A DNA stretch of 51,827 bases from Obrimoposthia wandeli (taxonomy: Eukaryota), in assembly GCA_977020255.1 (NCBI GenBank), contig CDROCS010001208.1, positions 1 to 51,827 on the forward strand. Direction: 5' to 3'. How positions within the stretch are numbered: position 1 is the first letter of the stretch; the number at the start of each line of letters is the position of its first letter. Below are positions 1 through 51,827 of this stretch, piece after piece. The notes beneath the pieces are model-generated. The model was not told the DNA's origin. It searched no databases and saw only the letters and a program-made list of their open reading frames with translations. The translations under genes were made by a program, and so were the position numbers.

Positions 1-339
1 GTTTACCAGCTTGTGTTTTAGCTCGAAACATATCAAGAAGTGGCTTTTATGCTGTTTAATTTATTGGGGATTTTTAACAGATATTTTACCGGAAACTATT
101 TTCTGGAGTCATATTTAGCATATCATCAATTACAAACGTAGGAAAAGATTTAAGAATAGCAGGTCGTCGATTTGTGGGTGCACATCAAGAAAATTGAAAT
201 AAGCAATACTCCTAGATTTCTTATCTGATTTCGGAACAACTATTTGTTTCATATTGTTTCGTTCGTTTAGCACTGATTTAAATAATCTCTTAACTTCAGG
301 TTTAATAATTTCCTTTTGAAAGTCATCATCGTGAAACTT

Positions 340-976
340 GTTTTTCATTTGTTTATAGATGCTATTACCATTAGGATTGAACATATCAGTTTTAATTCTT
401 AATTCATCGGGACAATCTTGGTAAAATCAATGAAAATGTATCCATGAGGAGTAGTAGTAGCATCTTGAAATGATTCGATTAAAAATTTCTATTATTGGAT
501 GACTTGACGTGAAACAAAATCAACAACGGTTTGATCACATTAGTTCTTGAAAAGAACAAGGAATAATGTGCATTCGGAAATTTCACGAGTTCTGGAGATT
601 ACCACCTGATGTAATAGATTTTGTGTAATGAAAATAACAGTCACTTCGCGATGTCTTGCTATTTTTAGTGAATAAATTATTGAAATCACTCTCTTTGTTT
701 GCTTCCTGATACAAATCATCAATAACAATAACATCATGACGTTATAATCGATCAGACCAATTATCATCAAACCCATTTATGCTTTTATATTTTTTGATTT
801 TATTAAATTCCATCTTCATTAGTCAGCTTCGCCATCTCCACCCCTGATGCCAATATATCTTATTAAACTTGAATTAAAATATTTATTATTTTGAAGTAAT
901 TTACAAATAAAATGAGTTTTCCCACTTTTCCGCTAGGTCCTACAATTTGGAAAACCGCATTATTTTTCAATTCCAT
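340..976 (-). pseudogene. Polinton A32-like DNA-packaging ATPase, frameshifted
   Basis: Manual translation gives MELKNNAVFQIVGPSG..GKT (Walker A), ..VIDDLYQEANK (Walker B), ARHREVTVIFITQNLLHQ, LVLFKN, and PHGYIFIDFTKSCPDELRIKTDMF. Confidence 0.8.
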
Positions 977-1189
977 ATTAAACAATCAGTGTAATAGGAT
1001 AATGTTTATAAGACATAAATATATCAAAAGTAATTTATTACTAAAACATAGACAGTTCATAAACAAACATTTACATAGATTCACAGAATCGATTAAAAAT
1101 ACGGATTTGAGAACACATAATATCCGTTGGTGTAGCAATACTACGCCTGAATTTAACAAGGTGAGAAGCAATACTAACAGGCATGAAAA

Positions 1190-1476
1190 GAGATAAAATG
1201 CATTACAATACCCACAGAGATCAATCCCATAATGTCCACAAACTAAAACATTTCCTCCGTTTTCGATATTTTCCTGAATAATACTATTAGTTAGTTTATA
1301 ATACTTCATCACTGTTTCTCTCTTTTTGATGAAAACAGATGTAAACTTTAGTTCTTTATATTGAATATGATCTGGAAAATGTATTGATAACATGAGTAAA
1401 TCGGATTTAGTAGACTAGTTTTATGTTAGTACATGCGATAATTACCAATATAAAGTTTGTCTGTTAGTTCACTCAT
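1190..1476 (-). pseudogene. Dual-specificity phosphatase (DUSP)-like remnant
   Basis: Across frameshifts: MSELTDKLYIGN, FTHVIN, and IIQENIENGGNVLVCGHYGI. The catalytic HCx5R motif is not intact. Confidence 0.6.
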
Positions 1477-1929
1477 TTTTGTCCTGACTAAGTTTCTTTA
1501 TAAAGTTGACAATATCTAGAATTAAACAATCTATTAAAAAAGACGTCTCATATGGTTCATTTCCATACTAGAAGCATCGGTTATTATATGCTCTATTAAA
1601 TCTAATCCATTTAAAAATTTCAATCGTGCTCTTCAATAACCATAGCATCTTCTGTTCTTGGCGGTGTCACTGCTTCTACAGTTCTGTTTCTTCATTTGCT
1701 TTTTCATCTTTTAAGATTATATTATATAATAAGGAATTACTTTGATTGCGGTATGAGACACATTATCTGGAGTAGATTTAATTGGAACATCATCATCAAC
1801 AATCACTTCATTCATCTTTATATTAGAACTAAATAAGCTTTGTTTATATAAAATAAATCAATATAAATGCAAATCACACTTGGTGAATAAGAAAATACAA
1901 GTATGAGAAGATATATTATACAAAATTGT

Positions 1930-2388
1930 TTCAATAAAATATTCATAGTCTAAAGTTTTTTATACCTAATATCATAATCTTGCCGCTTGCAATATTTACG
2001 CATAGTTATATGATATATCGCAGTCCTGGAAATATTTCTGGTTCATAGACAGCTTCAATTCCCATGCTTTTGCTCAGCTTGCTCAGGTTTAATAGCATTG
2101 AAATTTGTACTAACAGTAATTGATTGTATTCTTTCAATTTTTATATTAAATGGCAACTTGCTTTCATCTAATTTTGCTTTACAACCCATTATTCTACACG
2201 AGCCTAAATATTATAATTAATATTTTAATATAAAATTTTATACCAGTTTTGAAAATTATTATCGTATAATCTTCGCATTTGTGTCGATACTGATGCGGTT
2301 TTGAAGTGCGAAATGGTAAATCCTTGATACAACCTTTGACCTTTCCCTTATAATTAATATTCACTAATTTAATATTGTGAAGAAACAT
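1930..2388 (-). pseudogene. Divergent TATA-binding-protein-like gene with a 40-nt intron (2204-2243), disrupted
   Basis: Exon 1 ends TIIIFKT. Removing the GT-AG intron restores G-SCRIMGCK. Downstream are IQSITVS and, after a frameshift, YEPEIFPGLRY..LCVNIASGKIMILG, resembling both TBP repeats. Confidence 0.7.
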
Positions 2389-2530
2389 GTTTTAATAATA
2401 TAAACAAGTTCAGTCTTTTATACTTAATTGAAAAATCAATATTATTGTTATCCAATTAGAATAGAGAATTATAGTATAAACAATTGATTATTTTATATTA
2501 TTATCTGAAATAATTATGTATATCGCCAAT

Positions 2531-2865
2531 ATGAATGAGGAAGATCTTTATCAACTAGTTCATAATTATTACGCATATGATATGCACTTTTTCCTCAGAA
2601 TTATAATTTTATTTTCCCTGCTAGTGTAGAGAAGCTTAAATTTGACTATCAGGTTTCAAATTTGAATTCAGTAGATTTAGACCGCATCAATAACTTTTTC
2701 AAAAAACTTGGAATCAAATATCAAATTCAAGAAAACAAATTTATAATCAAAGGAAAGGAAGCTATTTTCAAGCGTGAGAATGGAATTATTTTTAATGAAA
2801 TTTATGCAACAAAAGCAATGGTCTCTATGCATAAGAATTCAAGGATACAAAGTCAGTACCTGTAG
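2531..2865 (+). pseudogene. Unknown ORF remnant inside the Polinton, divergent from the TBP-like gene
   Basis: MNEEDLYQLVHNYY at 2531 and the 67-aa ORF 2662-2865 look like pieces of one broken frame. No family recognised. Confidence 0.25.
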
Positions 2866-4008
2866 AATTGTAACCCCGGTATGGAAGATTATTGATGGAA
2901 TGTTGACTGAATTTTAATGATTTAATAAATTCTTATGTAATTTACATATTTTATATCAGATTTTTATAAGAATTATTTGTGAGGTATTAAAGATCAAACA
3001 CACGCTCACACACGTATTAATATAAATATGATGTAACATTATTTTAAAAATACAAAATACATACATTTAAAATTATCATTGGAGTCAAAGACAATAAATA
3101 TTAAATAAAGAAGAAAACTCATAAAATAACTAAAATTTATTTTAAAAACAAAAGTCTAAAGAGGACTGATGATGCATTCTCATGTAGATCCATCTACTTC
3201 CAACTTGGGTGTGGAAGGATATTAAGGGTTTCATCACTCAGAAGCAGAGAAATCGGGTTGTTCTCTAGGCTCCAGTGCTTCTTTCTTGAAGGGCTTGATC
3301 AGTTCTATTTTTCTTCCAGTGAACAGGCATATAAATATAGCAAACTAACATTGTGTCTCTTATTGATTCCAATTTAAAATAATGACAAGAAATGAAAGAA
3401 TGATTTCTTATATAATCTTCTTGAACAATTTAATTGGTTTAACATCTGCACATGTATTGACATTTAGTTACGTAAGATACAAGCTTTGTATATGAAAAGT
3501 CAAGGTTCATACTAAAATGTATTCATTTAATGAAATAATTTCAACATTAAATATGTTGTTAATTATTATTTAGATAATAGTTTAATAACTTTAAAATTAA
3601 TACTATAAGAATATTACTGCAACTGTATATTAACTACTATTTACTATATACATTAATTTTGATTTAACAAGTAATAGATTTAATTCATATTCACAACTGC
3701 GTAAAAATAATCTAGTTTATAATTATTTGACTAATTGTAAATTTCTATGTTAAAGTTTATTTCTAAAAATATTATTTTGAATGTTAAAATTTTCTTTTTA
3801 AAAATTTCAATGTAAATTATTATTCTGAAAATTTATAAGTTAAAACTTTCTTTATAAAAAAGTTTAAAAATATTTCTTTCAAAATTTTAATTGTTTCAAA
3901 AAATAAAAAATAAATAAAAAAAAATCGCAAAAATTTAAAGATTAAAAAAAAAATGTCGAAAATTTTGATAATTAAAACAAAAATTCGAATAGTAAAACAA
4001 AATTGTGA

Positions 4009-4134
4009 CACGTGGCGTGGTTGCCATGGCAACACCAACGACGTAACACATATACACTTATGATGCAACACACACACGGTCATGTCGCAATGCACACATA
4101 CTTATGACGTAATACACATTTGTTTATGACGTAA
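4009..4134. promoter_or_regulatory. Transcription-factor site cluster near the candidate Polinton terminus
   Basis: CACGTG at 4009-4014, perfect palindrome GTTGCCATGGCAAC at 4020-4033, and TGACGTAA at 4105-4112 and 4127-4134. Confidence 0.5.
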
Positions 4135-5390
4135 TACACACATACATATGTATACATGTTATTACATCATACACACCTTCACTTATGCTGGCACCCCCCT
4201 TCTCTCAAATGCCACATCACCCTACTCTCTTTGTTTGCAATGTGTTTGGAAGTAGCTTAATATTGGTTACCCTATGACGCTTAGTAACTAATTTTTAATA
4301 TTAGATTTCTGTCTAATTTGTAAATATATTATAAACGTAATAACACGGCACAATTCATATTTTGGTGATTAAATATTACAATAAAATTCTAGTACAGAAC
4401 TTTCAAATATGCTAATCAAAACATTCCAGCATGTTTAGATTTTTGTCAAAAGGAAAATATTTATTTTTAAATTATTCTCCATATATTACGCAATACATGC
4501 ATGAAGTTACTATAAATTATACAATATGTAAAGGAACATACTAATTTAAATGCAACATTTCATTTTTATGACGATAATTTATCGATTTTCGAATTTCTAT
4601 TTTTGTTTAAAATCTCTATGTGGTAGAAGAATTTTAAGTGTAAATATGAAATCAGAGTAATCAATGGATTTATTAATAAACAAATAAATTTAAAATGTAT
4701 CCAAAAAAATTATGAGCATCTTTGAAGAACATTTTATACGTTTCCATCGAGATATTACTGGAATGGAATGACGCTATAAAGAGCAATGGAATTGAAATAT
4801 GATGGCTGATTACTGCTTGAGTTTAAATTTTAAAAAGTCTCAACCAAATTGCAACAGACAATCAAAAATTAAATCTTTTACTAATTAAAATTTTGAAACA
4901 TATAGTATTTTTGAGAAAAGTGGATAGGATACAGATTAAAGGGTGATTTTGTTGGAATCAATATAAAAATTTATCCAGACTCATGATTATAAAAAATCAG
5001 AAAGAAATTTATATTTTGTTGTCCAGTGTTATTATTTATTTGCTGCACAAGAAATGTTTCTAAATGTAATATTCAGTAAGTGAAGTATGGGGACATCTTA
5101 TTTGTTAACAGTATAATATCAAGTGGAAAATGTGACAATGGTCTTCATTGTAGCTGTATTGGATACATCAATTTATCAAGCCGTATATGAACCGAAAGTA
5201 AAGAAAGGGATTTGGTATCTATTGAAGTTAGAGATGAAAGTGAGTAATGTTGTATTAATTGTTTAGTTTTTCTTCAAAATAACTTGTAATTTCATTTTAA
5301 GTTTTTATATATTAATATTTCTCCGATCCGCCTTTTCGGTGGTGTATAGTTTTATTTGCATTGTTTTTGGTGACCCTCTAAATGTTGTAG

Positions 5391-5540
5391 GGTGATGACG
5401 GTTGGTTCTATATCGACAACCAACTTGTGATTAAACTTTCAAATATGAAAATGGACCTTCCGCATGGTGGATTCGTGGGTATCGGGACTGACAAATACGG
5501 GTATGCAATGTTCAAGGACTTCGCTGTCAACGGTGAATGA
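5391..5540 (+). pseudogene. Orphan terminal exon resembling the galactocerebrosidase (GH59) C-terminus
   Basis: TGTAG acceptor, then GDDGWFYIDNQLVIKLSNMKMDLPHGGFVGIGTDKYGYAMFKDFAVNGE*, similar to the GALC tail GWAAIGT..FAQFDNF. No upstream exons recognised. Confidence 0.5.
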
Positions 5541-6005
5541 ATCACTACTCATTACATCGACATAGTTTGTATTTCTCAAGGTTTTTATTTGTTTGAAATG
5601 TAATTAAGAAGTATTTTGATATCCCGTGATGGTACAAAGAAATTTAATGCACATTAACTGATTTGGATGAGCATGTTATCGAAATATAGTTTTTTGTTAT
5701 AACTCTTTTTAAATATCATTTGCTAATTTAACACTCAGAAAAAAACACACAAATCAAAAAATTTAAGCTGCATTATATGGTTTTTATATTTTTAAATGCG
5801 TTACAATTGGTATTATACAATGTTTTTGTTTCTGTTTTAATATGCATAACAGAGATGCAACCAGCTGGTACTGGCCGATAAATTACTCCTTTTTTTAAAT
5901 ATTCAATTTCTTTTAGTAGTATTTGAAAAAATAGTTTAGATTTTTATTTGAAAAAATCATTTTATTGAAGCATTAACAATATGTTATTTTACTTACGTTA
6001 TTTCC

Positions 6006-7345
6006 TCTTCGTATCCGGTATATAGCCCTTTTGGCACATTTTATCATGATCTCAAAGACCTCTCCAAAATGTGGTACATGTGGTGGGTTGAAGACCCAAC
6101 GTATCTCCTCCTTTACTAACTCCTTTTGAATCTGATAACCGTCCCGTATCAATTCGCTCACTTCATTCACCGCCCCTACAAAATTTGTGCCATTATCCGA
6201 GATTATCATTTGTGGTCTCCCTCTTCTTCCTAAAAATTATTTTAATGCCCTAATAAACCCATCGATATCCAAACCATAAGCCATCTCTAAATGAATGGCC
6301 TGCGTTTGTAAGTATGTAAAAGGCAAAGGTATATCTTAGTCCTCACTATTCCACGTCCTTCCTTTGTGATGAATGGTCCTGCAAAATCCACTCCGACGTT
6401 TGCAAAGGCCCTTAACGGTATTTCGAATCTGAATGCCGGCAAGGAAGCCATCTCTTTGACCATCCCTGCGACTTTACCTTTATTGCAGTCGAAGCATTCT
6501 CGCTCTATTTCTTTGATTACTCTTTGTACTTTAGGAATCCAATATTTATTTTGGCTCTCATTCGGTATATTCTGTACTCTGGCGTAATGCCGTAACCTCT
6601 CGTGTGTATCCTTTATGATTAATCTAGTCAGCCAACTCTTTTCTGATAACAAAATGAGATATTTTGTGTCATTATCTAAAAACTCCGCATTCATAATTTG
6701 GGTATTGGCTCTGATTATTTCTATTTCATCAACCCACGGTTTCAACTTTAGTAATGAGCTTGTTATCTCAATCTCTTTCTTCTTTATTAACCGTTGGTAT
6801 TCCTTGCAGAAATACTGAATTTGTTCATGCTTTATCAACAACTGCATCCCTTTTTCCACTTCATCCATTTTCAGCTCGCCTACAAGTCTGCGATTTTGAG
6901 GTAACTTTATATTTCGTGCAAATCTTAGTATCCCAGCTAAGACTCTCTTCAATCTCGTTAAGTCGGAATAAGTCTCTATTTTCAATCTTCCTGTATGAAC
7001 ATTGTTACTTCCTTGTACCGTTTCTTTTTCTTTTAATCTGACTGTATTTCTTCTAAGTCTAAATTATCAATCGCATCGTCACTTTGCCTGCGTATTCATT
7101 ACGCATGTATACTACTGCGCCATACCTTAAAGTTATCTGCGTTTACTTGGGTTACGATTTGAGCCATTAACGGCGAAGCATTTATTCCAAAGACTACTTT
7201 CTGAAATCCATACATATCCCTCAGGTTCTCTCTATTTTTCCCTAAAAACCTTAGCCATGGGCGGTCTTCCTTACATACCTTCATATGTAAATACATCTTT
7301 GAAATGTCACACACTAACGCTATTACATTCCTTCAAATTCCCTAA
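6006..7345 (-). mobile_element. BEL/Pao LTR-retrotransposon pol fragment (RT piece plus integrase), truncated at 6006
   Basis: CDISKMYLHM..DRPWLRFL..VFGINASP (BEL RT), then THERLRH..CFDC, VGVDFAGPF, SDNGTNFVGA, and PHFGEVFE. Confidence 0.88.
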
Positions 7346-7863
7346 CAGAGAGACCCAAGCACTACATAGGAACTAAAAAGAAATAAAATTTGTTTTTGGA
7401 AATTAAATTCAATAATTTTACTGGACATCCTCCTACGAAGAATACTACAGATAATTATTTTTATTTTTGTGTTAGGTTCATGTATTCATGTGTTAAAATA
7501 TTGAAGTTTTAATTTATGTAACTCTCAGAATATTTAGCCCCCTGGTCATTTTTATTTGTATGTATTAAAATTAAATTACAATTTTTGTATTTAATAGAGC
7601 CCAACATATACTAGAGATATGAAATTAATTGATAATAAAATATTTCATTTTATAGAATATAATTAGATTAAAAATATTGGATATGCTTCTTTGTACTTTC
7701 TTCATTTAAAAAATGTGCGTGTTTAATATCTTTATATTCAAAGTCATTTAAGTTTACTTTTACTTCGAACTACAGACTTGATTAATTTATTCACTTTTTA
7801 TCTTACTGATTCTTTTTCTTGATCTCTTATGCTTTACTTTTTCTTTGCATTTACGTTTTACTA

Positions 7864-8510
7864 TCAACTTCTTAAAATGCAATGCAAATTATTTTTTTCT
7901 TTTTGTTTATAAACAGTTACTCCCTTAGAATTAAATATATATGTTAAAACACGTAAATCATATAAGCAGGCTTGTGTAAATTCAATAAATATATATCCAT
8001 GTGCTTGTTTATCAGCATCATGGAATGAATGAACTAGAAAGTTTTTATTTTGGGTAAAAGCTTGTCTGGCCACGAAATCTACAACTGTTTGATCTCTCGA
8101 ATTTTTAAATAATACTAAGTAATGTATATTAAAATATCTTGATCTATGATGACATCCTTGATGAAAAAGATTTTGAGTGATAAATATATCTGTTACTTCA
8201 CGATGTCTTGCAATCTTTGTAAATAAATTATTAAAGTTCGATTCCTTGTTAGCTTCTTGATACTAATCATCAATAATTAATATATTTTATTTCTTCAATC
8301 TTTCGCACAAGTCGTATCAAATCCTTCAATAAATATTATTACCTTCAACTTGCAAACTTCTGTTTGGTCTATCCCACTTTCCCCTCTTCCACCATGATAC
8401 TAAAAAAATATTTTTAAAACTGGAATTGAAAATAGTTTCATTTTGTAACAATTTCCTGGGATCCACTTTCCACTGGGATCAACTATTTGAAATACGGTAT
8501 TTTTATTCAT
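7864..8510 (-). pseudogene. Second Polinton A32-like ATPase remnant
   Basis: MNKNTVFQIVDPSG (degenerate Walker A), LIIDD*YQEANKESNFNNLFTKIARHREVTDIFITQNLFHQG, YLVLFKNSRDQ, and AHGYIFIEFTQ. Confidence 0.82.
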
Positions 8511-8559
8511 CTTCTTTACATCTAGACTTTCATATAACAATTTATTTTCAATATTCGAT

Positions 8560-9040
8560 TCAACAGCGTATTGATAATCCAAATTTATCAATCTCAAAAT
8601 CATAAGTTTCCCACTGAAAAATATATTTACACATAGCGGTGTAAACGTCAAATATCTGAGTGCAGGAAACTTTTCAGGTTCAAACATGCATCGTTCTTTC
8701 ATTTTCTCTGTAATTTTATAAAGATTTATTGGTTTCCCAAGATTTTATGAAACTATGATTGATTGTTTGGCGCCGATTTGAATTCCAAAGAGTAAATTGA
8801 TCTAATTCAATGGTGTTTTGCATCCCATAACACGACAACTTCCTAAAAAATTCAATATGAAAATAAAATAAAAACTAACTTGAGGGAAGCAAACCAACTG
8901 TTTCGATACTGAGAAGACCCACTCTTCTCAACGAGACATTAAACAATGAGGAAGTATAATATACTGGTATATACGGATTGGCATAAAATGATTCTTCATA
9001 ACTTGTTAAGCTTATATTGCTCCAAATACTTTTTAGTATT
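8560..9040 (-). pseudogene. Second TBP-like remnant with a 37-nt intron (8843-8879)
   Basis: TVG(L/I)(L/F)PS, intron, SCRVMGCK, QSIIVS, NLGKPINLYK, and MFEPEKFPALRYLTFTPLCVNIFFSGKLMILRL. In-frame stops are present. Confidence 0.65.
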
Positions 9041-9205
9041 CAGAAACGAAAAACTAAATTCATTTCAATAAAATTCTTTCAACAATTGAGGATATTTATA
9101 AATTTATTTTCAACCAATACATTATTACAAAAAAATATTTAGATACAATTGAATTTTCTGAACAGATAATACATAATTTTAATACAAAATTTATCAAATC
9201 ATAGA

Positions 9206-10075
9206 ATGGATTCATGTATCATTTGTACTGGAGAGCTAGAGGATGATGAAGTTTGTGTGACTGAGTGCAGACACTATTTCCACACCGAGTGTCTCAAGGT
9301 ATGGATGCTAGTCAACTGTAGCTGTCCATTTGAACGAAATGAATTGCAGTACATCTTCATTTGTCAAAATGGCACTGAGAGCCGAGTTAGAGTGGCCACA
9401 CTTCTGCGGAAAGAATGGGAAGGATTGTGCAGAGAGATTGTGGAGGATACGAAAGCGAAGTGTTCGGTCTTGTATGAGGTGCTGACGACCCAGATGGTGC
9501 TGACCCATGAATTTCTAGAATTAGCTGCACAACAACGGGATCACGGACCGACACTGGAAAAGTGGTTCCATTGTCTTTCGTATTTGTGCAACACTATGCA
9601 AAGCTTCGAGGATGAGTTCACAGAAAACTTCATCAAGGTCCTGGAAACAGAACAGAACTCAGAAGGCTCTGACAGTCTGGAGTCGTCTTTGAATTGCATG
9701 AAAGATGTGCAAGAACAGCTGTTATCTCTTGTACACATCTGCAGCGTGTTAGGAGCCATAGGTGGCGATTTGGACCGGGTCCGATCTTTGTGTCAAGATT
9801 TAGAACTACTGGTCGACATCACACGGGAAGGTGTACTCGATCTCAAGATCTACTTCCTCACGACGAAGCTGCCAACTCAGCTGAGAGGTAACATGAAAAT
9901 AGTGCTTTTTGGAATAGCTTCAATGCAGCATTGTGCCATGTGCCGAGAAGAAATCGTTGATGTTGAGCGACTCCACGAGAGCCCCAAGACCTTAGGTATT
10001 TGTGGTCACAGGATCTGTCACAACTGTACCCTAGAATTACACGAGTTGGACATATTTTGTCCACATGAAAATTGA
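9206..10075 (+). CDS. Intronless 289-aa double-RING protein, putative E3 ubiquitin ligase (copy 1)
   Basis: N-terminal RING-H2-like set C4/C7/C21/H23/H26/C29/C40/E43, C-terminal RING-HC-like set C243/C246/C266/H268/C271/C274/C285/E288, and an acidic, probably helical middle. ATG-to-TGA intact, with AATAAA at 10113-10118. Confidence 0.85.
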   Translation: MDSCIICTGELEDDEVCVTECRHYFHTECLKVWMLVNCSCPFERNELQYIFICQNGTESRVRVATLLRKEWEGLCREIVEDTKAKCSVLYEVLTTQMVLTHEFLELAAQQRDHGPTLEKWFHCLSYLCNTMQSFEDEFTENFIKVLETEQNSEGSDSLESSLNCMKDVQEQLLSLVHICSVLGAIGGDLDRVRSLCQDLELLVDITREGVLDLKIYFLTTKLPTQLRGNMKIVLFGIASMQHCAMCREEIVDVERLHESPKTLGICGHRICHNCTLELHELDIFCPHEN

Positions 10076-10266
10076 ATTCTTTTGACAAGTACCAAAAAGG
10101 CTTTGTTTTTTTAATAAATTTAGTAATCTTTCTAAAATTACTTTTAATATTATTAAATTGAACAAAGGCAGTTATTTATTTTAATATAACATTATAAATA
10201 ACATGCTTTTAATTTTTTTATTAACAATATATTTAACAATATTTACACTTCAAACCTTTAACTAAC

Positions 10267-10393
10267 CATGTAGTACAGTTGGCGTCCACAAAATGTAAGA
10301 ATACAGGTTGATTTAATCCACTCAATGATGCTGGAGGGGATTTGAGTGTTTTATTTTACACTGCAATAAAAGCCGTTACAATATTTGTTCTAT
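10267..10393 (-). pseudogene. Orphan 127-nt exon resembling the GAIN/GPS region of an adhesion GPCR (other copies at 23254-23380 +, 29147-29273 -, 42147-42273 +)
   Basis: TTTCAG acceptor and GTTAGT donor. Encodes RTNIVTAFIAV*NKTLKSPPASLSGLNQPVFLHFVDANCTT(W), with one in-frame TAA. Confidence 0.45.
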
Positions 10394-10829
10394 CTGAAAT
10401 ACAAATGAATAAAACATTAGGAAAGTGAGAACTTACTAACTATTCATTTTTTATATTTAATACTTGATATATATTTAATGTTAAAAATAAACTATCTTAT
10501 TTAAACTTTTTAGATTTTTTTATTAAATTTTAAATCTAGTGAGGATACAAGTTAAGGGTTATGGAATACTGGCGGGTAATTTTAATACTTTTACCATTTT
10601 TTAATTAATTTTTATTATATTTGAATTTTTATTATTGAAATATTAATTAACTAAATTTTAATTAATTAAAATTTTATAATACATATCCGTTTAATAATAT
10701 AATTTTATTTAAATACACAAATTAATATATTTTATATTTTTACTAAAAATAATGTTAAATAATCAAACATTACCGATAAAACTTTTTCTAAAGTGGGAAA
10801 ATAATGAAAAATTATAAAAACCTAAATAT

Positions 10830-11015
10830 AAATAGAGAATAAGATTGGATCAAGTAACGAACACCGGGCAAACACTGCATTTTAAGTATTCAGGGTCTGA
10901 AACAGTATCATCAAATTTTAACAGATAGTTTCCGCTAAATAAAATCCCTTTTAAACCAATTAAGCTCTCCACAATTCAAATGCGGCAGATAGATCAAAAA
11001 GTATTATTAGTACTC
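10830..11015 (-). mobile_element. Non-LTR retrotransposon (CR1/L2-like) RT fragment (other copies at about 22630-22815, 29725-29895, 41525-41710)
   Basis: ILFDLSAAF and SLLDPILFSIY, matching LDLSAAFD and GSVLGPxLFxxY. Confidence 0.6.
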
Positions 11016-11283
11016 ATTTTTCATAGTTTAAATATTTTAATACATTTTATACTAAACAATGCCATTTTAGTTCAATGATAACTTCTATAAGCTGTTTGGC
11101 AAATACATAAACACATTCTTTTTTAAGTAAATGATGAATGGTGTCAGAACTTATTTTTCAAGAACTTTCAATAGACATTAAAAGTTTAAATTGTATTTAC
11201 AAATTGATAGATTGGCTTTGTGCGCACACCAAAACATAATACCGAAAATGATTGCATAATCCCGCAAGGATGACCTGTCACAC

Positions 11284-11599
11284 CACAAGGGTATGGCTAA
11301 GATAGGTTATGAAACTTTGAAGGTATGATTGTGACCTTATATAGTTGACCAACACACTTAGAGGGTTATGGACGTCTATAGATGAAAACCCAGGTTCAGT
11401 TATAACTTGAAGATTTAGAGATAAAGCTGAGGTCAACTATGGTTGGCCATCACATCTAAAGGATTGTGGTCGTCCGTAAATGAAGTGGTCGGACTAAAGG
11501 CCAAATCAAGTTTCAAATATGAAGGTTTGAGTATATGGTTGGGATAATCTTCATCCTTCCACCTACTAAAAGAGACAATAGAAATAACAAATTGCACAC
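11284..11599. repeat. Degenerate, internally repetitive dispersed element (mirror at about 40942-41257), related to 16900-17030
   Basis: Recurrent TATGGTTGGCCA, ATAGATGAAA and TTATAACTTGA motifs shared with the reverse complement of 16900-17030. Confidence 0.5.
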
Positions 11600-12074
11600 T
11601 ATTAGCATTACAAAGACGATTAACTTTATATCAAACGTCTCGATGGTTTCACTTATTTCTGTCAGTGAATGAGATGTCAATTCCAGTCAACTATAATAGT
11701 AAATAAAAACATGTCTGTTATCAGTAAATACCAAATATTTATTGAAGGTGACTACTGAATTTTTGTCGTTTTTTTCTTAGTTTAAAACTTTAACGAAATA
11801 TAGAAATCAATACCATAAATAACTAAAATATAAAGAATTTGTTACATACATCATTTTTCTGTTATTTTAATAACTTAGCAGTGCATATAACGTCTTTGAA
11901 ATGACTTTTTCCACATATCATCTTGGTTTTTTTGGAACAGTGTATACAATGGTGCAGCCTTTTGACAGGTAATGCATAAAAAAGATTAAAATTCTAGGTA
12001 GTGTACTAAAAAAATTTAAATTGCAAAAGTTATAACTTAATCTTAAAAAATACCAAAAACCGTAATATCTAATC

Positions 12075-12620
12075 TAGCTTCATCTCAGACCCTCTTCAAG
12101 TTCTGGCAGGTAGATGCTGTTGGCAGAGGGATAGCAGTGTCCCAAGCCCTGGCCAAATTTTACCTGGTGCTTAATGGAGCCGGTTCTGTCTCCTGCAGAC
12201 ATCGTTGACTGTGAGGCGGACTAATCTCGATTGGAGAGACTGGTATCCTCTCGAACAAAATTGGCCCGTAGTCCACTGGAAATGGGAGAATCTCCTGATG
12301 ACCTGATGGCCTTCCTCTTCCACGAAGCTTTCTTCAGTTTCTCCTTCTCATGCTGAAGCTGACGTGAGACCGCATCCTGCTGCCCTCGCGAATCTGGAAG
12401 CATTGTCGGTTCCGGATTCTCCAGTTCTGCAGGCAATTCGTCCAATCCAGCTTCATCCCAGTCCATGATCAATCACTGCTTCTCTAGAATTGAACATTGC
12501 GGTGATACACTTTTGGAGCGCTTCGTTTTCTGCACATCTGCTCGCTTTACCCGTTTCCGCGAGAAAGGAGAAATTTATCGCCAAGTCTCCTCAGTTACCT
12601 TTGAAGGACCATGCAATAAA
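12075..12620 (-). pseudogene. GC-rich decayed ORF of unknown family (mirror at about 39920-40465 +)
   Basis: Sharp compositional island with partial frames, for example MDWDEAGLDELPAELENPEP..HEKEKLKKASWKRK. Several stops and frameshifts. Confidence 0.3.
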
Positions 12621-13499
12621 GAATTGTTAAATATTATAAAATATTTAGATAAAAAATATTATTAAATATATTAAAATTTTCCTCAATAATAGGATAAGGA
12701 AGTTTATTTTAATGTTCCATTAATGTCTCCGTAGAATGTAGAATATTGGTTTTCGACTTTCTAATGCGTTTGGTCTCTCTTCTATGAGTGTTGCAGGTTA
12801 CTGCAAAAGAACATCAATAACATTTGACATGTATAGATTTTTTTCACTCCACACACATGCACGGTATTAAATGACAGTGGTAGCCCTCCGGCGATAGGAG
12901 GATGGCGTGAATTAGACCGGACATATCCACCTACTCATGAGCAGACATATAATATCTATGAAATTATTGTGCTTTCAATTGAAGGTCACATAAGCATAGA
13001 TTATCATAAGTAGACAAGTGTAGACAATTTATCGTATAAGACACTGAAAGAGCTTTAAATCATAAGCCACTAACAACTTTATTGATTTAAATTCAACTTT
13101 AAAAAATACTCCAATAATTATAATCATAATTATTTAGGCATATCACCAGGATTTCAAACTCATAATCCATGGAATGGATTATTATAATTCTATAACAAAA
13201 ATAATAATAAACTTATCATTATTACCACTACACATTATCATCCCACCATCACCCACCATCACCACTATCATCATCACAATTACCACATATTTTGGTCTCA
13301 TTAAAAAATCAATACAACCAATCCTTACTTTCATTATTTAGCATTGGCCAAGTTAGGTGTGCATAACCATTAAATTTACCAAATCAATAAAACCAAGGCT
13401 TACTTTTATTATTCAACATTGGCCAAGTTTATATTTGTGAGTACCTTATTTCCGTGTCATTTAATTTTCGTGAGACATAAATAATAAGTTGATTATCTT

Positions 13500-13900
13500 G
13501 TAATAGAACAGCACCGAGCCCATAGTCACTGGCATCTGTTCTAAGTTTCACTTTAACTCATTATTAAATATTTTCAAAGGGTTTATAATTGATAATTCAT
13601 GTTTCAATTTTATAAACTGAGATTCATGGCTGTCTTTCCATACATAAACATCTTTCTTCATAATATCCCATAAATCTCCAACTAATTCCGAATAGCCTTT
13701 AGATAACTTCTGACCCACATATCCTGCTAAGTCTAAAACACTTCTAAATTCATTGTGATTCTTTGGTGTTGGATATGCTTTCAATTTATCACATCTATCT
13801 TTCGTAGGTCTCAATCCGTCGGCACGTAACATATCTCCTAAACATTTAACTGTTCTTTTACATTATTCACCAAACACCACATATTTCCTACTCTCTTTAT
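13500..13900 (-). mobile_element. Ty3/Gypsy RT-RNase H junction fragment (mirror at about 38640-39040 +)
   Basis: LKAYPTPKNHNEFRSVLDLAGY..VWKDSHESQFIKLKHEL, then RTDASDYGLGAVLLQ. Confidence 0.8.
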
Positions 13901-15089
13901 TTAATAAAATCTGGTGATAATCTTTTTTGGCATCCAGAACAAAAATATTTTTCACCACTATCATCATTACATTTACCACAGAAATCTAGGAACTACAATT
14001 TTAATTACTAATCTTGTAGTGTATAATAATGTATATTTTCTAGGCCTTCAAAAGGGTAGAGAAAGTCTTTCTTGGCTATTTATTAAAAAAAATTGAAGAA
14101 TGACAAATTTAAGAAAACATTTGACATATTGGGAAAAATTTATAATCGAAAAAAAAACAATATCAGAAAACCCTTAAAATATTTCCTACAAAAATTGAAT
14201 GTTAAAAATTCTAGTTTAGTGCAATTATCAATGTTGTGTGTTTGTTCGAATAAGCAGAATGGAATAATTGTAGTGTAGCAAAATTTTGTAATAATTATTT
14301 CGTGAGTTTTCGTAAATAACAATATAATTTACTTAAAAATGTATTTTCAGCTTTATAATTTTCTTCACTTATTTCTTTAAGTTTTTTGGTTTAAGTCTCT
14401 GGAAAAATTAGTTAATACAATTCCGAGTATCCCGTTGACAAGAACTGCATTATCTTCTAAACTTTTAATCATATTGGTATACATATTCTGAAAGACCTCT
14501 TGTGATAATAAAAAATCTTTATAATTTAATGCATCTCACAACAAATATGTTTAACATGTCCTTAAATTTCACTCGACCAACTAACTTGTGATCACCTCCC
14601 AGATCATATTGCTATACTCCCCATACTGAAGCCACTGATTTATTTCACTAAAACCTTATATCATGTACTCTTAATGTTAAATAAATATTTTTTAAAAATA
14701 GTATATAAATAACAAATAATTTTTTGGTCAGCTTAAAATGCTTATTATCAGTAAAACACTATTTTCTCCATATATCTTCTGGTTAATCTGTGTATTAATC
14801 CTTTTCAACAATGATTCTTTTGTCAATATAAAATAGTACGTGAATTAATTTGTTAGATATTGTCTACTTTGTAATAAAAGACAATTAAATAATTGATAAA
14901 AACGACAATTATATTCTCAATGTTTAGTTTAATACTATTTATAAACTTTATTGTATTTCTTTATTATAGTTTTAATTACTAGATAATTGAACAGTTTTCA
15001 AACCTAATACTTTCTTTGTAGTTTGTTATCTAGCGCAATTAGCGTAATATCCATCTCATTGTCAAGAACTTCAACATTTGAATTTAGAA

Positions 15090-15345
15090 AAATGTCACAA
15101 TAAAATACAACAATATTATGGGTATAAATATCGTTAAGACATGTATTATATTTGTTATATCTCCGAATTCAATAAATTCAAAACTCTATGTTTCCAAAAT
15201 TATATCAACTCCAATCGTTTTGTTTCCCAATGAAATTGTTATAACTCAAAATGCGATAAATTCAACAACAAAAATCAAAATGCAATTTTTTATTTCCAAT
15301 ACGGTTCTGTAAATTGTCAAAGCAATGATAATAATTATTATAGTT
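15090..15345 (-). pseudogene. Possible decayed multi-pass membrane (GPCR-like) exon fragment (mirror at about 37195-37450)
   Basis: Hydrophobic frame IIIIALTIYRTVLEIKNCILIFVVEFIAF*..IIHVLTIFIPIILLYF. Family not secure. Confidence 0.25.
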
Positions 15346-15759
15346 GTTTGTGTCACGAATCCAAAAATATGTTGCTATTTATAGCAACTGATCACCTGCA
15401 TACAGTCAGCAGTAAATGCTCAGTTAACAGAGTGCAAAAGGCAGAGATAAGGAGATATCGATTTGTGCTGTAACTGTTTTTGGAGACACACAAACATGCA
15501 GAAGACTGCCGCTGTTGAAAGAAGAGAAAACAGGACTGCATCCGATGAAGGCGGTCTGGACAGCGGAGGTTGCCGAGCGATGAAGATGTGGAAGAAGGTC
15601 CGGAGTTCTGCTTCCCGCGCCAAGGCAGATCGCGGTAGTGGAGGTGGTTCTGTGAAACCTGAACGACTTTGTGCAGGTAAGTGTTTTTCTTCTAATCTGT
15701 TTTTCTTTTTTATCTCTGACTTCGCTGGCATTTTGCCCACCGCGAAGCTAGAGATAAAT

Positions 15760-15813
15760 CTGCCGTCCCCCCGACGAGCCGGCAGGGCGAAACCGGTTAA
15801 GCCGGTCAGGGAC
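15760..15813 (+). ncRNA. Type I hammerhead ribozyme-like motif with a U4C core variant
   Basis: Stem I GTCCC(C)/(A)GGGAC; core CCGACGA; stem II GCC-GGCAG-GGC; GAAA; stem III ACCGG-TTAAG-CCGGT; GTC cleavage triplet at 15805-15807. The 5' tail CTGCC is complementary to loop II GGCAG. Confidence 0.68.
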
Positions 15814-16269
15814 TGAAGGAAAACAAAAATGCCAAAGTGCATCTATATAACCCCTCCAATCGCCCCTCAATTAAGGGAACAATTAATTAACTTTTCCACT
15901 AATTAACCCATCATAAATAACTCAATTTTTTCATTCCCAACATATTTGTCCATATTGTTCAACTACAGAACTGGATAATTATAAGAATTTTATAGAAAAC
16001 ATTATTTAATAAGCATTTATAAGTAGAAAAAGATTTTTAAATTCAATTCCGACTATAGCTTTAAATTATGATTTGACTCCAATCGCAGTTCCGGCTTCGA
16101 CAATGAAAGTTGCTCATCTAGATCTTATTGATTTAAAAATTCCGAATAATCTTCTATTTAAAGTAGCAGAAATAATGAATAATATGGGCAATGCAAAAAT
16201 TCAATACATTATACGGATGAAATTAAAAAAGGAGAACGGTCTCATAAGGCGGTCATATTTATTTATGAA

Positions 16270-16790
16270 AAATGCCTGAAATCGAAGAAACTATGGATAA
16301 GAGAGTTGAAGAATATTCCGAAAATGAAGTGGATGGAAATTAATAAAAGTTTTAGACTATGTATTTGTCATAACGAAATATAGTGAAAGATCTGCATTAT
16401 CTGGACATTCAAACATTCCAACACCAAAATCGTTATAAAAAAGTAAAGCTATTGTAAGTTTTCAAAACAATGACAATCTGTGTTTTATTTATGTAATTCT
16501 GGCTGTTTTGAAACATGGTGAGATTACTAATCATACAACTCTTGTATGAAAGTATTCACCAGTTTTGAAAGATTTGATGTTTGACGAAACAGATATGCCA
16601 ATGAAGATTTCAAATATATTAAAGTTTGAGACAAAGAATCCGAATATAAGGATTAATGTACTTTTATACAATGATGCCGTCATCGAAGAAAAATATGTTT
16701 ATGTTATAAAAATTCCTACATATACATTGCATATAAATCAAAGAAAAAGGTAGGAAATATTGTTAATTTGATACTGTTGGAGAATATATC
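16270..16790 (+). pseudogene. Polinton protein-primed DNA polymerase B N-terminal-region fragment (mirror at about 35750-36270 -)
   Basis: SGWKLIKVLD, KSKAIVSFQNNDNLCFIYVILAVL, and MPMKISNILKFETKNPNIRINVLLY..IVNLILL, matching the GSGW..KKAIINVKNxDNKCF..FPVxLxDIxKFEKxN..INV pattern. Confidence 0.7.
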
Positions 16791-17619
16791 AGAGAATATT
16801 GGAGAAAAATATCCCAGTAAAATTTAAAGTTCAGATTTAAATAAATTTTAAAAATTAAGATGACATCAAATATAACTTCAAGTCGTAACTGATCCCTACC
16901 CCTTCATATATAGACGACCTCAACCCCTTGGATATGTTGGCCAACCATACCTTCAAACCGTCAAGTTATAATTGAGCCAGACTCTTTCATCTATGGATGA
17001 AAAAAACCCCATATCTGATTATCCTGGCTTGTTTTGATAATAAACTAATTAAAATGGTTTGTTTTAAAAACATCGCTAAATACAGTTTAAAGCACAAGTT
17101 TAGTAACTGTTGATATAATTACCAACTAACAACCAATGTTACTCAAATTAAACTAATATTAAAAGTGATATACACCTGTGTTCTACTTCATTATTAGCAT
17201 GGGGTCACTGCGACCACTTCATGATAATGTATCATTTTATGTAATTAATTTTTCAAGTACAAGTACGATTGCATACATATATATATATATATATATATAA
17301 AAATATTCTAAAATTATTATTTTCTTTAAAATTATAATAAAAAAAATTATAAAGTGTTAAATTAATTACAATAATTAAATATACAAAAATTTAATACAAA
17401 TAACTATTACTGGCTCACATTTGAAAACCTTCTTCTGTTGTGGGATTTTTAAAGTTTATATATATGATTCGAACATGCTGAATTCCAAATTAATATTTAT
17501 TTACCTCTATCAGATCATGTTTACTCTATGGATCGTTCTTCAGTCTAATTTTATCCCAAAATATATTTTCATTTTTAACTCGAACTATGTTAAAATATTC
17601 TTCAAAAACATCTAAAACT

Positions 17620-18250
17620 TATATGCCTATCGTGATTTCTGTGAAAATTATGGTGCCTCCGCTTCCATTGTCCGCTGACTCGGCCTTCGTTGGTGTACGA
17701 ATTACCACAAGCGGATGTGCTTTAAATAGTATTATCTTGTTTATTAATTGTAAAATTGCATCCAGATCTTGGTCTTCTCCCCATCTTATCACTCTAAACA
17801 TTTAAATTTCATCCAATAAACCTCTTTAATTTCTTTCCTTCCATCGTATCTTTCTTCTAGCAATCTTAAAGCTTTATCGTAACTTGCATCCGTGAACCTC
17901 CATCAGCTGCAGCATTATTTTCTTGCCTTGGTGCATCGGTCTGATCGATGACAGTATCAAATATTGCCCGCCTACTCTCATAATATTTATAATCACCAAA
18001 GAAGTATGGAATACTAATCTTTTTCCGACCCTTTAAAAAGTTTCTGTCTGACTTCTTTTTATCTATTGACTTCTTCTTTCACATAGCTTGACTCTTCTTT
18101 GGTTCTAGTTTCAAATTCTCTTTCTATCTTTGCAATGTCACTTTTTATTTCCATTATCTCGAGTTGTTCTTTTACTCCAGCGCCTGCTCCAATTCCTTAT
18201 TATTTTGTTCACCAAATCTTCGTACGATATCTCTATACTCTTTTCTTTAA
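17620..18250 (-). mobile_element. BEL/Pao gag (DUF1759-like) remnant (mirror at about 34282-34912 +)
   Basis: KISIPYFFGDYKYYESRRAIFDTVIDQTDAP, SYDKALRLLEERYDG, and EI*MFRVIRWGEDQDL, preceded by a lysine/glutamate-rich coiled-coil-like stretch. Confidence 0.65.
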
Positions 18251-19149
18251 TCTGTATCTTCTCTAGTGTTACATGAATCTGACCACTCTTCTCCTGCTAG
18301 TATTATATCCAACTTAGTTATATTCTTCTCATGTTCCATGTCATCTTTCAATTTTGGTGTTACCCTGACGTTTGCACCGCTCTTAATAACGTCGTCTGGT
18401 CTTATGCATTTCCCTTCCGATTCCAACCAGTACTCCCAGAGTATCTTACCTTTCCACGTATATCCTTCCAACTACACCTCTCCATGTACTCAATCACACG
18501 GATATTTTTGCTCTATATTAAAAAACACGACTTGAGGTTAGGCTTAATGAAGGTATTTACTTTTACCTTTTTATCTTTATTCCCTAAAATATTGGTTGCA
18601 GAAAATGTACTATTTAAATTAGTCAATTGGGGAAAATGAGGAAAACGAGCTTCCGCAAGCTTTTCTACTAACACCCTTTCTTCCAAAGAGCAATGACTAA
18701 AAGACACTCTTGTCTCTCTAGTTCCTAAAAATATTCCGGGATTTGTATAAATAGTATCTATATTATACCGGTGACATATTCTAGTAGTGCTTATAACATC
18801 ATAATTTACCTTATCACTGAATCTGTCTAAAATTTGACCTATTCTAGTAGCGCTTATAATCGCGTCATTTACTTTATCGCCTAATGCTACCGTAAATCTT
18901 CAAAATGTTTCATTATTTACAATAACTGTTACAATTGACTTAATTCTACCCGATCAAATGAGAGAGAATTAATTAAAATATTTGTTAGTAAAAATTACTT
19001 AATTATTTTTTAAAAATATATATATATATGCAAAAATTATTTACATTGTCCTCTTTTGCTGCCTCTCCTTCAGTTTGATCTAAATCTTCGATTCTAGGTT
19101 TCTCCTTCTCCTCCGCTCTCTTCTCTTTCTCTACATACACTTTAATGGG

Positions 19150-21290
19150 ATACCATAGAGGCTCACTATCATCTATTTTCACAGCACTAGACTCTCACAA
19201 ATATTATTCCTCGTCATTATCTGCAACCAAATATGCCGAGTAAAATCCAACCCGCATTTTCCTGTTTTAGTAGACACTTTTGTCTTAACCATCATATATC
19301 TTAATGTGTGTATAACTCTTTCTTCCAGACCGTTACTTTGATTAAGAGCTGTATTGAACATACCAAATTTTCGTCGCTAATTCTGAAAATAATTTCCAGT
19401 AAATATTCGTCCTATATCTATTAAAATGCTTTTAGGTTTCCCAAATGTATATATTCAATTTGTCTATGAGTTCTTTAGTAATTGTTATTTCATCTTATTT
19501 TGTAGTTATTAATAGTAATACCAGTTTACTAAATCGATCGATTACTATCGACATATATTTCTTTTTAGATCATCCTTCCTTCATGTGGGCTGTATCGACA
19601 AGCATTTGATCTAAAAATTCAACTTATTTATTTTATTTTTTGAATTATTCTTTCCAAAATAAAATTATATTTCATATATTTATAAACCTTATGCATTCCT
19701 AGATGACAAAGATATTGATAAATGTTATTAATAATTTCATAAGCGTTTTCGTAGGTATGACTATTAAATCTGTAAAATTATGTTCAAAATAAAAGATATC
19801 ATCGCAGAGTTTAAGTGTTTCTTTTATCTGCTAAATCCAATTTATTTTGCATTCTTCTGATAAATCTATACTTTATAATTAAATGCACACTTTCATTTCT
19901 TTCACATGAATATATTCTTGTTGTATTTTTCTTATCTTACTGAAGAAGTTGTCTTCATTTAGTGAGTGAATATATTGTATTTTAGATATCTTCTCTTGTG
20001 CATATATATGTTTAGTTTTGCACTGAGTGCAGTCGGTTTCATTCAATCTTAACAAGCCATCGGCAATACCATGGTCAATACCTTTACGATGTTCTAACTT
20101 AAAATTAAATTTTGATAAACTTTCAGTAATATTTGAAATTGAGGACTGATTGAAATTTTTGTTGTTCTTAAAAACACTTACGATTTATGATATGTTCTTT
20201 CCAAAAATTCTGTTCCATATAAATATTGTTTGAAATACATATTAAATTAGTATTCTTCTAAAAGTTCCTTTCTGGTAACACAATATTCTTTCTCATGAAA
20301 AGTCAAATGTTTTGAAGCATATGCAATCACTTTTTTGTTTCTCATTTCATTCAGTTGGCACAATATTGCCCCAAATCGCACCAAAACTGGCATCTGTTAA
20401 AATTATAAATGTTTTATTTCACCTGGAAAAGTCTAGTATGATTGCCTTGTGACATAGTGGGACTGCAATATTGGCATAAACTTTTATAAATCGTCGATAA
20501 TAGTTTGTCATTCCTAAGTATGATCATAGTTTCCCTTACAGTCGGGTTCTTTGAAATTTATAATTTCGTTGACTTTAGACTGATTTATATGTATTTAGCT
20601 TTGTGTTATCGTATGACCTATGGCTTTTAACAGTTTCTGATCATTGTAGCGTTTATTAGGGTTTATATTGAGACCTGCAGCTGCAATTCTTTTGAATGCT
20701 TCCCTTAATAATTTATAATGTTCTTCTTGGTTGTTACTATAGACAAGGATATCATCCAGATATACAATTTTTCTTCTGAACAGCAATCCATTAGAATTTC
20801 TATGTATGATTCTGGAATGTGGCAGGTCCTGTAGCCAACCCAAATGGCCACCAACTGAAATAAAATTGTCTCAGTTTTGTACTGAGAGTCGATTTTGTCT
20901 GAGATTCTTTCTCTAGATCTACCTGGTAATAAGCTTGTCCAATATCTAGTGTCGTAAATATTTTTTCATCACCTATACAATCGAACAAGAGTTGTGCATC
21001 TTGTATTGAAAATGTAAACTTCTTGGTTACATCATATAATTGGCTGTAGTCAACACACATTCGATTTGTATTGTCTGGTTTCTTTACAATGACCAATGAA
21101 GGTTCGAATGACTTTCATCCTTTCATCAAATTGGATTTCTAATTGCATTGCTTGTCGTCTAGGATTTTGAAAAATTGGATCAGCAATAGTCTCAATCTTA
21201 TGAGAGACAATTTTGGTATATCCTCAATCAAATTTAGAACATATACATATTTTTCCAAACTCCTCAATATAATGTCCTAGAATTTAGTAT
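19150..21290 (-). mobile_element. Ty3/Gypsy pol pseudogene (RT, RNase H, integrase)
   Basis: VIVKKPDNTNRMCVDY, FTTLDIGQAYYQV, PFGLATGPATFQ, YLDDILVYS, LTDASF, VIAYASKHL, HRKGIDHGIADGL, VIDRFSK, and NQSNGLEER. Confidence 0.9.
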
Positions 21291-23586
21291 CTATCGCGTT
21301 TTAAAGAATTTCATATTGTATCTGATTTTTCTTTCGAGGAAAACTTTTTTATCATGCAAGACGAGTCTAAATTGCATAATATTACAGTTTTAATCTAAAA
21401 TATATCACAAACCTTAGAAAAGAGAATAAAATAATCTTAAAAACAATTTAATGTTACGATATATATTAGTATATGTCAGTTAAATATTAATAAAAACTTT
21501 TACTTTGAAATGTTATTTATATTTTTCTTTAAAAATGTAATTTTCAGATTTTCTGCAAAACGTCTTTGGCACTACTTTACCCAATGTTTAATTCTTTTTT
21601 TGGTATATATTTCATACTCTAGAATAATATGATGCCAAGTTATTCTGAGTTCCCCTACATCTTACAAAATTAATTTTGAAAAGTTTTTAAAACATGTCAG
21701 AAATGAATCAATAATAACAACAAGATAAATATTTAGTTAAACGTTTTTCTATCGTTTCTTCTGTCTCTGGGCAATATTTAGAATTCACGCGGAAAAGCCT
21801 TGGGGAAGTATAATTTTTTACCATTATCTATAATCATATTTGCATACCTTGAAACACATCGCAATCTACTAATATTTAATAAAGCCATGAGATGGCTGGG
21901 TAGCTACCATATGAAACTTTGTTACTGCACTGTCTAAAAATTAAAAATGTGTGAAAGTAAGTATACAAATAAATATATTCAATTTACTGAAAGACAGTGA
22001 CCGTTATATATTCAAAATGTCAAATTTCATTGTTGATTATTTAACTTAGTGTTTTATGGTTTGTTAGAAAAAATTTTGAATTGGTTTTTATTACAAATAA
22101 AATGATCTTTGATATTTTTAAGATTAAGTTATAACTTTTGCAATTTATTTTTTTAGTACACTACCTAGAATTTTAATGTTCTCTATGCAATACCCGTCAA
22201 AATTCAGTAGTCACCTTCAATAAATATTTGCTCATTACTGATAACAGGCATTTTTTTATTTACTATTATAGTTGACTGGAATTGACATTTCATTCACTGA
22301 CAGAAATCAGTGAAACCATCGAAAAGTTTGATCTAAAGTTAATCGTCTTTGTAATGCTAATAGTGTGACAGGCCATCCTTGTGGTATTATGCAATCATTT
22401 TCGGTATTATGTTTTGTGTGCGCACAAAGCCAATTTATCAATTTGTAAATACAATTTAAACTTTTAATGTTTATTGAAAGTTCTTGAAAAATAAGTTTTG
22501 AAACAATTAATCAGTTACTTAAAAAAAGAATGTGTTTATGTATTTGCCAAACAGCTTATAGAAGTTATCATTGAACTAAAATGGCATTGTTTAGTATAAA
22601 ATGTATTAAAATATTTAAACTATGAAAAATGCGTACTAATAATACTTTTTGATCTATCTGCCGCATTTGAATTGTGGAGAGCTTAATTGGTTTAAAAGGG
22701 ATTTTATTTAGCGGAAACTATCTGTTAAAATTTGATGATACTGTTTCAGACCCTGAATACTTAAAATGCAGTGTTTTCTCGGTGTTCGTTACTTGATCCA
22801 ATCTTATTCTCTATTTATATTTAGGTTTTTATAATTTTTCATTATTTTCCCACTTTAGAAAAAGTTTTATCGGTAATGTTTGATTATTTAACATTATTTT
22901 TTAGTAAAAATATATAATATATTAATTTGTGTATTTAAATAAAATTATATTATTAAACGGATATGTATTATAAAATTTTAATTAATTAAAATTTAGTTAA
23001 TTAATATTTCAATAATAAAAATTCAAATATAATAAAAATTAATTAAAAAATGGTAAAAGTATTAAAATTACCCGCCAGCATTCCATAACCCTTAACTTGT
23101 ATCCTCACTAGATTTAAAATTTAATAAAAAAATCTAAAAAGTTTAAATAAGATAGTTTATTTTTAACATTATTAATATATCAAGTATTAAATATAAAAAA
23201 TGAATAGTTAGTAAGTTCTCACTTTCAGAATGTTTTATTCATTTGTATTTCAGATAGAACAAATATTGTAACGGCTTTTATTGCAGTGTAAAATAAAACA
23301 CTCAAATCCCCTCCAGCATCATTGAGTGGATTAAATCAACCTGTATTCTTACATTTTGTGGACGCCAACTGTACTACATGGTTAGTTAAAGGTTTGAAGT
23401 GTAAATATTGTTAAATATATTGTTAATAAAAAAATTAAAAGCATGTTATTTATAATGTTATATTAAAATAAATAACTGCCTTTGTTCAATTTAATAATAT
23501 TAAAAGTAATTTTATACAAAGTAATTTTAGAAAGATTACTAAATTTATTAAAAAAACAAAGCCTTTTTGGTACTTGTCAAAAGAAT

Positions 23587-24456
23587 TCAATTTTCATGTG
23601 GACAAAATATGTCCAACTCGTGTAATTCTAGGGTGCAGTTGTGACAGATCCTGTGGCCACAAATACCTAAGGTCTTGGGGCTCTCGTGGAGTCGCTCAAC
23701 ATCAACGATTTCTTCTCGGCACATGGCACAATGCTGCATTGAAGCTCTTCCAAAAAGCACTATTTTCATGTTACCTCTCAGCTGAGTTGGCAGCTTCGTC
23801 GTGAGGAAGTAGATCTTGAGATCGACTACACCTTCCCGTGTGATGTCGACCAGTAGTTCTAAATCTTGACACAAAGATCGGACCCGGTCCAAATCGCCAC
23901 CTATGGCCCCTAACACGCTGCAGATGTGTACAAGAGATAACAGCTGTTCTTGCACATCTTTCATGCAATTCAAAGACGACTCCAGACTGTCAGAGCCTTC
24001 TGAGTTCTGTTCTGTTTCCAGGACCTTGATGAAGTTTTCTGTGAACTCATCCTCGAAGCTTTGCATAGTGTTGCACAAATACGAAAGACAATGGAACCAC
24101 TTTTCCAGTGTCGGTCCGTGATCCCGTTGTTGTGCAGCTAATTCTAGAAATTCATGGGTCAGCACCATCTGGGTCGTCAGCACCTCATACAAGACCGAAC
24201 ACTTCGCTTTTGTATCCTCCACAATCTCTCTGCACAATCCTTCCCATTCTTTCCGCAGAAGTGTGGCCACTCTAACTCGGCTCTCAGTGCCATTTTGACA
24301 AATGAAGATGTACTGCAATTCATTTCGTTCAAATGGACAGCTACAGTTGACTAGCATCCATACCTTGAGACACTCGATGTGGAAATAGTGTCTGCACTCA
24401 GTCACACAAACTTCACCATCCTCTAGCTCTCCAGTACAAATGATACATGAATCCAT
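23587..24456 (-). CDS. Double-RING protein (copy 2)
   Basis: Intact 289 aa. Differs from copy 1 by D14G, T27I, L211V and I237R. Confidence 0.85.
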   Translation of the reverse strand: MDSCIICTGELEDGEVCVTECRHYFHIECLKVWMLVNCSCPFERNELQYIFICQNGTESRVRVATLLRKEWEGLCREIVEDTKAKCSVLYEVLTTQMVLTHEFLELAAQQRDHGPTLEKWFHCLSYLCNTMQSFEDEFTENFIKVLETEQNSEGSDSLESSLNCMKDVQEQLLSLVHICSVLGAIGGDLDRVRSLCQDLELLVDITREGVVDLKIYFLTTKLPTQLRGNMKIVLFGRASMQHCAMCREEIVDVERLHESPKTLGICGHRICHNCTLELHELDIFCPHEN

Positions 24457-24622
24457 TCTATGATTTGATAAATTTTGTATTAAAATTATGTATTATCTGT
24501 TCGGAAAATTCAATTGTATCTAAATATTTTTTTGTAATAATGTATTGGTTGAAAATAAATCTATAAATATCCTCAATTGTCGAAGGAATTTTATTGAAAT
24601 GAATTTATTTTTTCGTTTCTGA

Positions 24623-25090
24623 ATGCTAAAAAGTATTTGGAGAAATATAAGCTTAACAAGTTATGAAGAATCATTTTATGCCAATCCGTATATACCAGTT
24701 TATTATACTTCCTCATTGTTTAATGTCTCGTTGAGAAGAGTGGGTCTTCTCAGTATCAAAACAGTTGGTATATTTCCCTCAAGTTAGTTTTTATTATGGG
24801 ATGCAAAACACCATTTAATGAGATCAATTTACTCTTTGGAATTCAAATCTGCACCAAACAATCAATCATAGTTTCATAAAATCTTGGGAAACCAATAAAT
24901 CTTTATAAAATTACAGAGAAAATGATAGAACGATGCATGTTTGAACCTGAAAAGTTTCCTGCACTCAGATATTTGACGTTTTCACCGATATGTGTAAATA
25001 TATTTTCCAGTGGGAAACTTATGATTTTGAGATTGATAAATTTGGATTATCAATAGGCTGTTGAATCGAATATTGAAAATAAATGATTAT
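24623..25090 (+). pseudogene. TBP-like remnant, inner copy with the intron acceptor deleted
   Basis: GTTAGTTTTTATTATGGGATGC: the acceptor and the SCRV codons are missing. A truncated mirror copy lies at 27598-27919 (-). Confidence 0.6.
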
Positions 25091-25113
25091 ATGAAAGTCT
25101 ATATGTAAAGAAG

Positions 25114-25744
25114 ATGAATAAAAATACCGTATTTCAAATAGTTGATCCCAGTGGAAAGTGGATCCCAGGAAATTGTTACAAAATGAAACTATTTCCAATT
25201 CCAGTTTTAAAAATATTTTTTAGTATCATGGTGGAGGAGGGGAAAGTAGAATAGACCAAACAGAAGTTTGCAAGTTGAAGGTAATAATATTTATTGAAGG
25301 ATTTGATACGACTTGTGCGAAAGATTGAAGAAATAAAATATATTAATTATTGATGATTAGTATCAAGAAGCTAACAAGGAATCGGACTTTAATAATTTAT
25401 TTACAAAGATTGCAAGACATCGTGAAGTAACAGATATATTTATCACTCAAAATCTTTTTCATCAAGGATGTCATCATAGATCAAGATATTTTAATATACA
25501 TTACTTAGTATTATTTAAAAATTCGAGAGATCAAACAGTTGTAGATTTCGTGGCCAGACAAGCTTTTACCCAAAATAAAAACTTTCTAGTTCATTCATTC
25601 CATGATGCTGATAAACAAGCACATGGATATATATTTATTGAATTTACACAAGCCTGCTTATATGATTTACGTGTTTTAACATATATATTTAATTCTAAGG
25701 GAGTAACTGTTTATAAACAAAAAGAAAAAAATTATAAAAAATAA
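25114..25744 (+). pseudogene. Polinton ATPase remnant, inner copy within the palindrome spacer
   Basis: Same motifs as 7864-8510. Confidence 0.8.
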
Positions 25745-27129
25745 TTTGCATTGCATTTTAAGAAATTGATTGTAAACGTAAATGCAAAGAAAAAGTAAAG
25801 CCTAAGAGATCAAGAAAAAGAATCATTAAGATAAAAAGTGAATAAATTAATCAAGTCTGTAGTTCGAAGTAAAAGTAAACTTAAATGGCTCTGAATATAA
25901 AGACGCACTTTTTTTAAATGAAGAAAGTACAAAGAAGCATACCCAATATTTGTAATCTAATTATATTCTATAAAATGAAATATTTTATTATCAATTAATT
26001 TCATATCTCTAGTATATGTTGGGCTCTATTAAATACAAAAATTGTAATTTAATTTTAATACATGGAAATAAAAATGACCAGGGGGCTAAATATTCTGAGA
26101 GTTACATAAATTAAAATTTCAATATTTTAACACATGAATACATGAACATAACACAAAAATAAAAATAATTATCTGTAGTATTCTTCGTAGGAGGATGTCC
26201 AGTAAAATTATTGAATTTAATTTCCAAAAACCAATTTAATTTCTTTTTAGTTCCTGTGTAGTGCTTGGGTCTTTCTGTTGGGGAATTTGATTCGGATTAG
26301 TTTAATCTAAATAAGGTTTGGTCATCTAGATAATTTGTCCACTTAGGTTCCATCGGGTAACCCGTTAGTAAGTGTGTATGCCTGTTAGTATTGTACAGTT
26401 TTATGTACTTCTTATACTATAGGACGTTTTTACCCAAAAGTGTAATTTTGATGAGCCGTACATTTTTCAATTGGAAATAATTTATGTTTTAAAATGATGT
26501 TTTGTTCATTTATGTGCGACTTTTAGATGTCTAGAAATTCTTCTTTCAAGTTTAATTAATTAACGTTTTAATTAACAAAAATCACATTTTTGTGGAACTT
26601 TTTTAATATGAAAATTTAAAAACTTTCGAGCATACATGAAGTAAATCAATATTTCATTAATCATTTATGAATAGTTCAGTTTTAGAGCTAAGGTCTTTCT
26701 TTAAAAGGTTATTCGTAAAAAGGTGAATTTTACATAAAATTAATTAATATTTTAAAACTATTTTTCTTTATTGTGGGAAACATTTTAATTACATATCATT
26801 TTAATAAGTATTTTAGTATAAACTTTATGCATAACTTAGGCAATTGTTATTTATTTGCTTTATATTTTTTAAGGATAGTTATTTAATTATTTGTTATTTT
26901 AATGTTCTTTTAAATTTAACTCTAACATATACTTTGAGTAATCAATAATTAATCAATGTAGTGAACTTACCTCTCCGAGATTTGAGCACTATATGGGCGA
27001 TCATTGAGATTTTCAGTTCTAAACGGTCTTAAATAGGATTAATAAGTATCTTGTGGTGATGGGAGGGGAGTTAAAAACACTTATGCATTACTTTATATAA
27101 TTCATAAAGTAAAAAATCATCAGAAAAAT

Positions 27130-27515
27130 TGTAATAAAATAAAACTTGATGAAGGCAATCCAACTGTATCTGATTGGAAGTCTTCTTAATTGACAGAATT
27201 CATCCAGATGTCGTCTGTTAATTCAACGAAATCAGATCCCTAGATGTCCCCCAACCAGCTGTTGTTGCTCCATTGAGGCTGCTCCCTCTCGAAATCTGAC
27301 TGAGTGATATTTTCCATCCAGTCAATGTTCAAGTCCTCAAAATCTTCTTGGGAGAGGACGTTCATCCACTCATTGTTAGTTATTTGTGTGGATGAGGCAG
27401 CAGCGGATTCGGGAGAATGGAGGGAAGGACCAATATCAGGACCGTAAACAGGTTGAAAGGCTGCAACTGGAACAGGAGCTGGAGCTTGAATAATCAGCGA
27501 ATCGCACGATGGCTC
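27130..27515 (-). pseudogene. Acidic, Pro/Ala-rich ORF remnant with four W-x7-DF repeats
   Basis: WMNVLSQEDF, WMENITQSDF, WLGDI*GSDF and WMNSVN*EDF occur in one frame. Confidence 0.4.
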
Positions 27516-28085
27516 TCAAATTTTAGACAGATTCAGTGATAAGGTAACTATATTGATAACTATATTCTAAAAAAATAATTTTTCATTGATCGATATATCA
27601 AACATGCATCGTTCTATCATTTTCTCTGTAATTTTATAAAGATTTATTGGTTTCCCAAGATTTTATGAAACTATGATTGATTGTTTGGTGCAGATTTGAA
27701 TTCCAAAGAGTAAATTGATCTCATTAAATGGTGTTTTGCATCCCAAAATAAAAACTAACTTGAGGGAAACATACCAACTGTTTTGATACTGAGAAGACCC
27801 ACTCTTCTCAACGAGACATTAAACAATGAGGAAGTATAATAAACTGGTATATACGGATTGGCATAAAATGATTCTTCATAACTTGTTAAGCTTATATTTC
27901 TCCAAATACTTTTTAGCATTCAGAAACGAAAAAATAAATTCATTTCAATAAAATTCCTTCGACAATTGAGGATATTTATAGATTTATTTTCAACCAATAC
28001 ATTATTACAAAAAAATATTTAGATACAATTGAATTTTCCGAACAGATAATACATAATTTTAATACAAAATTTATCAAATCATAGA

Positions 28086-28955
28086 ATGGATTCATGTATC
28101 ATTTGTACTGGAGAGCTAGAGGATGGTGAAGTTTGTGTGACTGAGTGCAGACACTATTTCCACATCGAGTGTCTCAAGGTATGGATGCTAGTCAACTGTA
28201 GCTGTCCATTTGAACGAAATGAATTGCAGTACATCTTCATTTGTCAAAATGGCACTGAGAGCCGAGTTAGAGTGGCCACACTTCTGCGGAAAGAATGGGA
28301 AGGATTGTGCAGAGAGATTGTGGAGGATACAAAAGCGAAGTGTTCGGTCTTGTATGAGGTGCTGACGACCCAGATGGTGCTGACCCATGAATTTCTAGAA
28401 TTAGCTGCACAACAACGGGATCACGGACCGACACTGGAAAAGTGGTTCCATTGTCTTTCGTATTTGTGCAACACTATGCAAAGCTTCGAGGATGAGTTCA
28501 CAGAAAACTTCATCAAGGTCCTGGAAACAGAACAGAATTCAGAAGGCTCTGACAGTCTGGAGTCGTCTTTGAATTGCATGAAAGATGTGCAAGAACAGCT
28601 GTTATCTCTTGTACACATCTGCAGCGTGTTAGGGGCCATAGGTGGCGATTTGGACCGGGTCCGATCTTTGTGTCAAGATTTAGAACTACTGGTCGACATC
28701 ACACGGGAAGGTGTAGTCGATCTCAAGATCTACTTCCTCACGACGAAGCTGCCAACTCAGCTGAGAGGTAACATGAAAATAGTGCTTTTTGGAATAGCTT
28801 CAATGCAGCATTGTGCCATGTGCCGAGAAGAAATCGTTGATGTTGAGCGACTCCACGAGAGCCCCAAGACCTTAGGTATTTGTGGTCACAGGATCTGTCA
28901 CAACTGCACCCTAGAATTACACGAGTTGGACATATTTTGTCCACATGAAAATTGA
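28086..28955 (+). CDS. Double-RING protein (copy 3)
   Basis: Intact 289 aa. Differs from copy 1 by D14G, T27I and L211V. Confidence 0.85.
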   Translation: MDSCIICTGELEDGEVCVTECRHYFHIECLKVWMLVNCSCPFERNELQYIFICQNGTESRVRVATLLRKEWEGLCREIVEDTKAKCSVLYEVLTTQMVLTHEFLELAAQQRDHGPTLEKWFHCLSYLCNTMQSFEDEFTENFIKVLETEQNSEGSDSLESSLNCMKDVQEQLLSLVHICSVLGAIGGDLDRVRSLCQDLELLVDITREGVVDLKIYFLTTKLPTQLRGNMKIVLFGIASMQHCAMCREEIVDVERLHESPKTLGICGHRICHNCTLELHELDIFCPHEN

Positions 28956-31239
28956 ATTCTTTTGACAAGTACCAAAAAGGCTTTGTTTTTTTAATAAATT
29001 TAGTAATCTTTCTAAAATTACTTTTAATATTATTAAATTGAACAAAGGCAGTTATTTATTTTAATATAACATTATAAATAACATGCTTTTAATTTTTTTA
29101 TTAACAATATATTTAACAATATTTACACTTCAAACCTTTAACTAACCATGTAGTACAGTTGGCGTCCACAAAATGTAAGAACACAAGTTGATTTAATCCA
29201 CTCAATGATGCTGGAGGGGATTTGAGTGTTTTATTTTACACTGCAATAAAAGCCGTTACAATATTTGTTCTATCTGAAATACAAATGAATAAAACATTAG
29301 GAAAGTGAGAACTTACTAACTATTCATTTTTTATATTTAATACTTGATATATATTTAATGTTAAAAATAAACTATCTTATTTAAACTTTTTAAATTTTTT
29401 TATTAAATTTTAAATCTAGTGAGGATACAAGTTAAGGGTTATGGAATGCTGGCGGGTAATTTTAATACTTTTACCATTTTTTAATTAATTTTTATTATAT
29501 TTGAATTTTTATTATTGAAATATTAATTAACTAAATTTTAATTAATTAAAATTTTATAATACATATCCGTTTAATAATATAATTTTATTTAAATACACAA
29601 ATTAATATATTATATATTTTTACTAAAAAATAATGTTAAATAATCAAACATTACCGATAAAACTTTTTCTAAAGTGGGAAAATAATGAAAAATTATAAAA
29701 ACCTAAATATAAATAGAGAATAAGATTGGATCAAGTAACGAACACCGAGAAAACACTGCATTTTAAGTATTCAGGGTCTGAAACAGTATCATCAAATTTT
29801 AACAGATAGTTTCCGCTAAATAAAATCCCTTTTAAACCAATTAAGCTCTCCACAATTCAAATGCGGCAGATAGATCAAAAAGTATTATTAGTACGCATTT
29901 TTCATAGTTTAAATATTTTAATACATTTTATACTAAACAATGCCATTTTAGTTCAATGATAACTTCTATAAGCTGTTTGGCAAATACATAAACACATTCT
30001 TTTTTAAGTAACTGATTAATTGTTTCAAAACTTATTTTTCAAGAACTTTCAATAAACATTAAAAGTTTAAATTGTATTTACAAATTGATAAATTGGCTTT
30101 GTGCGCACACAAAACATAATACCGAAAATGATTGCATAATACCACAAGGATGGCCTGTCACACTATTAGCATTACAAAGACGATTAACTTTAGATCAAAC
30201 TTTTCGATGGTTTCACTGATTTCTGTCAGTGAATGAAATGTCAATTCCAGTCAACTATAATAGTAAATAAAAAAATGCCTGTTATCAGTAATGAGCAAAT
30301 ATTTATTGAAGGTGACTACTGAATTTTGACGGGTATTGCATAGAGAACATTAAAATTCTAGGTAGTGTACTAAAAAAATAAATTGCAAAAGTTATAACTT
30401 AATCTTAAAAAATATCAAAGATCATTTTATTTGTAATAAAAACCAATTCAAAATTTTTTCTAACAAACCATAAAACACTAAGTTAAATAATCAACAATGA
30501 AATTTGACATTTTGAATATATAACGGTCACTGTCTTTCAGTAAATTGAATATATTTATTTGTATACTTACTTTCACACATTTTTAATTTTTAGACAGTGC
30601 AGTAACAAAGTTTCATATGGGTAGCTACCCAGCCATCTCATGGCTTTATTAAATATTAGTAGATTGCGATGTGTTTCAAGGTATGCAAATATGATTATAG
30701 ATAATGGTAAAAAATTATACTTCCCCAAGGCTTTTCCGCGTGAATTCTAAATATTGCCGAATTGAGACAGAAGAAACGATAGAAAAACGTTTAACTAAAT
30801 ATTTATCTTGTTGTTATTATTGATTCATTTCTGACATGTTTTAAAAACTTTTCAAAATTAATTTTGTAAGATGTAGGGGAACTCAGAATAACTTGGCATC
30901 ATATTATTCTAGAGTATGAAATATATACCAAAAAAAGAATTAAACATTGGGTAAAGTAGTGCCAAAGACGTTTTGCAGAAAATCTGAAAATTACATTTTT
31001 AAAGAAAAATATAAATAACATTTCAAAGTAAAAGTTTTTATTAATATTTAACTGACATATACTAATATATATCGTAACATTAAATTGTTTTTAAGATTAT
31101 TTTATTCTCTTTTCTAAGGTTTGTGATATATTTTAGATTAAAACTGTAATATTATGCAATTTAGACTCGTCTTGCATGATAAAAAAGTTTTCCTCGAAAG
31201 AAAAATCAGATACAATATGAAATTCTTTAAAACGCGATA

Positions 31240-33380
31240 GATACTAAATTCTAGGACATTATATTGAGGAGTTTGGAAAAATATGTATATGTTCTAAATT
31301 TGATTGAGGATATACCAAAATTGTCTCTCATAAGATTGAGACTATTGCTGATCCAATTTTTCAAAATCCTAGACGACAAGCAATGCAATTAGAAATCCAA
31401 TTTGATGAAAGGATGAAAGTCATTCGAACCTTCATTGGTCATTGTAAAGAAACCAGACAATACAAATCGAATGTGTGTTGACTACAGCCAATTATATGAT
31501 GTAACCAAGAAGTTTACATTTTCAATACAAGATGCACAACTCTTGTTCGATTGTATAGGTGATGAAAAAATATTTACGACACTAGATATTGGACAAGCTT
31601 ATTACCAGGTAGATCTAGAGAAAGAATCTCAGACAAAATCGACTCTCAGTACAAAACTGAGACAATTTTATTTCAGTTGGTGGCCATTTGGGTTGGCTAC
31701 AGGACCTGCCACATTCCAGAATCATACATAGAAATTCTAATGGATTGCTGTTCAGAAGAAAAATTGTATATCTGGATGATATCCTTGTCTATAGTAACAA
31801 CCAAGAAGAACATTATAAATTATTAAGGGAAGCATTCAAAAGAATTGCAGCTGCAGGTCTCAATATAAACCCTAATAAACGCTACAATGATCAGAAACTG
31901 TTAAAAGCCATAGGTCATACGATAACACAAAGCTAAATACATATAAATCAGTCTAAAGTCAACGAAATTATAAATTTCAAAGAACCCGACTGTAAGGGAA
32001 ACTATGATCATACTTAGGAATGACAAACTATTATCGACGATTTATAAAAGTTTATGCCAATATTGCAGTCCCACTATGTCACAAGGCAATCATACTAGAC
32101 TTTTCCAGGTGAAATAAAACATTTATAATTTTAACAGATGCCAGTTTTGGTGCGATTTGGGGCAATATTGTGCCAACTGAATGAAATGAGAAACAAAAAA
32201 GTGATTGCATATGCTTCAAAACATTTGACTTTTCATGAGAAAGAATATTGTGTTACCAGAAAGGAACTTTTAGAAGAATACTAATTTAATATGTATTTCA
32301 AACAATATTTATATGGAACAGAATTTTTTGGAAAGAACATATCATAAATCGTAAGTGTTTTTAAGAACAACAAAAATTTCAATCAGTCCTCAATTTCAAA
32401 TATTACTGAAAGTTTATCAAAATTTAATTTTAAGTTAGAACATCGTAAAGGTATTGACCATGGTATTGCCGATGGCTTGTTAAGATTGAATGAAACCGAC
32501 TGCACTCAGTGCAAAACTAAACATATATATGCACAAGAGAAGATATCTAAAATACAATATATTCACTCACTAAATGAAGACAACTTCTTCAGTAAGATAA
32601 GAAAAATACAACAAGAATATATTCATGTGAAAGAATTGAAAGTGTGCATATAATTATAAAGTATAGATTTATCAGAAGAATGCAAAATAAATTGGATTTA
32701 GCAGATAAAAGAAACACTTAAACTCTGCGATGATATCTTTTATTTTGAACATAATTTTACAGATTTAATAGTCATACCTACGAAAACGCTTATGAAATTA
32801 TTAATAACATTTATCAATATCTTTGTCATCTAGGAATGCATAAGGTTTATAAATATATGAAATATAATTTTATTTTGGAAAGAATAATTCAAAAATAAAA
32901 TAAATAAGTTGAATTTTTAGATCAAATGCTTGTCGATACAGCCCACATGAAGGAAGGATGATCTAAAAAGAAATATATGTCGATAGTAATCGATCGATTT
33001 AGTAAACTGGTATTACTATTAATAACTACAAAATAAGATGAAATAACAATTACTAAAGAACTCATAGACAAATTGAATATATACATTTGGGAAACCTAAA
33101 AGCATTTTAATAGATATAGGACGAATATTTACTGGAAATTATTTTCAGAATTAGCGACGAAAATTTGGTATGTTCAATACAGCTCTTAATCAAAGTAACG
33201 GTCTGGAAGTAAGAGTTATACACACATTAAGATATATGATGGTTAAGACAAAAGTGTCTACTAAAACAGGAAAATGCGGGTTGGATTTTACTCGGCATAT
33301 TTGGTTGCAGATAATGACGAGGAATAATATTTGTGAGAGTCTAGTGCTGTGAAAATAGATGATAGTGAGCCTCTATGGTA
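31240..33380 (+). mobile_element. Ty3/Gypsy pol pseudogene, mirror copy
   Basis: Reverse complement of 19150-21290. Confidence 0.9.
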
Positions 33381-36300
33381 TCCCATTAAAGTGTATGTAG
33401 AGAAAGAGAAGAGAGCGGAGGAGAAGGAGAAACCTAGAATCGAAGATTTAGATCAAACTGAAGGAGAGGCAGCAAAAGAGGACAATGTAAATAATTTTTG
33501 CATATATATATATATATTTTTAAAAAATAATAAGTAATTTTTACTAACAAATATTTTAATTAATTCTCTCTCATTTGATCGGGTAGAATTAAGTCAATTG
33601 TAACAGTTATTGTAAATAATGAAACATTTTGAAGATTTACGGTAGCATTAGGCGATAAAGTAAATGACGCGATTATAAGCGCTACTAGAATAGGTCAAAT
33701 TTTAGACAGATTCAGTGATAAGGTAAATTATGATGTTATAAGCACTACTAGAATATGTCACCGGTATAATATAGATACTATTTATACAAACCCCGGAATA
33801 TTTTTAGGAACTAGAGAGACAAGAGTGTCTTTTAGTCATTGCTCTTTGGAAGAAAGGGTGTTAGTAGAAAAGCTTGCGGAAGCTCGTTTTCCTCATTTTC
33901 CCCAATTGACTAATTTAAATAGTACATTTTCTGCAACCAATATTTTAGGGAATAAAGATAAAAAGGTAAAAGTAAATACCTTCATTAAGCCTAACCTCAA
34001 GTCGTGTTTTTTAATATAGAGCAAAAATATCCGTGTGATTGAGTACATGGAGAGGTGTAGTTGGAAGGATATACGTGGAAAGGTAAGATACTCTGGGAGT
34101 ACTGGTTGGAATCGGAAGGGAAATGCATAAGACCAGACGACGTTATTAAGAGCGGTGCAAACGTCAGGGTAACACCAAAATTGAAAGATGACATGGAACA
34201 TGAGAAGAATATAACTAAGTTGGATATAATACTAGCAGGAGAAGAGTGGTCAGATTCATGTAACACTAGAGAAGATACAGATTAAAGAAAAGAGTATAGA
34301 GATATCGTACGAAGATTTGGTGAACAAAATAATAAGGAATTGGAGCAGGCGCTGGAGTAAAAAGAACAACTCGAGATAATGGAAATAAAAAGTGACATTG
34401 CAAAGATAGAAAGATAATTTGAAACTAGAACCAAAGAAGAGTCAAGCTATGTGAAAGAAGAAGTCAATAGATAAAAGAAGTCAGACAGAAACGTTTTAAA
34501 GGGTCGGAAAAAGATTAGTATTCCATACTTCTTTGGTGATTATAAATATTATGAGAGTAGGCGGGCAATATTTGATACTGTCATCGATCAGACCGATGCA
34601 CCAAGGCAAGAAAATAATGCTGCAGCTGATGGAGGTTCACGGATGCAAGTTACGATAAAGCTTTAAGATTGCTAGAAGAAAGATACGATGGAAGGGAAAG
34701 AAATTAAAGAGGTTTATTGGATGAAATTTAAATGTTTAGAGTGATAAGATGGGGAGAAGACCAAGATCTGGATGCAATTTTACAATTAATAAACAAGATA
34801 ATACTATTTAAAGCACATCCGCCTGTGGTAATTCGTACACCAACGAAGGCCGAGTCAGCGGACAATGGAAGCGGAGGCACCATAATTTTCACAGAAATCA
34901 CGATAGGCATATAAGTTTTAGATGTTTTTGAAGAATATTTTAACATAGTTCGAGTTAAAAATGAAAATATATTTTGGGATAAAATTAGACTGAAGAACGA
35001 TCCATAGAGTAAACATGATCTGATAGAGGTAAATAAATATTAATTTGGAATTCAGCATGTTCGAATCATATATATAAACTTTAAAAATCCCACAACAGAA
35101 GAAGGTTTTCAAATGTGAGCCAGTAATAGTTATTTGTATTAAATTTTTGTATATTTAATTATTGTAATTAATTTAACACTTTATAATTTTTTTTATTATA
35201 ATTTTAAAGAAAATAATAATTTTAGAATATTTTTATATATATATAAATATATATATATATGTATGCAATCGTACTTGTACTTGAAAAATTAATTACATAA
35301 AATGATACATTATCATGAAGTGGTCGCAGTGACCCCATGCTAATAATGAAGTAGAACACAGGTGTATATCACTTTTAATATTAGTTTAATTTGAGTAACA
35401 TTGGTTGTTAGCTGGTAATTATATCAACAGTTACTAAACTTGTAAGCTTTAAACTGTATTTAGCGATGTTTTTAAAACAAACCATTTTAATTAGTTTATT
35501 ATCAAAACAAGCCAGGATAATCAGATATGGGGTTTTTTTCATCCATAGATGAAAGAGTCTGGCTCAATTATAACTTGACGGTTTGAAGGTATGGTTGGCC
35601 AACATATCCAAGGGGTTGAGGTCGTCTATATATGAAGGGGTAGGGATCAGTTACGACTTGAAGTTATATTTGATGTCATCTTAATTTTTAAAATTTATTT
35701 AAATCTGAACTTTAAATTTTACTGGGATATTTTTCTCCAATATTCTCTGATATATTCTCCAACAGTATCAAATTAACAATATTTCCTACCTTTTTCTTTG
35801 ATTTATATGCAATGTATATGTAGGAATTTTTATAACATAAATATATTTTTCTTCGATGACGGCATCATTGTATAAAAGTACATTAATCCTTATATTCGGA
35901 TTCTTTGTCTCAAACTTTAATATATTTGAAATCTTCATTGGCATATCTGTTTCGTCAAACATCAAATCTTTCAAAACTGGTGAATACTTTCATACAAGAG
36001 TTGTATGATTAGTAATCTCACCATGTTTCAAATCAGCCAGAATTAAATAAATAAAACACAGATTGTCATTGTTTTGAAAACTTACAATAGCTTTACTTTT
36101 TTATAACGATTTTTGTGTTGGAATGTTTGAATGTCCAGATAATGCAGATCTTTCACTATATTTCGTTATGACAAATACATAGTCTAAAACTTTTATTAAT
36201 TTCCATCCACTTCATTTTCGGAATATTCTTCAACTCTCTTATCCATAGTTTCTTCGATTTCAGGCATTTTTCATAAATAAATATGACCGCCTTATGAGAC

Positions 36301-36726
36301 CGTTCTCCTTTTTTAATTTCATCCGTATAAAGTATTGAATTTTTGCATTGCCCATATTATTCATTATTTCTGCTACTTTAAATAGAAGATTATTCGGAAT
36401 TTTTAAATCAATAAGATCTAGATGAGCAACTTTCATTGTCGAAGCCGGAACTGCGATTGGAGTCAAATCATAATTTAAAGCTATAGTCGGAATTGAATTT
36501 AAAAATCTTTTTTCTACTTATAAATGCTATTAAATAATGTTTTCTATAAAATTCTTATAATTATCCAGTTCTGTAGTTGAACAATATGGACAAATATGTT
36601 GGGAATGAAAAAAATTGAGTTATTTATGATGGGTTAATTAGTGGAAAAGTTAATTAATTGTTCCCTTAATTGAGGGGCGATTGGAGGGGTTATATATATG
36701 CACTTTGGCATTTTTGTTTTCCTTCA

Positions 36727-36780
36727 GTCCCTGACCGGCTTAACCGGTTTCGCCCTGCCGGCTCGTCGGGGGGACGGCAG
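36727..36780 (-). ncRNA. Mirror copy of the hammerhead-like motif
   Basis: Identical reverse complement of 15760-15813. Confidence 0.68.
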
Positions 36781-39700
36781 ATTTATCTCTAGCTTCGCGG
36801 TGGGCAAAATGCCAGCGAAGTCAGAGATAAAAAAGAAAAACAGATTAGAAGAAAAACACTTACCTGCACAAAGTCGTTCAGGTTTCACAGAACCACCTCC
36901 ACTACCGCGATCTGCCTTGGCGCGGGAAGCAGAACTCCGGACCTTCTTCCACATCTTCATCGCTCGGCAACCTCCGCTGTCCAGACCGCCTTCATCGGAT
37001 GCAGTCCTGTTTTCTCTTCTTTCAACAGCGGCAGTCTTCTGCATGTTTGTGTGTCTCCAAAAACAGTTACAGCACAAATCGATATCTCCTTATCTCTGCC
37101 TTTTGCACTCTGTTAACTGAGCATTTACTGCTGACTGTATGCAGGTGATCAGTTGCTATAAATAGCAACATATTTTTGGATTCGTGACACAAACAACTAT
37201 AATAATTATTATCATTGCTTTGACAATTTACAGAACCGTATTGGAAATAAAAAATTGCATTTTGATTTTTGTTGTTGAATTTATCGCATTTTGAGTTATA
37301 ACAATTTCATTGGGAAACAAAACGATTGGAGTTGATATAATTTTGGAAACATAGAGTTTTGAATTTATTGAATTCGGAGATATAACAAATATAATACATG
37401 TCTTAACGATATTTATACCCATAATATTGTTGTATTTTATTGTGACATTTTTCTAAATTCAAATGTTGAAGTTCTTGACAATGAGATGGATATTACGCTA
37501 ATTGCGCTAGATAACAAACTACAAAGAAAGTATTAGGTTTGAAAACTGTTCAATTATCTAGTAATTAAAACTATAATAAAGAAATACAATAAAGTTTATA
37601 AATAGTATTAAACTAAACATTGAGAATATAATTGTCGTTTTTATCAATTATTTAATTGTCTTTTATTACAAAGTAGACAATATCTAACAAATTAATTCAC
37701 GTACTATTTTATATTGACAAAAGAATCATTGTTGAAAAGGATTAATACACAGATTAACCAGAAGATATATGGAGAAAATAGTGTTTTACTGATAATAAGC
37801 ATTTTAAGCTGACCAAAAAATTATTTGTTATTTATATACTATTTTTAAAAAATATTTATTTAACATTAAGAGTACATGATATAAGGTTTTAGTGAAATAA
37901 ATCAGTGGCTTCAGTATGGGGAGTATAGCAATATGATCTGGGAGGTGATCACAAGTTAGTTGGTCGAGTGAAATTTAAGGACATGTTAAACATATTTGTT
38001 GTGAGATGCATTAAATTATAAAGATTTTTTATTATCACAAGAGGTCTTTCAGAATATGTATACCAATATGATTAAAAGTTTAGAAGATAATGCAGTTCTT
38101 GTCAACGGGATACTCGGAATTGTATTAACTAATTTTTCCAGAGACTTAAACCAAAAAACTTAAAGAAATAAGTGAAGAAAATTATAAAGCTGAAAATACA
38201 TTTTTAAGTAAATTATATTGTTATTTACGAAAACTCACGAAATAATTATTACAAAATTTTGCTACACTACAATTATTCCATTCTGCTTATTCGAACAAAC
38301 ACACAACATTGATAATTGCACTAAACTAGAATTTTTAACATTCAATTTTTGTAGGAAATATTTTAAGGGTTTTCTGATATTGTTTTTTTTTCGATTATAA
38401 ATTTTTCCCAATATGTCAAATGTTTTCTTAAATTTGTCATTCTTCAATTTTTTTTAATAAATAGCCAAGAAAGACTTTCTCTACCCTTTTGAAGGCCTAG
38501 AAAATATACATTATTATACACTACAAGATTAGTAATTAAAATTGTAGTTCCTAGATTTCTGTGGTAAATGTAATGATGATAGTGGTGAAAAATATTTTTG
38601 TTCTGGATGCCAAAAAAGATTATCACCAGATTTTATTAAATAAAGAGAGTAGGAAATATGTGGTGTTTGGTGAATAATGTAAAAGAACAGTTAAATGTTT
38701 AGGAGATATGTTACGTGCCGACGGATTGAGACCTACGAAAGATAGATGTGATAAATTGAAAGCATATCCAACACCAAAGAATCACAATGAATTTAGAACT
38801 GTTTTAGACTTAGCAGGATATGTGGGTCAGAAGTTATCTAAAGGCTATTCGGAATTAGTTGGAGATTTATGGGATATTATGAAGAAAAATGTTTATGTAT
38901 GGAAAGACAGCCATGAATCTCAGTTTATAAAATTGAAACATGAATTATCAATTATAAACCCTTTGAAAATATTTAATAATGAGTTAAAGTGAAACTTAGA
39001 ACAGATGCCAGTGACTATGGGCTCGGTGCTGTTCTATTACAAGATAATCAACTTATTATTTATGTCTCACGAAAATTAAATGACACGGAAATAAGGTACT
39101 CACAAATATAAACTTGGCCAATGTTGAATAATAAAAGTAAGCCTTGGTTTTATTGATTTGGTAAATTTAATGGTTATGCACACCTAACTTGGCCAATGCT
39201 AAATAATGAAAGTAAGGATTGGTTGTATTGATTTTTTAATGAGACCAAAATATGTGGTAATTGTGATGATGATAGTGGTGATGGTGGGTGATGGTGGGAT
39301 GATAATGTGTAGTGGTAATAATGATAAGTTTATTATTATTTTTGTTATAGAATTATAATAATCCATTCCATGGATTATGAGTTTGAAATCCTGGGTGACA
39401 TGCCTAAATAATTATGATTATAATTATTGGAGTATTTTTTAAAGTTGAATTTAAATCAATAAAGTTGTTAGTGGCTTATGATTTAAAGCTCTTTCAGTGT
39501 CTTATACGATAAATTGTCTACACTTGTCTACTTATGATAATCTATGCTTATGTGACCTTCAATTGAAAGCACAATAATTTCATAGATATTATATGTCTGC
39601 TCATGAGTAGGTGGATATGTCCGGTCTAATTCACGCCATCCTCCTACCGCCGGAGGGCTACCACTGTCATTTAATACCGTGCATGTGTGTGGAGTGAAAA

Positions 39701-42464
39701 AAATCTATACATGTCAAATGTTATTGATGTTCTTTTGCAGTAACCTGCAACACTCATAGAAGAGAGACCAAACGCATTAGAAAGTCGAAAACCAATATTC
39801 TACATTCTACGGAGACATTAATGGAACATTAAAATAAACTTCCTTATCCTATTATTGAGGAAAATTTTAATATATTTAATAATATTTTTTATCTAAATAT
39901 TTTATAATATTTAACAATTCTTTATTGCATGGTCCTTCAAAGGTAACTGAGGAGACTTGGCGATAAATTTCTCCTTTCTCGCGGAAACGGGTAAAGCGAG
40001 CAGATGTGCAGAAAACGAAGCGCTCCAAAAGTGTATCACCGCAATGTTCAATTCTAGAGAAGCAGTGATTGATCATGGACTGGGATGAAGCTGGATTGGA
40101 CGAATTGCCTGCAGAACTGGAGAATCCGGAACCGACAATGCTTCCAGATTCGCGAGGGCAGCAGGATGCGGTCTCACGTCAGCTTCAGCATGAGAAGGAG
40201 AAACTGAAGAAAGCTTCGTGGAAGAGGAAGGCCATCAGGTCATCAGGAGATTCTCCCATTTCCAGTGGACTACGGGCCAATTTTGTTCGAGAGGATACCA
40301 GTCTCTCCAATCGAGATTAGTCCGCCTCACAGTCAACGATGTCTGCAGGAGACAGAACCGGCTCCATTAAGCACCAGGTAAAATTTGCCAGGGCTTGGGA
40401 CACTGCTATCCCTCTGCCAACAGCATCTACCTGCCAGAACTTGAAGAGGGTCTGAGATGAAGCTAGATTAGATATTACGGTTTTTGGTATTTTTTAAGAT
40501 TAAGTTATAACTTTTGCAATTTAAATTTTTTTAGTACACTACCTAGAATTTTAATCTTTTTTATGCATTACCTGTCAAAAGGCTGCACCATTGTATACAC
40601 TGTTCCAAAAAAACCAAGATGATATGTGGAAAAAGTCATTTCAAAGACGTTATATGCACTGCTAAGTTATTAAAATAACAGAAAAATGATGTATGTAACA
40701 AATTCTTTATATTTTAGTTATTTATGGTATTGATTTCTATATTTCGTTAAAGTTTTAAACTAAGAAAAAAACGACAAAAATTCAGTAGTCACCTTCAATA
40801 AATATTTGGTATTTACTGATAACAGACATGTTTTTATTTACTATTATAGTTGACTGGAATTGACATCTCATTCACTGACAGAAATAAGTGAAACCATCGA
40901 GACGTTTGATATAAAGTTAATCGTCTTTGTAATGCTAATAGTGTGCAATTTGTTATTTCTATTGTCTCTTTTAGTAGGTGGAAGGATGAAGATTATCCCA
41001 ACCATATACTCAAACCTTCATATTTGAAACTTGATTTGGCCTTTAGTCCGACCACTTCATTTACGGACGACCACAATCCTTTAGATGTGATGGCCAACCA
41101 TAGTTGACCTCAGCTTTATCTCTAAATCTTCAAGTTATAACTGAACCTGGGTTTTCATCTATAGACGTCCATAACCCTCTAAGTGTGTTGGTCAACTATA
41201 TAAGGTCACAATCATACCTTCAAAGTTTCATAACCTATCTTAGCCATACCCTTGTGGTGTGACAGGTCATCCTTGCGGGATTATGCAATCATTTTCGGTA
41301 TTATGTTTTGGTGTGCGCACAAAGCCAATCTATCAATTTGTAAATACAATTTAAACTTTTAATGTCTATTGAAAGTTCTTGAAAAATAAGTTCTGACACC
41401 ATTCATCATTTACTTAAAAAAAGAATGTGTTTATGTATTTGCCAAACAGCTTATAGAAGTTATCATTGAACTAAAATGGCATTGTTTAGTATAAAATGTA
41501 TTAAAATATTTAAACTATGAAAAATGCGTACTAATAATACTTTTTGATCTATCTGCCGCATTTGAATTGTGGAGAGCTTAATTGGTTTAAAAGGGATTTT
41601 ATTTAGCGGAAACTATCTGTTAAAATTTGATGATACTGTTTCAGACCCTGAATACTTAAAATGCAGTGTTTGCCCGGTGTTCGTTACTTGATCCAATCTT
41701 ATTCTCTATTTATATTTAGGTTTGTATAATTTTTCATTATTTTCCCACTTTAGAAAAAGTTTTATCGGTAATGTTTGATTATTTAACATTATTTTTAGTA
41801 AAAATATAAAATATATTAATTTGTGTATTTAAATAAAATTATATTATTAAACGGATATGTATTATAAAATTTTAATTAATTAAAATTTAGTTAATTAATA
41901 TTTCAATAATAAAAATTCAAATATAATAAAAATTAATTAAAAAATGGTAAAAGTATTAAAATTACCCGCCAGTATTCCATAACCCTTAACTTGTATCCTC
42001 ACTAGATTTAAAATTTAATAAAAAATCTAAAAAGTTTAAATAAGATAGTTTATTTTTAACATTAAATATATATCAAGTATTAAATATAAAAAATGAATAG
42101 TTAGTAAGTTCTCACTTTCCTAATGTTTTATTCATTTGTATTTCAGATAGAACAAATATTGTAACGGCTTTTATTGCAGTGTAAAATAAAACACTCAAAT
42201 CCCCTCCAGCATCATTGAGTGGATTAAATCAACCTGTATTCTTACATTTTGTGGACGCCAACTGTACTACATGGTTAGTTAAAGGTTTGAAGTGTAAATA
42301 TTGTTAAATATATTGTTAATAAAAAAATTAAAAGCATGTTATTTATAATGTTATATTAAAATAAATAACTGCCTTTGTTCAATTTAATAATATTAAAAGT
42401 AATTTTAGAAAGATTACTAAATTTATTAAAAAAACAAAGCCTTTTTGGTACTTGTCAAAAGAAT

Positions 42465-43333
42465 TCAATTTTCATGTGGACAAAATATGTCCAACTCGTG
42501 TAATTCTAGGGTACAGTTGTGACAGATCCTGTGACCACAAATACCTAAGGTCTTGGGGCTCTCGTGGAGTCGCTCAACATCAACGATTTCTTCTCGGCAC
42601 ATGGCACAATGCTGCATTGAAGCTATTCCAAAAAGCACTATTTTCATGTTACCTCTCAGCTGAGTTGGCAGCTTCGTCGTGAGGAAGTAGATCTTGAGAT
42701 CGAGTACACCTTCCCGTGTGATGTCGACCAGTAGTTCTAAATCTTGACACAAAGATCGGACCCGGTCCAAATCGCTACCTATGGCTCCTAACACGCTGCA
42801 GATGTGTACAAGAGATAACAGCTGTTCTTGCACATCTTTCATGCAATTCAAAGACGACTCCAGACTGTCAGAGCCTTCTGAGTTCTGTTCTGTTTCCAGG
42901 ACCTTGATGAAGTTTTCTGTGAACTCATCCTCGAAGCTTTGCATAGTGTTGCACAAATACGAAAGACAATGGAACCACTTTTCCAGTGTCGGTCCGTGAT
43001 CCCGTTGTTGTGCAGCTAATTCTAGAAATTCATGGGTCAGCACCATCTGGGTCGTCAGCACCTCATACAAGACCGAACACTTCGCTTTCGTATCCTCCAC
43101 AATCTCTCTGCACAATCCTTCCCATTCTTTCCGCAGAAGTGTGGCCACTCTAACTCGGTCTCAGTGCCATTTTGACAAATGAAGATGTACTGCAATTCAT
43201 TTCGTTCAAATGGACAGCTACAGTTGACTAGCATCCATACCTTGAGACACTCGGTGTGGAAATAGTGTCTGCACTCAGTCACACAAACTTCATCATCCTC
43301 TAGCTCTCCAGTACAAATGATACATGAATCCAT
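42465..43333 (-). pseudogene. Double-RING protein (copy 4), frameshifted
   Basis: A 1-nt deletion near 43158 (AACTCGGTCTCAG vs AACTCGGCTCTCAG) splits it into 92-aa and 227-aa ORFs. It also has G187S. A sequencing error cannot be excluded. Confidence 0.75.
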
Positions 43334-43496
43334 TCTATGATTTGATAAATTTTGTATTAAAATTATGTATTATCTGTTCAGAAAATTCAATTGTATCTAA
43401 ATATTTTTTGTAATAATGTATTGGTTGAAAATAAATTTATAAATATCCTCAATTGTTGAAAGAATTTTATTGAAATGAATTTAGTTTTTCGTTTCT

Positions 43497-43977
43497 GAAT
43501 ACTAAAAAGTATTTGGAGCAATATAAGCTTAACAAGTTATGAAGAATCATTTTATGCCAATCCGTATATACCAGTATATTATACTTCCTCATTGTTTAAT
43601 GTCTCGTTGAGAAGAGTGGGTCTTCTCAGTATCGAAACAGTTGGTTTGCTTCCCTCAAGTTAGTTTTTATTTTATTTTCATATTGAATTTTTAGGAAGTT
43701 GTCGTGTTATGGGATGCAAAAACACCATTGAATTAGATCAATTTACTCTTTGAATTCAAATCGGCGCCAAACAATCAATCATAGTTTCATAAAATCTTGG
43801 GAAACCAATAAATCTTTATAAAATTACAGAGAAAATGAAAGAACGATGCATGTTTGAACCTGAAAAGTTTCCTGCACTCAGATATTTGACGTTTACACCG
43901 CTATGTGTAAATATATTTTTCAGTGGGAAACTTATGATTTTGAGATTGATAAATTTGGATTATCAATACGCTGTTGA
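43497..43977 (+). pseudogene. TBP-like remnant, mirror copy (intron 43659-43694, 36 nt)
   Basis: Reverse complement of 8560-9040. Confidence 0.65.
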
Positions 43978-44026
43978 ATCGAATATTGAAAATAAATTGT
44001 TATATGAAAGTCTAGATGTAAAGAAG

Positions 44027-44673
44027 ATGAATAAAAATACCGTATTTCAAATAGTTGATCCCAGTGGAAAGTGGATCCCAGGAAATTGTTACAAAATGAA
44101 ACTATTTTCAATTCCAGTTTTAAAAATATTTTTTTAGTATCATGGTGGAAGAGGGGAAAGTGGGATAGACCAAACAGAAGTTTGCAAGTTGAAGGTAATA
44201 ATATTTATTGAAGGATTTGATACGACTTGTGCGAAAGATTGAAGAAATAAAATATATTAATTATTGATGATTAGTATCAAGAAGCTAACAAGGAATCGAA
44301 CTTTAATAATTTATTTACAAAGATTGCAAGACATCGTGAAGTAACAGATATATTTATCACTCAAAATCTTTTTCATCAAGGATGTCATCATAGATCAAGA
44401 TATTTTAATATACATTACTTAGTATTATTTAAAAATTCGAGAGATCAAACAGTTGTAGATTTCGTGGCCAGACAAGCTTTTACCCAAAATAAAAACTTTC
44501 TAGTTCATTCATTCCATGATGCTGATAAACAAGCACATGGATAAATATTTATTGAATTTACACAAGCCTGCTTATATGATTTACGTGTTTTAACATATAT
44601 ATTTAATTCTAAGGGAGTAACTGTTTATAAACAAAAAGAAAAAAATAATTTGCATTGCATTTTAAGAAGTTGA
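44027..44673 (+). pseudogene. Polinton ATPase remnant, mirror copy
   Basis: Reverse complement of 7864-8510. Confidence 0.8.
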
Positions 44674-45189
44674 TAGTAAAACGTAAATGCAAAGAAAAAG
44701 TAAAGCATAAGAGATCAAGAAAAAGAATCAGTAAGATAAAAAGTGAATAAATTAATCAAGTCTGTAGTTCGAAGTAAAAGTAAACTTAAATGACTTTGAA
44801 TATAAAGATATTAAACACGCACATTTTTTAAATGAAGAAAGTACAAAGAAGCATATCCAATATTTTTAATCTAATTATATTCTATAAAATGAAATATTTT
44901 ATTATCAATTAATTTCATATCTCTAGTATATGTTGGGCTCTATTAAATACAAAAATTGTAATTTAATTTTAATACATACAAATAAAAATGACCAGGGGGC
45001 TAAATATTCTGAGAGTTACATAAATTAAAACTTCAATATTTTAACACATGAATACATGAACCTAACACAAAAATAAAAATAATTATCTGTAGTATTCTTC
45101 GTAGGAGGATGTCCAGTAAAATTATTGAATTTAATTTCCAAAAACAAATTTTATTTCTTTTTAGTTCCTATGTAGTGCTTGGGTCTCTC

Positions 45190-46890
45190 TGTTGGGGAAT
45201 TTGAAGGAATGTAATAGCGTTAGTGTGTGACATTTCAAAGATGTATTTACATATGAAGGTATGTAAGGAAGACCGCCCATGGCTAAGGTTTTTAGGGAAA
45301 AATAGAGAGAACCTGAGGGATATGTATGGATTTCAGAAAGTAGTCTTTGGAATAAATGCTTCGCCGTCAATGGCTCAAATCGTAACCCAAGTAAACGCAG
45401 ATAACTTTAAGGTATGGCGCAGTAGTATACATGCGTAATGAATACGCAGGCAAAGTGACGATGCGATTGATAATTTAGACTTAGAAGAAATACAGTCAGA
45501 TTAAGAGAAAAAGAAACGGTACAAGGAAGTAACAATGTTCATACAGGAAGATTGAAAATAGAGACTTATTCCGACTTAACGAGATTGAAGAGAGTCTTAG
45601 CTGGGATACTAAGATTTGCACGAAATATAAAGTTACCTGAAAATCGCAGACTTGTAGGCGAGCTGAAAATGGATGAAGTGGAAAAAGGGATGCAGTTGTT
45701 GATAAAGCATGAACAAATTCAGTATTTCTGCAAGGAATACCAACGGTTAATAAAGAAGAAAGAGATTGAGATAACAAGCTCATTACTAAAGTTGAAACCG
45801 TGGGTTGATGAAATAGAAATAATCAGAGCCAATACCCAAATTATGAATGCGGAGTTTTTAGATAATGACACAAAATATCTCATTTTGTTATCAGAAAAGA
45901 GTTGGCTGACTAGATTAATCATAAAAGATACACACGAGAGGTTACGGCATTACGCCAGAGTACAGAATATACCGAATGAGAGCCAAAATAAATATTGGAT
46001 TCCTAAAGTACAAAGAGTAATCAAAGAAATAGAGCGAGAATGCTTCGACTGCAATAAAGGTAAAGTCGCAGGGATGGTCAAAGAGATGGCTTCCTTGCCG
46101 GCATTCAGATTCGAAATACCGTTAAGGGCCTTTGCAAACGTCGGAGTGGATTTTGCAGGACCATTCATCACAAAGGAAGGACGTGGAATAGTGAGGACTA
46201 AGATATACCTTTGCCTTTTACATACTTACAAACGCAGGCCATTCATTTAGAGATGGCTTATGGTTTGGATATCGATGGGTTTATTAGGGCATTAAAATAA
46301 TTTTTAGGAAGAAGAGGGAGACCACAAATGCTAATCTCGGATAATGGCACAAATTTTGTAGGGGCGGTGAATGAAGTGAGCGAATTGATACGGGACGGTT
46401 ATCAGATTCAAAAGGAGTTAGTAAAGGAGGAGATACGTTGGGTTTTCAACCCACCACATGTATCACATTTTGGAGGGGTCTTTGAGATCATGATAAAATG
46501 TGCCAAAAGGACTATATACCGGATACGAAGAAGAACCGAAGTGACTGACGAAGAATTACAATCAGAATTCATCAAAGCTGAAAGCCTTGTAAATTTTAGG
46601 CCCATTGGAGTTAAGAGCATAGATGCAAAGGAAAATGAGGCGCTTACACCCAGCCATTTTTTAATAAATCAGGCGTATGCCTAGACAACGTTTGGGAGTG
46701 ATGAAATAAAGTCGAAGCACAGATGAAAATTTGTCCAAATGTTAACCAGTATGCTATGGAAGCGATGGATGGAGGAGATTGTACCCATGTGGACACCGAG
46801 ACAAAAGTGGCATGAGGCACGCACACCGTCACTGATCGATGACATCGTGTGGATAATAGAGAAACAAGGGGAGAAAGGTAAAGATTAGGG
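45190..46890 (+). mobile_element. BEL/Pao pol fragment including the integrase C-terminus
   Basis: Mirror of 6006-7345, continuing as VTDEELQSEFIKAESLVNFRP..ALTPSHFL..LWKRWMEEIVP (DUF5641-like). Confidence 0.88.
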
Positions 46891-47280
46891 TGAGAAATAA
46901 GTTAATAGTTAGAGCGCTACATAGTGTGTGTAAATTAGTTTGGGTCTTTTGAACTGTTTTATAATTTGATCATTGTTATCATTATGTCAATGCTGAATAA
47001 TGAAAGTAAGCATGTGATTAGATGATAATGATGAGTTAAGAGTCTGAGGAATATTTATATGAATTTGAATTTAATAGTTAAAATGGTAATTTAATAGATT
47101 AGAGTAGATTGGATTGTGTCTTTTAAGTTGTTTACATTTCTCATTGTTATCATTATGTCAATACTGAATAATAAAAGTAAGCATGTGATTGGATGATAAT
47201 GATTAGTAAAGAGTAGGAGGAACAAGAGTAAGTGAAATAGAATATAATTAAGTCGTAGATTGATCTAGTCTGATCAAATG

Positions 47281-47293
47281 GGGGAGAATGTTG
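47281..47293 (+). other. Candidate polypurine tract and 3' LTR start (GGGGAGAA-TGTTG) of the BEL/Pao element
   Basis: Purine run followed by TGTT about 400 bp downstream of the integrase end. The LTR end was not identified. Confidence 0.4.
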
Positions 47294-47888
47294 ATTAATT
47301 TATATAAAAATCAATAAAAGTATATTTTTAAATACAATTAATAAAACGAGAATGGAAAATTATTGGATTATGCTACTGAGTATCCAAAAAAAACAGAAAG
47401 AAGATAGAAGGCTTATGTTTTTTTATATCTATTTTGCTATTTAAATAAAGAGATGTTGAAAATGCCTTATATAATAATGAAGGCTTATGTTATATTATAT
47501 CCATTTGTCTATTCAAATAAAGAGATGTTGAAAATGCCGTTTAGTTATTTGATATATATTTGACATATATAATGAAAGAAGGGGGGAAATGATTAATTTA
47601 TATAAAAATCAATAAAAGTATATTTTTAAATACCATTAATAAAACGAGAAAGGAAAATTATTGGATTATGCTACTGAGTATCCAAAAAAAACAGAAAGAA
47701 GATAGAAGGCTTATGTTTTTTTATATCCATTTTGCTATTTAAATAAAGAGATGTTGAAAATGCCTTATATAATAATGAAGGCTTATGTTATATTATATCC
47801 ATTTGTCTATTCAAATAAAGAGATGTTGAAAATGCCGTTTAGTTATTTGATATATATTTGACATATATAATGAAAGAAGGGGGGAAAT
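47293..47888 (+). repeat. Two tandem copies of a 298-bp unit, each with an internal subrepeat pair
   Basis: 47293-47590 is nearly identical to 47591-47888. The subrepeat is GAAGGCTTATGTT..AAATAAAGAGATGTTGAAAATGCC. Confidence 0.9.
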
Positions 47889-49821
47889 ATATTTGAAGTA
47901 AATGAAAATATGCTTGTTAGAAAGGACCCAATGAAAAGAAATAAGAATAGTGATCAGTATGAAGTTTCATTTAGAATAATATAATTGTTGAGTCCACGAC
48001 AAGTATCAATTCAGTTTCCAATAGGAATCCTGGACAGGAGAATCGAATGAGTGAAAAAATGCAAGTTGGAATAAAGAAGGGGAGAGTAATGTAATCATAA
48101 ACAAAGAATAATCTACTGGTACTAATTTGTTTTACGGATTCGTATTTAAACCTGTATTAATATAAATTATATTGTGGAATCAAACTTTTAAATTATATCT
48201 ACAATAAAAATGAATGACAATATATTGATATATATATTTGGTTGGTTTGCGTAATATCAACTGACTTTCTATCGCTTTCAATATGTTTTCAACATTATTT
48301 CATCACCAACTTTTGTTTGCGTTAGTAATTCAGCATATTGTCGAAATTTTTGCTGTATTTAAGACGCACAGTGAATTTATTTTGTATAATTTAAAATATT
48401 TTAATGTATCCACATTGCAGTATTTTTATCAAATTCTCCATCAGTTTTATGCTTACTAACTCTACATCCGTAATCCAGTGTAAAAAGCTATTACAATGTC
48501 AGCTAAGAGTCTAATAATTTATCATTTGTTTGTTGCAGTATTCAGAAACTCGTTAATCTCATCTTTTATAAAAATATAGATTTTTCACACAACCTCCTTT
48601 AAATTATTTTCTATTATAGTTCATCTAGGAAACATTTGTAGTTTGAAGCCGTAAATAAGTGGAATTTTACAATTATATGATGAAGTAAATGAATCTGAAT
48701 GTGCTGGACACATTACTGTCAAATGATTAGAGTGATAAAAAAAGGTATAAGTTATTCTGTAGATTTTAAATTTATTGTTATATTTTCACAAAATATTTCC
48801 ATTAGAAATCATTATTTTGTACTTTTAAAGGAATTGATTGACAACATAATATCTTCAGTACTACGTTTCATTTTTATCAAATTTATAAAACTAAATTCAA
48901 ATAACTATAGTAACTCATTAAATTTAAATTAGATAGTAAATTGATTGCGAATAATAGTTTTTATACTCTACATACAAAACGTTCATGTAAAAAGAATTTT
49001 TCCATACTTGTATATATATTAATCCTTGTTTGTTTTGCTCACCCGCAATAGTATATATCATATGGAAAAGTATTAATCTATCAATTTCAGGAAAATAAGA
49101 ATTCCTCCATGTTTGTAGATTTCTTTCCTAAAATTAGGCAGTGTTTTTCATATCGAGCATAGTATGAATGAAAATATATTTTGCGTTACGTGTGTATATA
49201 GGAGTTATATTTATCGTATTTTTCTGTTTATATAACACAGAATTTATTTTAAGATTATTATGTAATCAACTTAATCAAAAATATGATATTTATGTTTAGC
49301 TTAAATTTAACTTTTAAATATTTTCCATAAATTACAAAAAATAAACTAAGGATAATTGAATAAATTATGTTAAGTAAAATAACATATTGTTAATGCTTCA
49401 ATAAAATGATTTTTTCAAATAAAAATCTAAACTATTTTTTCAAATACTACTAAAAGAAATTGAATATTTAAAAAAAGGAGTAATTTATCGGCCAGTACCA
49501 GCTGGTTGCATCTCTGTTATGCATATTAAAACAGAAACAAAAACCAATAATAATAATAATACCAATTGTAACGCATTTAAAAATATAAAAAACCATATAA
49601 TGCAGCTTGTGAGTTACATTTTTCTGAGTGTTAAATTAGCAAATGATATTTAAAAAGAGTTATAACAAAAAACTATATTTCGATAACATGCTCATCCAAA
49701 TCAGTTAATGTGCATTAAATTTCTTTGTACCATCACGGGATATCAAAATACTTCTTAATTACATTTCAAACAAATAAAAACCTTGAGAAATACAAACTAT
49801 GTCGATGTAATGAGTAGTGAT

Positions 49822-49975
49822 TCATTCACCGTTGACAGCGAAGTCCTTGAACATTGCATACCCGTATTTGTCTGTCCCGATACCCACGAATCCACCATGC
49901 GGAAGGTCCATTTGCATATTTGAAAGTTTAATCACAAGTTGGTTGTCGATATAGAACCAACCGTCATCAATTCAC
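49822..49975 (-). pseudogene. Mirror copy of the GALC-like terminal exon
   Basis: Reverse complement of 5391-5540, with a 4-nt length difference just after the acceptor. Confidence 0.5.
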
Positions 49976-51144
49976 CTACAACATTTAGAGGGTCACCAAA
50001 AACAATGCAAATAAAACTATACACCACCCTGAAAAAGGCGGATCGAGAAATATTAATATATAAAAACTTAAAATGAAATTACAAGTTATTTTGAAGAAAA
50101 ACTAAACAATTAATACAACATTACTCTACTTTCATCTCTAACTTCAATTGATACCAAATCCTCTTTCTTTTACTTTCGGTTCATATACGGCTTGATAAAT
50201 TGATGTATCCAAATACAGCTACAATGAAATAATCATTGTCACATTTTCCACTTGATATTATACTGTTAACAAACAAGATGTCCCCATACTTCACTTACTG
50301 AATATTACATTTAGAAACATTTCTTGTGCAGCAAATAAATAATAACACTGGACAACAAAATATAAATTTCTTTCTGATTTTTATAATCATGAGTCTGGAT
50401 AAATTTTTATATTGATTCCAACAAAATCACCCTTTAATCTGTATCCTATCCACTTTTCTCAAAAATACTATATGTTTCAAAATTTTAATTAGTAAAGATT
50501 TAATTTTTGATTGTCTGTTGCAATTTGGTTGAGACTTTTTAAAAATTTAAAACTCGCAGTAATCAGCCATCATATTTCAATTCCATGTGTACTCTTTATA
50601 GCGTCATTCCATTCCAGTAATATCTCGATGGAAACGTATAAAATGTTCTTCAAAGATGCTCATAATTTTTTTGTATACATTTTAAATTTATTGGTTTATT
50701 AATACATCCATTGATGACTCTGATTTCATATTTACACTTAAAATTCTTCTACCACATAGAGATTTTAAACAAAAATAGAAATTCGAAAATCGATAAATTA
50801 TCGTCATAAAAATGAAATGTTGCATTTAAATTAGTATGTTCCTTTACATATTGTATAATTTATAGTAACTTCATGCATGTATTGCGTAATATATGGAGAA
50901 TAATTTAAAAATAAATATTTTCCTTTTGACAAAAATCTAAACATGCTGGAATGTTTTGATTAGCATATTTGAAAGTTCTGTACTAGAATTTTATTGTAAT
51001 ATTTAATCACCAAAATATGAATTGTGCCGTGTTATTACGTTTATAATATATTTACAAATTAGACAGAAATCTAATATTAAAAATTAGTTACTAAGCGTCA
51101 TAGGGTAACCAATATTAAGCTACTTCCAAACACATTGCAAACAA

Positions 51145-51827
51145 AGAGAGTAGGGGGATGTGGCATTTGAGAGAAGGGGGGTGCCAGCACAAGTGAAGGT
51201 GTGTATGATGTAATAACATGCATACATATATATGCGTGTATTACGTCATAAACAGATATGTATTACGTCATAAGTATGTGTGCATTGCGACATGACCGTG
51301 TGTGTGTTGCATCATAAGTGTATATGTGTTACGTCGTTGGTGTTGCCATGGCAACCACGCCACGTGTCACAATTTTGTTTTACTATTCGAATTTTTGTTT
51401 TAATTATCAAAATTTTCGAAATTTTTTTTTTAATCTTTAAATTTTTGCGATTTTTTTTTTTTTTTTTTTTTTTTGAAACAATTAAAATTTTGAAAGAAAT
51501 ATTTTTAAACTTTTTTATAAAGAAAGTTTTAACTTATAAATTTTCAGAATAATAATTTACATTGAAATTTTTAAAAAGAAAATTTTAACATTCAAAATAA
51601 TATTTTTAGAAATAAACTTTAACATAGAAATTTACAATTAGTCAAATAATTATAAACTAGATTATTTTTACGCAGTTGTGAATATGAATTAAATCTATTA
51701 CTTGTTAAATCAAAATTAATGTATATAGTAAATAGTAGTTAATATACAGTTGCAGTAATATTCTTATAGTATTAATTTTAAAGTTATTAAACTATTATCT
51801 AAATAATAATTAACAACATATTTAATG
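51145..51827 (+). mobile_element. Mirror copy of the candidate Polinton terminus (AGAGAGTAGGG..) with the X-box (51342-51355) and E-box (51361-51366)
   Basis: Reverse complement of 3545-4230. Confidence 0.55.

What the first reader, a model, noticed from the sequence alone, without database searches (positions are those of the whole stretch)
3545..51827. Giant palindrome of at least 48 kb with a 2.65-kb spacer
Seen: arms of at least 21 kb, highly similar but not identical. Differences include scattered SNPs (3 in 870 bp between the inner RING copies, visibly denser at 3.5-6 kb), different (TA)n lengths, a 1-nt frameshift and a 2.8-kb indel. Known: large palindromes arise by fold-back or breakage-fusion-bridge repair and are maintained by arm-to-arm gene conversion in ampliconic regions such as mammalian sex chromosomes. 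Inference: a real, fairly recent inverted segmental duplication, with divergence apparently rising away from the centre.
Basis: partly seen in the sequence, partly recalled or inferred. Interest (0 to 1): 0.75.

Follow-up and report, generated by a model that had tools for sequence, protein, structure and literature searches.

The report
Nested inverted duplication in transposon-rich DNA
The 48-kb palindrome is really in the sequence, but it is a two-age inverted duplication of decayed mobile-element DNA (virus-like Maverick and retrotransposon fragments plus one orphan RING gene), an ordinary kind of structural rearrangement whose physical reality still needs read-level proof.

Summary
Left arm 3545-24944 (21,400 bp) mirrors right arm 27598-51827 (24,230 bp) around a 2,653-bp spacer, and the right arm runs to the window end, so the outer boundary is unseen. 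The claimed outward rise in divergence is not there. Substitutions are about 0.22% and evenly spread over the inner 18.7 kb, then step to 1.56% outside about 6210. The 2.8-kb indel and most small indels lie in that older outer block. The spacer is not all unique: its first 1,346 bp are the tail of an older ~4.1-4.4-kb inverted repeat (R, ~1.7-2.2% diverged) present twice per arm. R is a decayed Maverick/Polinton fragment (TBP-like gene and frameshifted A32-type packaging ATPase) plus a 289-aa orphan RING ORF, intact in three of four copies. The rest is retrotransposon debris. The inner junction (27597|27598) is blunt, with no microhomology. Best reading: a real, young inverted duplication made by fold-back or template switching, with its outer junction hidden in older inverted homology. 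Rivals are an old palindrome partly homogenised by gene conversion, and an assembly mis-join. The organism is unidentified: an AT-rich eukaryote, not human-like. Ordinary kind, modest interest.

The parts
3545..24944 (+). Left arm of the palindrome, 21,400 bp. Its left limit is set by the window, not by the repeat.
27598..51827 (-). Right arm, 24,230 bp, the reverse complement of the left arm. It runs to the last base of the window.
24945..26290 (-). First half of the spacer. It is the tail of repeat copy R2 and matches R1 7333-8680, so it is not unique sequence.
26291..27597 (.). Unique half of the spacer (U), 1,307 bp. It holds a 91-codon open frame (27243-27515, minus strand) with no family match.
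27597..27598 (.). Inner junction between the spacer and the inverted copy. It is blunt, with 0 bp of inverted microhomology. Its partner position 24944 lies about six codons into the TBP-like ORF of R2.
   Evidence: Sequence read; ORF.
3545..6210 (+). Older outer block of the left arm, 1.56% substitutions and 16 small indels. The change point is at about 6210 (support 6100-6360).
46327..51827 (-). Older outer block of the right arm, the mirror of 3545-6210, including the extra 2.8 kb.
46536..49370 (+). 2,835 bp present only in the right arm. It continues the retrotransposon integrase reading frame and holds a 298-bp tandem duplication at 47292-47888.
5995..6001 (.). 7-bp filler in the left arm in place of the 2.8 kb, the mark of a deletion with filler DNA.
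7333..11763 (+). R1, the outer left copy of the older repeat. It carries a 311-bp extra piece at 11284-11594.
22199..26290 (-). R2, the inner left copy, full length.
27598..30327 (+). R3, the inner right copy, cut off at the palindrome junction (equivalent to R1 position 8680).
40777..45204 (-). R4, the outer right copy.
9206..10075 (+). RING ORF of 289 aa in R1, intact, 46-47% G+C. It has an N-terminal RING-H2 domain and a C-terminal Cys/His-rich stretch.
23587..24456 (-). RING ORF in R2, intact.
28086..28955 (+). RING ORF in R3, intact.
42465..43333 (-). RING ORF in R4, broken by a 1-nt gap in codon 59.
7900..8843 (-). Maverick/Polinton-type gene block in R1: a 94-aa gene remnant, a TBP-like ORF and an A32-type packaging ATPase whose pieces lie in different frames. 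Mirror copies are at 24931-25723 (R2) and 43844-44637 (R4).
5976..7332 (-). Retrotransposon fragment holding integrase and a piece of reverse transcriptase, cut at the R1 boundary. Its mirror is at 45205-46684 and beyond.
20193..21093 (-). Reverse transcriptase and RNase H fragment of an LTR retrotransposon (mirror at 31438-32326). A further piece lies at 13554-13841 (mirror at 38699-38986).

Best explanation
This is a real, nested inverted segmental duplication in transposon-rich DNA of an AT-rich eukaryote.

Older layer (about 1.6-2.2% substitutions). The ~4.1-4.4-kb repeat R already stood as an inverted pair, R1 and R2, about 10.4 kb apart. An inverted pair of retrotransposon-derived sequence, the outer blocks, probably also already existed.

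Younger layer (about 0.2%). A replication or repair accident copied the stretch from about 6.2 kb to 24,944 in reverse orientation. One junction is the blunt, non-homologous join at 27597|27598. It leaves 24945-27597 as a single-copy spacer, as in a fold-back loop. The other junction left no scar because it lies in the older inverted homology at about 6.1-6.4 kb (about 46.2-46.4 kb on the right). This is the logic of a two-template-switch rearrangement: one homology-driven junction in an inverted repeat and one end-joined junction.

Shown: the anatomy, the two ages, the order of events and the blunt junction. Inferred: the mechanism and the prior existence of the outer inverted pair.

The structure has no demonstrated function. 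Its consequences are four copies of an orphan RING ORF (three intact) and a locus prone to hairpin formation and spacer inversion.

The confidence given is for a real two-age inverted duplication. The specific two-junction mechanism alone I would put at about 0.4.
For: Arms and spacer are shown.

The four-way alignment of R has 46 sites where R1 = R4 and R2 = R3 differ. There are no sites where R1 = R2 differ from R3 = R4, or where R1 = R3 differ from R2 = R4. This gives ((R1,R4),(R2,R3)), so the R pair predates the arm duplication.

The inner 18.7 kb has uniform, Poisson-like divergence of 0.22%, as expected for a single event.

There is a sharp step to 1.56% at about 6210, statistically like the R1/R2 divergence of 1.7-2.2%. 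The 2.8-kb deletion with filler and 16 of the 42 small indels fall on the older side.

The junction has 0 bp of microhomology.

The 2,653-bp spacer sits inside the range published for fold-back inverted duplications: 766-70,466 bp, median 3,428 (PMC3907307). Blunt or insertion junctions paired with a junction inside inverted repeats are documented for DUP-TRP/INV-DUP (PMC11293582).

The breakpoint cuts an ORF inside R, so it is not a mobile-element terminus.
Against: No reads are available, so physical existence is unproven.

The outer end lies beyond the window, so the proposed homology-driven junction is inferred only from a step in divergence.

Most published fold-back junctions show 2-8 bp of microhomology (13 of 21). 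This one shows none.

The same step could arise from gene conversion stopped by the 2.8-kb heterology, or from uneven heterozygosity between two haplotypes.

The innermost 2.6 kb (R2 against R3) is somewhat more diverged, at 0.51%. A single-age model explains this only by chance, multi-base events or exchange among R copies.
Confidence: 0.55

Rival explanations
1. An old palindrome of about 1.6-2% age, whose inner 18.7 kb has been kept nearly identical by arm-to-arm gene conversion. The 2.8-kb deletion in one arm acts as a heterology barrier that left the outer part unconverted.
For: The step in divergence lies only 100-360 bp inside the 2.8-kb indel. The outer divergence equals that of the older R pair. 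Arm-to-arm conversion is well documented in large palindromes (papers listed).
Against: The inner region shows no patchiness. Substitution events are Poisson-like and no unconverted islands at about 1.6% are seen. The R1/R2 pair, only 10 kb apart in the same locus, has not been homogenised. Among the 13 R2/R3 differences, one singleton at R1 position 8890 sits between fixed old differences at 8889 and 8892, which argues against a conversion tract there.
Confidence: 0.18
2. An assembly artefact: two haplotypes of one heterozygous locus joined head to head, or a contig built on a fold-back chimeric read.
For: Arm differences of 0.2-1.6%, including a 2.8-kb indel, are in the range of heterozygosity. 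16 of 28 one-base indels are in homopolymers, as in long-read error. The palindrome reaches the very end of the window. No independent assembly of this organism was found to cross-check.
Against: There is no N gap at the join, so this is not a scaffolding join. The join connects unique spacer sequence to the middle of a repeat with no shared sequence, so an overlap graph could not make it without reads that carry it. Fold-back read chimeras give identical arms, not a deletion with filler, 14-15-bp indels and a 7-fold step in divergence.
Confidence: 0.2
3. Two insertions of one very large composite mobile element in opposite orientation, or the terminal inverted repeats of a giant element.
For: R carries Maverick/Polinton genes, and such elements have terminal inverted repeats. 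R1-B-R2 spans 18,958 bp, a Maverick-like size.
Against: The arm's inner end cuts the TBP-like ORF and is not an element terminus. In the related contig L001 the TBP-ATPase block is internal, not terminal. No polymerase, Maverick integrase or capsid genes were found in the window. All element genes seen are frameshifted fragments mixed with retrotransposon debris, so nothing here could move on its own.
Confidence: 0.03

Closest known systems
Fold-back inverted duplications with a single-copy spacer (Hermetz et al. 2014, PMC3907307)
   Same: Both have an inverted copy joined to the original through a short single-copy spacer. The 2,653 bp here falls within the published 766-70,466 bp (median 3,428).
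   Different: Most published junctions have 2-8 bp of inverted microhomology or a shared repeat, whereas this one is blunt. The published cases sit next to terminal deletions. Here the far end is unseen, and an internal, homology-mediated resolution is proposed.
DUP-TRP/INV-DUP rearrangements mediated by inverted low-copy repeats (PMC11293582, PMC4352052)
   Same: One junction lies inside pre-existing inverted homology and leaves a hybrid repeat. The other is an end-joined or microhomology junction, and blunt junctions are recorded.
   Different: No triplicated segment is visible in the window. The pre-existing inverted pair is inferred from a step in divergence and was not observed in an unrearranged reference.
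Large sex-chromosome palindromes of mammals (P1-P8 of the human Y, X-linked palindromes)
   Same: Arms over 10 kb, more than 99% identity over most of the arm, a spacer of a few kb and a multicopy gene in the arms.
   Different: There is no evidence of gene conversion, sex linkage or germline expression. The content is decayed mobile elements. The arms are far less similar than the roughly 99.97% typical of the Y palindromes (that figure is from memory).
Maverick/Polinton virus-like elements
   Same: R carries a 94-aa gene, a TBP-like gene and an A32-type packaging ATPase in the same order as a metagenomic Maverick contig that also has an rve integrase and a protein-primed polymerase (L001).
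   Different: Only a decayed internal fragment is present, with no polymerase, integrase, capsid genes or termini. A RING ORF sits where L001 has a MATH/TRAF-like gene.

Membership tests
Large palindromic segmental duplication (ampliconic type) | Inverted arms longer than about 10 kb around a spacer | tested here: met
   Arms are at least 21.4 and 24.2 kb, with a 2,653-bp spacer.
Large palindromic segmental duplication (ampliconic type) | Arm identity above 99% along the arms | tested here: inconclusive
   The inner 18.9 kb is 99.5% identical with gaps and 99.78% by substitutions. The outer 2.4 kb is only 97.3%.
Large palindromic segmental duplication (ampliconic type) | Ongoing arm-to-arm gene conversion | tested here: inconclusive
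   Divergence is uniform and Poisson-like, and no conversion tracts were detected. Population or outgroup data are needed.
Large palindromic segmental duplication (ampliconic type) | Host gene family in the arms with germline expression, and sex-chromosome location | not testable with these tools
   Only an orphan RING ORF sits in the arms (four copies, three intact). No expression or chromosome data are available.
Fold-back inverted duplication | Single-copy spacer of about 0.7-70 kb between direct and inverted copies | tested here: met
   The spacer is 2,653 bp, within the published range.
Fold-back inverted duplication | Short inverted microhomology or a shared repeat at the junction of spacer and inverted copy | tested here: not met
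   There is 0 bp at 27597|27598 against 24944|24945.
Fold-back inverted duplication | Adjacent terminal deletion, telomere healing or translocation at the far end | not testable with these tools
   The right arm runs off the window at 51827.
DUP-TRP/INV-DUP-type two-template-switch rearrangement | One junction inside a pre-existing inverted repeat pair, giving a hybrid repeat | tested here: inconclusive
   The step from 0.22% to 1.56% at about 6210 is consistent with a hybrid. No unrearranged reference is available.
DUP-TRP/INV-DUP-type two-template-switch rearrangement | Second junction blunt, with microhomology or with a small insertion | tested here: met
   The junction is blunt. Published junction types are listed.
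DUP-TRP/INV-DUP-type two-template-switch rearrangement | An inverted triplicated segment flanked by duplications | tested here: not met
   Only two copies of arm sequence occur in the window. A third copy beyond the window cannot be excluded.
Maverick/Polinton element (for repeat R) | A32/FtsK-type packaging ATPase | tested here: met
   172 relatives at up to 75% identity carry PF04665. The pieces here lie in different frames in every copy.
Maverick/Polinton element (for repeat R) | Protein-primed family B polymerase, rve integrase and capsid genes | tested here: not met
   tblastn with the L001 and L002 proteins found none of these in the window at E of 1e-3 or better.
Maverick/Polinton element (for repeat R) | Terminal inverted repeats with target-site duplication | tested here: not met
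   The ends of R (7333 and 26290) abut unrelated sequence with no shared flanking duplication. The gene block is internal in L001.

The most novel reading that the evidence does not exclude
If transcribed through, the palindrome would fold into a hairpin RNA tens of kb long, made of Maverick and retrotransposon fragments. It could then act as a small-RNA source that silences those elements. From memory, this resembles the maize Mu killer inverted duplication and the hairpin-RNA loci of flies. A second reading is that the GC-rich, better-conserved RING ORF is a captured E3 ligase gene being amplified by nested inverted duplication.
Probability: 0.07. Interest if true: 0.6.

Novelty: new member of a known kind. 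Interest (0 to 1): 0.3.

Why it matters
If real, this is a clean, base-resolved natural example of how inverted duplications build on one another. An older inverted repeat pair sits inside a younger 20-kb inverted duplication. One junction is blunt and the other is apparently hidden in older inverted homology. That architecture has mostly been reconstructed from human patients and yeast assays.

The case also shows that a step in arm divergence can be mistaken for a gradient. In practice, the locus is a likely trouble spot for assembly and for variant calling, and it should be checked with reads before the palindrome is used in any evolutionary argument.

Tried and rejected
Organism and independent copies:
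- Exact-protein look-ups of the three intact RING ORFs and of a 140-aa ORF found nothing.
- A 26-mer shared by all four R copies found nothing in the metagenome or viral contig collections.
- So neither the organism nor an independent assembly could be identified.

RING ORF:
- The word search found no relatives.
- The full search of 1.84 billion representatives matched only the first ~50-150 residues, mostly just the ~50-residue RING domain.
- The AlphaFold model without an alignment was poor (mean pLDDT 39.6), so no fold search was run.
- The ORF showed no similarity to the MATH gene or to other proteins of the related Maverick contigs.

Other scans:
- No tRNA genes and no Rfam families were found.
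- Pfam found nothing for the GC-rich islands, the spacer ORF or several other open frames.
- The PDB sequence search did not recognise the ATPase piece.

Ideas rejected:
- A smooth divergence gradient.
- Microhomology at the inner junction.
- Inverted remnants inside the spacer that would mark a once-symmetrical centre. Only chance-level short matches were found.
- Flanking direct repeats for the 2.8-kb indel. None were found; there is a 7-bp filler instead.
- R as the terminal inverted repeat of a Maverick.
- Fold-back mediated by R1/R2 annealing. That would give A-R1-B-R2-A' and would not duplicate B, so it does not fit the observed order.

Frameshifted genes were searched as separate pieces.
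Full report
**Observation**

The window has no N and is about 30% G+C. Self-BLAST on the minus strand gives two collinear blocks. Block 3545-5995 matches 51827-49371 at 97.3%, and block 6002-24944 matches 46535-27598 at 99.5%.

The palindrome therefore has a left arm of 21,400 bp, a right arm of 24,230 bp and a spacer of 2,653 bp (24945-27597). The right arm ends at the last base of the window. Coordinate 3545 is thus a window limit, and the true outer boundary is not visible.

A global alignment of the arms has 86 substitutions (40 transitions, 46 transversions) and 43 indel events. One of these is 2.8 kb long.
- three substitutions between the inner RING copies;
- (TA)n length differences;
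- a 1-nt gap that splits the outer right RING copy in codon 59;
- the 2.8-kb indel;
- denser differences at 3.5-6 kb.

**Divergence along the arms**

Divergence does not rise steadily away from the centre. By segment, substitutions are:

| Segment | Substitutions |
|---|---|
| 3545-5994 | 1.44% |
| 5995-7332 | 1.05% |
| 7333-11283 | 0.13% |
| 11284-22362 | 0.17% |
| 22363-24944 | 0.51% |

A single change point at about 6210 (support 6100-6360) separates 1.56% outside from 0.22% inside. This model improves the likelihood by 2dLL = 69, against 22 for a linear gradient.

Within the inner 18.7 kb the slope with distance from the centre is not significant and is slightly negative. Substitution events there are spread as a Poisson process (dispersion index 1.3, p = 0.18). 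The arms therefore consist of a young, uniform inner part and an older outer part.

**The 2.8-kb indel**

The indel lies on the older side of the step. In the right arm, the extra 2,835 bp (46536-49370) continue the reading frame of a retrotransposon integrase. In the left arm they are replaced by a 7-bp filler, and there are no flanking direct repeats. This is the mark of a deletion repaired by end joining, not of an assembly slip.

**An older inverted repeat inside each arm**

Each arm holds two copies, in opposite orientation, of a ~4.1-4.4-kb repeat that I call R:
- R1, 7333-11763;
- R2, 22199-26290;
- R3, 27598-30327, cut off at the palindrome junction;
- R4, 40777-45204.

In the four-way alignment, 46 sites show R1 = R4 differing from R2 = R3. 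No site shows either of the other two groupings. In the part that R3 lacks, 29 of 1,336 sites separate R1 and R4 from R2.

The tree is therefore ((R1,R4),(R2,R3)). R was already an inverted pair about 10.4 kb apart, diverged by about 1.7-2.2%, when the whole arm was duplicated.

It follows that the first 1,346 bp of the spacer are the tail of R2. Only 26291-27597 is unique. The divergence of the R pair is statistically like that of the outer blocks (1.56%).

**What the sequence encodes**

R carries a block of virus-like Maverick/Polinton genes:
- One open frame has a TBP domain (Pfam PF00352, E = 3e-7). Its best solved relatives are archaeal TATA-binding proteins (E = 1e-6).
- The next frame matches 172 proteins of about 210 aa at up to 75% identity, most of which carry PF04665, the poxvirus A32 packaging ATPase.

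One relative sits on a 28-kb ENA contig (L001). That contig has the order MATH gene, 94-aa gene, TBP gene, A32 ATPase, rve integrase and protein-primed polymerase, and it lies next to an LTR retrotransposon.

tblastn with that contig's proteins finds the 94-aa, TBP and ATPase genes in the same order in R1, R2 and R4. The ATPase pieces lie in different frames in every copy. A fifth copy, diverged to 69% nucleotide identity, lies at 110-2800 outside the visible palindrome.

No polymerase, Maverick integrase or capsid gene is present in the window. R is therefore a decayed internal fragment, not an element with termini.

The rest of the arms holds fragments of LTR-type retrotransposons:
- an integrase zinc-binding domain and a reverse transcriptase piece at 5976-7332;
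- reverse transcriptase at 20193-21114;
- a further piece at 13554-13841.

From memory, the motifs in the 5976-7332 fragment look like BEL/Pao elements, which would point to an animal host. This is a lead, not a tested result.

I do not take the window for human sequence, given its virus-like and retrotransposon content and its 30% G+C.

**The RING ORF**

The only intact gene-like feature is a 289-aa ORF in R, present four times and intact in R1, R2 and R3. Pfam sees an N-terminal RING-H2 finger (E = 2.5e-10). The C-terminus has a second Cys/His-rich stretch that looks like a RING by eye; Pfam reports no match there.

Neither the word search nor the full search of 1.84 billion representatives found anything beyond roughly the first 50-150 residues, in most cases just the ~50-residue RING domain.

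The ORF is 46-47% G+C against a 30% background. It carries fewer old differences than the rest of R, 6 in 870 bp against 40 in about 1,855 bp. Across the four copies there are five amino-acid changes and five silent changes.

This hints at constraint, but the numbers are small. A structure prediction without an alignment failed (pLDDT 39.6).

**The junction and the mechanism**

The inner junction is sharp. Position 27598 pairs with 24944. The next bases outward (27597 and 24945) do not pair, so there is no inverted microhomology. Position 24944 lies about six codons into the TBP-like ORF, so it is not a mobile-element end.

A single-copy spacer of 2.65 kb is typical of fold-back inverted duplications. 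The published range is 766-70,466 bp with a median of 3,428. However, 13 of 21 published junctions had 2-8 bp of microhomology (PMC3907307).

Fold-back driven by annealing of R1 with R2 would give A-R1-B-R2-A' without duplicating B, and this does not match the observed order.

The model that fits all the observations has two junctions:
1. A broken or stalled replication end switches strand and copies the region between about 6.2 kb and 24,944 in reverse.
2. One junction is the blunt join at 27597|27598.
3. The other lies in older inverted homology at about 6.1-6.4 kb, where it leaves only a change in divergence.

This is the logic described for DUP-TRP/INV-DUP rearrangements. There, one junction lies in inverted low-copy repeats and the other is end-joined, including blunt cases (PMC11293582). 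No triplication is seen in this window.

The anatomy, the order of events and the blunt junction are shown. The mechanism and the prior existence of the outer inverted pair are inferred.

**Rivals**

1. *Old palindrome with gene conversion.* The inner part would have been homogenised by arm-to-arm gene conversion, with the 2.8-kb heterology as a barrier. The step lies next to the indel, which fits. Against this, the inner divergence is uniform rather than patchy, and the nearby R1/R2 pair has stayed diverged.
2. *Assembly artefact.* This cannot be excluded without reads. Against it, the join has no N and no shared sequence, so an assembler would need reads that carry it. A fold-back read chimera would also give identical arms, not a deletion with filler, 14-15-bp indels and a 7-fold step in divergence.
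3. *Paired insertions or terminal repeats of a giant element.* This is contradicted by the position of the breakpoint and by the decayed, internal nature of the element genes.

**Verdict**

The palindrome is in the sequence as described, and it is most likely a real, fairly recent inverted duplication. It is nested on older inverted repeats, it has a step and not a gradient in divergence, half of its spacer is repeat, and its content is mobile-element debris plus one orphan RING ORF.

This is a new example of a known kind of rearrangement. The analogy with sex-chromosome amplicons is one of shape only.

No independent copy of this genome could be found for a cross-check. The decisive test remains spanning reads and depth.

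Noticed in passing
window 110-2800 (minus strand): A fifth, more diverged copy (about 69% nucleotide identity) of the Maverick-type block lies outside the visible palindrome. It has the 131-aa, 94-aa, TBP-like, A32 ATPase and 107-aa genes in the same order as contig L001. The ATPase pieces lie in different frames. No RING ORF sits between the 94-aa and 131-aa genes.
   Followed up: partly
window 9206-10075, 23587-24456, 28086-28955 and 42465-43333: The orphan 289-aa RING ORF is 46-47% G+C against a 30% background. It has fewer old differences than the rest of R. In 1.84 billion representative proteins it has no relatives beyond roughly its first 50-150 residues, mostly just the RING domain. 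It occupies the position where the related contig L001 has a MATH/TRAF-like gene.
   Followed up: partly
window 47292-47888: A 298-bp tandem duplication (2.0 copies, 98-99% identical) lies inside the 2.8-kb segment found only in the right arm.
   Followed up: no
window 11284-11594 (and its mirror in R4): A 311-bp piece is present in R1 and R4 but absent from R2 and R3. It is bounded by the 5-bp repeat CACAC. It is either a small insertion with a target duplication or a microhomology deletion in the other lineage.
   Followed up: no
window 12100-12600 and 15400-15900 (mirrors at 40000-40500 and 36700-37100): Two islands of about 52% G+C carry long open frames on both strands. They have no Pfam or Rfam match, and their nature is unknown.
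   Followed up: partly
window 27243-27515 (minus strand): A 91-codon open frame, acidic and without a start codon at its beginning, lies in the unique half of the spacer. At 45-46% G+C it is richer than its surroundings, and it has no family match. It could be an exon or a pseudogene lying about 80 bp inside the palindrome junction.
   Followed up: partly
window 16046-16387 (mirror at 36152-36493): There is a weak match (27% over 124 aa, E = 4e-5) to the 335-aa protein encoded next to the polymerase gene on Maverick contig L001. It is a stray element fragment, out of order relative to R.
   Followed up: no
window 22363-24944 against 27598-30163: The innermost R copies differ by 0.51%, about three times the rate of the rest of the inner arm. 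The differences include clusters of adjacent changes at 23172-23174 and 23227-23228 and a 15-bp indel at 23503. Whether this is chance, complex mutation or exchange among R copies is not resolved.
   Followed up: partly

Follow-up and report, generated by a model that had tools for sequence, protein, structure and literature searches.

How four copies of a RING gene block came to lie in alternating orientation along one contig was the question raised by C1208 of Obrimoposthia wandeli (CDROCS010001208.1, assembly GCA_977020255.1), an unplaced contig whose whole length of 51,827 nt is the window analysed here. Self-BLAST revealed nested inverted repeats, and C1208 is a 48-kb palindrome around an older inverted pair of the block. 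Copy A (7333-12057, forward strand) comprises a repeat end, a Polinton-like remnant, and the RING gene, and meets a retrotransposon at 7333 through a 2-bp microhomology. Copy B (22108-26290, reverse strand) carries its RING gene at 23587-24456, and copy D (40483-45204, reverse strand) at 42465-43333, the latter with a 1-bp frameshift that is possibly a sequencing error. Copy C (27598-30419, forward strand, RING gene at 28086-28955) is incomplete: the point of fold-back lies within copy B, and copy C begins only at the equivalent of 8680.

Much of the preliminary description was recovered. The RING orientations are +, -, +, - (ORFs at 9206, 24456, 28086, and 43333), and the inversion of 7333-12052 at 22113-26290 appeared as a match of 7333-11283 to 26290-22363 (96.2%, 75 mismatches), followed by inverted pieces at 11595-11763 versus 22367-22199 and 11960-12057 versus 22202-22108. 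Copy B lacks 11284-11594 and 11764-11959, the internal deletions reported before, and exactly 7 sites differ in the 205 bp upstream of the RING ATG. The later mirror image is indeed the less diverged, with 99.5% identity between 6002-24944 and 46535-27598 against 96.2% for the inner block. The four-way tree called for earlier paired outer with outer and inner with inner copies (AD|BC at 36/36 informative sites, 0 for the alternatives, 2561 sites compared), which backs two successive events. The idea that the same 4-5 kb block was doubled both times did not hold, as the copy profile gave a second duplication of at least 21 kb.

The left arm of the outer palindrome (3545-24944, forward strand) bears a 2.8-kb deletion at 5995/6002, shared with contig C1661, and the right arm (27598-51827, reverse strand) retains the corresponding 46536-49370 and ends inside a Polinton-like terminus. 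Between 6002-24944 and 46535-27598 the arms differ by 47 substitutions and 26 indel events, and they extend through 3545-5995 versus 51827-49371 (96.9%) up to the contig end. They enclose a single-copy spacer of 2653 bp (24945-27597). The junction (27548-27604, forward strand) is made of 3 inserted bases, a 54-bp templated insert that matches, without a difference, a C1661 sequence lying 718 bp farther downstream, and a 7-bp inverted microhomology at 27598-27604; at least 7 bp were matched in 109 of 100000 simulated junctions (P ~0.001). A kb-sized single-copy spacer and a short inverted microhomology at the turn are the marks of a fold-back, so the fold-back origin proposed earlier is supported for the outer palindrome. 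Human fold-back inverted duplications have spacers of 766-70,466 bp (median 3,428), inverted microhomologies of 2-8 bp, and local templated inserts (PMC3907307); the outer junction fits this anatomy, which supports an explanation by template switching.

The 23.3-kb unit at 4226-27547 (forward strand) was found whole in C1661 (38088-61418, 99.0%) and devoid of the outer fold-back, so that a single assembly holds the unit in both states. In C1661 the distal flank of the unit is intact and both direct and inverted duplications occur; breakage-fusion-bridge, one of the two processes named in the preliminary description, is thus not needed. Exclusively alternating inverted order was observed inside the window but not overall, as direct duplications are present at the unit and at other family loci. 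C868, C5001, and C1661 might represent allelic versions instead of separate paralogues. Relative to C1661, the left arm showed 25 private substitutions and the right arm 36 of 20,639 sites (symmetric, P 0.20), in addition to the 2.8-kb indel, and compared with C1661 and C868 the two arms had common derived states at 2 sites next to the insertion and at 3 sites of the retrotransposon. Mosaic tracts between the arms and C1661 were also present, and could be haplotype switches of the assembler.

The inner pair has a different structure. Its 10-kb spacer is composite: the A-side half (12058-17730) is a context common to C868 and to the C1661 flank upstream of 4226, and the B-side half (17728-22107) is a decayed LTR retrotransposon (RVT_1, E 7e-8) in a context common to C5001. 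C868 and C5001 each contain one of the two halves, and a 3-bp microhomology (17728-17730) links the A-side to the inverted B-side segment, which does not support a first round by fold-back. Neither a contiguous ancestral spacer nor sister arms were found; the whole-core quartet was mixed (11 sites for A+C868, 12 for A+B, 5 for A+C5001). In the flanks, A+C868 / B+C5001 was favoured at 11 sites versus 6 for A+B, and the C1661 pair gave the same split (15 versus 5); downstream contexts divide in the same way, A with C868 and B with C5001. In C868, moreover, A-type downstream sequence goes together with unbroken upstream DNA of the kind missing from A beyond 7333; the A-type context is then older than A. 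The inner pair therefore resembles a union of two older copies through microhomologies.

Between A-type and B-type copies, 47 fixed differences were counted in 3880 sites, with a longest gap of 1314 bp (permutation P 5e-5). This tract without fixed differences (9160-10472) lies over the RING gene: the coding sequence has 0/870 fixed differences versus 24/788 in the flanks, and non-coding sites 5/767. Arm-to-arm differences were lost here relative to outside copies, and we infer that the 1.3-kb tract was homogenised between the inner arms by gene conversion.

Several mobile elements lie in and around the block. Positions 1-4225 are the end of a high-copy Polinton-like element of ~14.5 kb, inside which the contig breaks; of 40 candidates scored, at least 36 matched it elsewhere over the full length (93-95%). 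Terminal inverted repeats (84% in C2719), an integrase (rve, E 7e-16, found in another copy of the element), and a length within 14-20 kb agree with Polinton/Maverick elements. Such elements also have a protein-primed polymerase, a capsid, and a 6-bp target duplication; here two candidate ORFs had no Pfam match, and a search for Polinton termini and target duplications gave no match. A remnant of a second Polinton-like family (7665-8901, reverse strand) has 80-84% DNA identity to segments in 4/4 other loci and contains a fragment that we take to be ATPase-like and a TBP-like ORF (8400-8744; Pfam TBP, E 3e-7). The decayed integrase region at 5973-7332 (reverse strand; Integrase_H2C2, E 7e-4, below the cut-off), presumably from a BEL/Pao-type retrotransposon, is interrupted mid-element at 7333, and its copy in C5001 runs on past this cut.

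Taken together, the palindrome probably arose by template switching at microhomologies, either in replication or in the repair of a break, followed by partial gene conversion. Two diverged copies of the block region, C868-like and C5001-like, would have been joined in opposite orientation by switches at 7333 and 17728-17730, giving the 23-kb unit. The Polinton-like element then inserted at 4225/4226, as shown by its presence here and by the empty site found twice in C1661 and once in C868. Later, a broken end near 27547 may have slipped, copied 54 bp from just downstream, and folded back 2.6 kb at the 7-bp inverted match, after which at least 24 kb would have been recopied; the junction is observed directly, and these movements are its putative mechanism. 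Finally, conversion between copies would account for the observed erasure of differences over the RING gene. Our best reading is template switching in replication together with gene conversion, a mechanism of known kind, within a gene-family region prone to rearrangement.

The outer palindrome could alternatively be an assembly artefact, in which a chimeric fold-back long read caused the assembler to fuse two haplotypes of the 23-kb unit in mirror orientation and only the inner pair is real. Such chimeras are documented from library preparation, nanopore sequencing, or amplification (PMC6218980, PMC12870357), the contig is short, wholly palindrome, and stops at both ends in the same Polinton-like repeat, and the 0.25% substitution divergence of the arms would lie within the range of heterozygosity. 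The start of C1661 carries a noisy fold-back arm (79%) resembling one raw read, which indicates that this assembly can take in fold-back reads; transition:transversion ratios (23:24 in the arms versus 173:175 in the noisy arm) do not separate mutation from error. No bridging piece was found among the longest pieces listed of the public short-read contigs (4 runs of one sample and one study, possibly the assembly's own source), although such contigs drop rare joins, and the expected other flank was not found next to the Polinton-like element in any contig. These short-read contigs cover 30/30 bins and show block alleles, and in run X2 the depth of a RING contig was 275 versus 98-135 in three spacer pieces, which fits more copies without giving a copy number. 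We nevertheless consider an artefact unlikely: the spacer measures 2653 bp and nanopore fold-back artefacts are by definition turns within 200 bp (PMC12870357), three consecutive switches with microhomology are seen at the junction, both arms are clean, other junctions of the region have a similar templated style and are common to several contigs, and nine other family loci contain such palindromes, several of them deep in long contigs.

Two successive in-place fold-backs, by breakage-fusion-bridge or iterative fold-back as in the preliminary description, with the older one eroded and C868 and C5001 copied later from its arms, would agree with the copy tree, with the 12 core sites grouping A and B, and with an outer fold-back of the kind that can start a bridge cycle (PMC3907307). 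The two rounds, however, are of unequal size (4.7 kb and at least 21 kb), the A-type context of C868 is older than A, C1661 keeps distal DNA and direct duplications, and breakage-fusion-bridge does not explain interstitial inverted variants whose ends are intact (PMC10766186), making this history distinctly improbable. Least probable of all, and quite remote, is that the block travels as cargo of a mobile element or that the inversions result from recombination or aberrant transposition at Polinton ends; gene inversions in C. elegans have been traced to Polintons (PMC11414722). A Polinton-like remnant does lie in the block, both contig ends are Polinton-like, and block copies were found on 4 contigs. 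However, copy ends vary by locus and fall at microhomologies instead of element ends, the fold-back is 23 kb away from the element end, and the 3-kb flanks of 10 family loci have only the gene and common repeats in common, so that no shared termini with target-site duplications mark dispersed copies of a mobile unit.

The RING gene of copy A (9206-10075, forward strand) encodes 289 aa with an N-terminal RING-H2 (zf-RING_2, E 2.5e-10), a helical middle, and a Cys-rich C-terminus (structure model with pLDDT 63.5). As the N-terminal RING-H2 (PF13639) scored above the Pfam cut-off in 4/4 family members scanned, a RING-H2 E3 ubiquitin ligase is predicted. The frame is intact in 7/9 copies (pN/pS 0.40, P 0.009), and the single-ORF family occupies at least 156 loci. 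Protein searches gave 0 scored matches among 421 candidates, 1 match among 2068 (RING-only), and, against 1.84 billion representatives, 141 matches that nearly all cover the RING alone, the longest stretch being 146 residues (E 4e-5); unlike in known RING-H2 ligases, no full-length relative outside this genome was found by them. Fold searches returned nothing at E 0.001 or better, and none of the RNA runs contained the searched stretch. Atlas neighbours were generic RING clusters, mostly viral, with scores up to 0.92, and serve as a lead only. No description of the family or of the nested structure was found in the literature searched, mostly the main texts of openly available papers.

Recent inverted duplications (96-99.8%, gene inside) were present in 9/11 other opposite-strand RING-family loci versus 1/16 control stretches; by contig, the count was at least 11/75 versus 1/16, in samples that are not comparable. 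The other two of the 11 loci did not qualify (C2393, 605 bp, 83%; C2142b, 1.4 kb, 90%), nor did control C903, whose apparent nested palindrome is made of high-copy element copies. Direct duplications also occur at other family loci, and C1208 gives one example from a large RING family amplifying by inverted and direct segmental duplication.

C1208 resembles human inverted duplications with disomic spacer (PMC3907307) in its kb spacer, short inverted microhomology, and local templated insert; unlike these, it is interstitial, nested on an older inverted pair, with arms diverged by 0.25%, and it shows neither a telomere nor a terminal deletion. The mixture of direct and inverted copies, the joins at microhomologies, and a possible switch between homologues recall DUP-TRP/INV-DUP and iterative template switches (PMC11293582, PMC6480824, PMC10766186), but no long inverted low-copy repeat was found at the C1208 junctions, and in place of patient events this is standing variation in an invertebrate-like genome. 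Mammalian X/Y gene palindromes (10.1101/800185, PMC8600007) share the inverted arms, the conversion tract over the gene, and the multicopy family, whereas the arms of the RING family measure 1.5-21 kb, with apparently fast turnover and many independent loci. Newborn duplicates in C. elegans are likewise often adjacent and inverted (PMC2728529), but the C1208 copies are nested and concentrated in one RING family.

Human and yeast studies have already described the mechanism; the locus is of value for offering a readable natural series, one unit before and after fold-back with a three-step junction, and for pointing to a large uncharacterised RING family whose members are recurrently found in young palindromes. 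As a tentative and rather doubtful proposal, this would be an undescribed lineage-specific family of RING ligases (more than 150 single-ORF genes), with repeated amplification into palindromes and with gene-aimed conversion maintaining its function, similar to Y palindromes but scattered over the genome, and possibly a fast-evolving defence against the abundant Polinton-like elements. If the enrichment holds genome-wide, the family would be a place to test palindrome selection for gene-family upkeep outside sex chromosomes.

Self-BLAST of the window, which spans contig C1208 (51,827 bp) in full and belongs to a 1.35-Gb assembly with 30% GC, recovered both palindrome layers, and the nested inverted duplication put forward in the preliminary description is real. 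The inner pair opposes block copy A to copy B (7333–12057 against 26290–22108, inverted, about 96% identity), with two deletions in B relative to A, and the outer pair (6002–24944 against 46535–27598, inverted, 99.5% identity) runs on to the contig end. The exact count of 7 differences in 205 bp was reproduced, the strand switches across all four RING ORFs, as had been described, and the expected pairing of outer with outer and inner with inner copies was found, A+D and B+C grouping in 36 of 36 informative sites (tree support 100). In contrast, the proposal that the same block had been doubled both times fails, as the copy profile showed that the second event doubled all of 3545–24944 and cut copy B. 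The suggested iterative fold-back thus holds for the nested structure and only in part for the mechanism, since the inner pair does not look like the product of a single fold-back.

The RING DNA gave 10 matches on four contigs of the assembly. Contig C1661 contains the complete unit (4226–27547 of the window, 99.0%), with a normal continuation where the window folds back. It also carries a second, partial copy of the unit, placed in direct orientation, along with additional inverted repeats. Segments of the unit were also detected in C868 and C5001 at 94–97% identity, arranged in different orders; the copies on these three contigs may be alleles or paralogues. More inverted duplications (97–98.6%) lie close to the 23.3-kb unit in C1661, at 24603–39250 and 75538–102311, and this region looks like a rearrangement hotspot.

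The Polinton-like element at 1–4225, a high-copy element with copies about 95% alike, has an empty site in both occurrences in C1661 and in C868, and its insertion therefore preceded the outer duplication; no contig of the assembly links it to its expected opposite flank. Its ORF at 986–1414, which we take to be phosphatase-like, gave no Pfam hits. A second Polinton-like family is represented by a TBP-like ORF (8400–8744; relatives of 80–84% at four other loci), adjoined by a presumably ATPase-like fragment. A deletion of 2.8 kb at 5995/6002, accompanied by a short templated insert, is present in the left arm and C1661, not in the right arm or C868, and reflects either sequence exchanged among copies or a switch of haplotype. 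A 298-bp tandem duplication (47292–47888, 99%) lies within a segment unique to the right arm.

At the outer junction, the window departs from the C1661 path at 27547, where 3 added bases repeating a local motif are followed by 54 bp matching sequence 718 bp downstream in C1661, and then turns onto the other strand where 7 bp match, with a spacer of 2653 bp between the arms. At least 7 matching bases occurred in 109 of 100,000 simulated junctions. The downstream site is the likely, not certain, donor, because the insert belongs to a high-copy repeat. This arrangement fits the fold-back model of human inverted duplications, as outlined in PMC3907307. Relative to C1661, 25 private substitutions were found in one arm and 36 in the other, of 20,639 sites, as expected for ageing sister copies.

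It is improbable that the outer palindrome is an assembly artefact, even if fold-back chimeras are documented for amplified and nanopore data (PMC6218980, PMC12870357), and C1661 itself starts with a noisy mirror arm (1–4385, 79% match to 5782–10593) that is probably one raw fold-back read. Against such an origin stand the kb-sized spacer, the three-step construction of the junction and the other palindromes of the RING family. Short-read contigs confirmed the block, with no junction-spanning piece among those listed.

A-type and B-type copies showed 47 fixed differences in 3880 sites, none of them in 9160–10472, which spans the RING gene (P = 5e-5). The non-coding portion was depleted too (5 of 767 sites, against 24 of 788 in the flanks, P = 5e-4), so selection alone is insufficient to explain the pattern, which probably reflects gene conversion. 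The RING frame is intact in seven of nine copies, with a pN/pS of 0.40 from counts pooling related copies. Template switching and conversion are both established kinds of mechanism.

As for the inner pair, the DNA downstream of copy A continues in C868 and that of copy B in C5001, the two spacer halves joining at a 3-bp microhomology (17728–17730); at the opposite end of copy A, a retrotransposon is cut at a 2-bp microhomology. Gene-flank sites favoured A+C868/B+C5001 in 11 cases and A+B in six, and whole-core informative sites numbered 11, 12 and 5 for A+C868, A+B and A+C5001. Two diverged block copies would have been joined, with later exchange between them. In human triplications, template changes from one homologue to the other have been described (PMC6480824).

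Literature searches found no description of this locus or RING family, and protein searches no full-length relatives outside this genome. With two distant paralogues as queries, at least 156 family loci were found on 75 contigs, a floor obtained by hand-merging 133 and 137 matches in which only the best candidates were scored. Members are single-ORF genes (RING-H2, helical and Cys-rich parts) about 25–35% identical to the query paralogues. Neighbours up to 50 kb apart comprised 25 opposite-strand and 32 same-strand pairs. Eleven opposite-strand loci were taken from 10 of the 15 other contigs with such pairs, and nine were inverted duplications including the gene (1.5–7.9 kb, 96–99.8%), a proportion that is not a family-wide rate because the loci were selected for opposite strands. 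Direct and inverted copies are mixed in C2142, C1478 and C736, the last with six RING copies in strict +,−,+,−,+,− order (43000–118000), where inverted arms reach 7.9 kb (97.4%) and direct repeats 5 kb. Among 16 control stretches of 50 kb, hand-picked on long contigs, four showed inverted repeats of at least 1 kb, three being high-copy elements and one a low-copy inverted duplication without a RING gene (C1043, 321568–338864, 95–97%). The structure model of the RING protein comprises the RING, then long helices and an unresolved C-terminus, and its domain suggests that the family may encode E3 ligases.

What the first reader, a model, noticed from the sequence alone, without database searches (positions are those of the whole stretch)
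9206..10075. Intact, amplified, intronless double-RING protein with Glu at the eighth ligand position of both fingers
Seen: the only long intact ORF in about 52 kb of decayed elements, GC-richer than its flanks, with AATAAA 38 nt after the stop. Both RINGs end in CPxE (CPFER, CPHEN). I count 7-8 substitutions in 870 bp between outer and inner copies, about half synonymous, versus 7 in about 205 bp just upstream. Known: an acidic eighth ligand (Asp) occurs in PHRF1/SCAF11-, Roquin- and TRAF6-type RINGs, and viral RING E3s such as ICP0 counter host defences. Inference: a functional, possibly undescribed RING-helical-RING E3 family whose dosage was raised by the palindrome. Caveat: the 3' flank is also very similar between copies, so gene conversion could explain the conservation.
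Basis: partly seen in the sequence, partly recalled or inferred. Interest (0 to 1): 0.78.

Follow-up and report, generated by a model that had tools for sequence, protein, structure and literature searches.

The report
Orphan double-RING ubiquitin-ligase gene family
The open reading frame is a real, intron-free gene from a family of at least about 130 genes in this probably flatworm genome; each protein has a ubiquitin-ligase RING finger, a four-helix bundle and a second RING-like finger, and almost nothing like it is in public protein collections.

Summary
The sequence facts hold. A 289-codon ORF stands at 9206-10075. Two more intact copies are in the window, and a fourth lacks one base in codon 59. 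The ORF has 45% G+C against 22-28% in the flanks, and AATAAA lies 37 nt after the stop.

The gene is not an isolated novelty amplified by the palindrome. It belongs to a small, divergent clade (10 loci on 4 contigs, 7 intact) of a family with at least 129 full-length, intron-free paralogs in this genome.

AlphaFold2 models both the window protein and a main-clade paralog with confidence (pTM 0.80 and 0.83). Both show an N-terminal RING-H2, a beta-hairpin, four long helices and a C-terminal RING-like finger.

All zinc ligands of finger 1 are invariant across the family, as are the residues at the usual E2-contact positions (Ile6, Trp33, Pro41, Arg44). The exception is ligand 8. It is Cys in the big clade, Asp in the deep lineages and outside relatives, and Glu only in this clade. 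In finger 2 the eighth ligand could be His287 or Glu288.

Selection is purifying on RING1 (omega about 0.25) and relaxed on helices 2-4 (0.73-0.79). The recent copies are too young for a firm test (p=0.07).

Public protein searches gave only three unnamed full-length relatives.

The parts
9206..10075 (+). Copy A: intact 289-codon intron-free gene (stop included)
   Evidence: AlphaFold2 pLDDT 87, pTM 0.80
9215..9337 (+). Finger 1, RING-H2 (residues 4-44): C4 C7 C21 H23 H26 C29 C40 and E43 in place of the eighth ligand; I6, W33, P41 and R44 sit at the usual E2-contact positions
   Evidence: Pfam zf-RING_2 40.9 bits against a cut-off of 27.3; invariant columns; aligned to the RNF4 and Arkadia RINGs
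9350..9391 (+). Beta-hairpin (residues 49-62) after finger 1
   Evidence: DSSP on the models
9392..9862 (+). Four long antiparallel helices (residues 63-108, 114-151, 156-186, 189-219); the fastest-evolving part of the family
   Evidence: only generic bundle matches, Z 11-12.6; omega 0.40 for helix 1 and 0.73-0.79 for helices 2-4
9932..10069 (+). Finger 2, RING-HC-like (residues 243-288): C243 C246 C266 H268 C271 C274 C285, then H287 or E288
   Evidence: invariant columns; weak profile match to the TRIM32 RING, E=1.3e-4; second stretch in the Pfam RING models
10113..10118 (+). AATAAA 37 nt after the stop, a possible polyadenylation signal
   Evidence: kept in 7 copies, but the hexamer is common here
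8867..11283 (+). Core segment shared by all near-identical copies (gene plus about 340 nt upstream and 1.2 kb downstream)
23587..24456 (-). Copy B, intact (4 amino-acid differences from A)
28086..28955 (+). Copy C, intact (3 amino-acid differences from A)
42465..43333 (-). Copy D: one base missing in codon 59, so the frame breaks; otherwise closest to copy A

Best explanation
The ORF is a functional gene of a large, lineage-restricted, intron-free family of single-chain double-RING proteins that most likely act as E3 ubiquitin ligases.

Shown: the family exists, with at least 129 full-length paralogs. The fold is predicted with confidence as an N-terminal RING-H2, a beta-hairpin, a four-helix bundle and a C-terminal RING-like finger. 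The zinc ligands and the Ile, Trp, Pro and Arg at the usual E2-contact positions of finger 1 are invariant across paralogs that share only 20-30% identity. Finger 1 is under the strongest purifying selection, while helices 2-4 and finger 2 change fast.

Inferred: finger 1 recruits a ubiquitin-charged E2. Arg44 would then act as the 'linchpin' that primes ubiquitin transfer. The variable helical bundle together with finger 2 would select the target, so that gene duplication yields a repertoire of specificities.

The Glu at position 43 is a derived replacement of the last zinc ligand. On the quick tree the most parsimonious order is Asp first, then Glu in this clade and Cys in the large clade. 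It probably still closes the second zinc site through its carboxylate, as Asp does in Rbx1 and TRAF6. The four copies in the window come from recent segmental, partly inverted duplication, with exchange between copies.
For: - Coding signal: 289 open codons where about 4e-6 are expected; G+C 45% against 22-28% in the flanks.
- Family size: at least 129 six-frame matches at E<1e-75 to the family profile, nearly all uninterrupted and clustered in arrays and inverted pairs.
- Conservation: invariant C4 C7 C21 H23 H26 C29 W33 C40 P41 R44 and C243 C246 C266 C271 C274 C285 in 41 paralogs. These hold when three outside relatives are added, except H26, which drops to 90% or more.
- RING identity: Pfam zf-RING_2 above its cut-off. 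The profile matches the RNF4, Arkadia, RNF165 and RNF38 RINGs at E 1e-8 to 1e-16, with the CPxCR end aligned.
- Fold: pLDDT 87 and pTM 0.80 for the window protein; 86 and 0.83 for a main-clade paralog with the same order of elements.
- Selection across the family: omega 0.22-0.28 for RING1, 0.73-0.79 for helices 2-4, 0.5-0.57 for RING2.
- Ligand 8 on the tree: the Cys clade (support 99) and the Glu clade (100) each form a single group. The Asp lineages are deep and include the outside relatives.
- Recent copies: 14 synonymous to 21 non-synonymous changes, no indel in 7 coding sequences against many in the downstream flank, and the upstream flank more diverged than the coding sequence in 18 of 21 pairs. 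Similarity is mosaic: L001/L006 differ by 0.25% downstream but 2.7% upstream.
Against:
- No biochemical evidence.
- Within the Glu clade the excess of synonymous change is not significant (p=0.07 with ts/tv 3.4), and 3 of 10 loci are broken.
- Glu is an unusual ligand for a structural zinc site, so the second zinc site of finger 1 may be weakened or lost.
- The crude site-by-site test found no significant positive selection, so 'specificity repertoire' is inference.
- I had no model coordinates, so the relative position of the two fingers is unknown.
Confidence: 0.6

Rival explanations
1. The genes are cargo of mobile elements, such as giant Gypsy-type retroelements or Polintons. They would be amplified by transposition rather than as host genes, and might act for the element against host defences.
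For: - The window is full of decayed retroelement pieces, such as the integrase-like ORF at 6287-6985.
- Earlier notes of this scan describe small RING genes as cargo of giant Gypsy elements in this genome; I did not check them.
- One main-clade paralog has an integrase fragment 600 nt downstream.
- Near-identical copies lie on four contigs.
Against: - The shared segment has different ends at different loci: 8451-13952, 8801-11763, 7333-11283 and a 10-kb collinear stretch. That fits segmental duplication, not an element with fixed termini.
- 9 of 10 flanking ORFs next to main-clade paralogs have no Pfam match.
- No viral protein shares more than the RING fold.
Confidence: 0.12
2. The window's clade is a young, decaying branch. 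Its frames are open only because the copies are recent and homogenised by gene conversion, and Glu43 is a damaging change in a ligase on its way out.
For: - Copies differ by 2% or less.
- The synonymous excess is not significant (p=0.07), and the chance of seeing no stop in 35 neutral changes is 0.23.
- 3 of 10 loci are broken.
- Similarity is mosaic.
- RING1 scores lower in Pfam than in paralogs: 40.9 against 57 bits.
Against: - The clade sits on a long branch (about 25% identity to all others) yet keeps every other zinc ligand, W33, P41 and R44, and a confidently predicted fold. It was therefore under constraint after it split off.
- There are no indels in seven coding sequences, against many in the downstream flank.
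- An old copy at 87% nucleotide identity carries 10 stops, so unconstrained copies do decay.
Confidence: 0.13
3. Part of the 'amplification' is an assembly effect: the two arms of the 51.8-kb contig, or contigs C1208 and C1661, are the same locus assembled twice as haplotigs or a fold-back.
For: - The window is the whole contig C1208 and is one palindrome.
- The arms are 99.5% alike, with 28 indels among the differences.
- C1661 is 98.7-99.4% identical over 20 kb.
- The one-base gap in copy D could be a sequencing error.
Against: - The palindrome has a 2.65-kb asymmetric spacer and a 2.8-kb insertion in one arm only, which a fold-back read would not give.
- The arms differ by 47 substitutions.
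- The inner inverted gene pair recurs on C1661 with the same 14.4-kb spacing.
- This rival does not touch the existence of the gene or its family.
Confidence: 0.3

Closest known systems
Small RING-H2 E3 ligases of the Arkadia/RNF165, RNF38 and RNF4 type
   Same: Finger 1 has the same ligand spacing, the same Ile, Trp and Pro at the E2-contact positions, and an Arg directly after the last ligand. The profile matches their solved RINGs at E 1e-8 to 1e-16.
   Different: Here the RING sits at the very N-terminus. It is followed by a four-helix bundle and a second finger, and the last ligand is Glu in this clade. There is no similarity outside the RING.
Rbx1/ROC1 and TRAF6 RINGs with Asp as the last zinc ligand (established knowledge; Pfam zf-rbx1)
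   Same: The deep lineages of the family end in CP[LMV]DR, as Rbx1 ends in CPLD. The three of these paralogs scanned pass the zf-rbx1 cut-off.
   Different: The window protein has Glu, not Asp, and scores 25.5 bits against a cut-off of 31. It has room neither for Rbx1's cullin-binding N-terminal strand nor for the insertion that holds Rbx1's third zinc.
Plant ATL family and teleost finTRIM (large, fast-diversifying RING E3 families; PMC5133618, PMC2657112; only the titles and abstracts listed were read)
   Same: These are large lineage-specific expansions of RING ligases. ATL genes are largely intron-free and carry a RING-H2 (general knowledge). finTRIM genes were diversified by duplication and positive selection (abstract).
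   Different: The architecture differs: ATL has an N-terminal membrane helix and TRIM has a B-box, a coiled coil and B30.2. There is no sequence relationship beyond the RING. Positive selection is not shown here.
RBR ligases (RING1-IBR-RING2)
   Same: Two RING-like fingers in one chain.
   Different: The part between the fingers is helical and binds no zinc, and no IBR hit was found. Finger 2 keeps a RING-HC ligand pattern rather than the RBR RING2 pattern.

Membership tests
RING-H2 finger (Pfam PF13639 zf-RING_2) | Score above Pfam's gathering cut-off | tested here: met
   40.9 bits against 27.3, residues 2-42; paralogs score 43-57 bits
RING-H2 finger (Pfam PF13639 zf-RING_2) | Eight zinc ligands C3H2C3 with canonical spacing | tested here: not met
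   Seven ligands are present. Position 8 is Glu43, where 49 sampled paralogs have Cys and 11 sequences (8 paralogs, 3 outside relatives) have Asp. Whether Glu binds zinc cannot be tested here.
RING-H2 finger (Pfam PF13639 zf-RING_2) | E2-contact residues (Ile after ligand 1, Trp after ligand 6, Pro after ligand 7, Arg after ligand 8) | tested here: met
   W33, P41 and R44 are invariant and I6 is kept in 90% or more of the family. They align to the same positions in RNF4 and Arkadia.
RING-type E3 ubiquitin ligase (functional class) | E2-dependent ubiquitin transfer | not testable with these tools
   Needs an in vitro ubiquitination assay.
RBR ligases | IBR zinc domain between two RINGs | tested here: not met
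   No IBR hit in Pfam. Residues 63-219 are four helices.
TRIM/RBCC | B-box and coiled coil after the RING | tested here: not met
   No B-box hit. The helical part is a compact antiparallel bundle in the model.
Rbx1/ROC (Pfam PF12678 zf-rbx1) | Score above the gathering cut-off | tested here: not met
   25.5 bits against 31 for the window protein. Three Asp-type paralogs pass at 35-39 bits.
Plant ATL | N-terminal membrane helix and GLD motif before the RING-H2 | tested here: not met
   The RING starts at residue 4, which leaves no room for either.
The unnamed double-RING family of this genome (defined here) | RING-H2 at residues about 4-48, a beta-hairpin, four long helices and a C-terminal C3HC3 finger ending the protein; a single exon of about 290-320 codons | tested here: met
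   Full-length alignment to 40 paralogs, with all 17 invariant columns kept. Same predicted architecture as a main-clade member.

The most novel reading that the evidence does not exclude
The family is a flatworm-restricted, fast-diversifying repertoire of single-chain double-RING ubiquitin ligases. In this reading the conserved N-terminal RING is the catalytic module. The variable helical bundle plus second finger recognises changing targets such as retroelement or viral proteins, which would make it a functional counterpart of vertebrate TRIMs built on a fold not described before. It would also supply a natural Cys/Asp/Glu series at the last zinc ligand of a RING.
Probability: 0.2. Interest if true: 0.7.

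Novelty: new variant of a known kind. Interest (0 to 1): 0.5.

Why it matters
RING ligases are well known. This architecture (RING-H2, hairpin, four-helix bundle, second finger, all in about 300 residues from one exon) matched no solved structure, Pfam family or named protein in the searches run here. Yet the genome holds well over a hundred copies.

Families of this size and pace usually mark a conflict, such as immunity, mobile elements or reproduction, so this one is a candidate entry point into an unexplored part of flatworm biology.

The family also offers a natural experiment on RING zinc sites. The same position holds Cys, Asp or Glu in otherwise conserved fingers. That makes it directly testable whether a Glu can serve as a structural zinc ligand in a RING.

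Tried and rejected
Searches that found nothing useful:
- Word-index searches of 5.8 billion proteins with the window protein, a main-clade paralog and the family profile found nothing beyond one sequence already in the profile.
- A profile search of 1.84 billion representatives returned mostly unrelated multi-RING proteins. Among the 150 listed, only P0068, P0080 and P0150 match full-length. Further relatives may lie below the list.
- Foldseek and VIA-align against the PDB, and Foldseek against BFVD, matched only the RING and generic helical bundles (Z 11-12.6, below the level that means anything for bundles).
- The ESM Atlas gave only low-feature-count RING clusters of giant viruses, which I treated as composition or RING-level likeness.
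- The viral contig scan gave one short RING-only match.
- Three paper searches found no description of such a family. The planarian RING/U-box screen (PMC8807557) lists 393 RING transcripts, but the passages I read give no sign of this family.

Tests that were weak:
- A crude parsimony-based site test gave no significant site.

Readings rejected:
- A retrocopy of a known host gene: every paralog found is one uninterrupted frame and no split copy was seen.
- RBR, TRIM, ATL or Rbx1 membership: see the membership test.

Full report
THE OBSERVATION

The ORF at 9206-10075 is real: 289 codons from ATG to TGA. The window holds four copies in alternating orientation.
- Three are intact: 9206 (+), 23587-24456 (-) and 28086 (+). 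They differ by 1 to 4 amino acids.
- The fourth, at 42465-43333 (-), lacks a single base in codon 59 and is otherwise nearest to the first copy.

No other long frame exists in the window apart from two mirrored integrase-like fragments.

With the window's base composition, a 289-codon open frame is expected about 4e-6 times. The ORF has 45% G+C (GC3 50%), against 28% and 22% in the flanking kilobases.

AATAAA lies 37 nt after the stop and is kept in all seven intact near-identical copies. The hexamer is frequent in this AT-rich DNA, so it adds little.

Outer and inner copies differ at 7-8 sites in 870 nt (4 synonymous). The 339 nt upstream differ at 11-12 sites and the 1.2 kb downstream at about 20.

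WHAT IT BELONGS TO

A six-frame search of the window's own assembly changed the picture (1.35 Gb, 6,912 contigs; the window is the whole of contig C1208).

Near-identical copies (10 loci, 7 intact):
- four copies on C1208, the window;
- four on C1661: two intact, one frameshifted, and one old copy at 87% nucleotide identity with 10 stops;
- one on C868;
- one on C5001.

Beyond these, more than a hundred uninterrupted frames of 290-335 codons match over the whole length at 22-30% identity. With a profile of 41 members, 129 places score E<1e-75. That is a lower bound, because only 129 of about 13,000 RING-containing candidates were scored.

Many members lie in arrays or inverted pairs. Examples are C736, C289, C393 and C840, and a head-to-head pair 1 kb apart on C986.

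No match is split into exons, so intron-free structure is a family trait rather than a sign of recent retrocopying.

ANATOMY

The alignment of 41 paralogs has 17 invariant columns:
- finger 1: C4 C7 C21 H23 H26 C29 W33 C40 P41 R44;
- the helical part: L213;
- finger 2: C243 C246 C266 C271 C274 C285. H268 is kept in 90% or more.

Finger 1 passes Pfam's zf-RING_2 cut-off (40.9 bits against 27.3). The family profile matches the solved RINGs of RNF4, Arkadia, RNF165, AMFR and RNF38 at E 1e-8 to 1e-16. In the printed RNF4 and Arkadia alignments the CPxCR ends are aligned.

In those ligases the Ile after the first Cys, the Trp, the Pro and the Arg after the last ligand contact the E2 and the donor ubiquitin. 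That is established knowledge. All four are conserved here.

AlphaFold2 gives confident models of the same architecture for two proteins. The window protein reaches pLDDT 87 and pTM 0.80. A main-clade paralog reaches 86 and 0.83. Both show a RING, a beta-hairpin, four long helices, a short helix and a C-terminal finger.

Fold searches recover only RING domains and generic antiparallel bundles such as spectrin repeats and the STAT coiled-coil domain. The Z-scores of 11-12.6 are below the level that means anything for bundles. The viral structure library matches only the RING, for example that of ICP0.

THE EIGHTH LIGANDS

In finger 1, position 43 is homologous to three different residues across the sampled sequences:
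- Cys in all 49 sampled main-clade genes (CPYCR);
- Asp in eight deep-branching paralogs (CPLDR, CPMDR, CPVDR) and in all three outside relatives;
- Glu only in the window's clade (CPFER).

On a quick maximum-likelihood tree, the Cys clade (support 99) and the Glu clade (100) each form one group. The Asp lineages are deep and paraphyletic. This was the quick tree; the careful search did not finish, and long branches make the deep order unsure.

The most parsimonious reading is Asp first, with one change to Glu and one to Cys. Asp as the last ligand is known from Rbx1 and TRAF6. Glu at this position is therefore a conservative but unusual step.

In finger 2 the picture is different. After the invariant Cys285:
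- the main clade has Cys at +2 (CPCQ);
- other lineages have His at +3, or His or Cys at +4, or nothing obvious (CPNRG);
- outside relatives have Asp or His at +3.

The window protein has His287 at +2 and Glu288 at +3, so either could be the ligand.

SELECTION

Across 366 pairs of paralogs outside the window's clade with dS 0.03-0.8, pooled pN/pS is 0.22 for RING1, 0.66 for the hairpin and helices and 0.57 for RING2.

A parsimony count on a tree of 49 main-clade genes gives omega per element:
- RING1: 0.28
- helix 1: 0.40
- helices 2-4: 0.73-0.79
- RING2: 0.50

No single site was significant. The family is therefore constrained, most strongly on the presumed catalytic finger, and fast-changing elsewhere.

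Within the window's clade there are 14 synonymous and 21 non-synonymous changes (ratio about 0.4 per site). With the observed transition bias this is p=0.07, and the absence of stops is unremarkable (p=0.23).

The better argument is that this clade lies on a long branch yet keeps every other ligand, the E2-contact residues and the fold.

The upstream flank is more diverged than the coding sequence in 18 of 21 pairs. The seven coding sequences have no indels, while the downstream flank has many. Similarity between copies is mosaic: L001 and L006 differ by 0.25% downstream and 2.7% upstream.

THE DUPLICATIONS

The large palindrome has arms at 6002-24944 and 46535-27598. They are 99.5% identical, with 47 substitutions and 28 indels. 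It has a 2.65-kb asymmetric spacer and a 2.8-kb insertion in the right arm only.

Each arm holds an inverted pair of a module of about 3.9 kb (7333-11283). Contig C1661 carries two further copies of the arm unit at about 99% identity. One has the same 14.4-kb spacing of the gene pair. In C1661 there is no second, inverted arm, and homology ends at window position about 27547, beside the junction at 27598.

The inner inverted pair is therefore independently supported. The large palindrome is plausible but rests on this one contig, and I could not lay reads. Other copies share different extents with the window, which fits segmental duplication rather than a mobile element with fixed ends.

OUTSIDE THIS GENOME

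Three word-index searches of 5.8 billion proteins found nothing beyond one sequence already in the query profile.

The profile search of 1.84 billion representatives listed mostly unrelated multi-RING proteins. Among its best 150, only three show a full-length match with the same layout plus a C-terminal extension: P0068, P0080 and P0150. All three are unnamed and come from short assembled contigs of public runs.

Three paper searches found no description of such a family.

Earlier notes of this scan call the genome planarian-like. They also report small RING genes as cargo of giant Gypsy elements. I did not verify the organism. A check of ten flanking ORFs next to main-clade paralogs found one integrase fragment and nothing else.

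MECHANISM

Shown: a confident fold, conserved zinc ligands and E2-contact residues, domain-wise constraint, and large clustered copy number.

Inferred:
- Finger 1 binds a ubiquitin-charged E2 and, through Arg44, primes transfer.
- The variable bundle and finger 2 pick the target or mediate assembly.
- Duplication and exchange between copies produce variety.
- Because four antiparallel helices bring the chain back to its starting end, the two fingers probably lie near each other. I could not measure this.

I give about 0.6 to 'functional E3-type gene of this family' and about 0.2 to the stronger reading of a defence-like recognition repertoire.

LIMITS

There is no RNA evidence, no coordinates of the models, no context for the outside relatives, and only 1.5-kb flanks for main-clade paralogs.

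Noticed in passing
window 1-51827 (whole contig C1208); C1661:4388-10000 and 38088-60999: The whole contig is a nested palindrome. Its arms are 99.5% alike, with a 2.65-kb spacer (24945-27597) and a 2.8-kb insertion in the right arm only (46536-49370, holding a 299-nt tandem duplication at 47292-47888). Contig C1661 holds two more copies of the ~20-kb arm unit in direct orientation, without the large palindrome.
   Followed up: partly
window 6287-6985 (-) and 45552-46250 (+): Mirrored 232-codon frames have an HHCC-type zinc motif and an integrase-like continuation. They look like remnants of an LTR retroelement next to the RING module. This was read by eye and not scanned.
   Followed up: no
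G000 C1661:3510-4364 (-) beside C1661:5803-6673 (+): An old, decayed copy of the gene (87% nucleotide identity, 10 stops) sits head-to-head with a frameshifted recent copy. It shows what unconstrained copies of this gene look like.
   Followed up: partly
L020:1817-2263 (+), L025 and L030 (same span), L022 and L024:1548-1994 (-): Several main-clade paralogs carry an open 149-codon frame on the strand opposite the RING gene, at the same relative place. It may be a by-product of the higher G+C of the coding region.
   Followed up: no
G000 C289:857536-910963; C736:43644-116838; C393:386468-409508; C986:449762-452394: Main-clade genes lie in regular arrays (identical copies about 22.97 kb apart on C289), in repeated inverted pairs (C736) and in a divergent pair 1 kb apart (C986). 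Inverted duplication recurs across the family and is not peculiar to this window.
   Followed up: no
about 25 nt upstream of the ATG of main-clade paralogs (e.g. L033:362-388): A conserved A-rich leader of about 25 nt (CATAAACCCAAATCACAAATT directly before the ATG) is shared by many paralogs whose coding sequences have diverged. It may be a common 5' UTR or promoter element.
   Followed up: no
L037, L039 (C2929, C850) and L065, L066 (C1371, C2337): Two Asp-type lineages have much higher G+C at third codon positions (55-57%) than the main clade (33-46%) in a genome of about 30% G+C.
   Followed up: no

Follow-up and report, generated by a model that had tools for sequence, protein, structure and literature searches.

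The window analysed here, a stretch of 51,827 nucleotides from Obrimoposthia wandeli, contains at 15760–15813 a sequence that can be drawn as a type I hammerhead ribozyme and that departs from the hammerhead core. This raises the question of whether it is a decayed ribozyme or a natural attenuated variant, and of what a hammerhead is doing at such a site. Three stems are arranged around the core, stem I being the open one (15765–15770 with 15808–15813, C15770 and A15808 remaining unpaired). Stem II has 3 bp in this copy and closes the loop GGCAG (15781–15785), to which the 5′ tail CTGCC (15760–15764) is complementary; stem III and GUC are both present, with a UH triplet preceding the cut. On the + strand the core reads CCGACGA (15771–15777) and GAAA (15789–15792), and thus differs from the invariant CUGANGA/GAAA at position 4 (15772). 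The sequence-only reading had called the motif a type I hammerhead in which the 5′ tail contacts loop II, and both the anatomy and the complementarity bear this out. Its account of a variant core was right about position 4 and the stem I mismatch but overlooked a third lesion, the loss of one base from stem II. The coordinates of the motif and its surroundings are collected in Table 1.

Table 1. Features of the window around the hammerhead motif and its second copy
Feature	Position	Strand	Remarks
Decayed type I hammerhead ribozyme	15760..15813	+	predicted cut position after 15807
Identical second copy of the decayed hammerhead	36727..36780	-	all 54 bases the same
5′ tail GCC, conserved partner of loop II GGC	15762..15764	+	putative 3-bp pseudoknot
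UGA after stem I, including U1.7	15814..15816	+	predicted Hoogsteen partner of the last loop II A
Long hairpin directly 5′ of the ribozyme	15709..15758	.	families A, C and D; not seen in B
Solo LTR of a Ty3/gypsy element, 790 bp, TG...CA	15153..15942	- (element sense)	U3 starts at 15942
Target-site duplication TATT, left copy	15149..15152	+	
Target-site duplication TATT, right copy	15943..15946	+	
Putative TATA-like box of the LTR promoter	15376..15383	-	in a near-palindrome, ~420 bases from the cut position
AATAAA, candidate poly(A) signal	15289..15294	-	element sense strand, from sequence
Second copy of the same solo LTR	36597..37387	+	other arm of the 19-kb inverted duplication

A relaxed hammerhead descriptor run over the window returned two matches only, the motif itself and 36780–36727 on the − strand, where its 54 bases recur in the other arm of the duplication, as had been claimed. 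Thirty locally shuffled control windows gave a mean of 0.03 matches with equal stems and 0.13 loose matches. A chance fold was rejected: the shuffled windows were close to zero, and the tail, core and loop pattern had 6,277 matches in the genome compared to none in the reversed control. The covariance-model check proposed earlier gave a divided answer. In the Rfam search the window copy alone had no hammerhead match even at E ≤ 10, with noise only around the motif; the sibling copy L012, which folds as a hammerhead, reached 31 bits on RF00163 (E 3.1e-6), below the gathering score of 34. The minimum-energy fold of the window copy is not the hammerhead (z −0.20 and +0.13 in two calculations), and the mean probability of the hammerhead pairs was 0.49, compared to 0.96 for L012. 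For two family B copies, too, the minimum-energy state was not the hammerhead when the pseudoknot was left out.

A DNA search of the organism's own genome (1.35 Gb) gave 1,925 candidates, of which 40 were scored and 30 fetched. Four of these 30 loci are the same insertion as the window copy. In most of the other 26, which are non-identical, the core is canonical, stem II has 4 bp and closes a 4-nt loop, and position 1.1 is paired. Compared with these siblings the window copy carries lesions at 15772 (core position 4), at 15778–15780 (stem II one base short) and at 15808 (position 1.1). A T at 15770 had been predicted for the siblings; it was found in one of the 26 non-identical loci (L009), and it was the 3′ strand, at 15808, that changed to give the stem I mismatch. 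The 5-nt loop II and the fifth pseudoknot pair are private to the window copy because the stem II deletion creates them; the ‘perfect 5-bp pseudoknot’ described earlier is thus partly a deletion product, whereas 3 bp of it are conserved in the family.

The window copy is therefore a decayed relic rather than an attenuated variant, given three lesions relative to its siblings and a form confined to one duplicated block, and we predict it to be inactive or very slow. That it could be a natural slow variant maintained by selection is highly improbable. Rare active core variants do occur in nature (PMC3088659), and of the 10 positions private to the window LTR in a comparison with eight close relatives, three (15772, 15778 and 15808) fall in the ribozyme, that is, within 57 of 575 bases, which is slightly above expectation, the excess not being significant (P 0.07). 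However, this form of the ribozyme occurs exactly four times in the genome, on C1208 and C1661, with the same flanks and in a single duplicated block, and a solo LTR is unable to propagate it. The canonical base is present at core position 4 in 97 of the first 100 listed among 346 subfamily matches. A slow variant would also have to accommodate three independent lesions, and indels near the pseudoknot are described in the available text of PMC3088659 as cutting rates by orders of magnitude.

While the sequence-only reading was correct about the motif itself, it had overlooked the context: the ribozyme lies on the antisense strand of an LTR that belongs to a coding gypsy element. LTR homology extends from 15153 (TGTT) to 15942 (AACA), and counted from the U3 start the ribozyme occupies LTR positions 130–183. 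A 4-bp target duplication flanks the window copy and all seven other solo copies whose left end was located. The empty site is represented by a contig of run X4, which joins both flanks (15147 to 15942). No tandem array was found at the site. An LTR on the + strand with self-priming was considered and rejected once the PBS, the PPT and pol had been placed. Sense-strand boxes similar to the TATA-like sequence of the window LTR lie 380–570 bases from the ribozyme in nine of eleven 5′ LTRs, as motif matches only. The + strand ORF at 15451–15816, with its donor-like site, was rejected as an antisense gene, having no Pfam match and no conservation between families. Depth was high over the hairpin and ribozyme in contigs of four sequencing runs from one sample, which show neither strand nor ends; we take this signal as a measure of neither copy number nor expression.

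Some LTR copies run on one side into a common internal sequence. This region encodes gag-like, Monjiviricetes_fusion, protease, RVT_1, RNase H, rve and RNase_T domains, on the strand opposite the ribozyme and in the order PR–RT–RNase H–IN; the gag match is weak (E 0.007, below the cut-off). Following the 5′ LTR is a PBS, likewise opposite the ribozyme, that matches a genomic tRNA-Trp over 10–12 bases at its 3′ end, and a short, imperfect purine tract precedes the 3′ LTR. From the gypsy pol order, the PBS and the env-like region, the element is therefore a Ty3/gypsy element with env between gag and pol. The LTRs have TG...CA ends, a short target duplication and paired copies 12–14 kb apart, with one ribozyme in each. 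Five such pairs are 97.2–99.6% identical, so the lineage moved recently. A coding internal region was found in families A, B, C and D, and the pol proteins of families B and C, again opposite the ribozyme, are 87–96% identical to those of A.

Several further features of the element were seen. In families A and D the PPT is directly preceded by an exonuclease ORF (RNase_T; L033:1093-1764 (-), L032:7637-8698, L164, L184), whose best solved match is ISG20 (E 7e-8). Between gag and protease is a Monjiviricetes-type fusion glycoprotein (L033:7248-9901 (-), L037, L069, L070, L134, L135). Every internal stretch seen has frame breaks. In one case (L089 and L090) the LTRs are 12.9 kb apart with the same non-PPT flank after both, one element end seemingly having been rearranged. 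The tRNA-Trp genes whose 3′ end matches the element PBS form a tandem array with ~207-bp spacing (L132, G000:C5734:143000-151100).

The ribozyme is abundant across the genome, and its orientation is uniform. A looser core pattern gave 8,207 matches compared to eight in the control. Among 85 copies examined for orientation, 34 were assignable, 50 were unassigned and one was not parsed; in all 34 assignable copies the ribozyme was antisense, 17 being followed by a PPT-like tract and 17 preceded by a PBS, with none in sense. No hammerhead core with stem II was found on the pol strand in nine internal stretches. Four LTR families (A–D) keep the ribozyme in U3, antisense, with compensated stems and two tertiary designs, and between families the LTRs can be aligned over only 54–209 bases around the ribozyme. 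The second design is that of family D (45 pattern matches, 30 fetched), which has different stems, a GNRA-type loop II in place of the pseudoknot, and the ribozyme ~220 bases from the same LTR end. Two of the 30 family D copies continue into sequence that holds, on the opposite strand, a PPT-like tract and the exonuclease ORF; the UH triplet and U1.7 are each present in 29 of the 30. In family D (L136, L144-L147, L160-L189) the 9-nt loop III could base-pair with a motif close to the end of the LTR, and L136 looks intermediate between D and A–C. LTRs of different families often lie ≤1–3 kb apart (L008, L023, L025, L026, L038, L040), possibly by insertion preference or nesting, and a four-ribozyme cluster recurs 24 kb apart on C46 (G000:C46:2000-37000).

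We aligned 30 copies in genome order, 24 of them distinct (alignment A1). The search pattern that found them had fixed the letters of the core and pseudoknot, so the invariance of these positions is not evidence; kinship among the copies also inflates the covariation counts. Within these bounds 93.9% of the pair cells are paired, and among the 24 distinct copies five of 15 stem pairs have changed on both sides, so that the covariation among homologues named earlier as a check was found for stems I–III. On the ribozyme strand there are 14 G-U compared to three A-C combinations, five between-family comparisons revealed no changed pair that was broken, and the UH triplet precedes the cut in 29 of 30 siblings.

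The tertiary contact has support that is independent of the pattern: 6,277 of the 8,207 looser core matches have the 3-bp tail–loop complement, and all 30 copies have U1.7, a position outside the search pattern, 28 of them with the full UGA. A Hoogsteen pair between U1.7 and the last loop A has been reported for natural hammerheads, which the invariant U1.7 fits (PMC11875169). A fourth tail–loop pair, between the base before GCC and the loop A, occurs in six of the 24 distinct copies, in families A–C. A test for covariation of the pseudoknot was negative, with 278 loop-only compared to 10 double changes, approximately as expected for independent decay. The pseudoknot is therefore argued from conservation and from analogy with the hammerheads of PMC3088659, not from covariation, and on these grounds we infer that families A–C conserve a 3-bp pseudoknot plus U1.7.

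The closest comparison is with the plant LTR retrozymes, which likewise have a hammerhead in each LTR, a 4-bp target duplication and a Ty3/gypsy-type PBS and PPT. As described in the available parts of the same reports, those elements are non-coding, 1–1.5 kb long and of type III, carry the ribozyme on the PBS-bearing strand and yield circles (PMC4918200, PMC7761336, PMC5680766). The present elements, in contrast, are coding, have LTRs 12–14 kb apart and a type I ribozyme opposite the PBS, PPT and pol; the non-coding internal region of 300–1000 bp that marks a plant-type retrozyme was not found in them. Metazoan non-LTR retrozymes and Penelope-like elements (PLEs) share with them the type I fold, an animal-type genome and a high copy number, but are described, in the sections available, as tandem 170–400-nt units or, for PLEs, with pseudo-LTRs (PMC7229834, PMC4209133, bioRxiv 10.64898/2026.07.22.740005). 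Here the hammerheads are in dispersed true LTRs with a PBS, a PPT, a target duplication and gypsy pol, and neither tandem 170–400-nt units nor an adjacent PLE RT–GIY-YIG ORF was found. A mononegavirus-type fusion glycoprotein-like env between gag and pol is also present in the planarian Burro gypsy-like elements, likened here by layout. Burro elements are >30 kb with a 4,873-aa polyprotein, whereas the present lineage is ~13–14 kb with a 3′ ISG20-like exonuclease, and the available text on Burro mentions no hammerhead (PMC6431247).

Pseudoknotted type I hammerheads are already known, and those of types I–III pair loop II with the stem I side, as is proposed here for families A–C; the accessible text describes no LTR setting for them (PMC3088659). 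The present motif is distinct from the helix-II-replacing PK hammerhead of PMC11300833, as far as the available text defines it. In literature that took in few subscription papers and no supplements, and for the parts of the papers available, we found no hammerhead in a coding gypsy LTR or on its antisense strand; Dataset S1 of PMC3088659, outside that scope, could contain such sequences. The copy in the window is thus ordinary, and what appears to be new is the family behind it, a hammerhead in a coding gypsy LTR, antisense, with a testable role. On a separate note, four phage contigs (L101-L104) carry the same GCC/GGCA module, with U(G/A)A in loop I, circularly permuted and apparently with type III wiring; two of these contigs do not differ over the stretch compared. 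Among 27 metagenome loci with a related RT (32–55% identity) there was no core-plus-stem II match; most of these loci are short and probably without LTRs, and are therefore uninformative on spread.

What is fixed in the U3 of this lineage, on the antisense strand, is a conserved, cleavage-shaped hammerhead. Eukaryotic hammerheads are mainly explained as releasing or circularising the RNA of their own element. A ribozyme opposite the genome RNA cannot do this, yet four LTR families keep it, which implies another job. Because the ribozyme is antisense, the genomic RNA would be spared, its 3′ U3 holding only the non-cleaving complement, and the substrate would therefore have to be antisense RNA. 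We think it probable, though by no means assured, that the intact U3 hammerheads of this coding, env-bearing Ty3/gypsy lineage self-cleave antisense transcripts and so limit long antisense or double-stranded RNA. Intact copies would have to cleave, and antisense RNA would have to be made, either divergently from the LTR promoter or by host read-in from beyond the 3′ LTR. Divergent transcription is common at such promoters. At the 3′ LTR, antisense RNA would meet the ribozyme ~135 bases before the coding region, and a cut ~400–570 bases from the TATA-like box would eliminate antisense RNA that is protected by its cap and complementary to the genomic RNA. Cutting ahead of the coding region could shield the element from RNA silencing, a purpose that is one of several fitting an antisense cutter. 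More tentatively, and with less confidence than in the cutting of antisense transcripts, we suggest that the lineage may use RNA alone to counter small-RNA silencing, a defence that would have outlasted a change of tertiary architecture and may involve the ISG20-like exonuclease. If so, thousands of solo LTRs would also be strand-specific transcript cutters across the host genome.

The same anatomy would also suit a ribozyme whose purpose is its product, a defined antisense RNA of ~400–550 bases from the LTR promoter, with a hairpin and a cyclic-phosphate end, that either supplies host small-RNA pathways or acts as a regulator of the element or of its copy number. Families A, C and D have a stable hairpin immediately 5′ of the ribozyme, and family A has a splice-donor-like CAG|GTAAG upstream, both of which would be in keeping with this. 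We nevertheless regard it as unlikely: the sequence from promoter to ribozyme is unalignable between families, a conserved antisense ORF was looked for and none was seen, and family B lacks the hairpin, which in family A has the more stable fold on the other strand (−33.8 compared to −29.3 kcal/mol).

Two further explanations are less probable still. The ribozyme could be a functionless hitchhiker, captured once from another repeat into a modular U3 that picks up foreign pieces, with the antisense orientation merely making it harmless. One capture does account for the common orientation, and related sequences can exceed a shuffle control without selection, but all stem changes between families stay paired, with a G-U bias on the ribozyme strand, while the remaining U3 has diverged past alignment; family D, moreover, rebuilt its stems and its tertiary contact yet kept the core, the UH triplet (29/30) and U1.7. 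This makes an idle passenger very improbable. A retrozyme-like route, in which cuts in both LTRs would free a unit-length antisense RNA that closes into a circle and joins copying, is very improbable even though plant LTR retrozymes, with one ribozyme per LTR, do so (PMC4918200, PMC7761336) and the present LTR pairs, 12–14 kb apart, have a ribozyme in each. The present elements are coding and some tenfold larger, and a circle from the ribozyme strand would be unable to bind the tRNA primer because that strand holds the complement of the PBS and PPT. Cleavage of antisense transcripts is the reading we retain, and for it the thousands of insertions, with the ribozyme intact or decayed, are a natural experiment on antisense read-through and small RNAs that needs no engineering; the window copy is just one of the decayed controls.

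The surroundings of the window copy deserve brief description. The LTR lies in an inverted duplication of 19 kb with 99.5% identity (window 6002–24944 and 27598–46535), with nested partial copies, and the same block occurs twice more on C1661 (98.8–99.3% over the 3 kb around the LTR). The block duplication is either a recent amplification or an assembly artefact. It contains a 301-aa RING-finger ORF (window 9170–10075, four copies) among RT and integrase relics, together with a TBP-like fragment (8400–8744) and a further fragment (7864–8262). Outside the inverted block, a two-copy tandem repeat of 298 bp, 98–99% identical, occupies 47292–47888.
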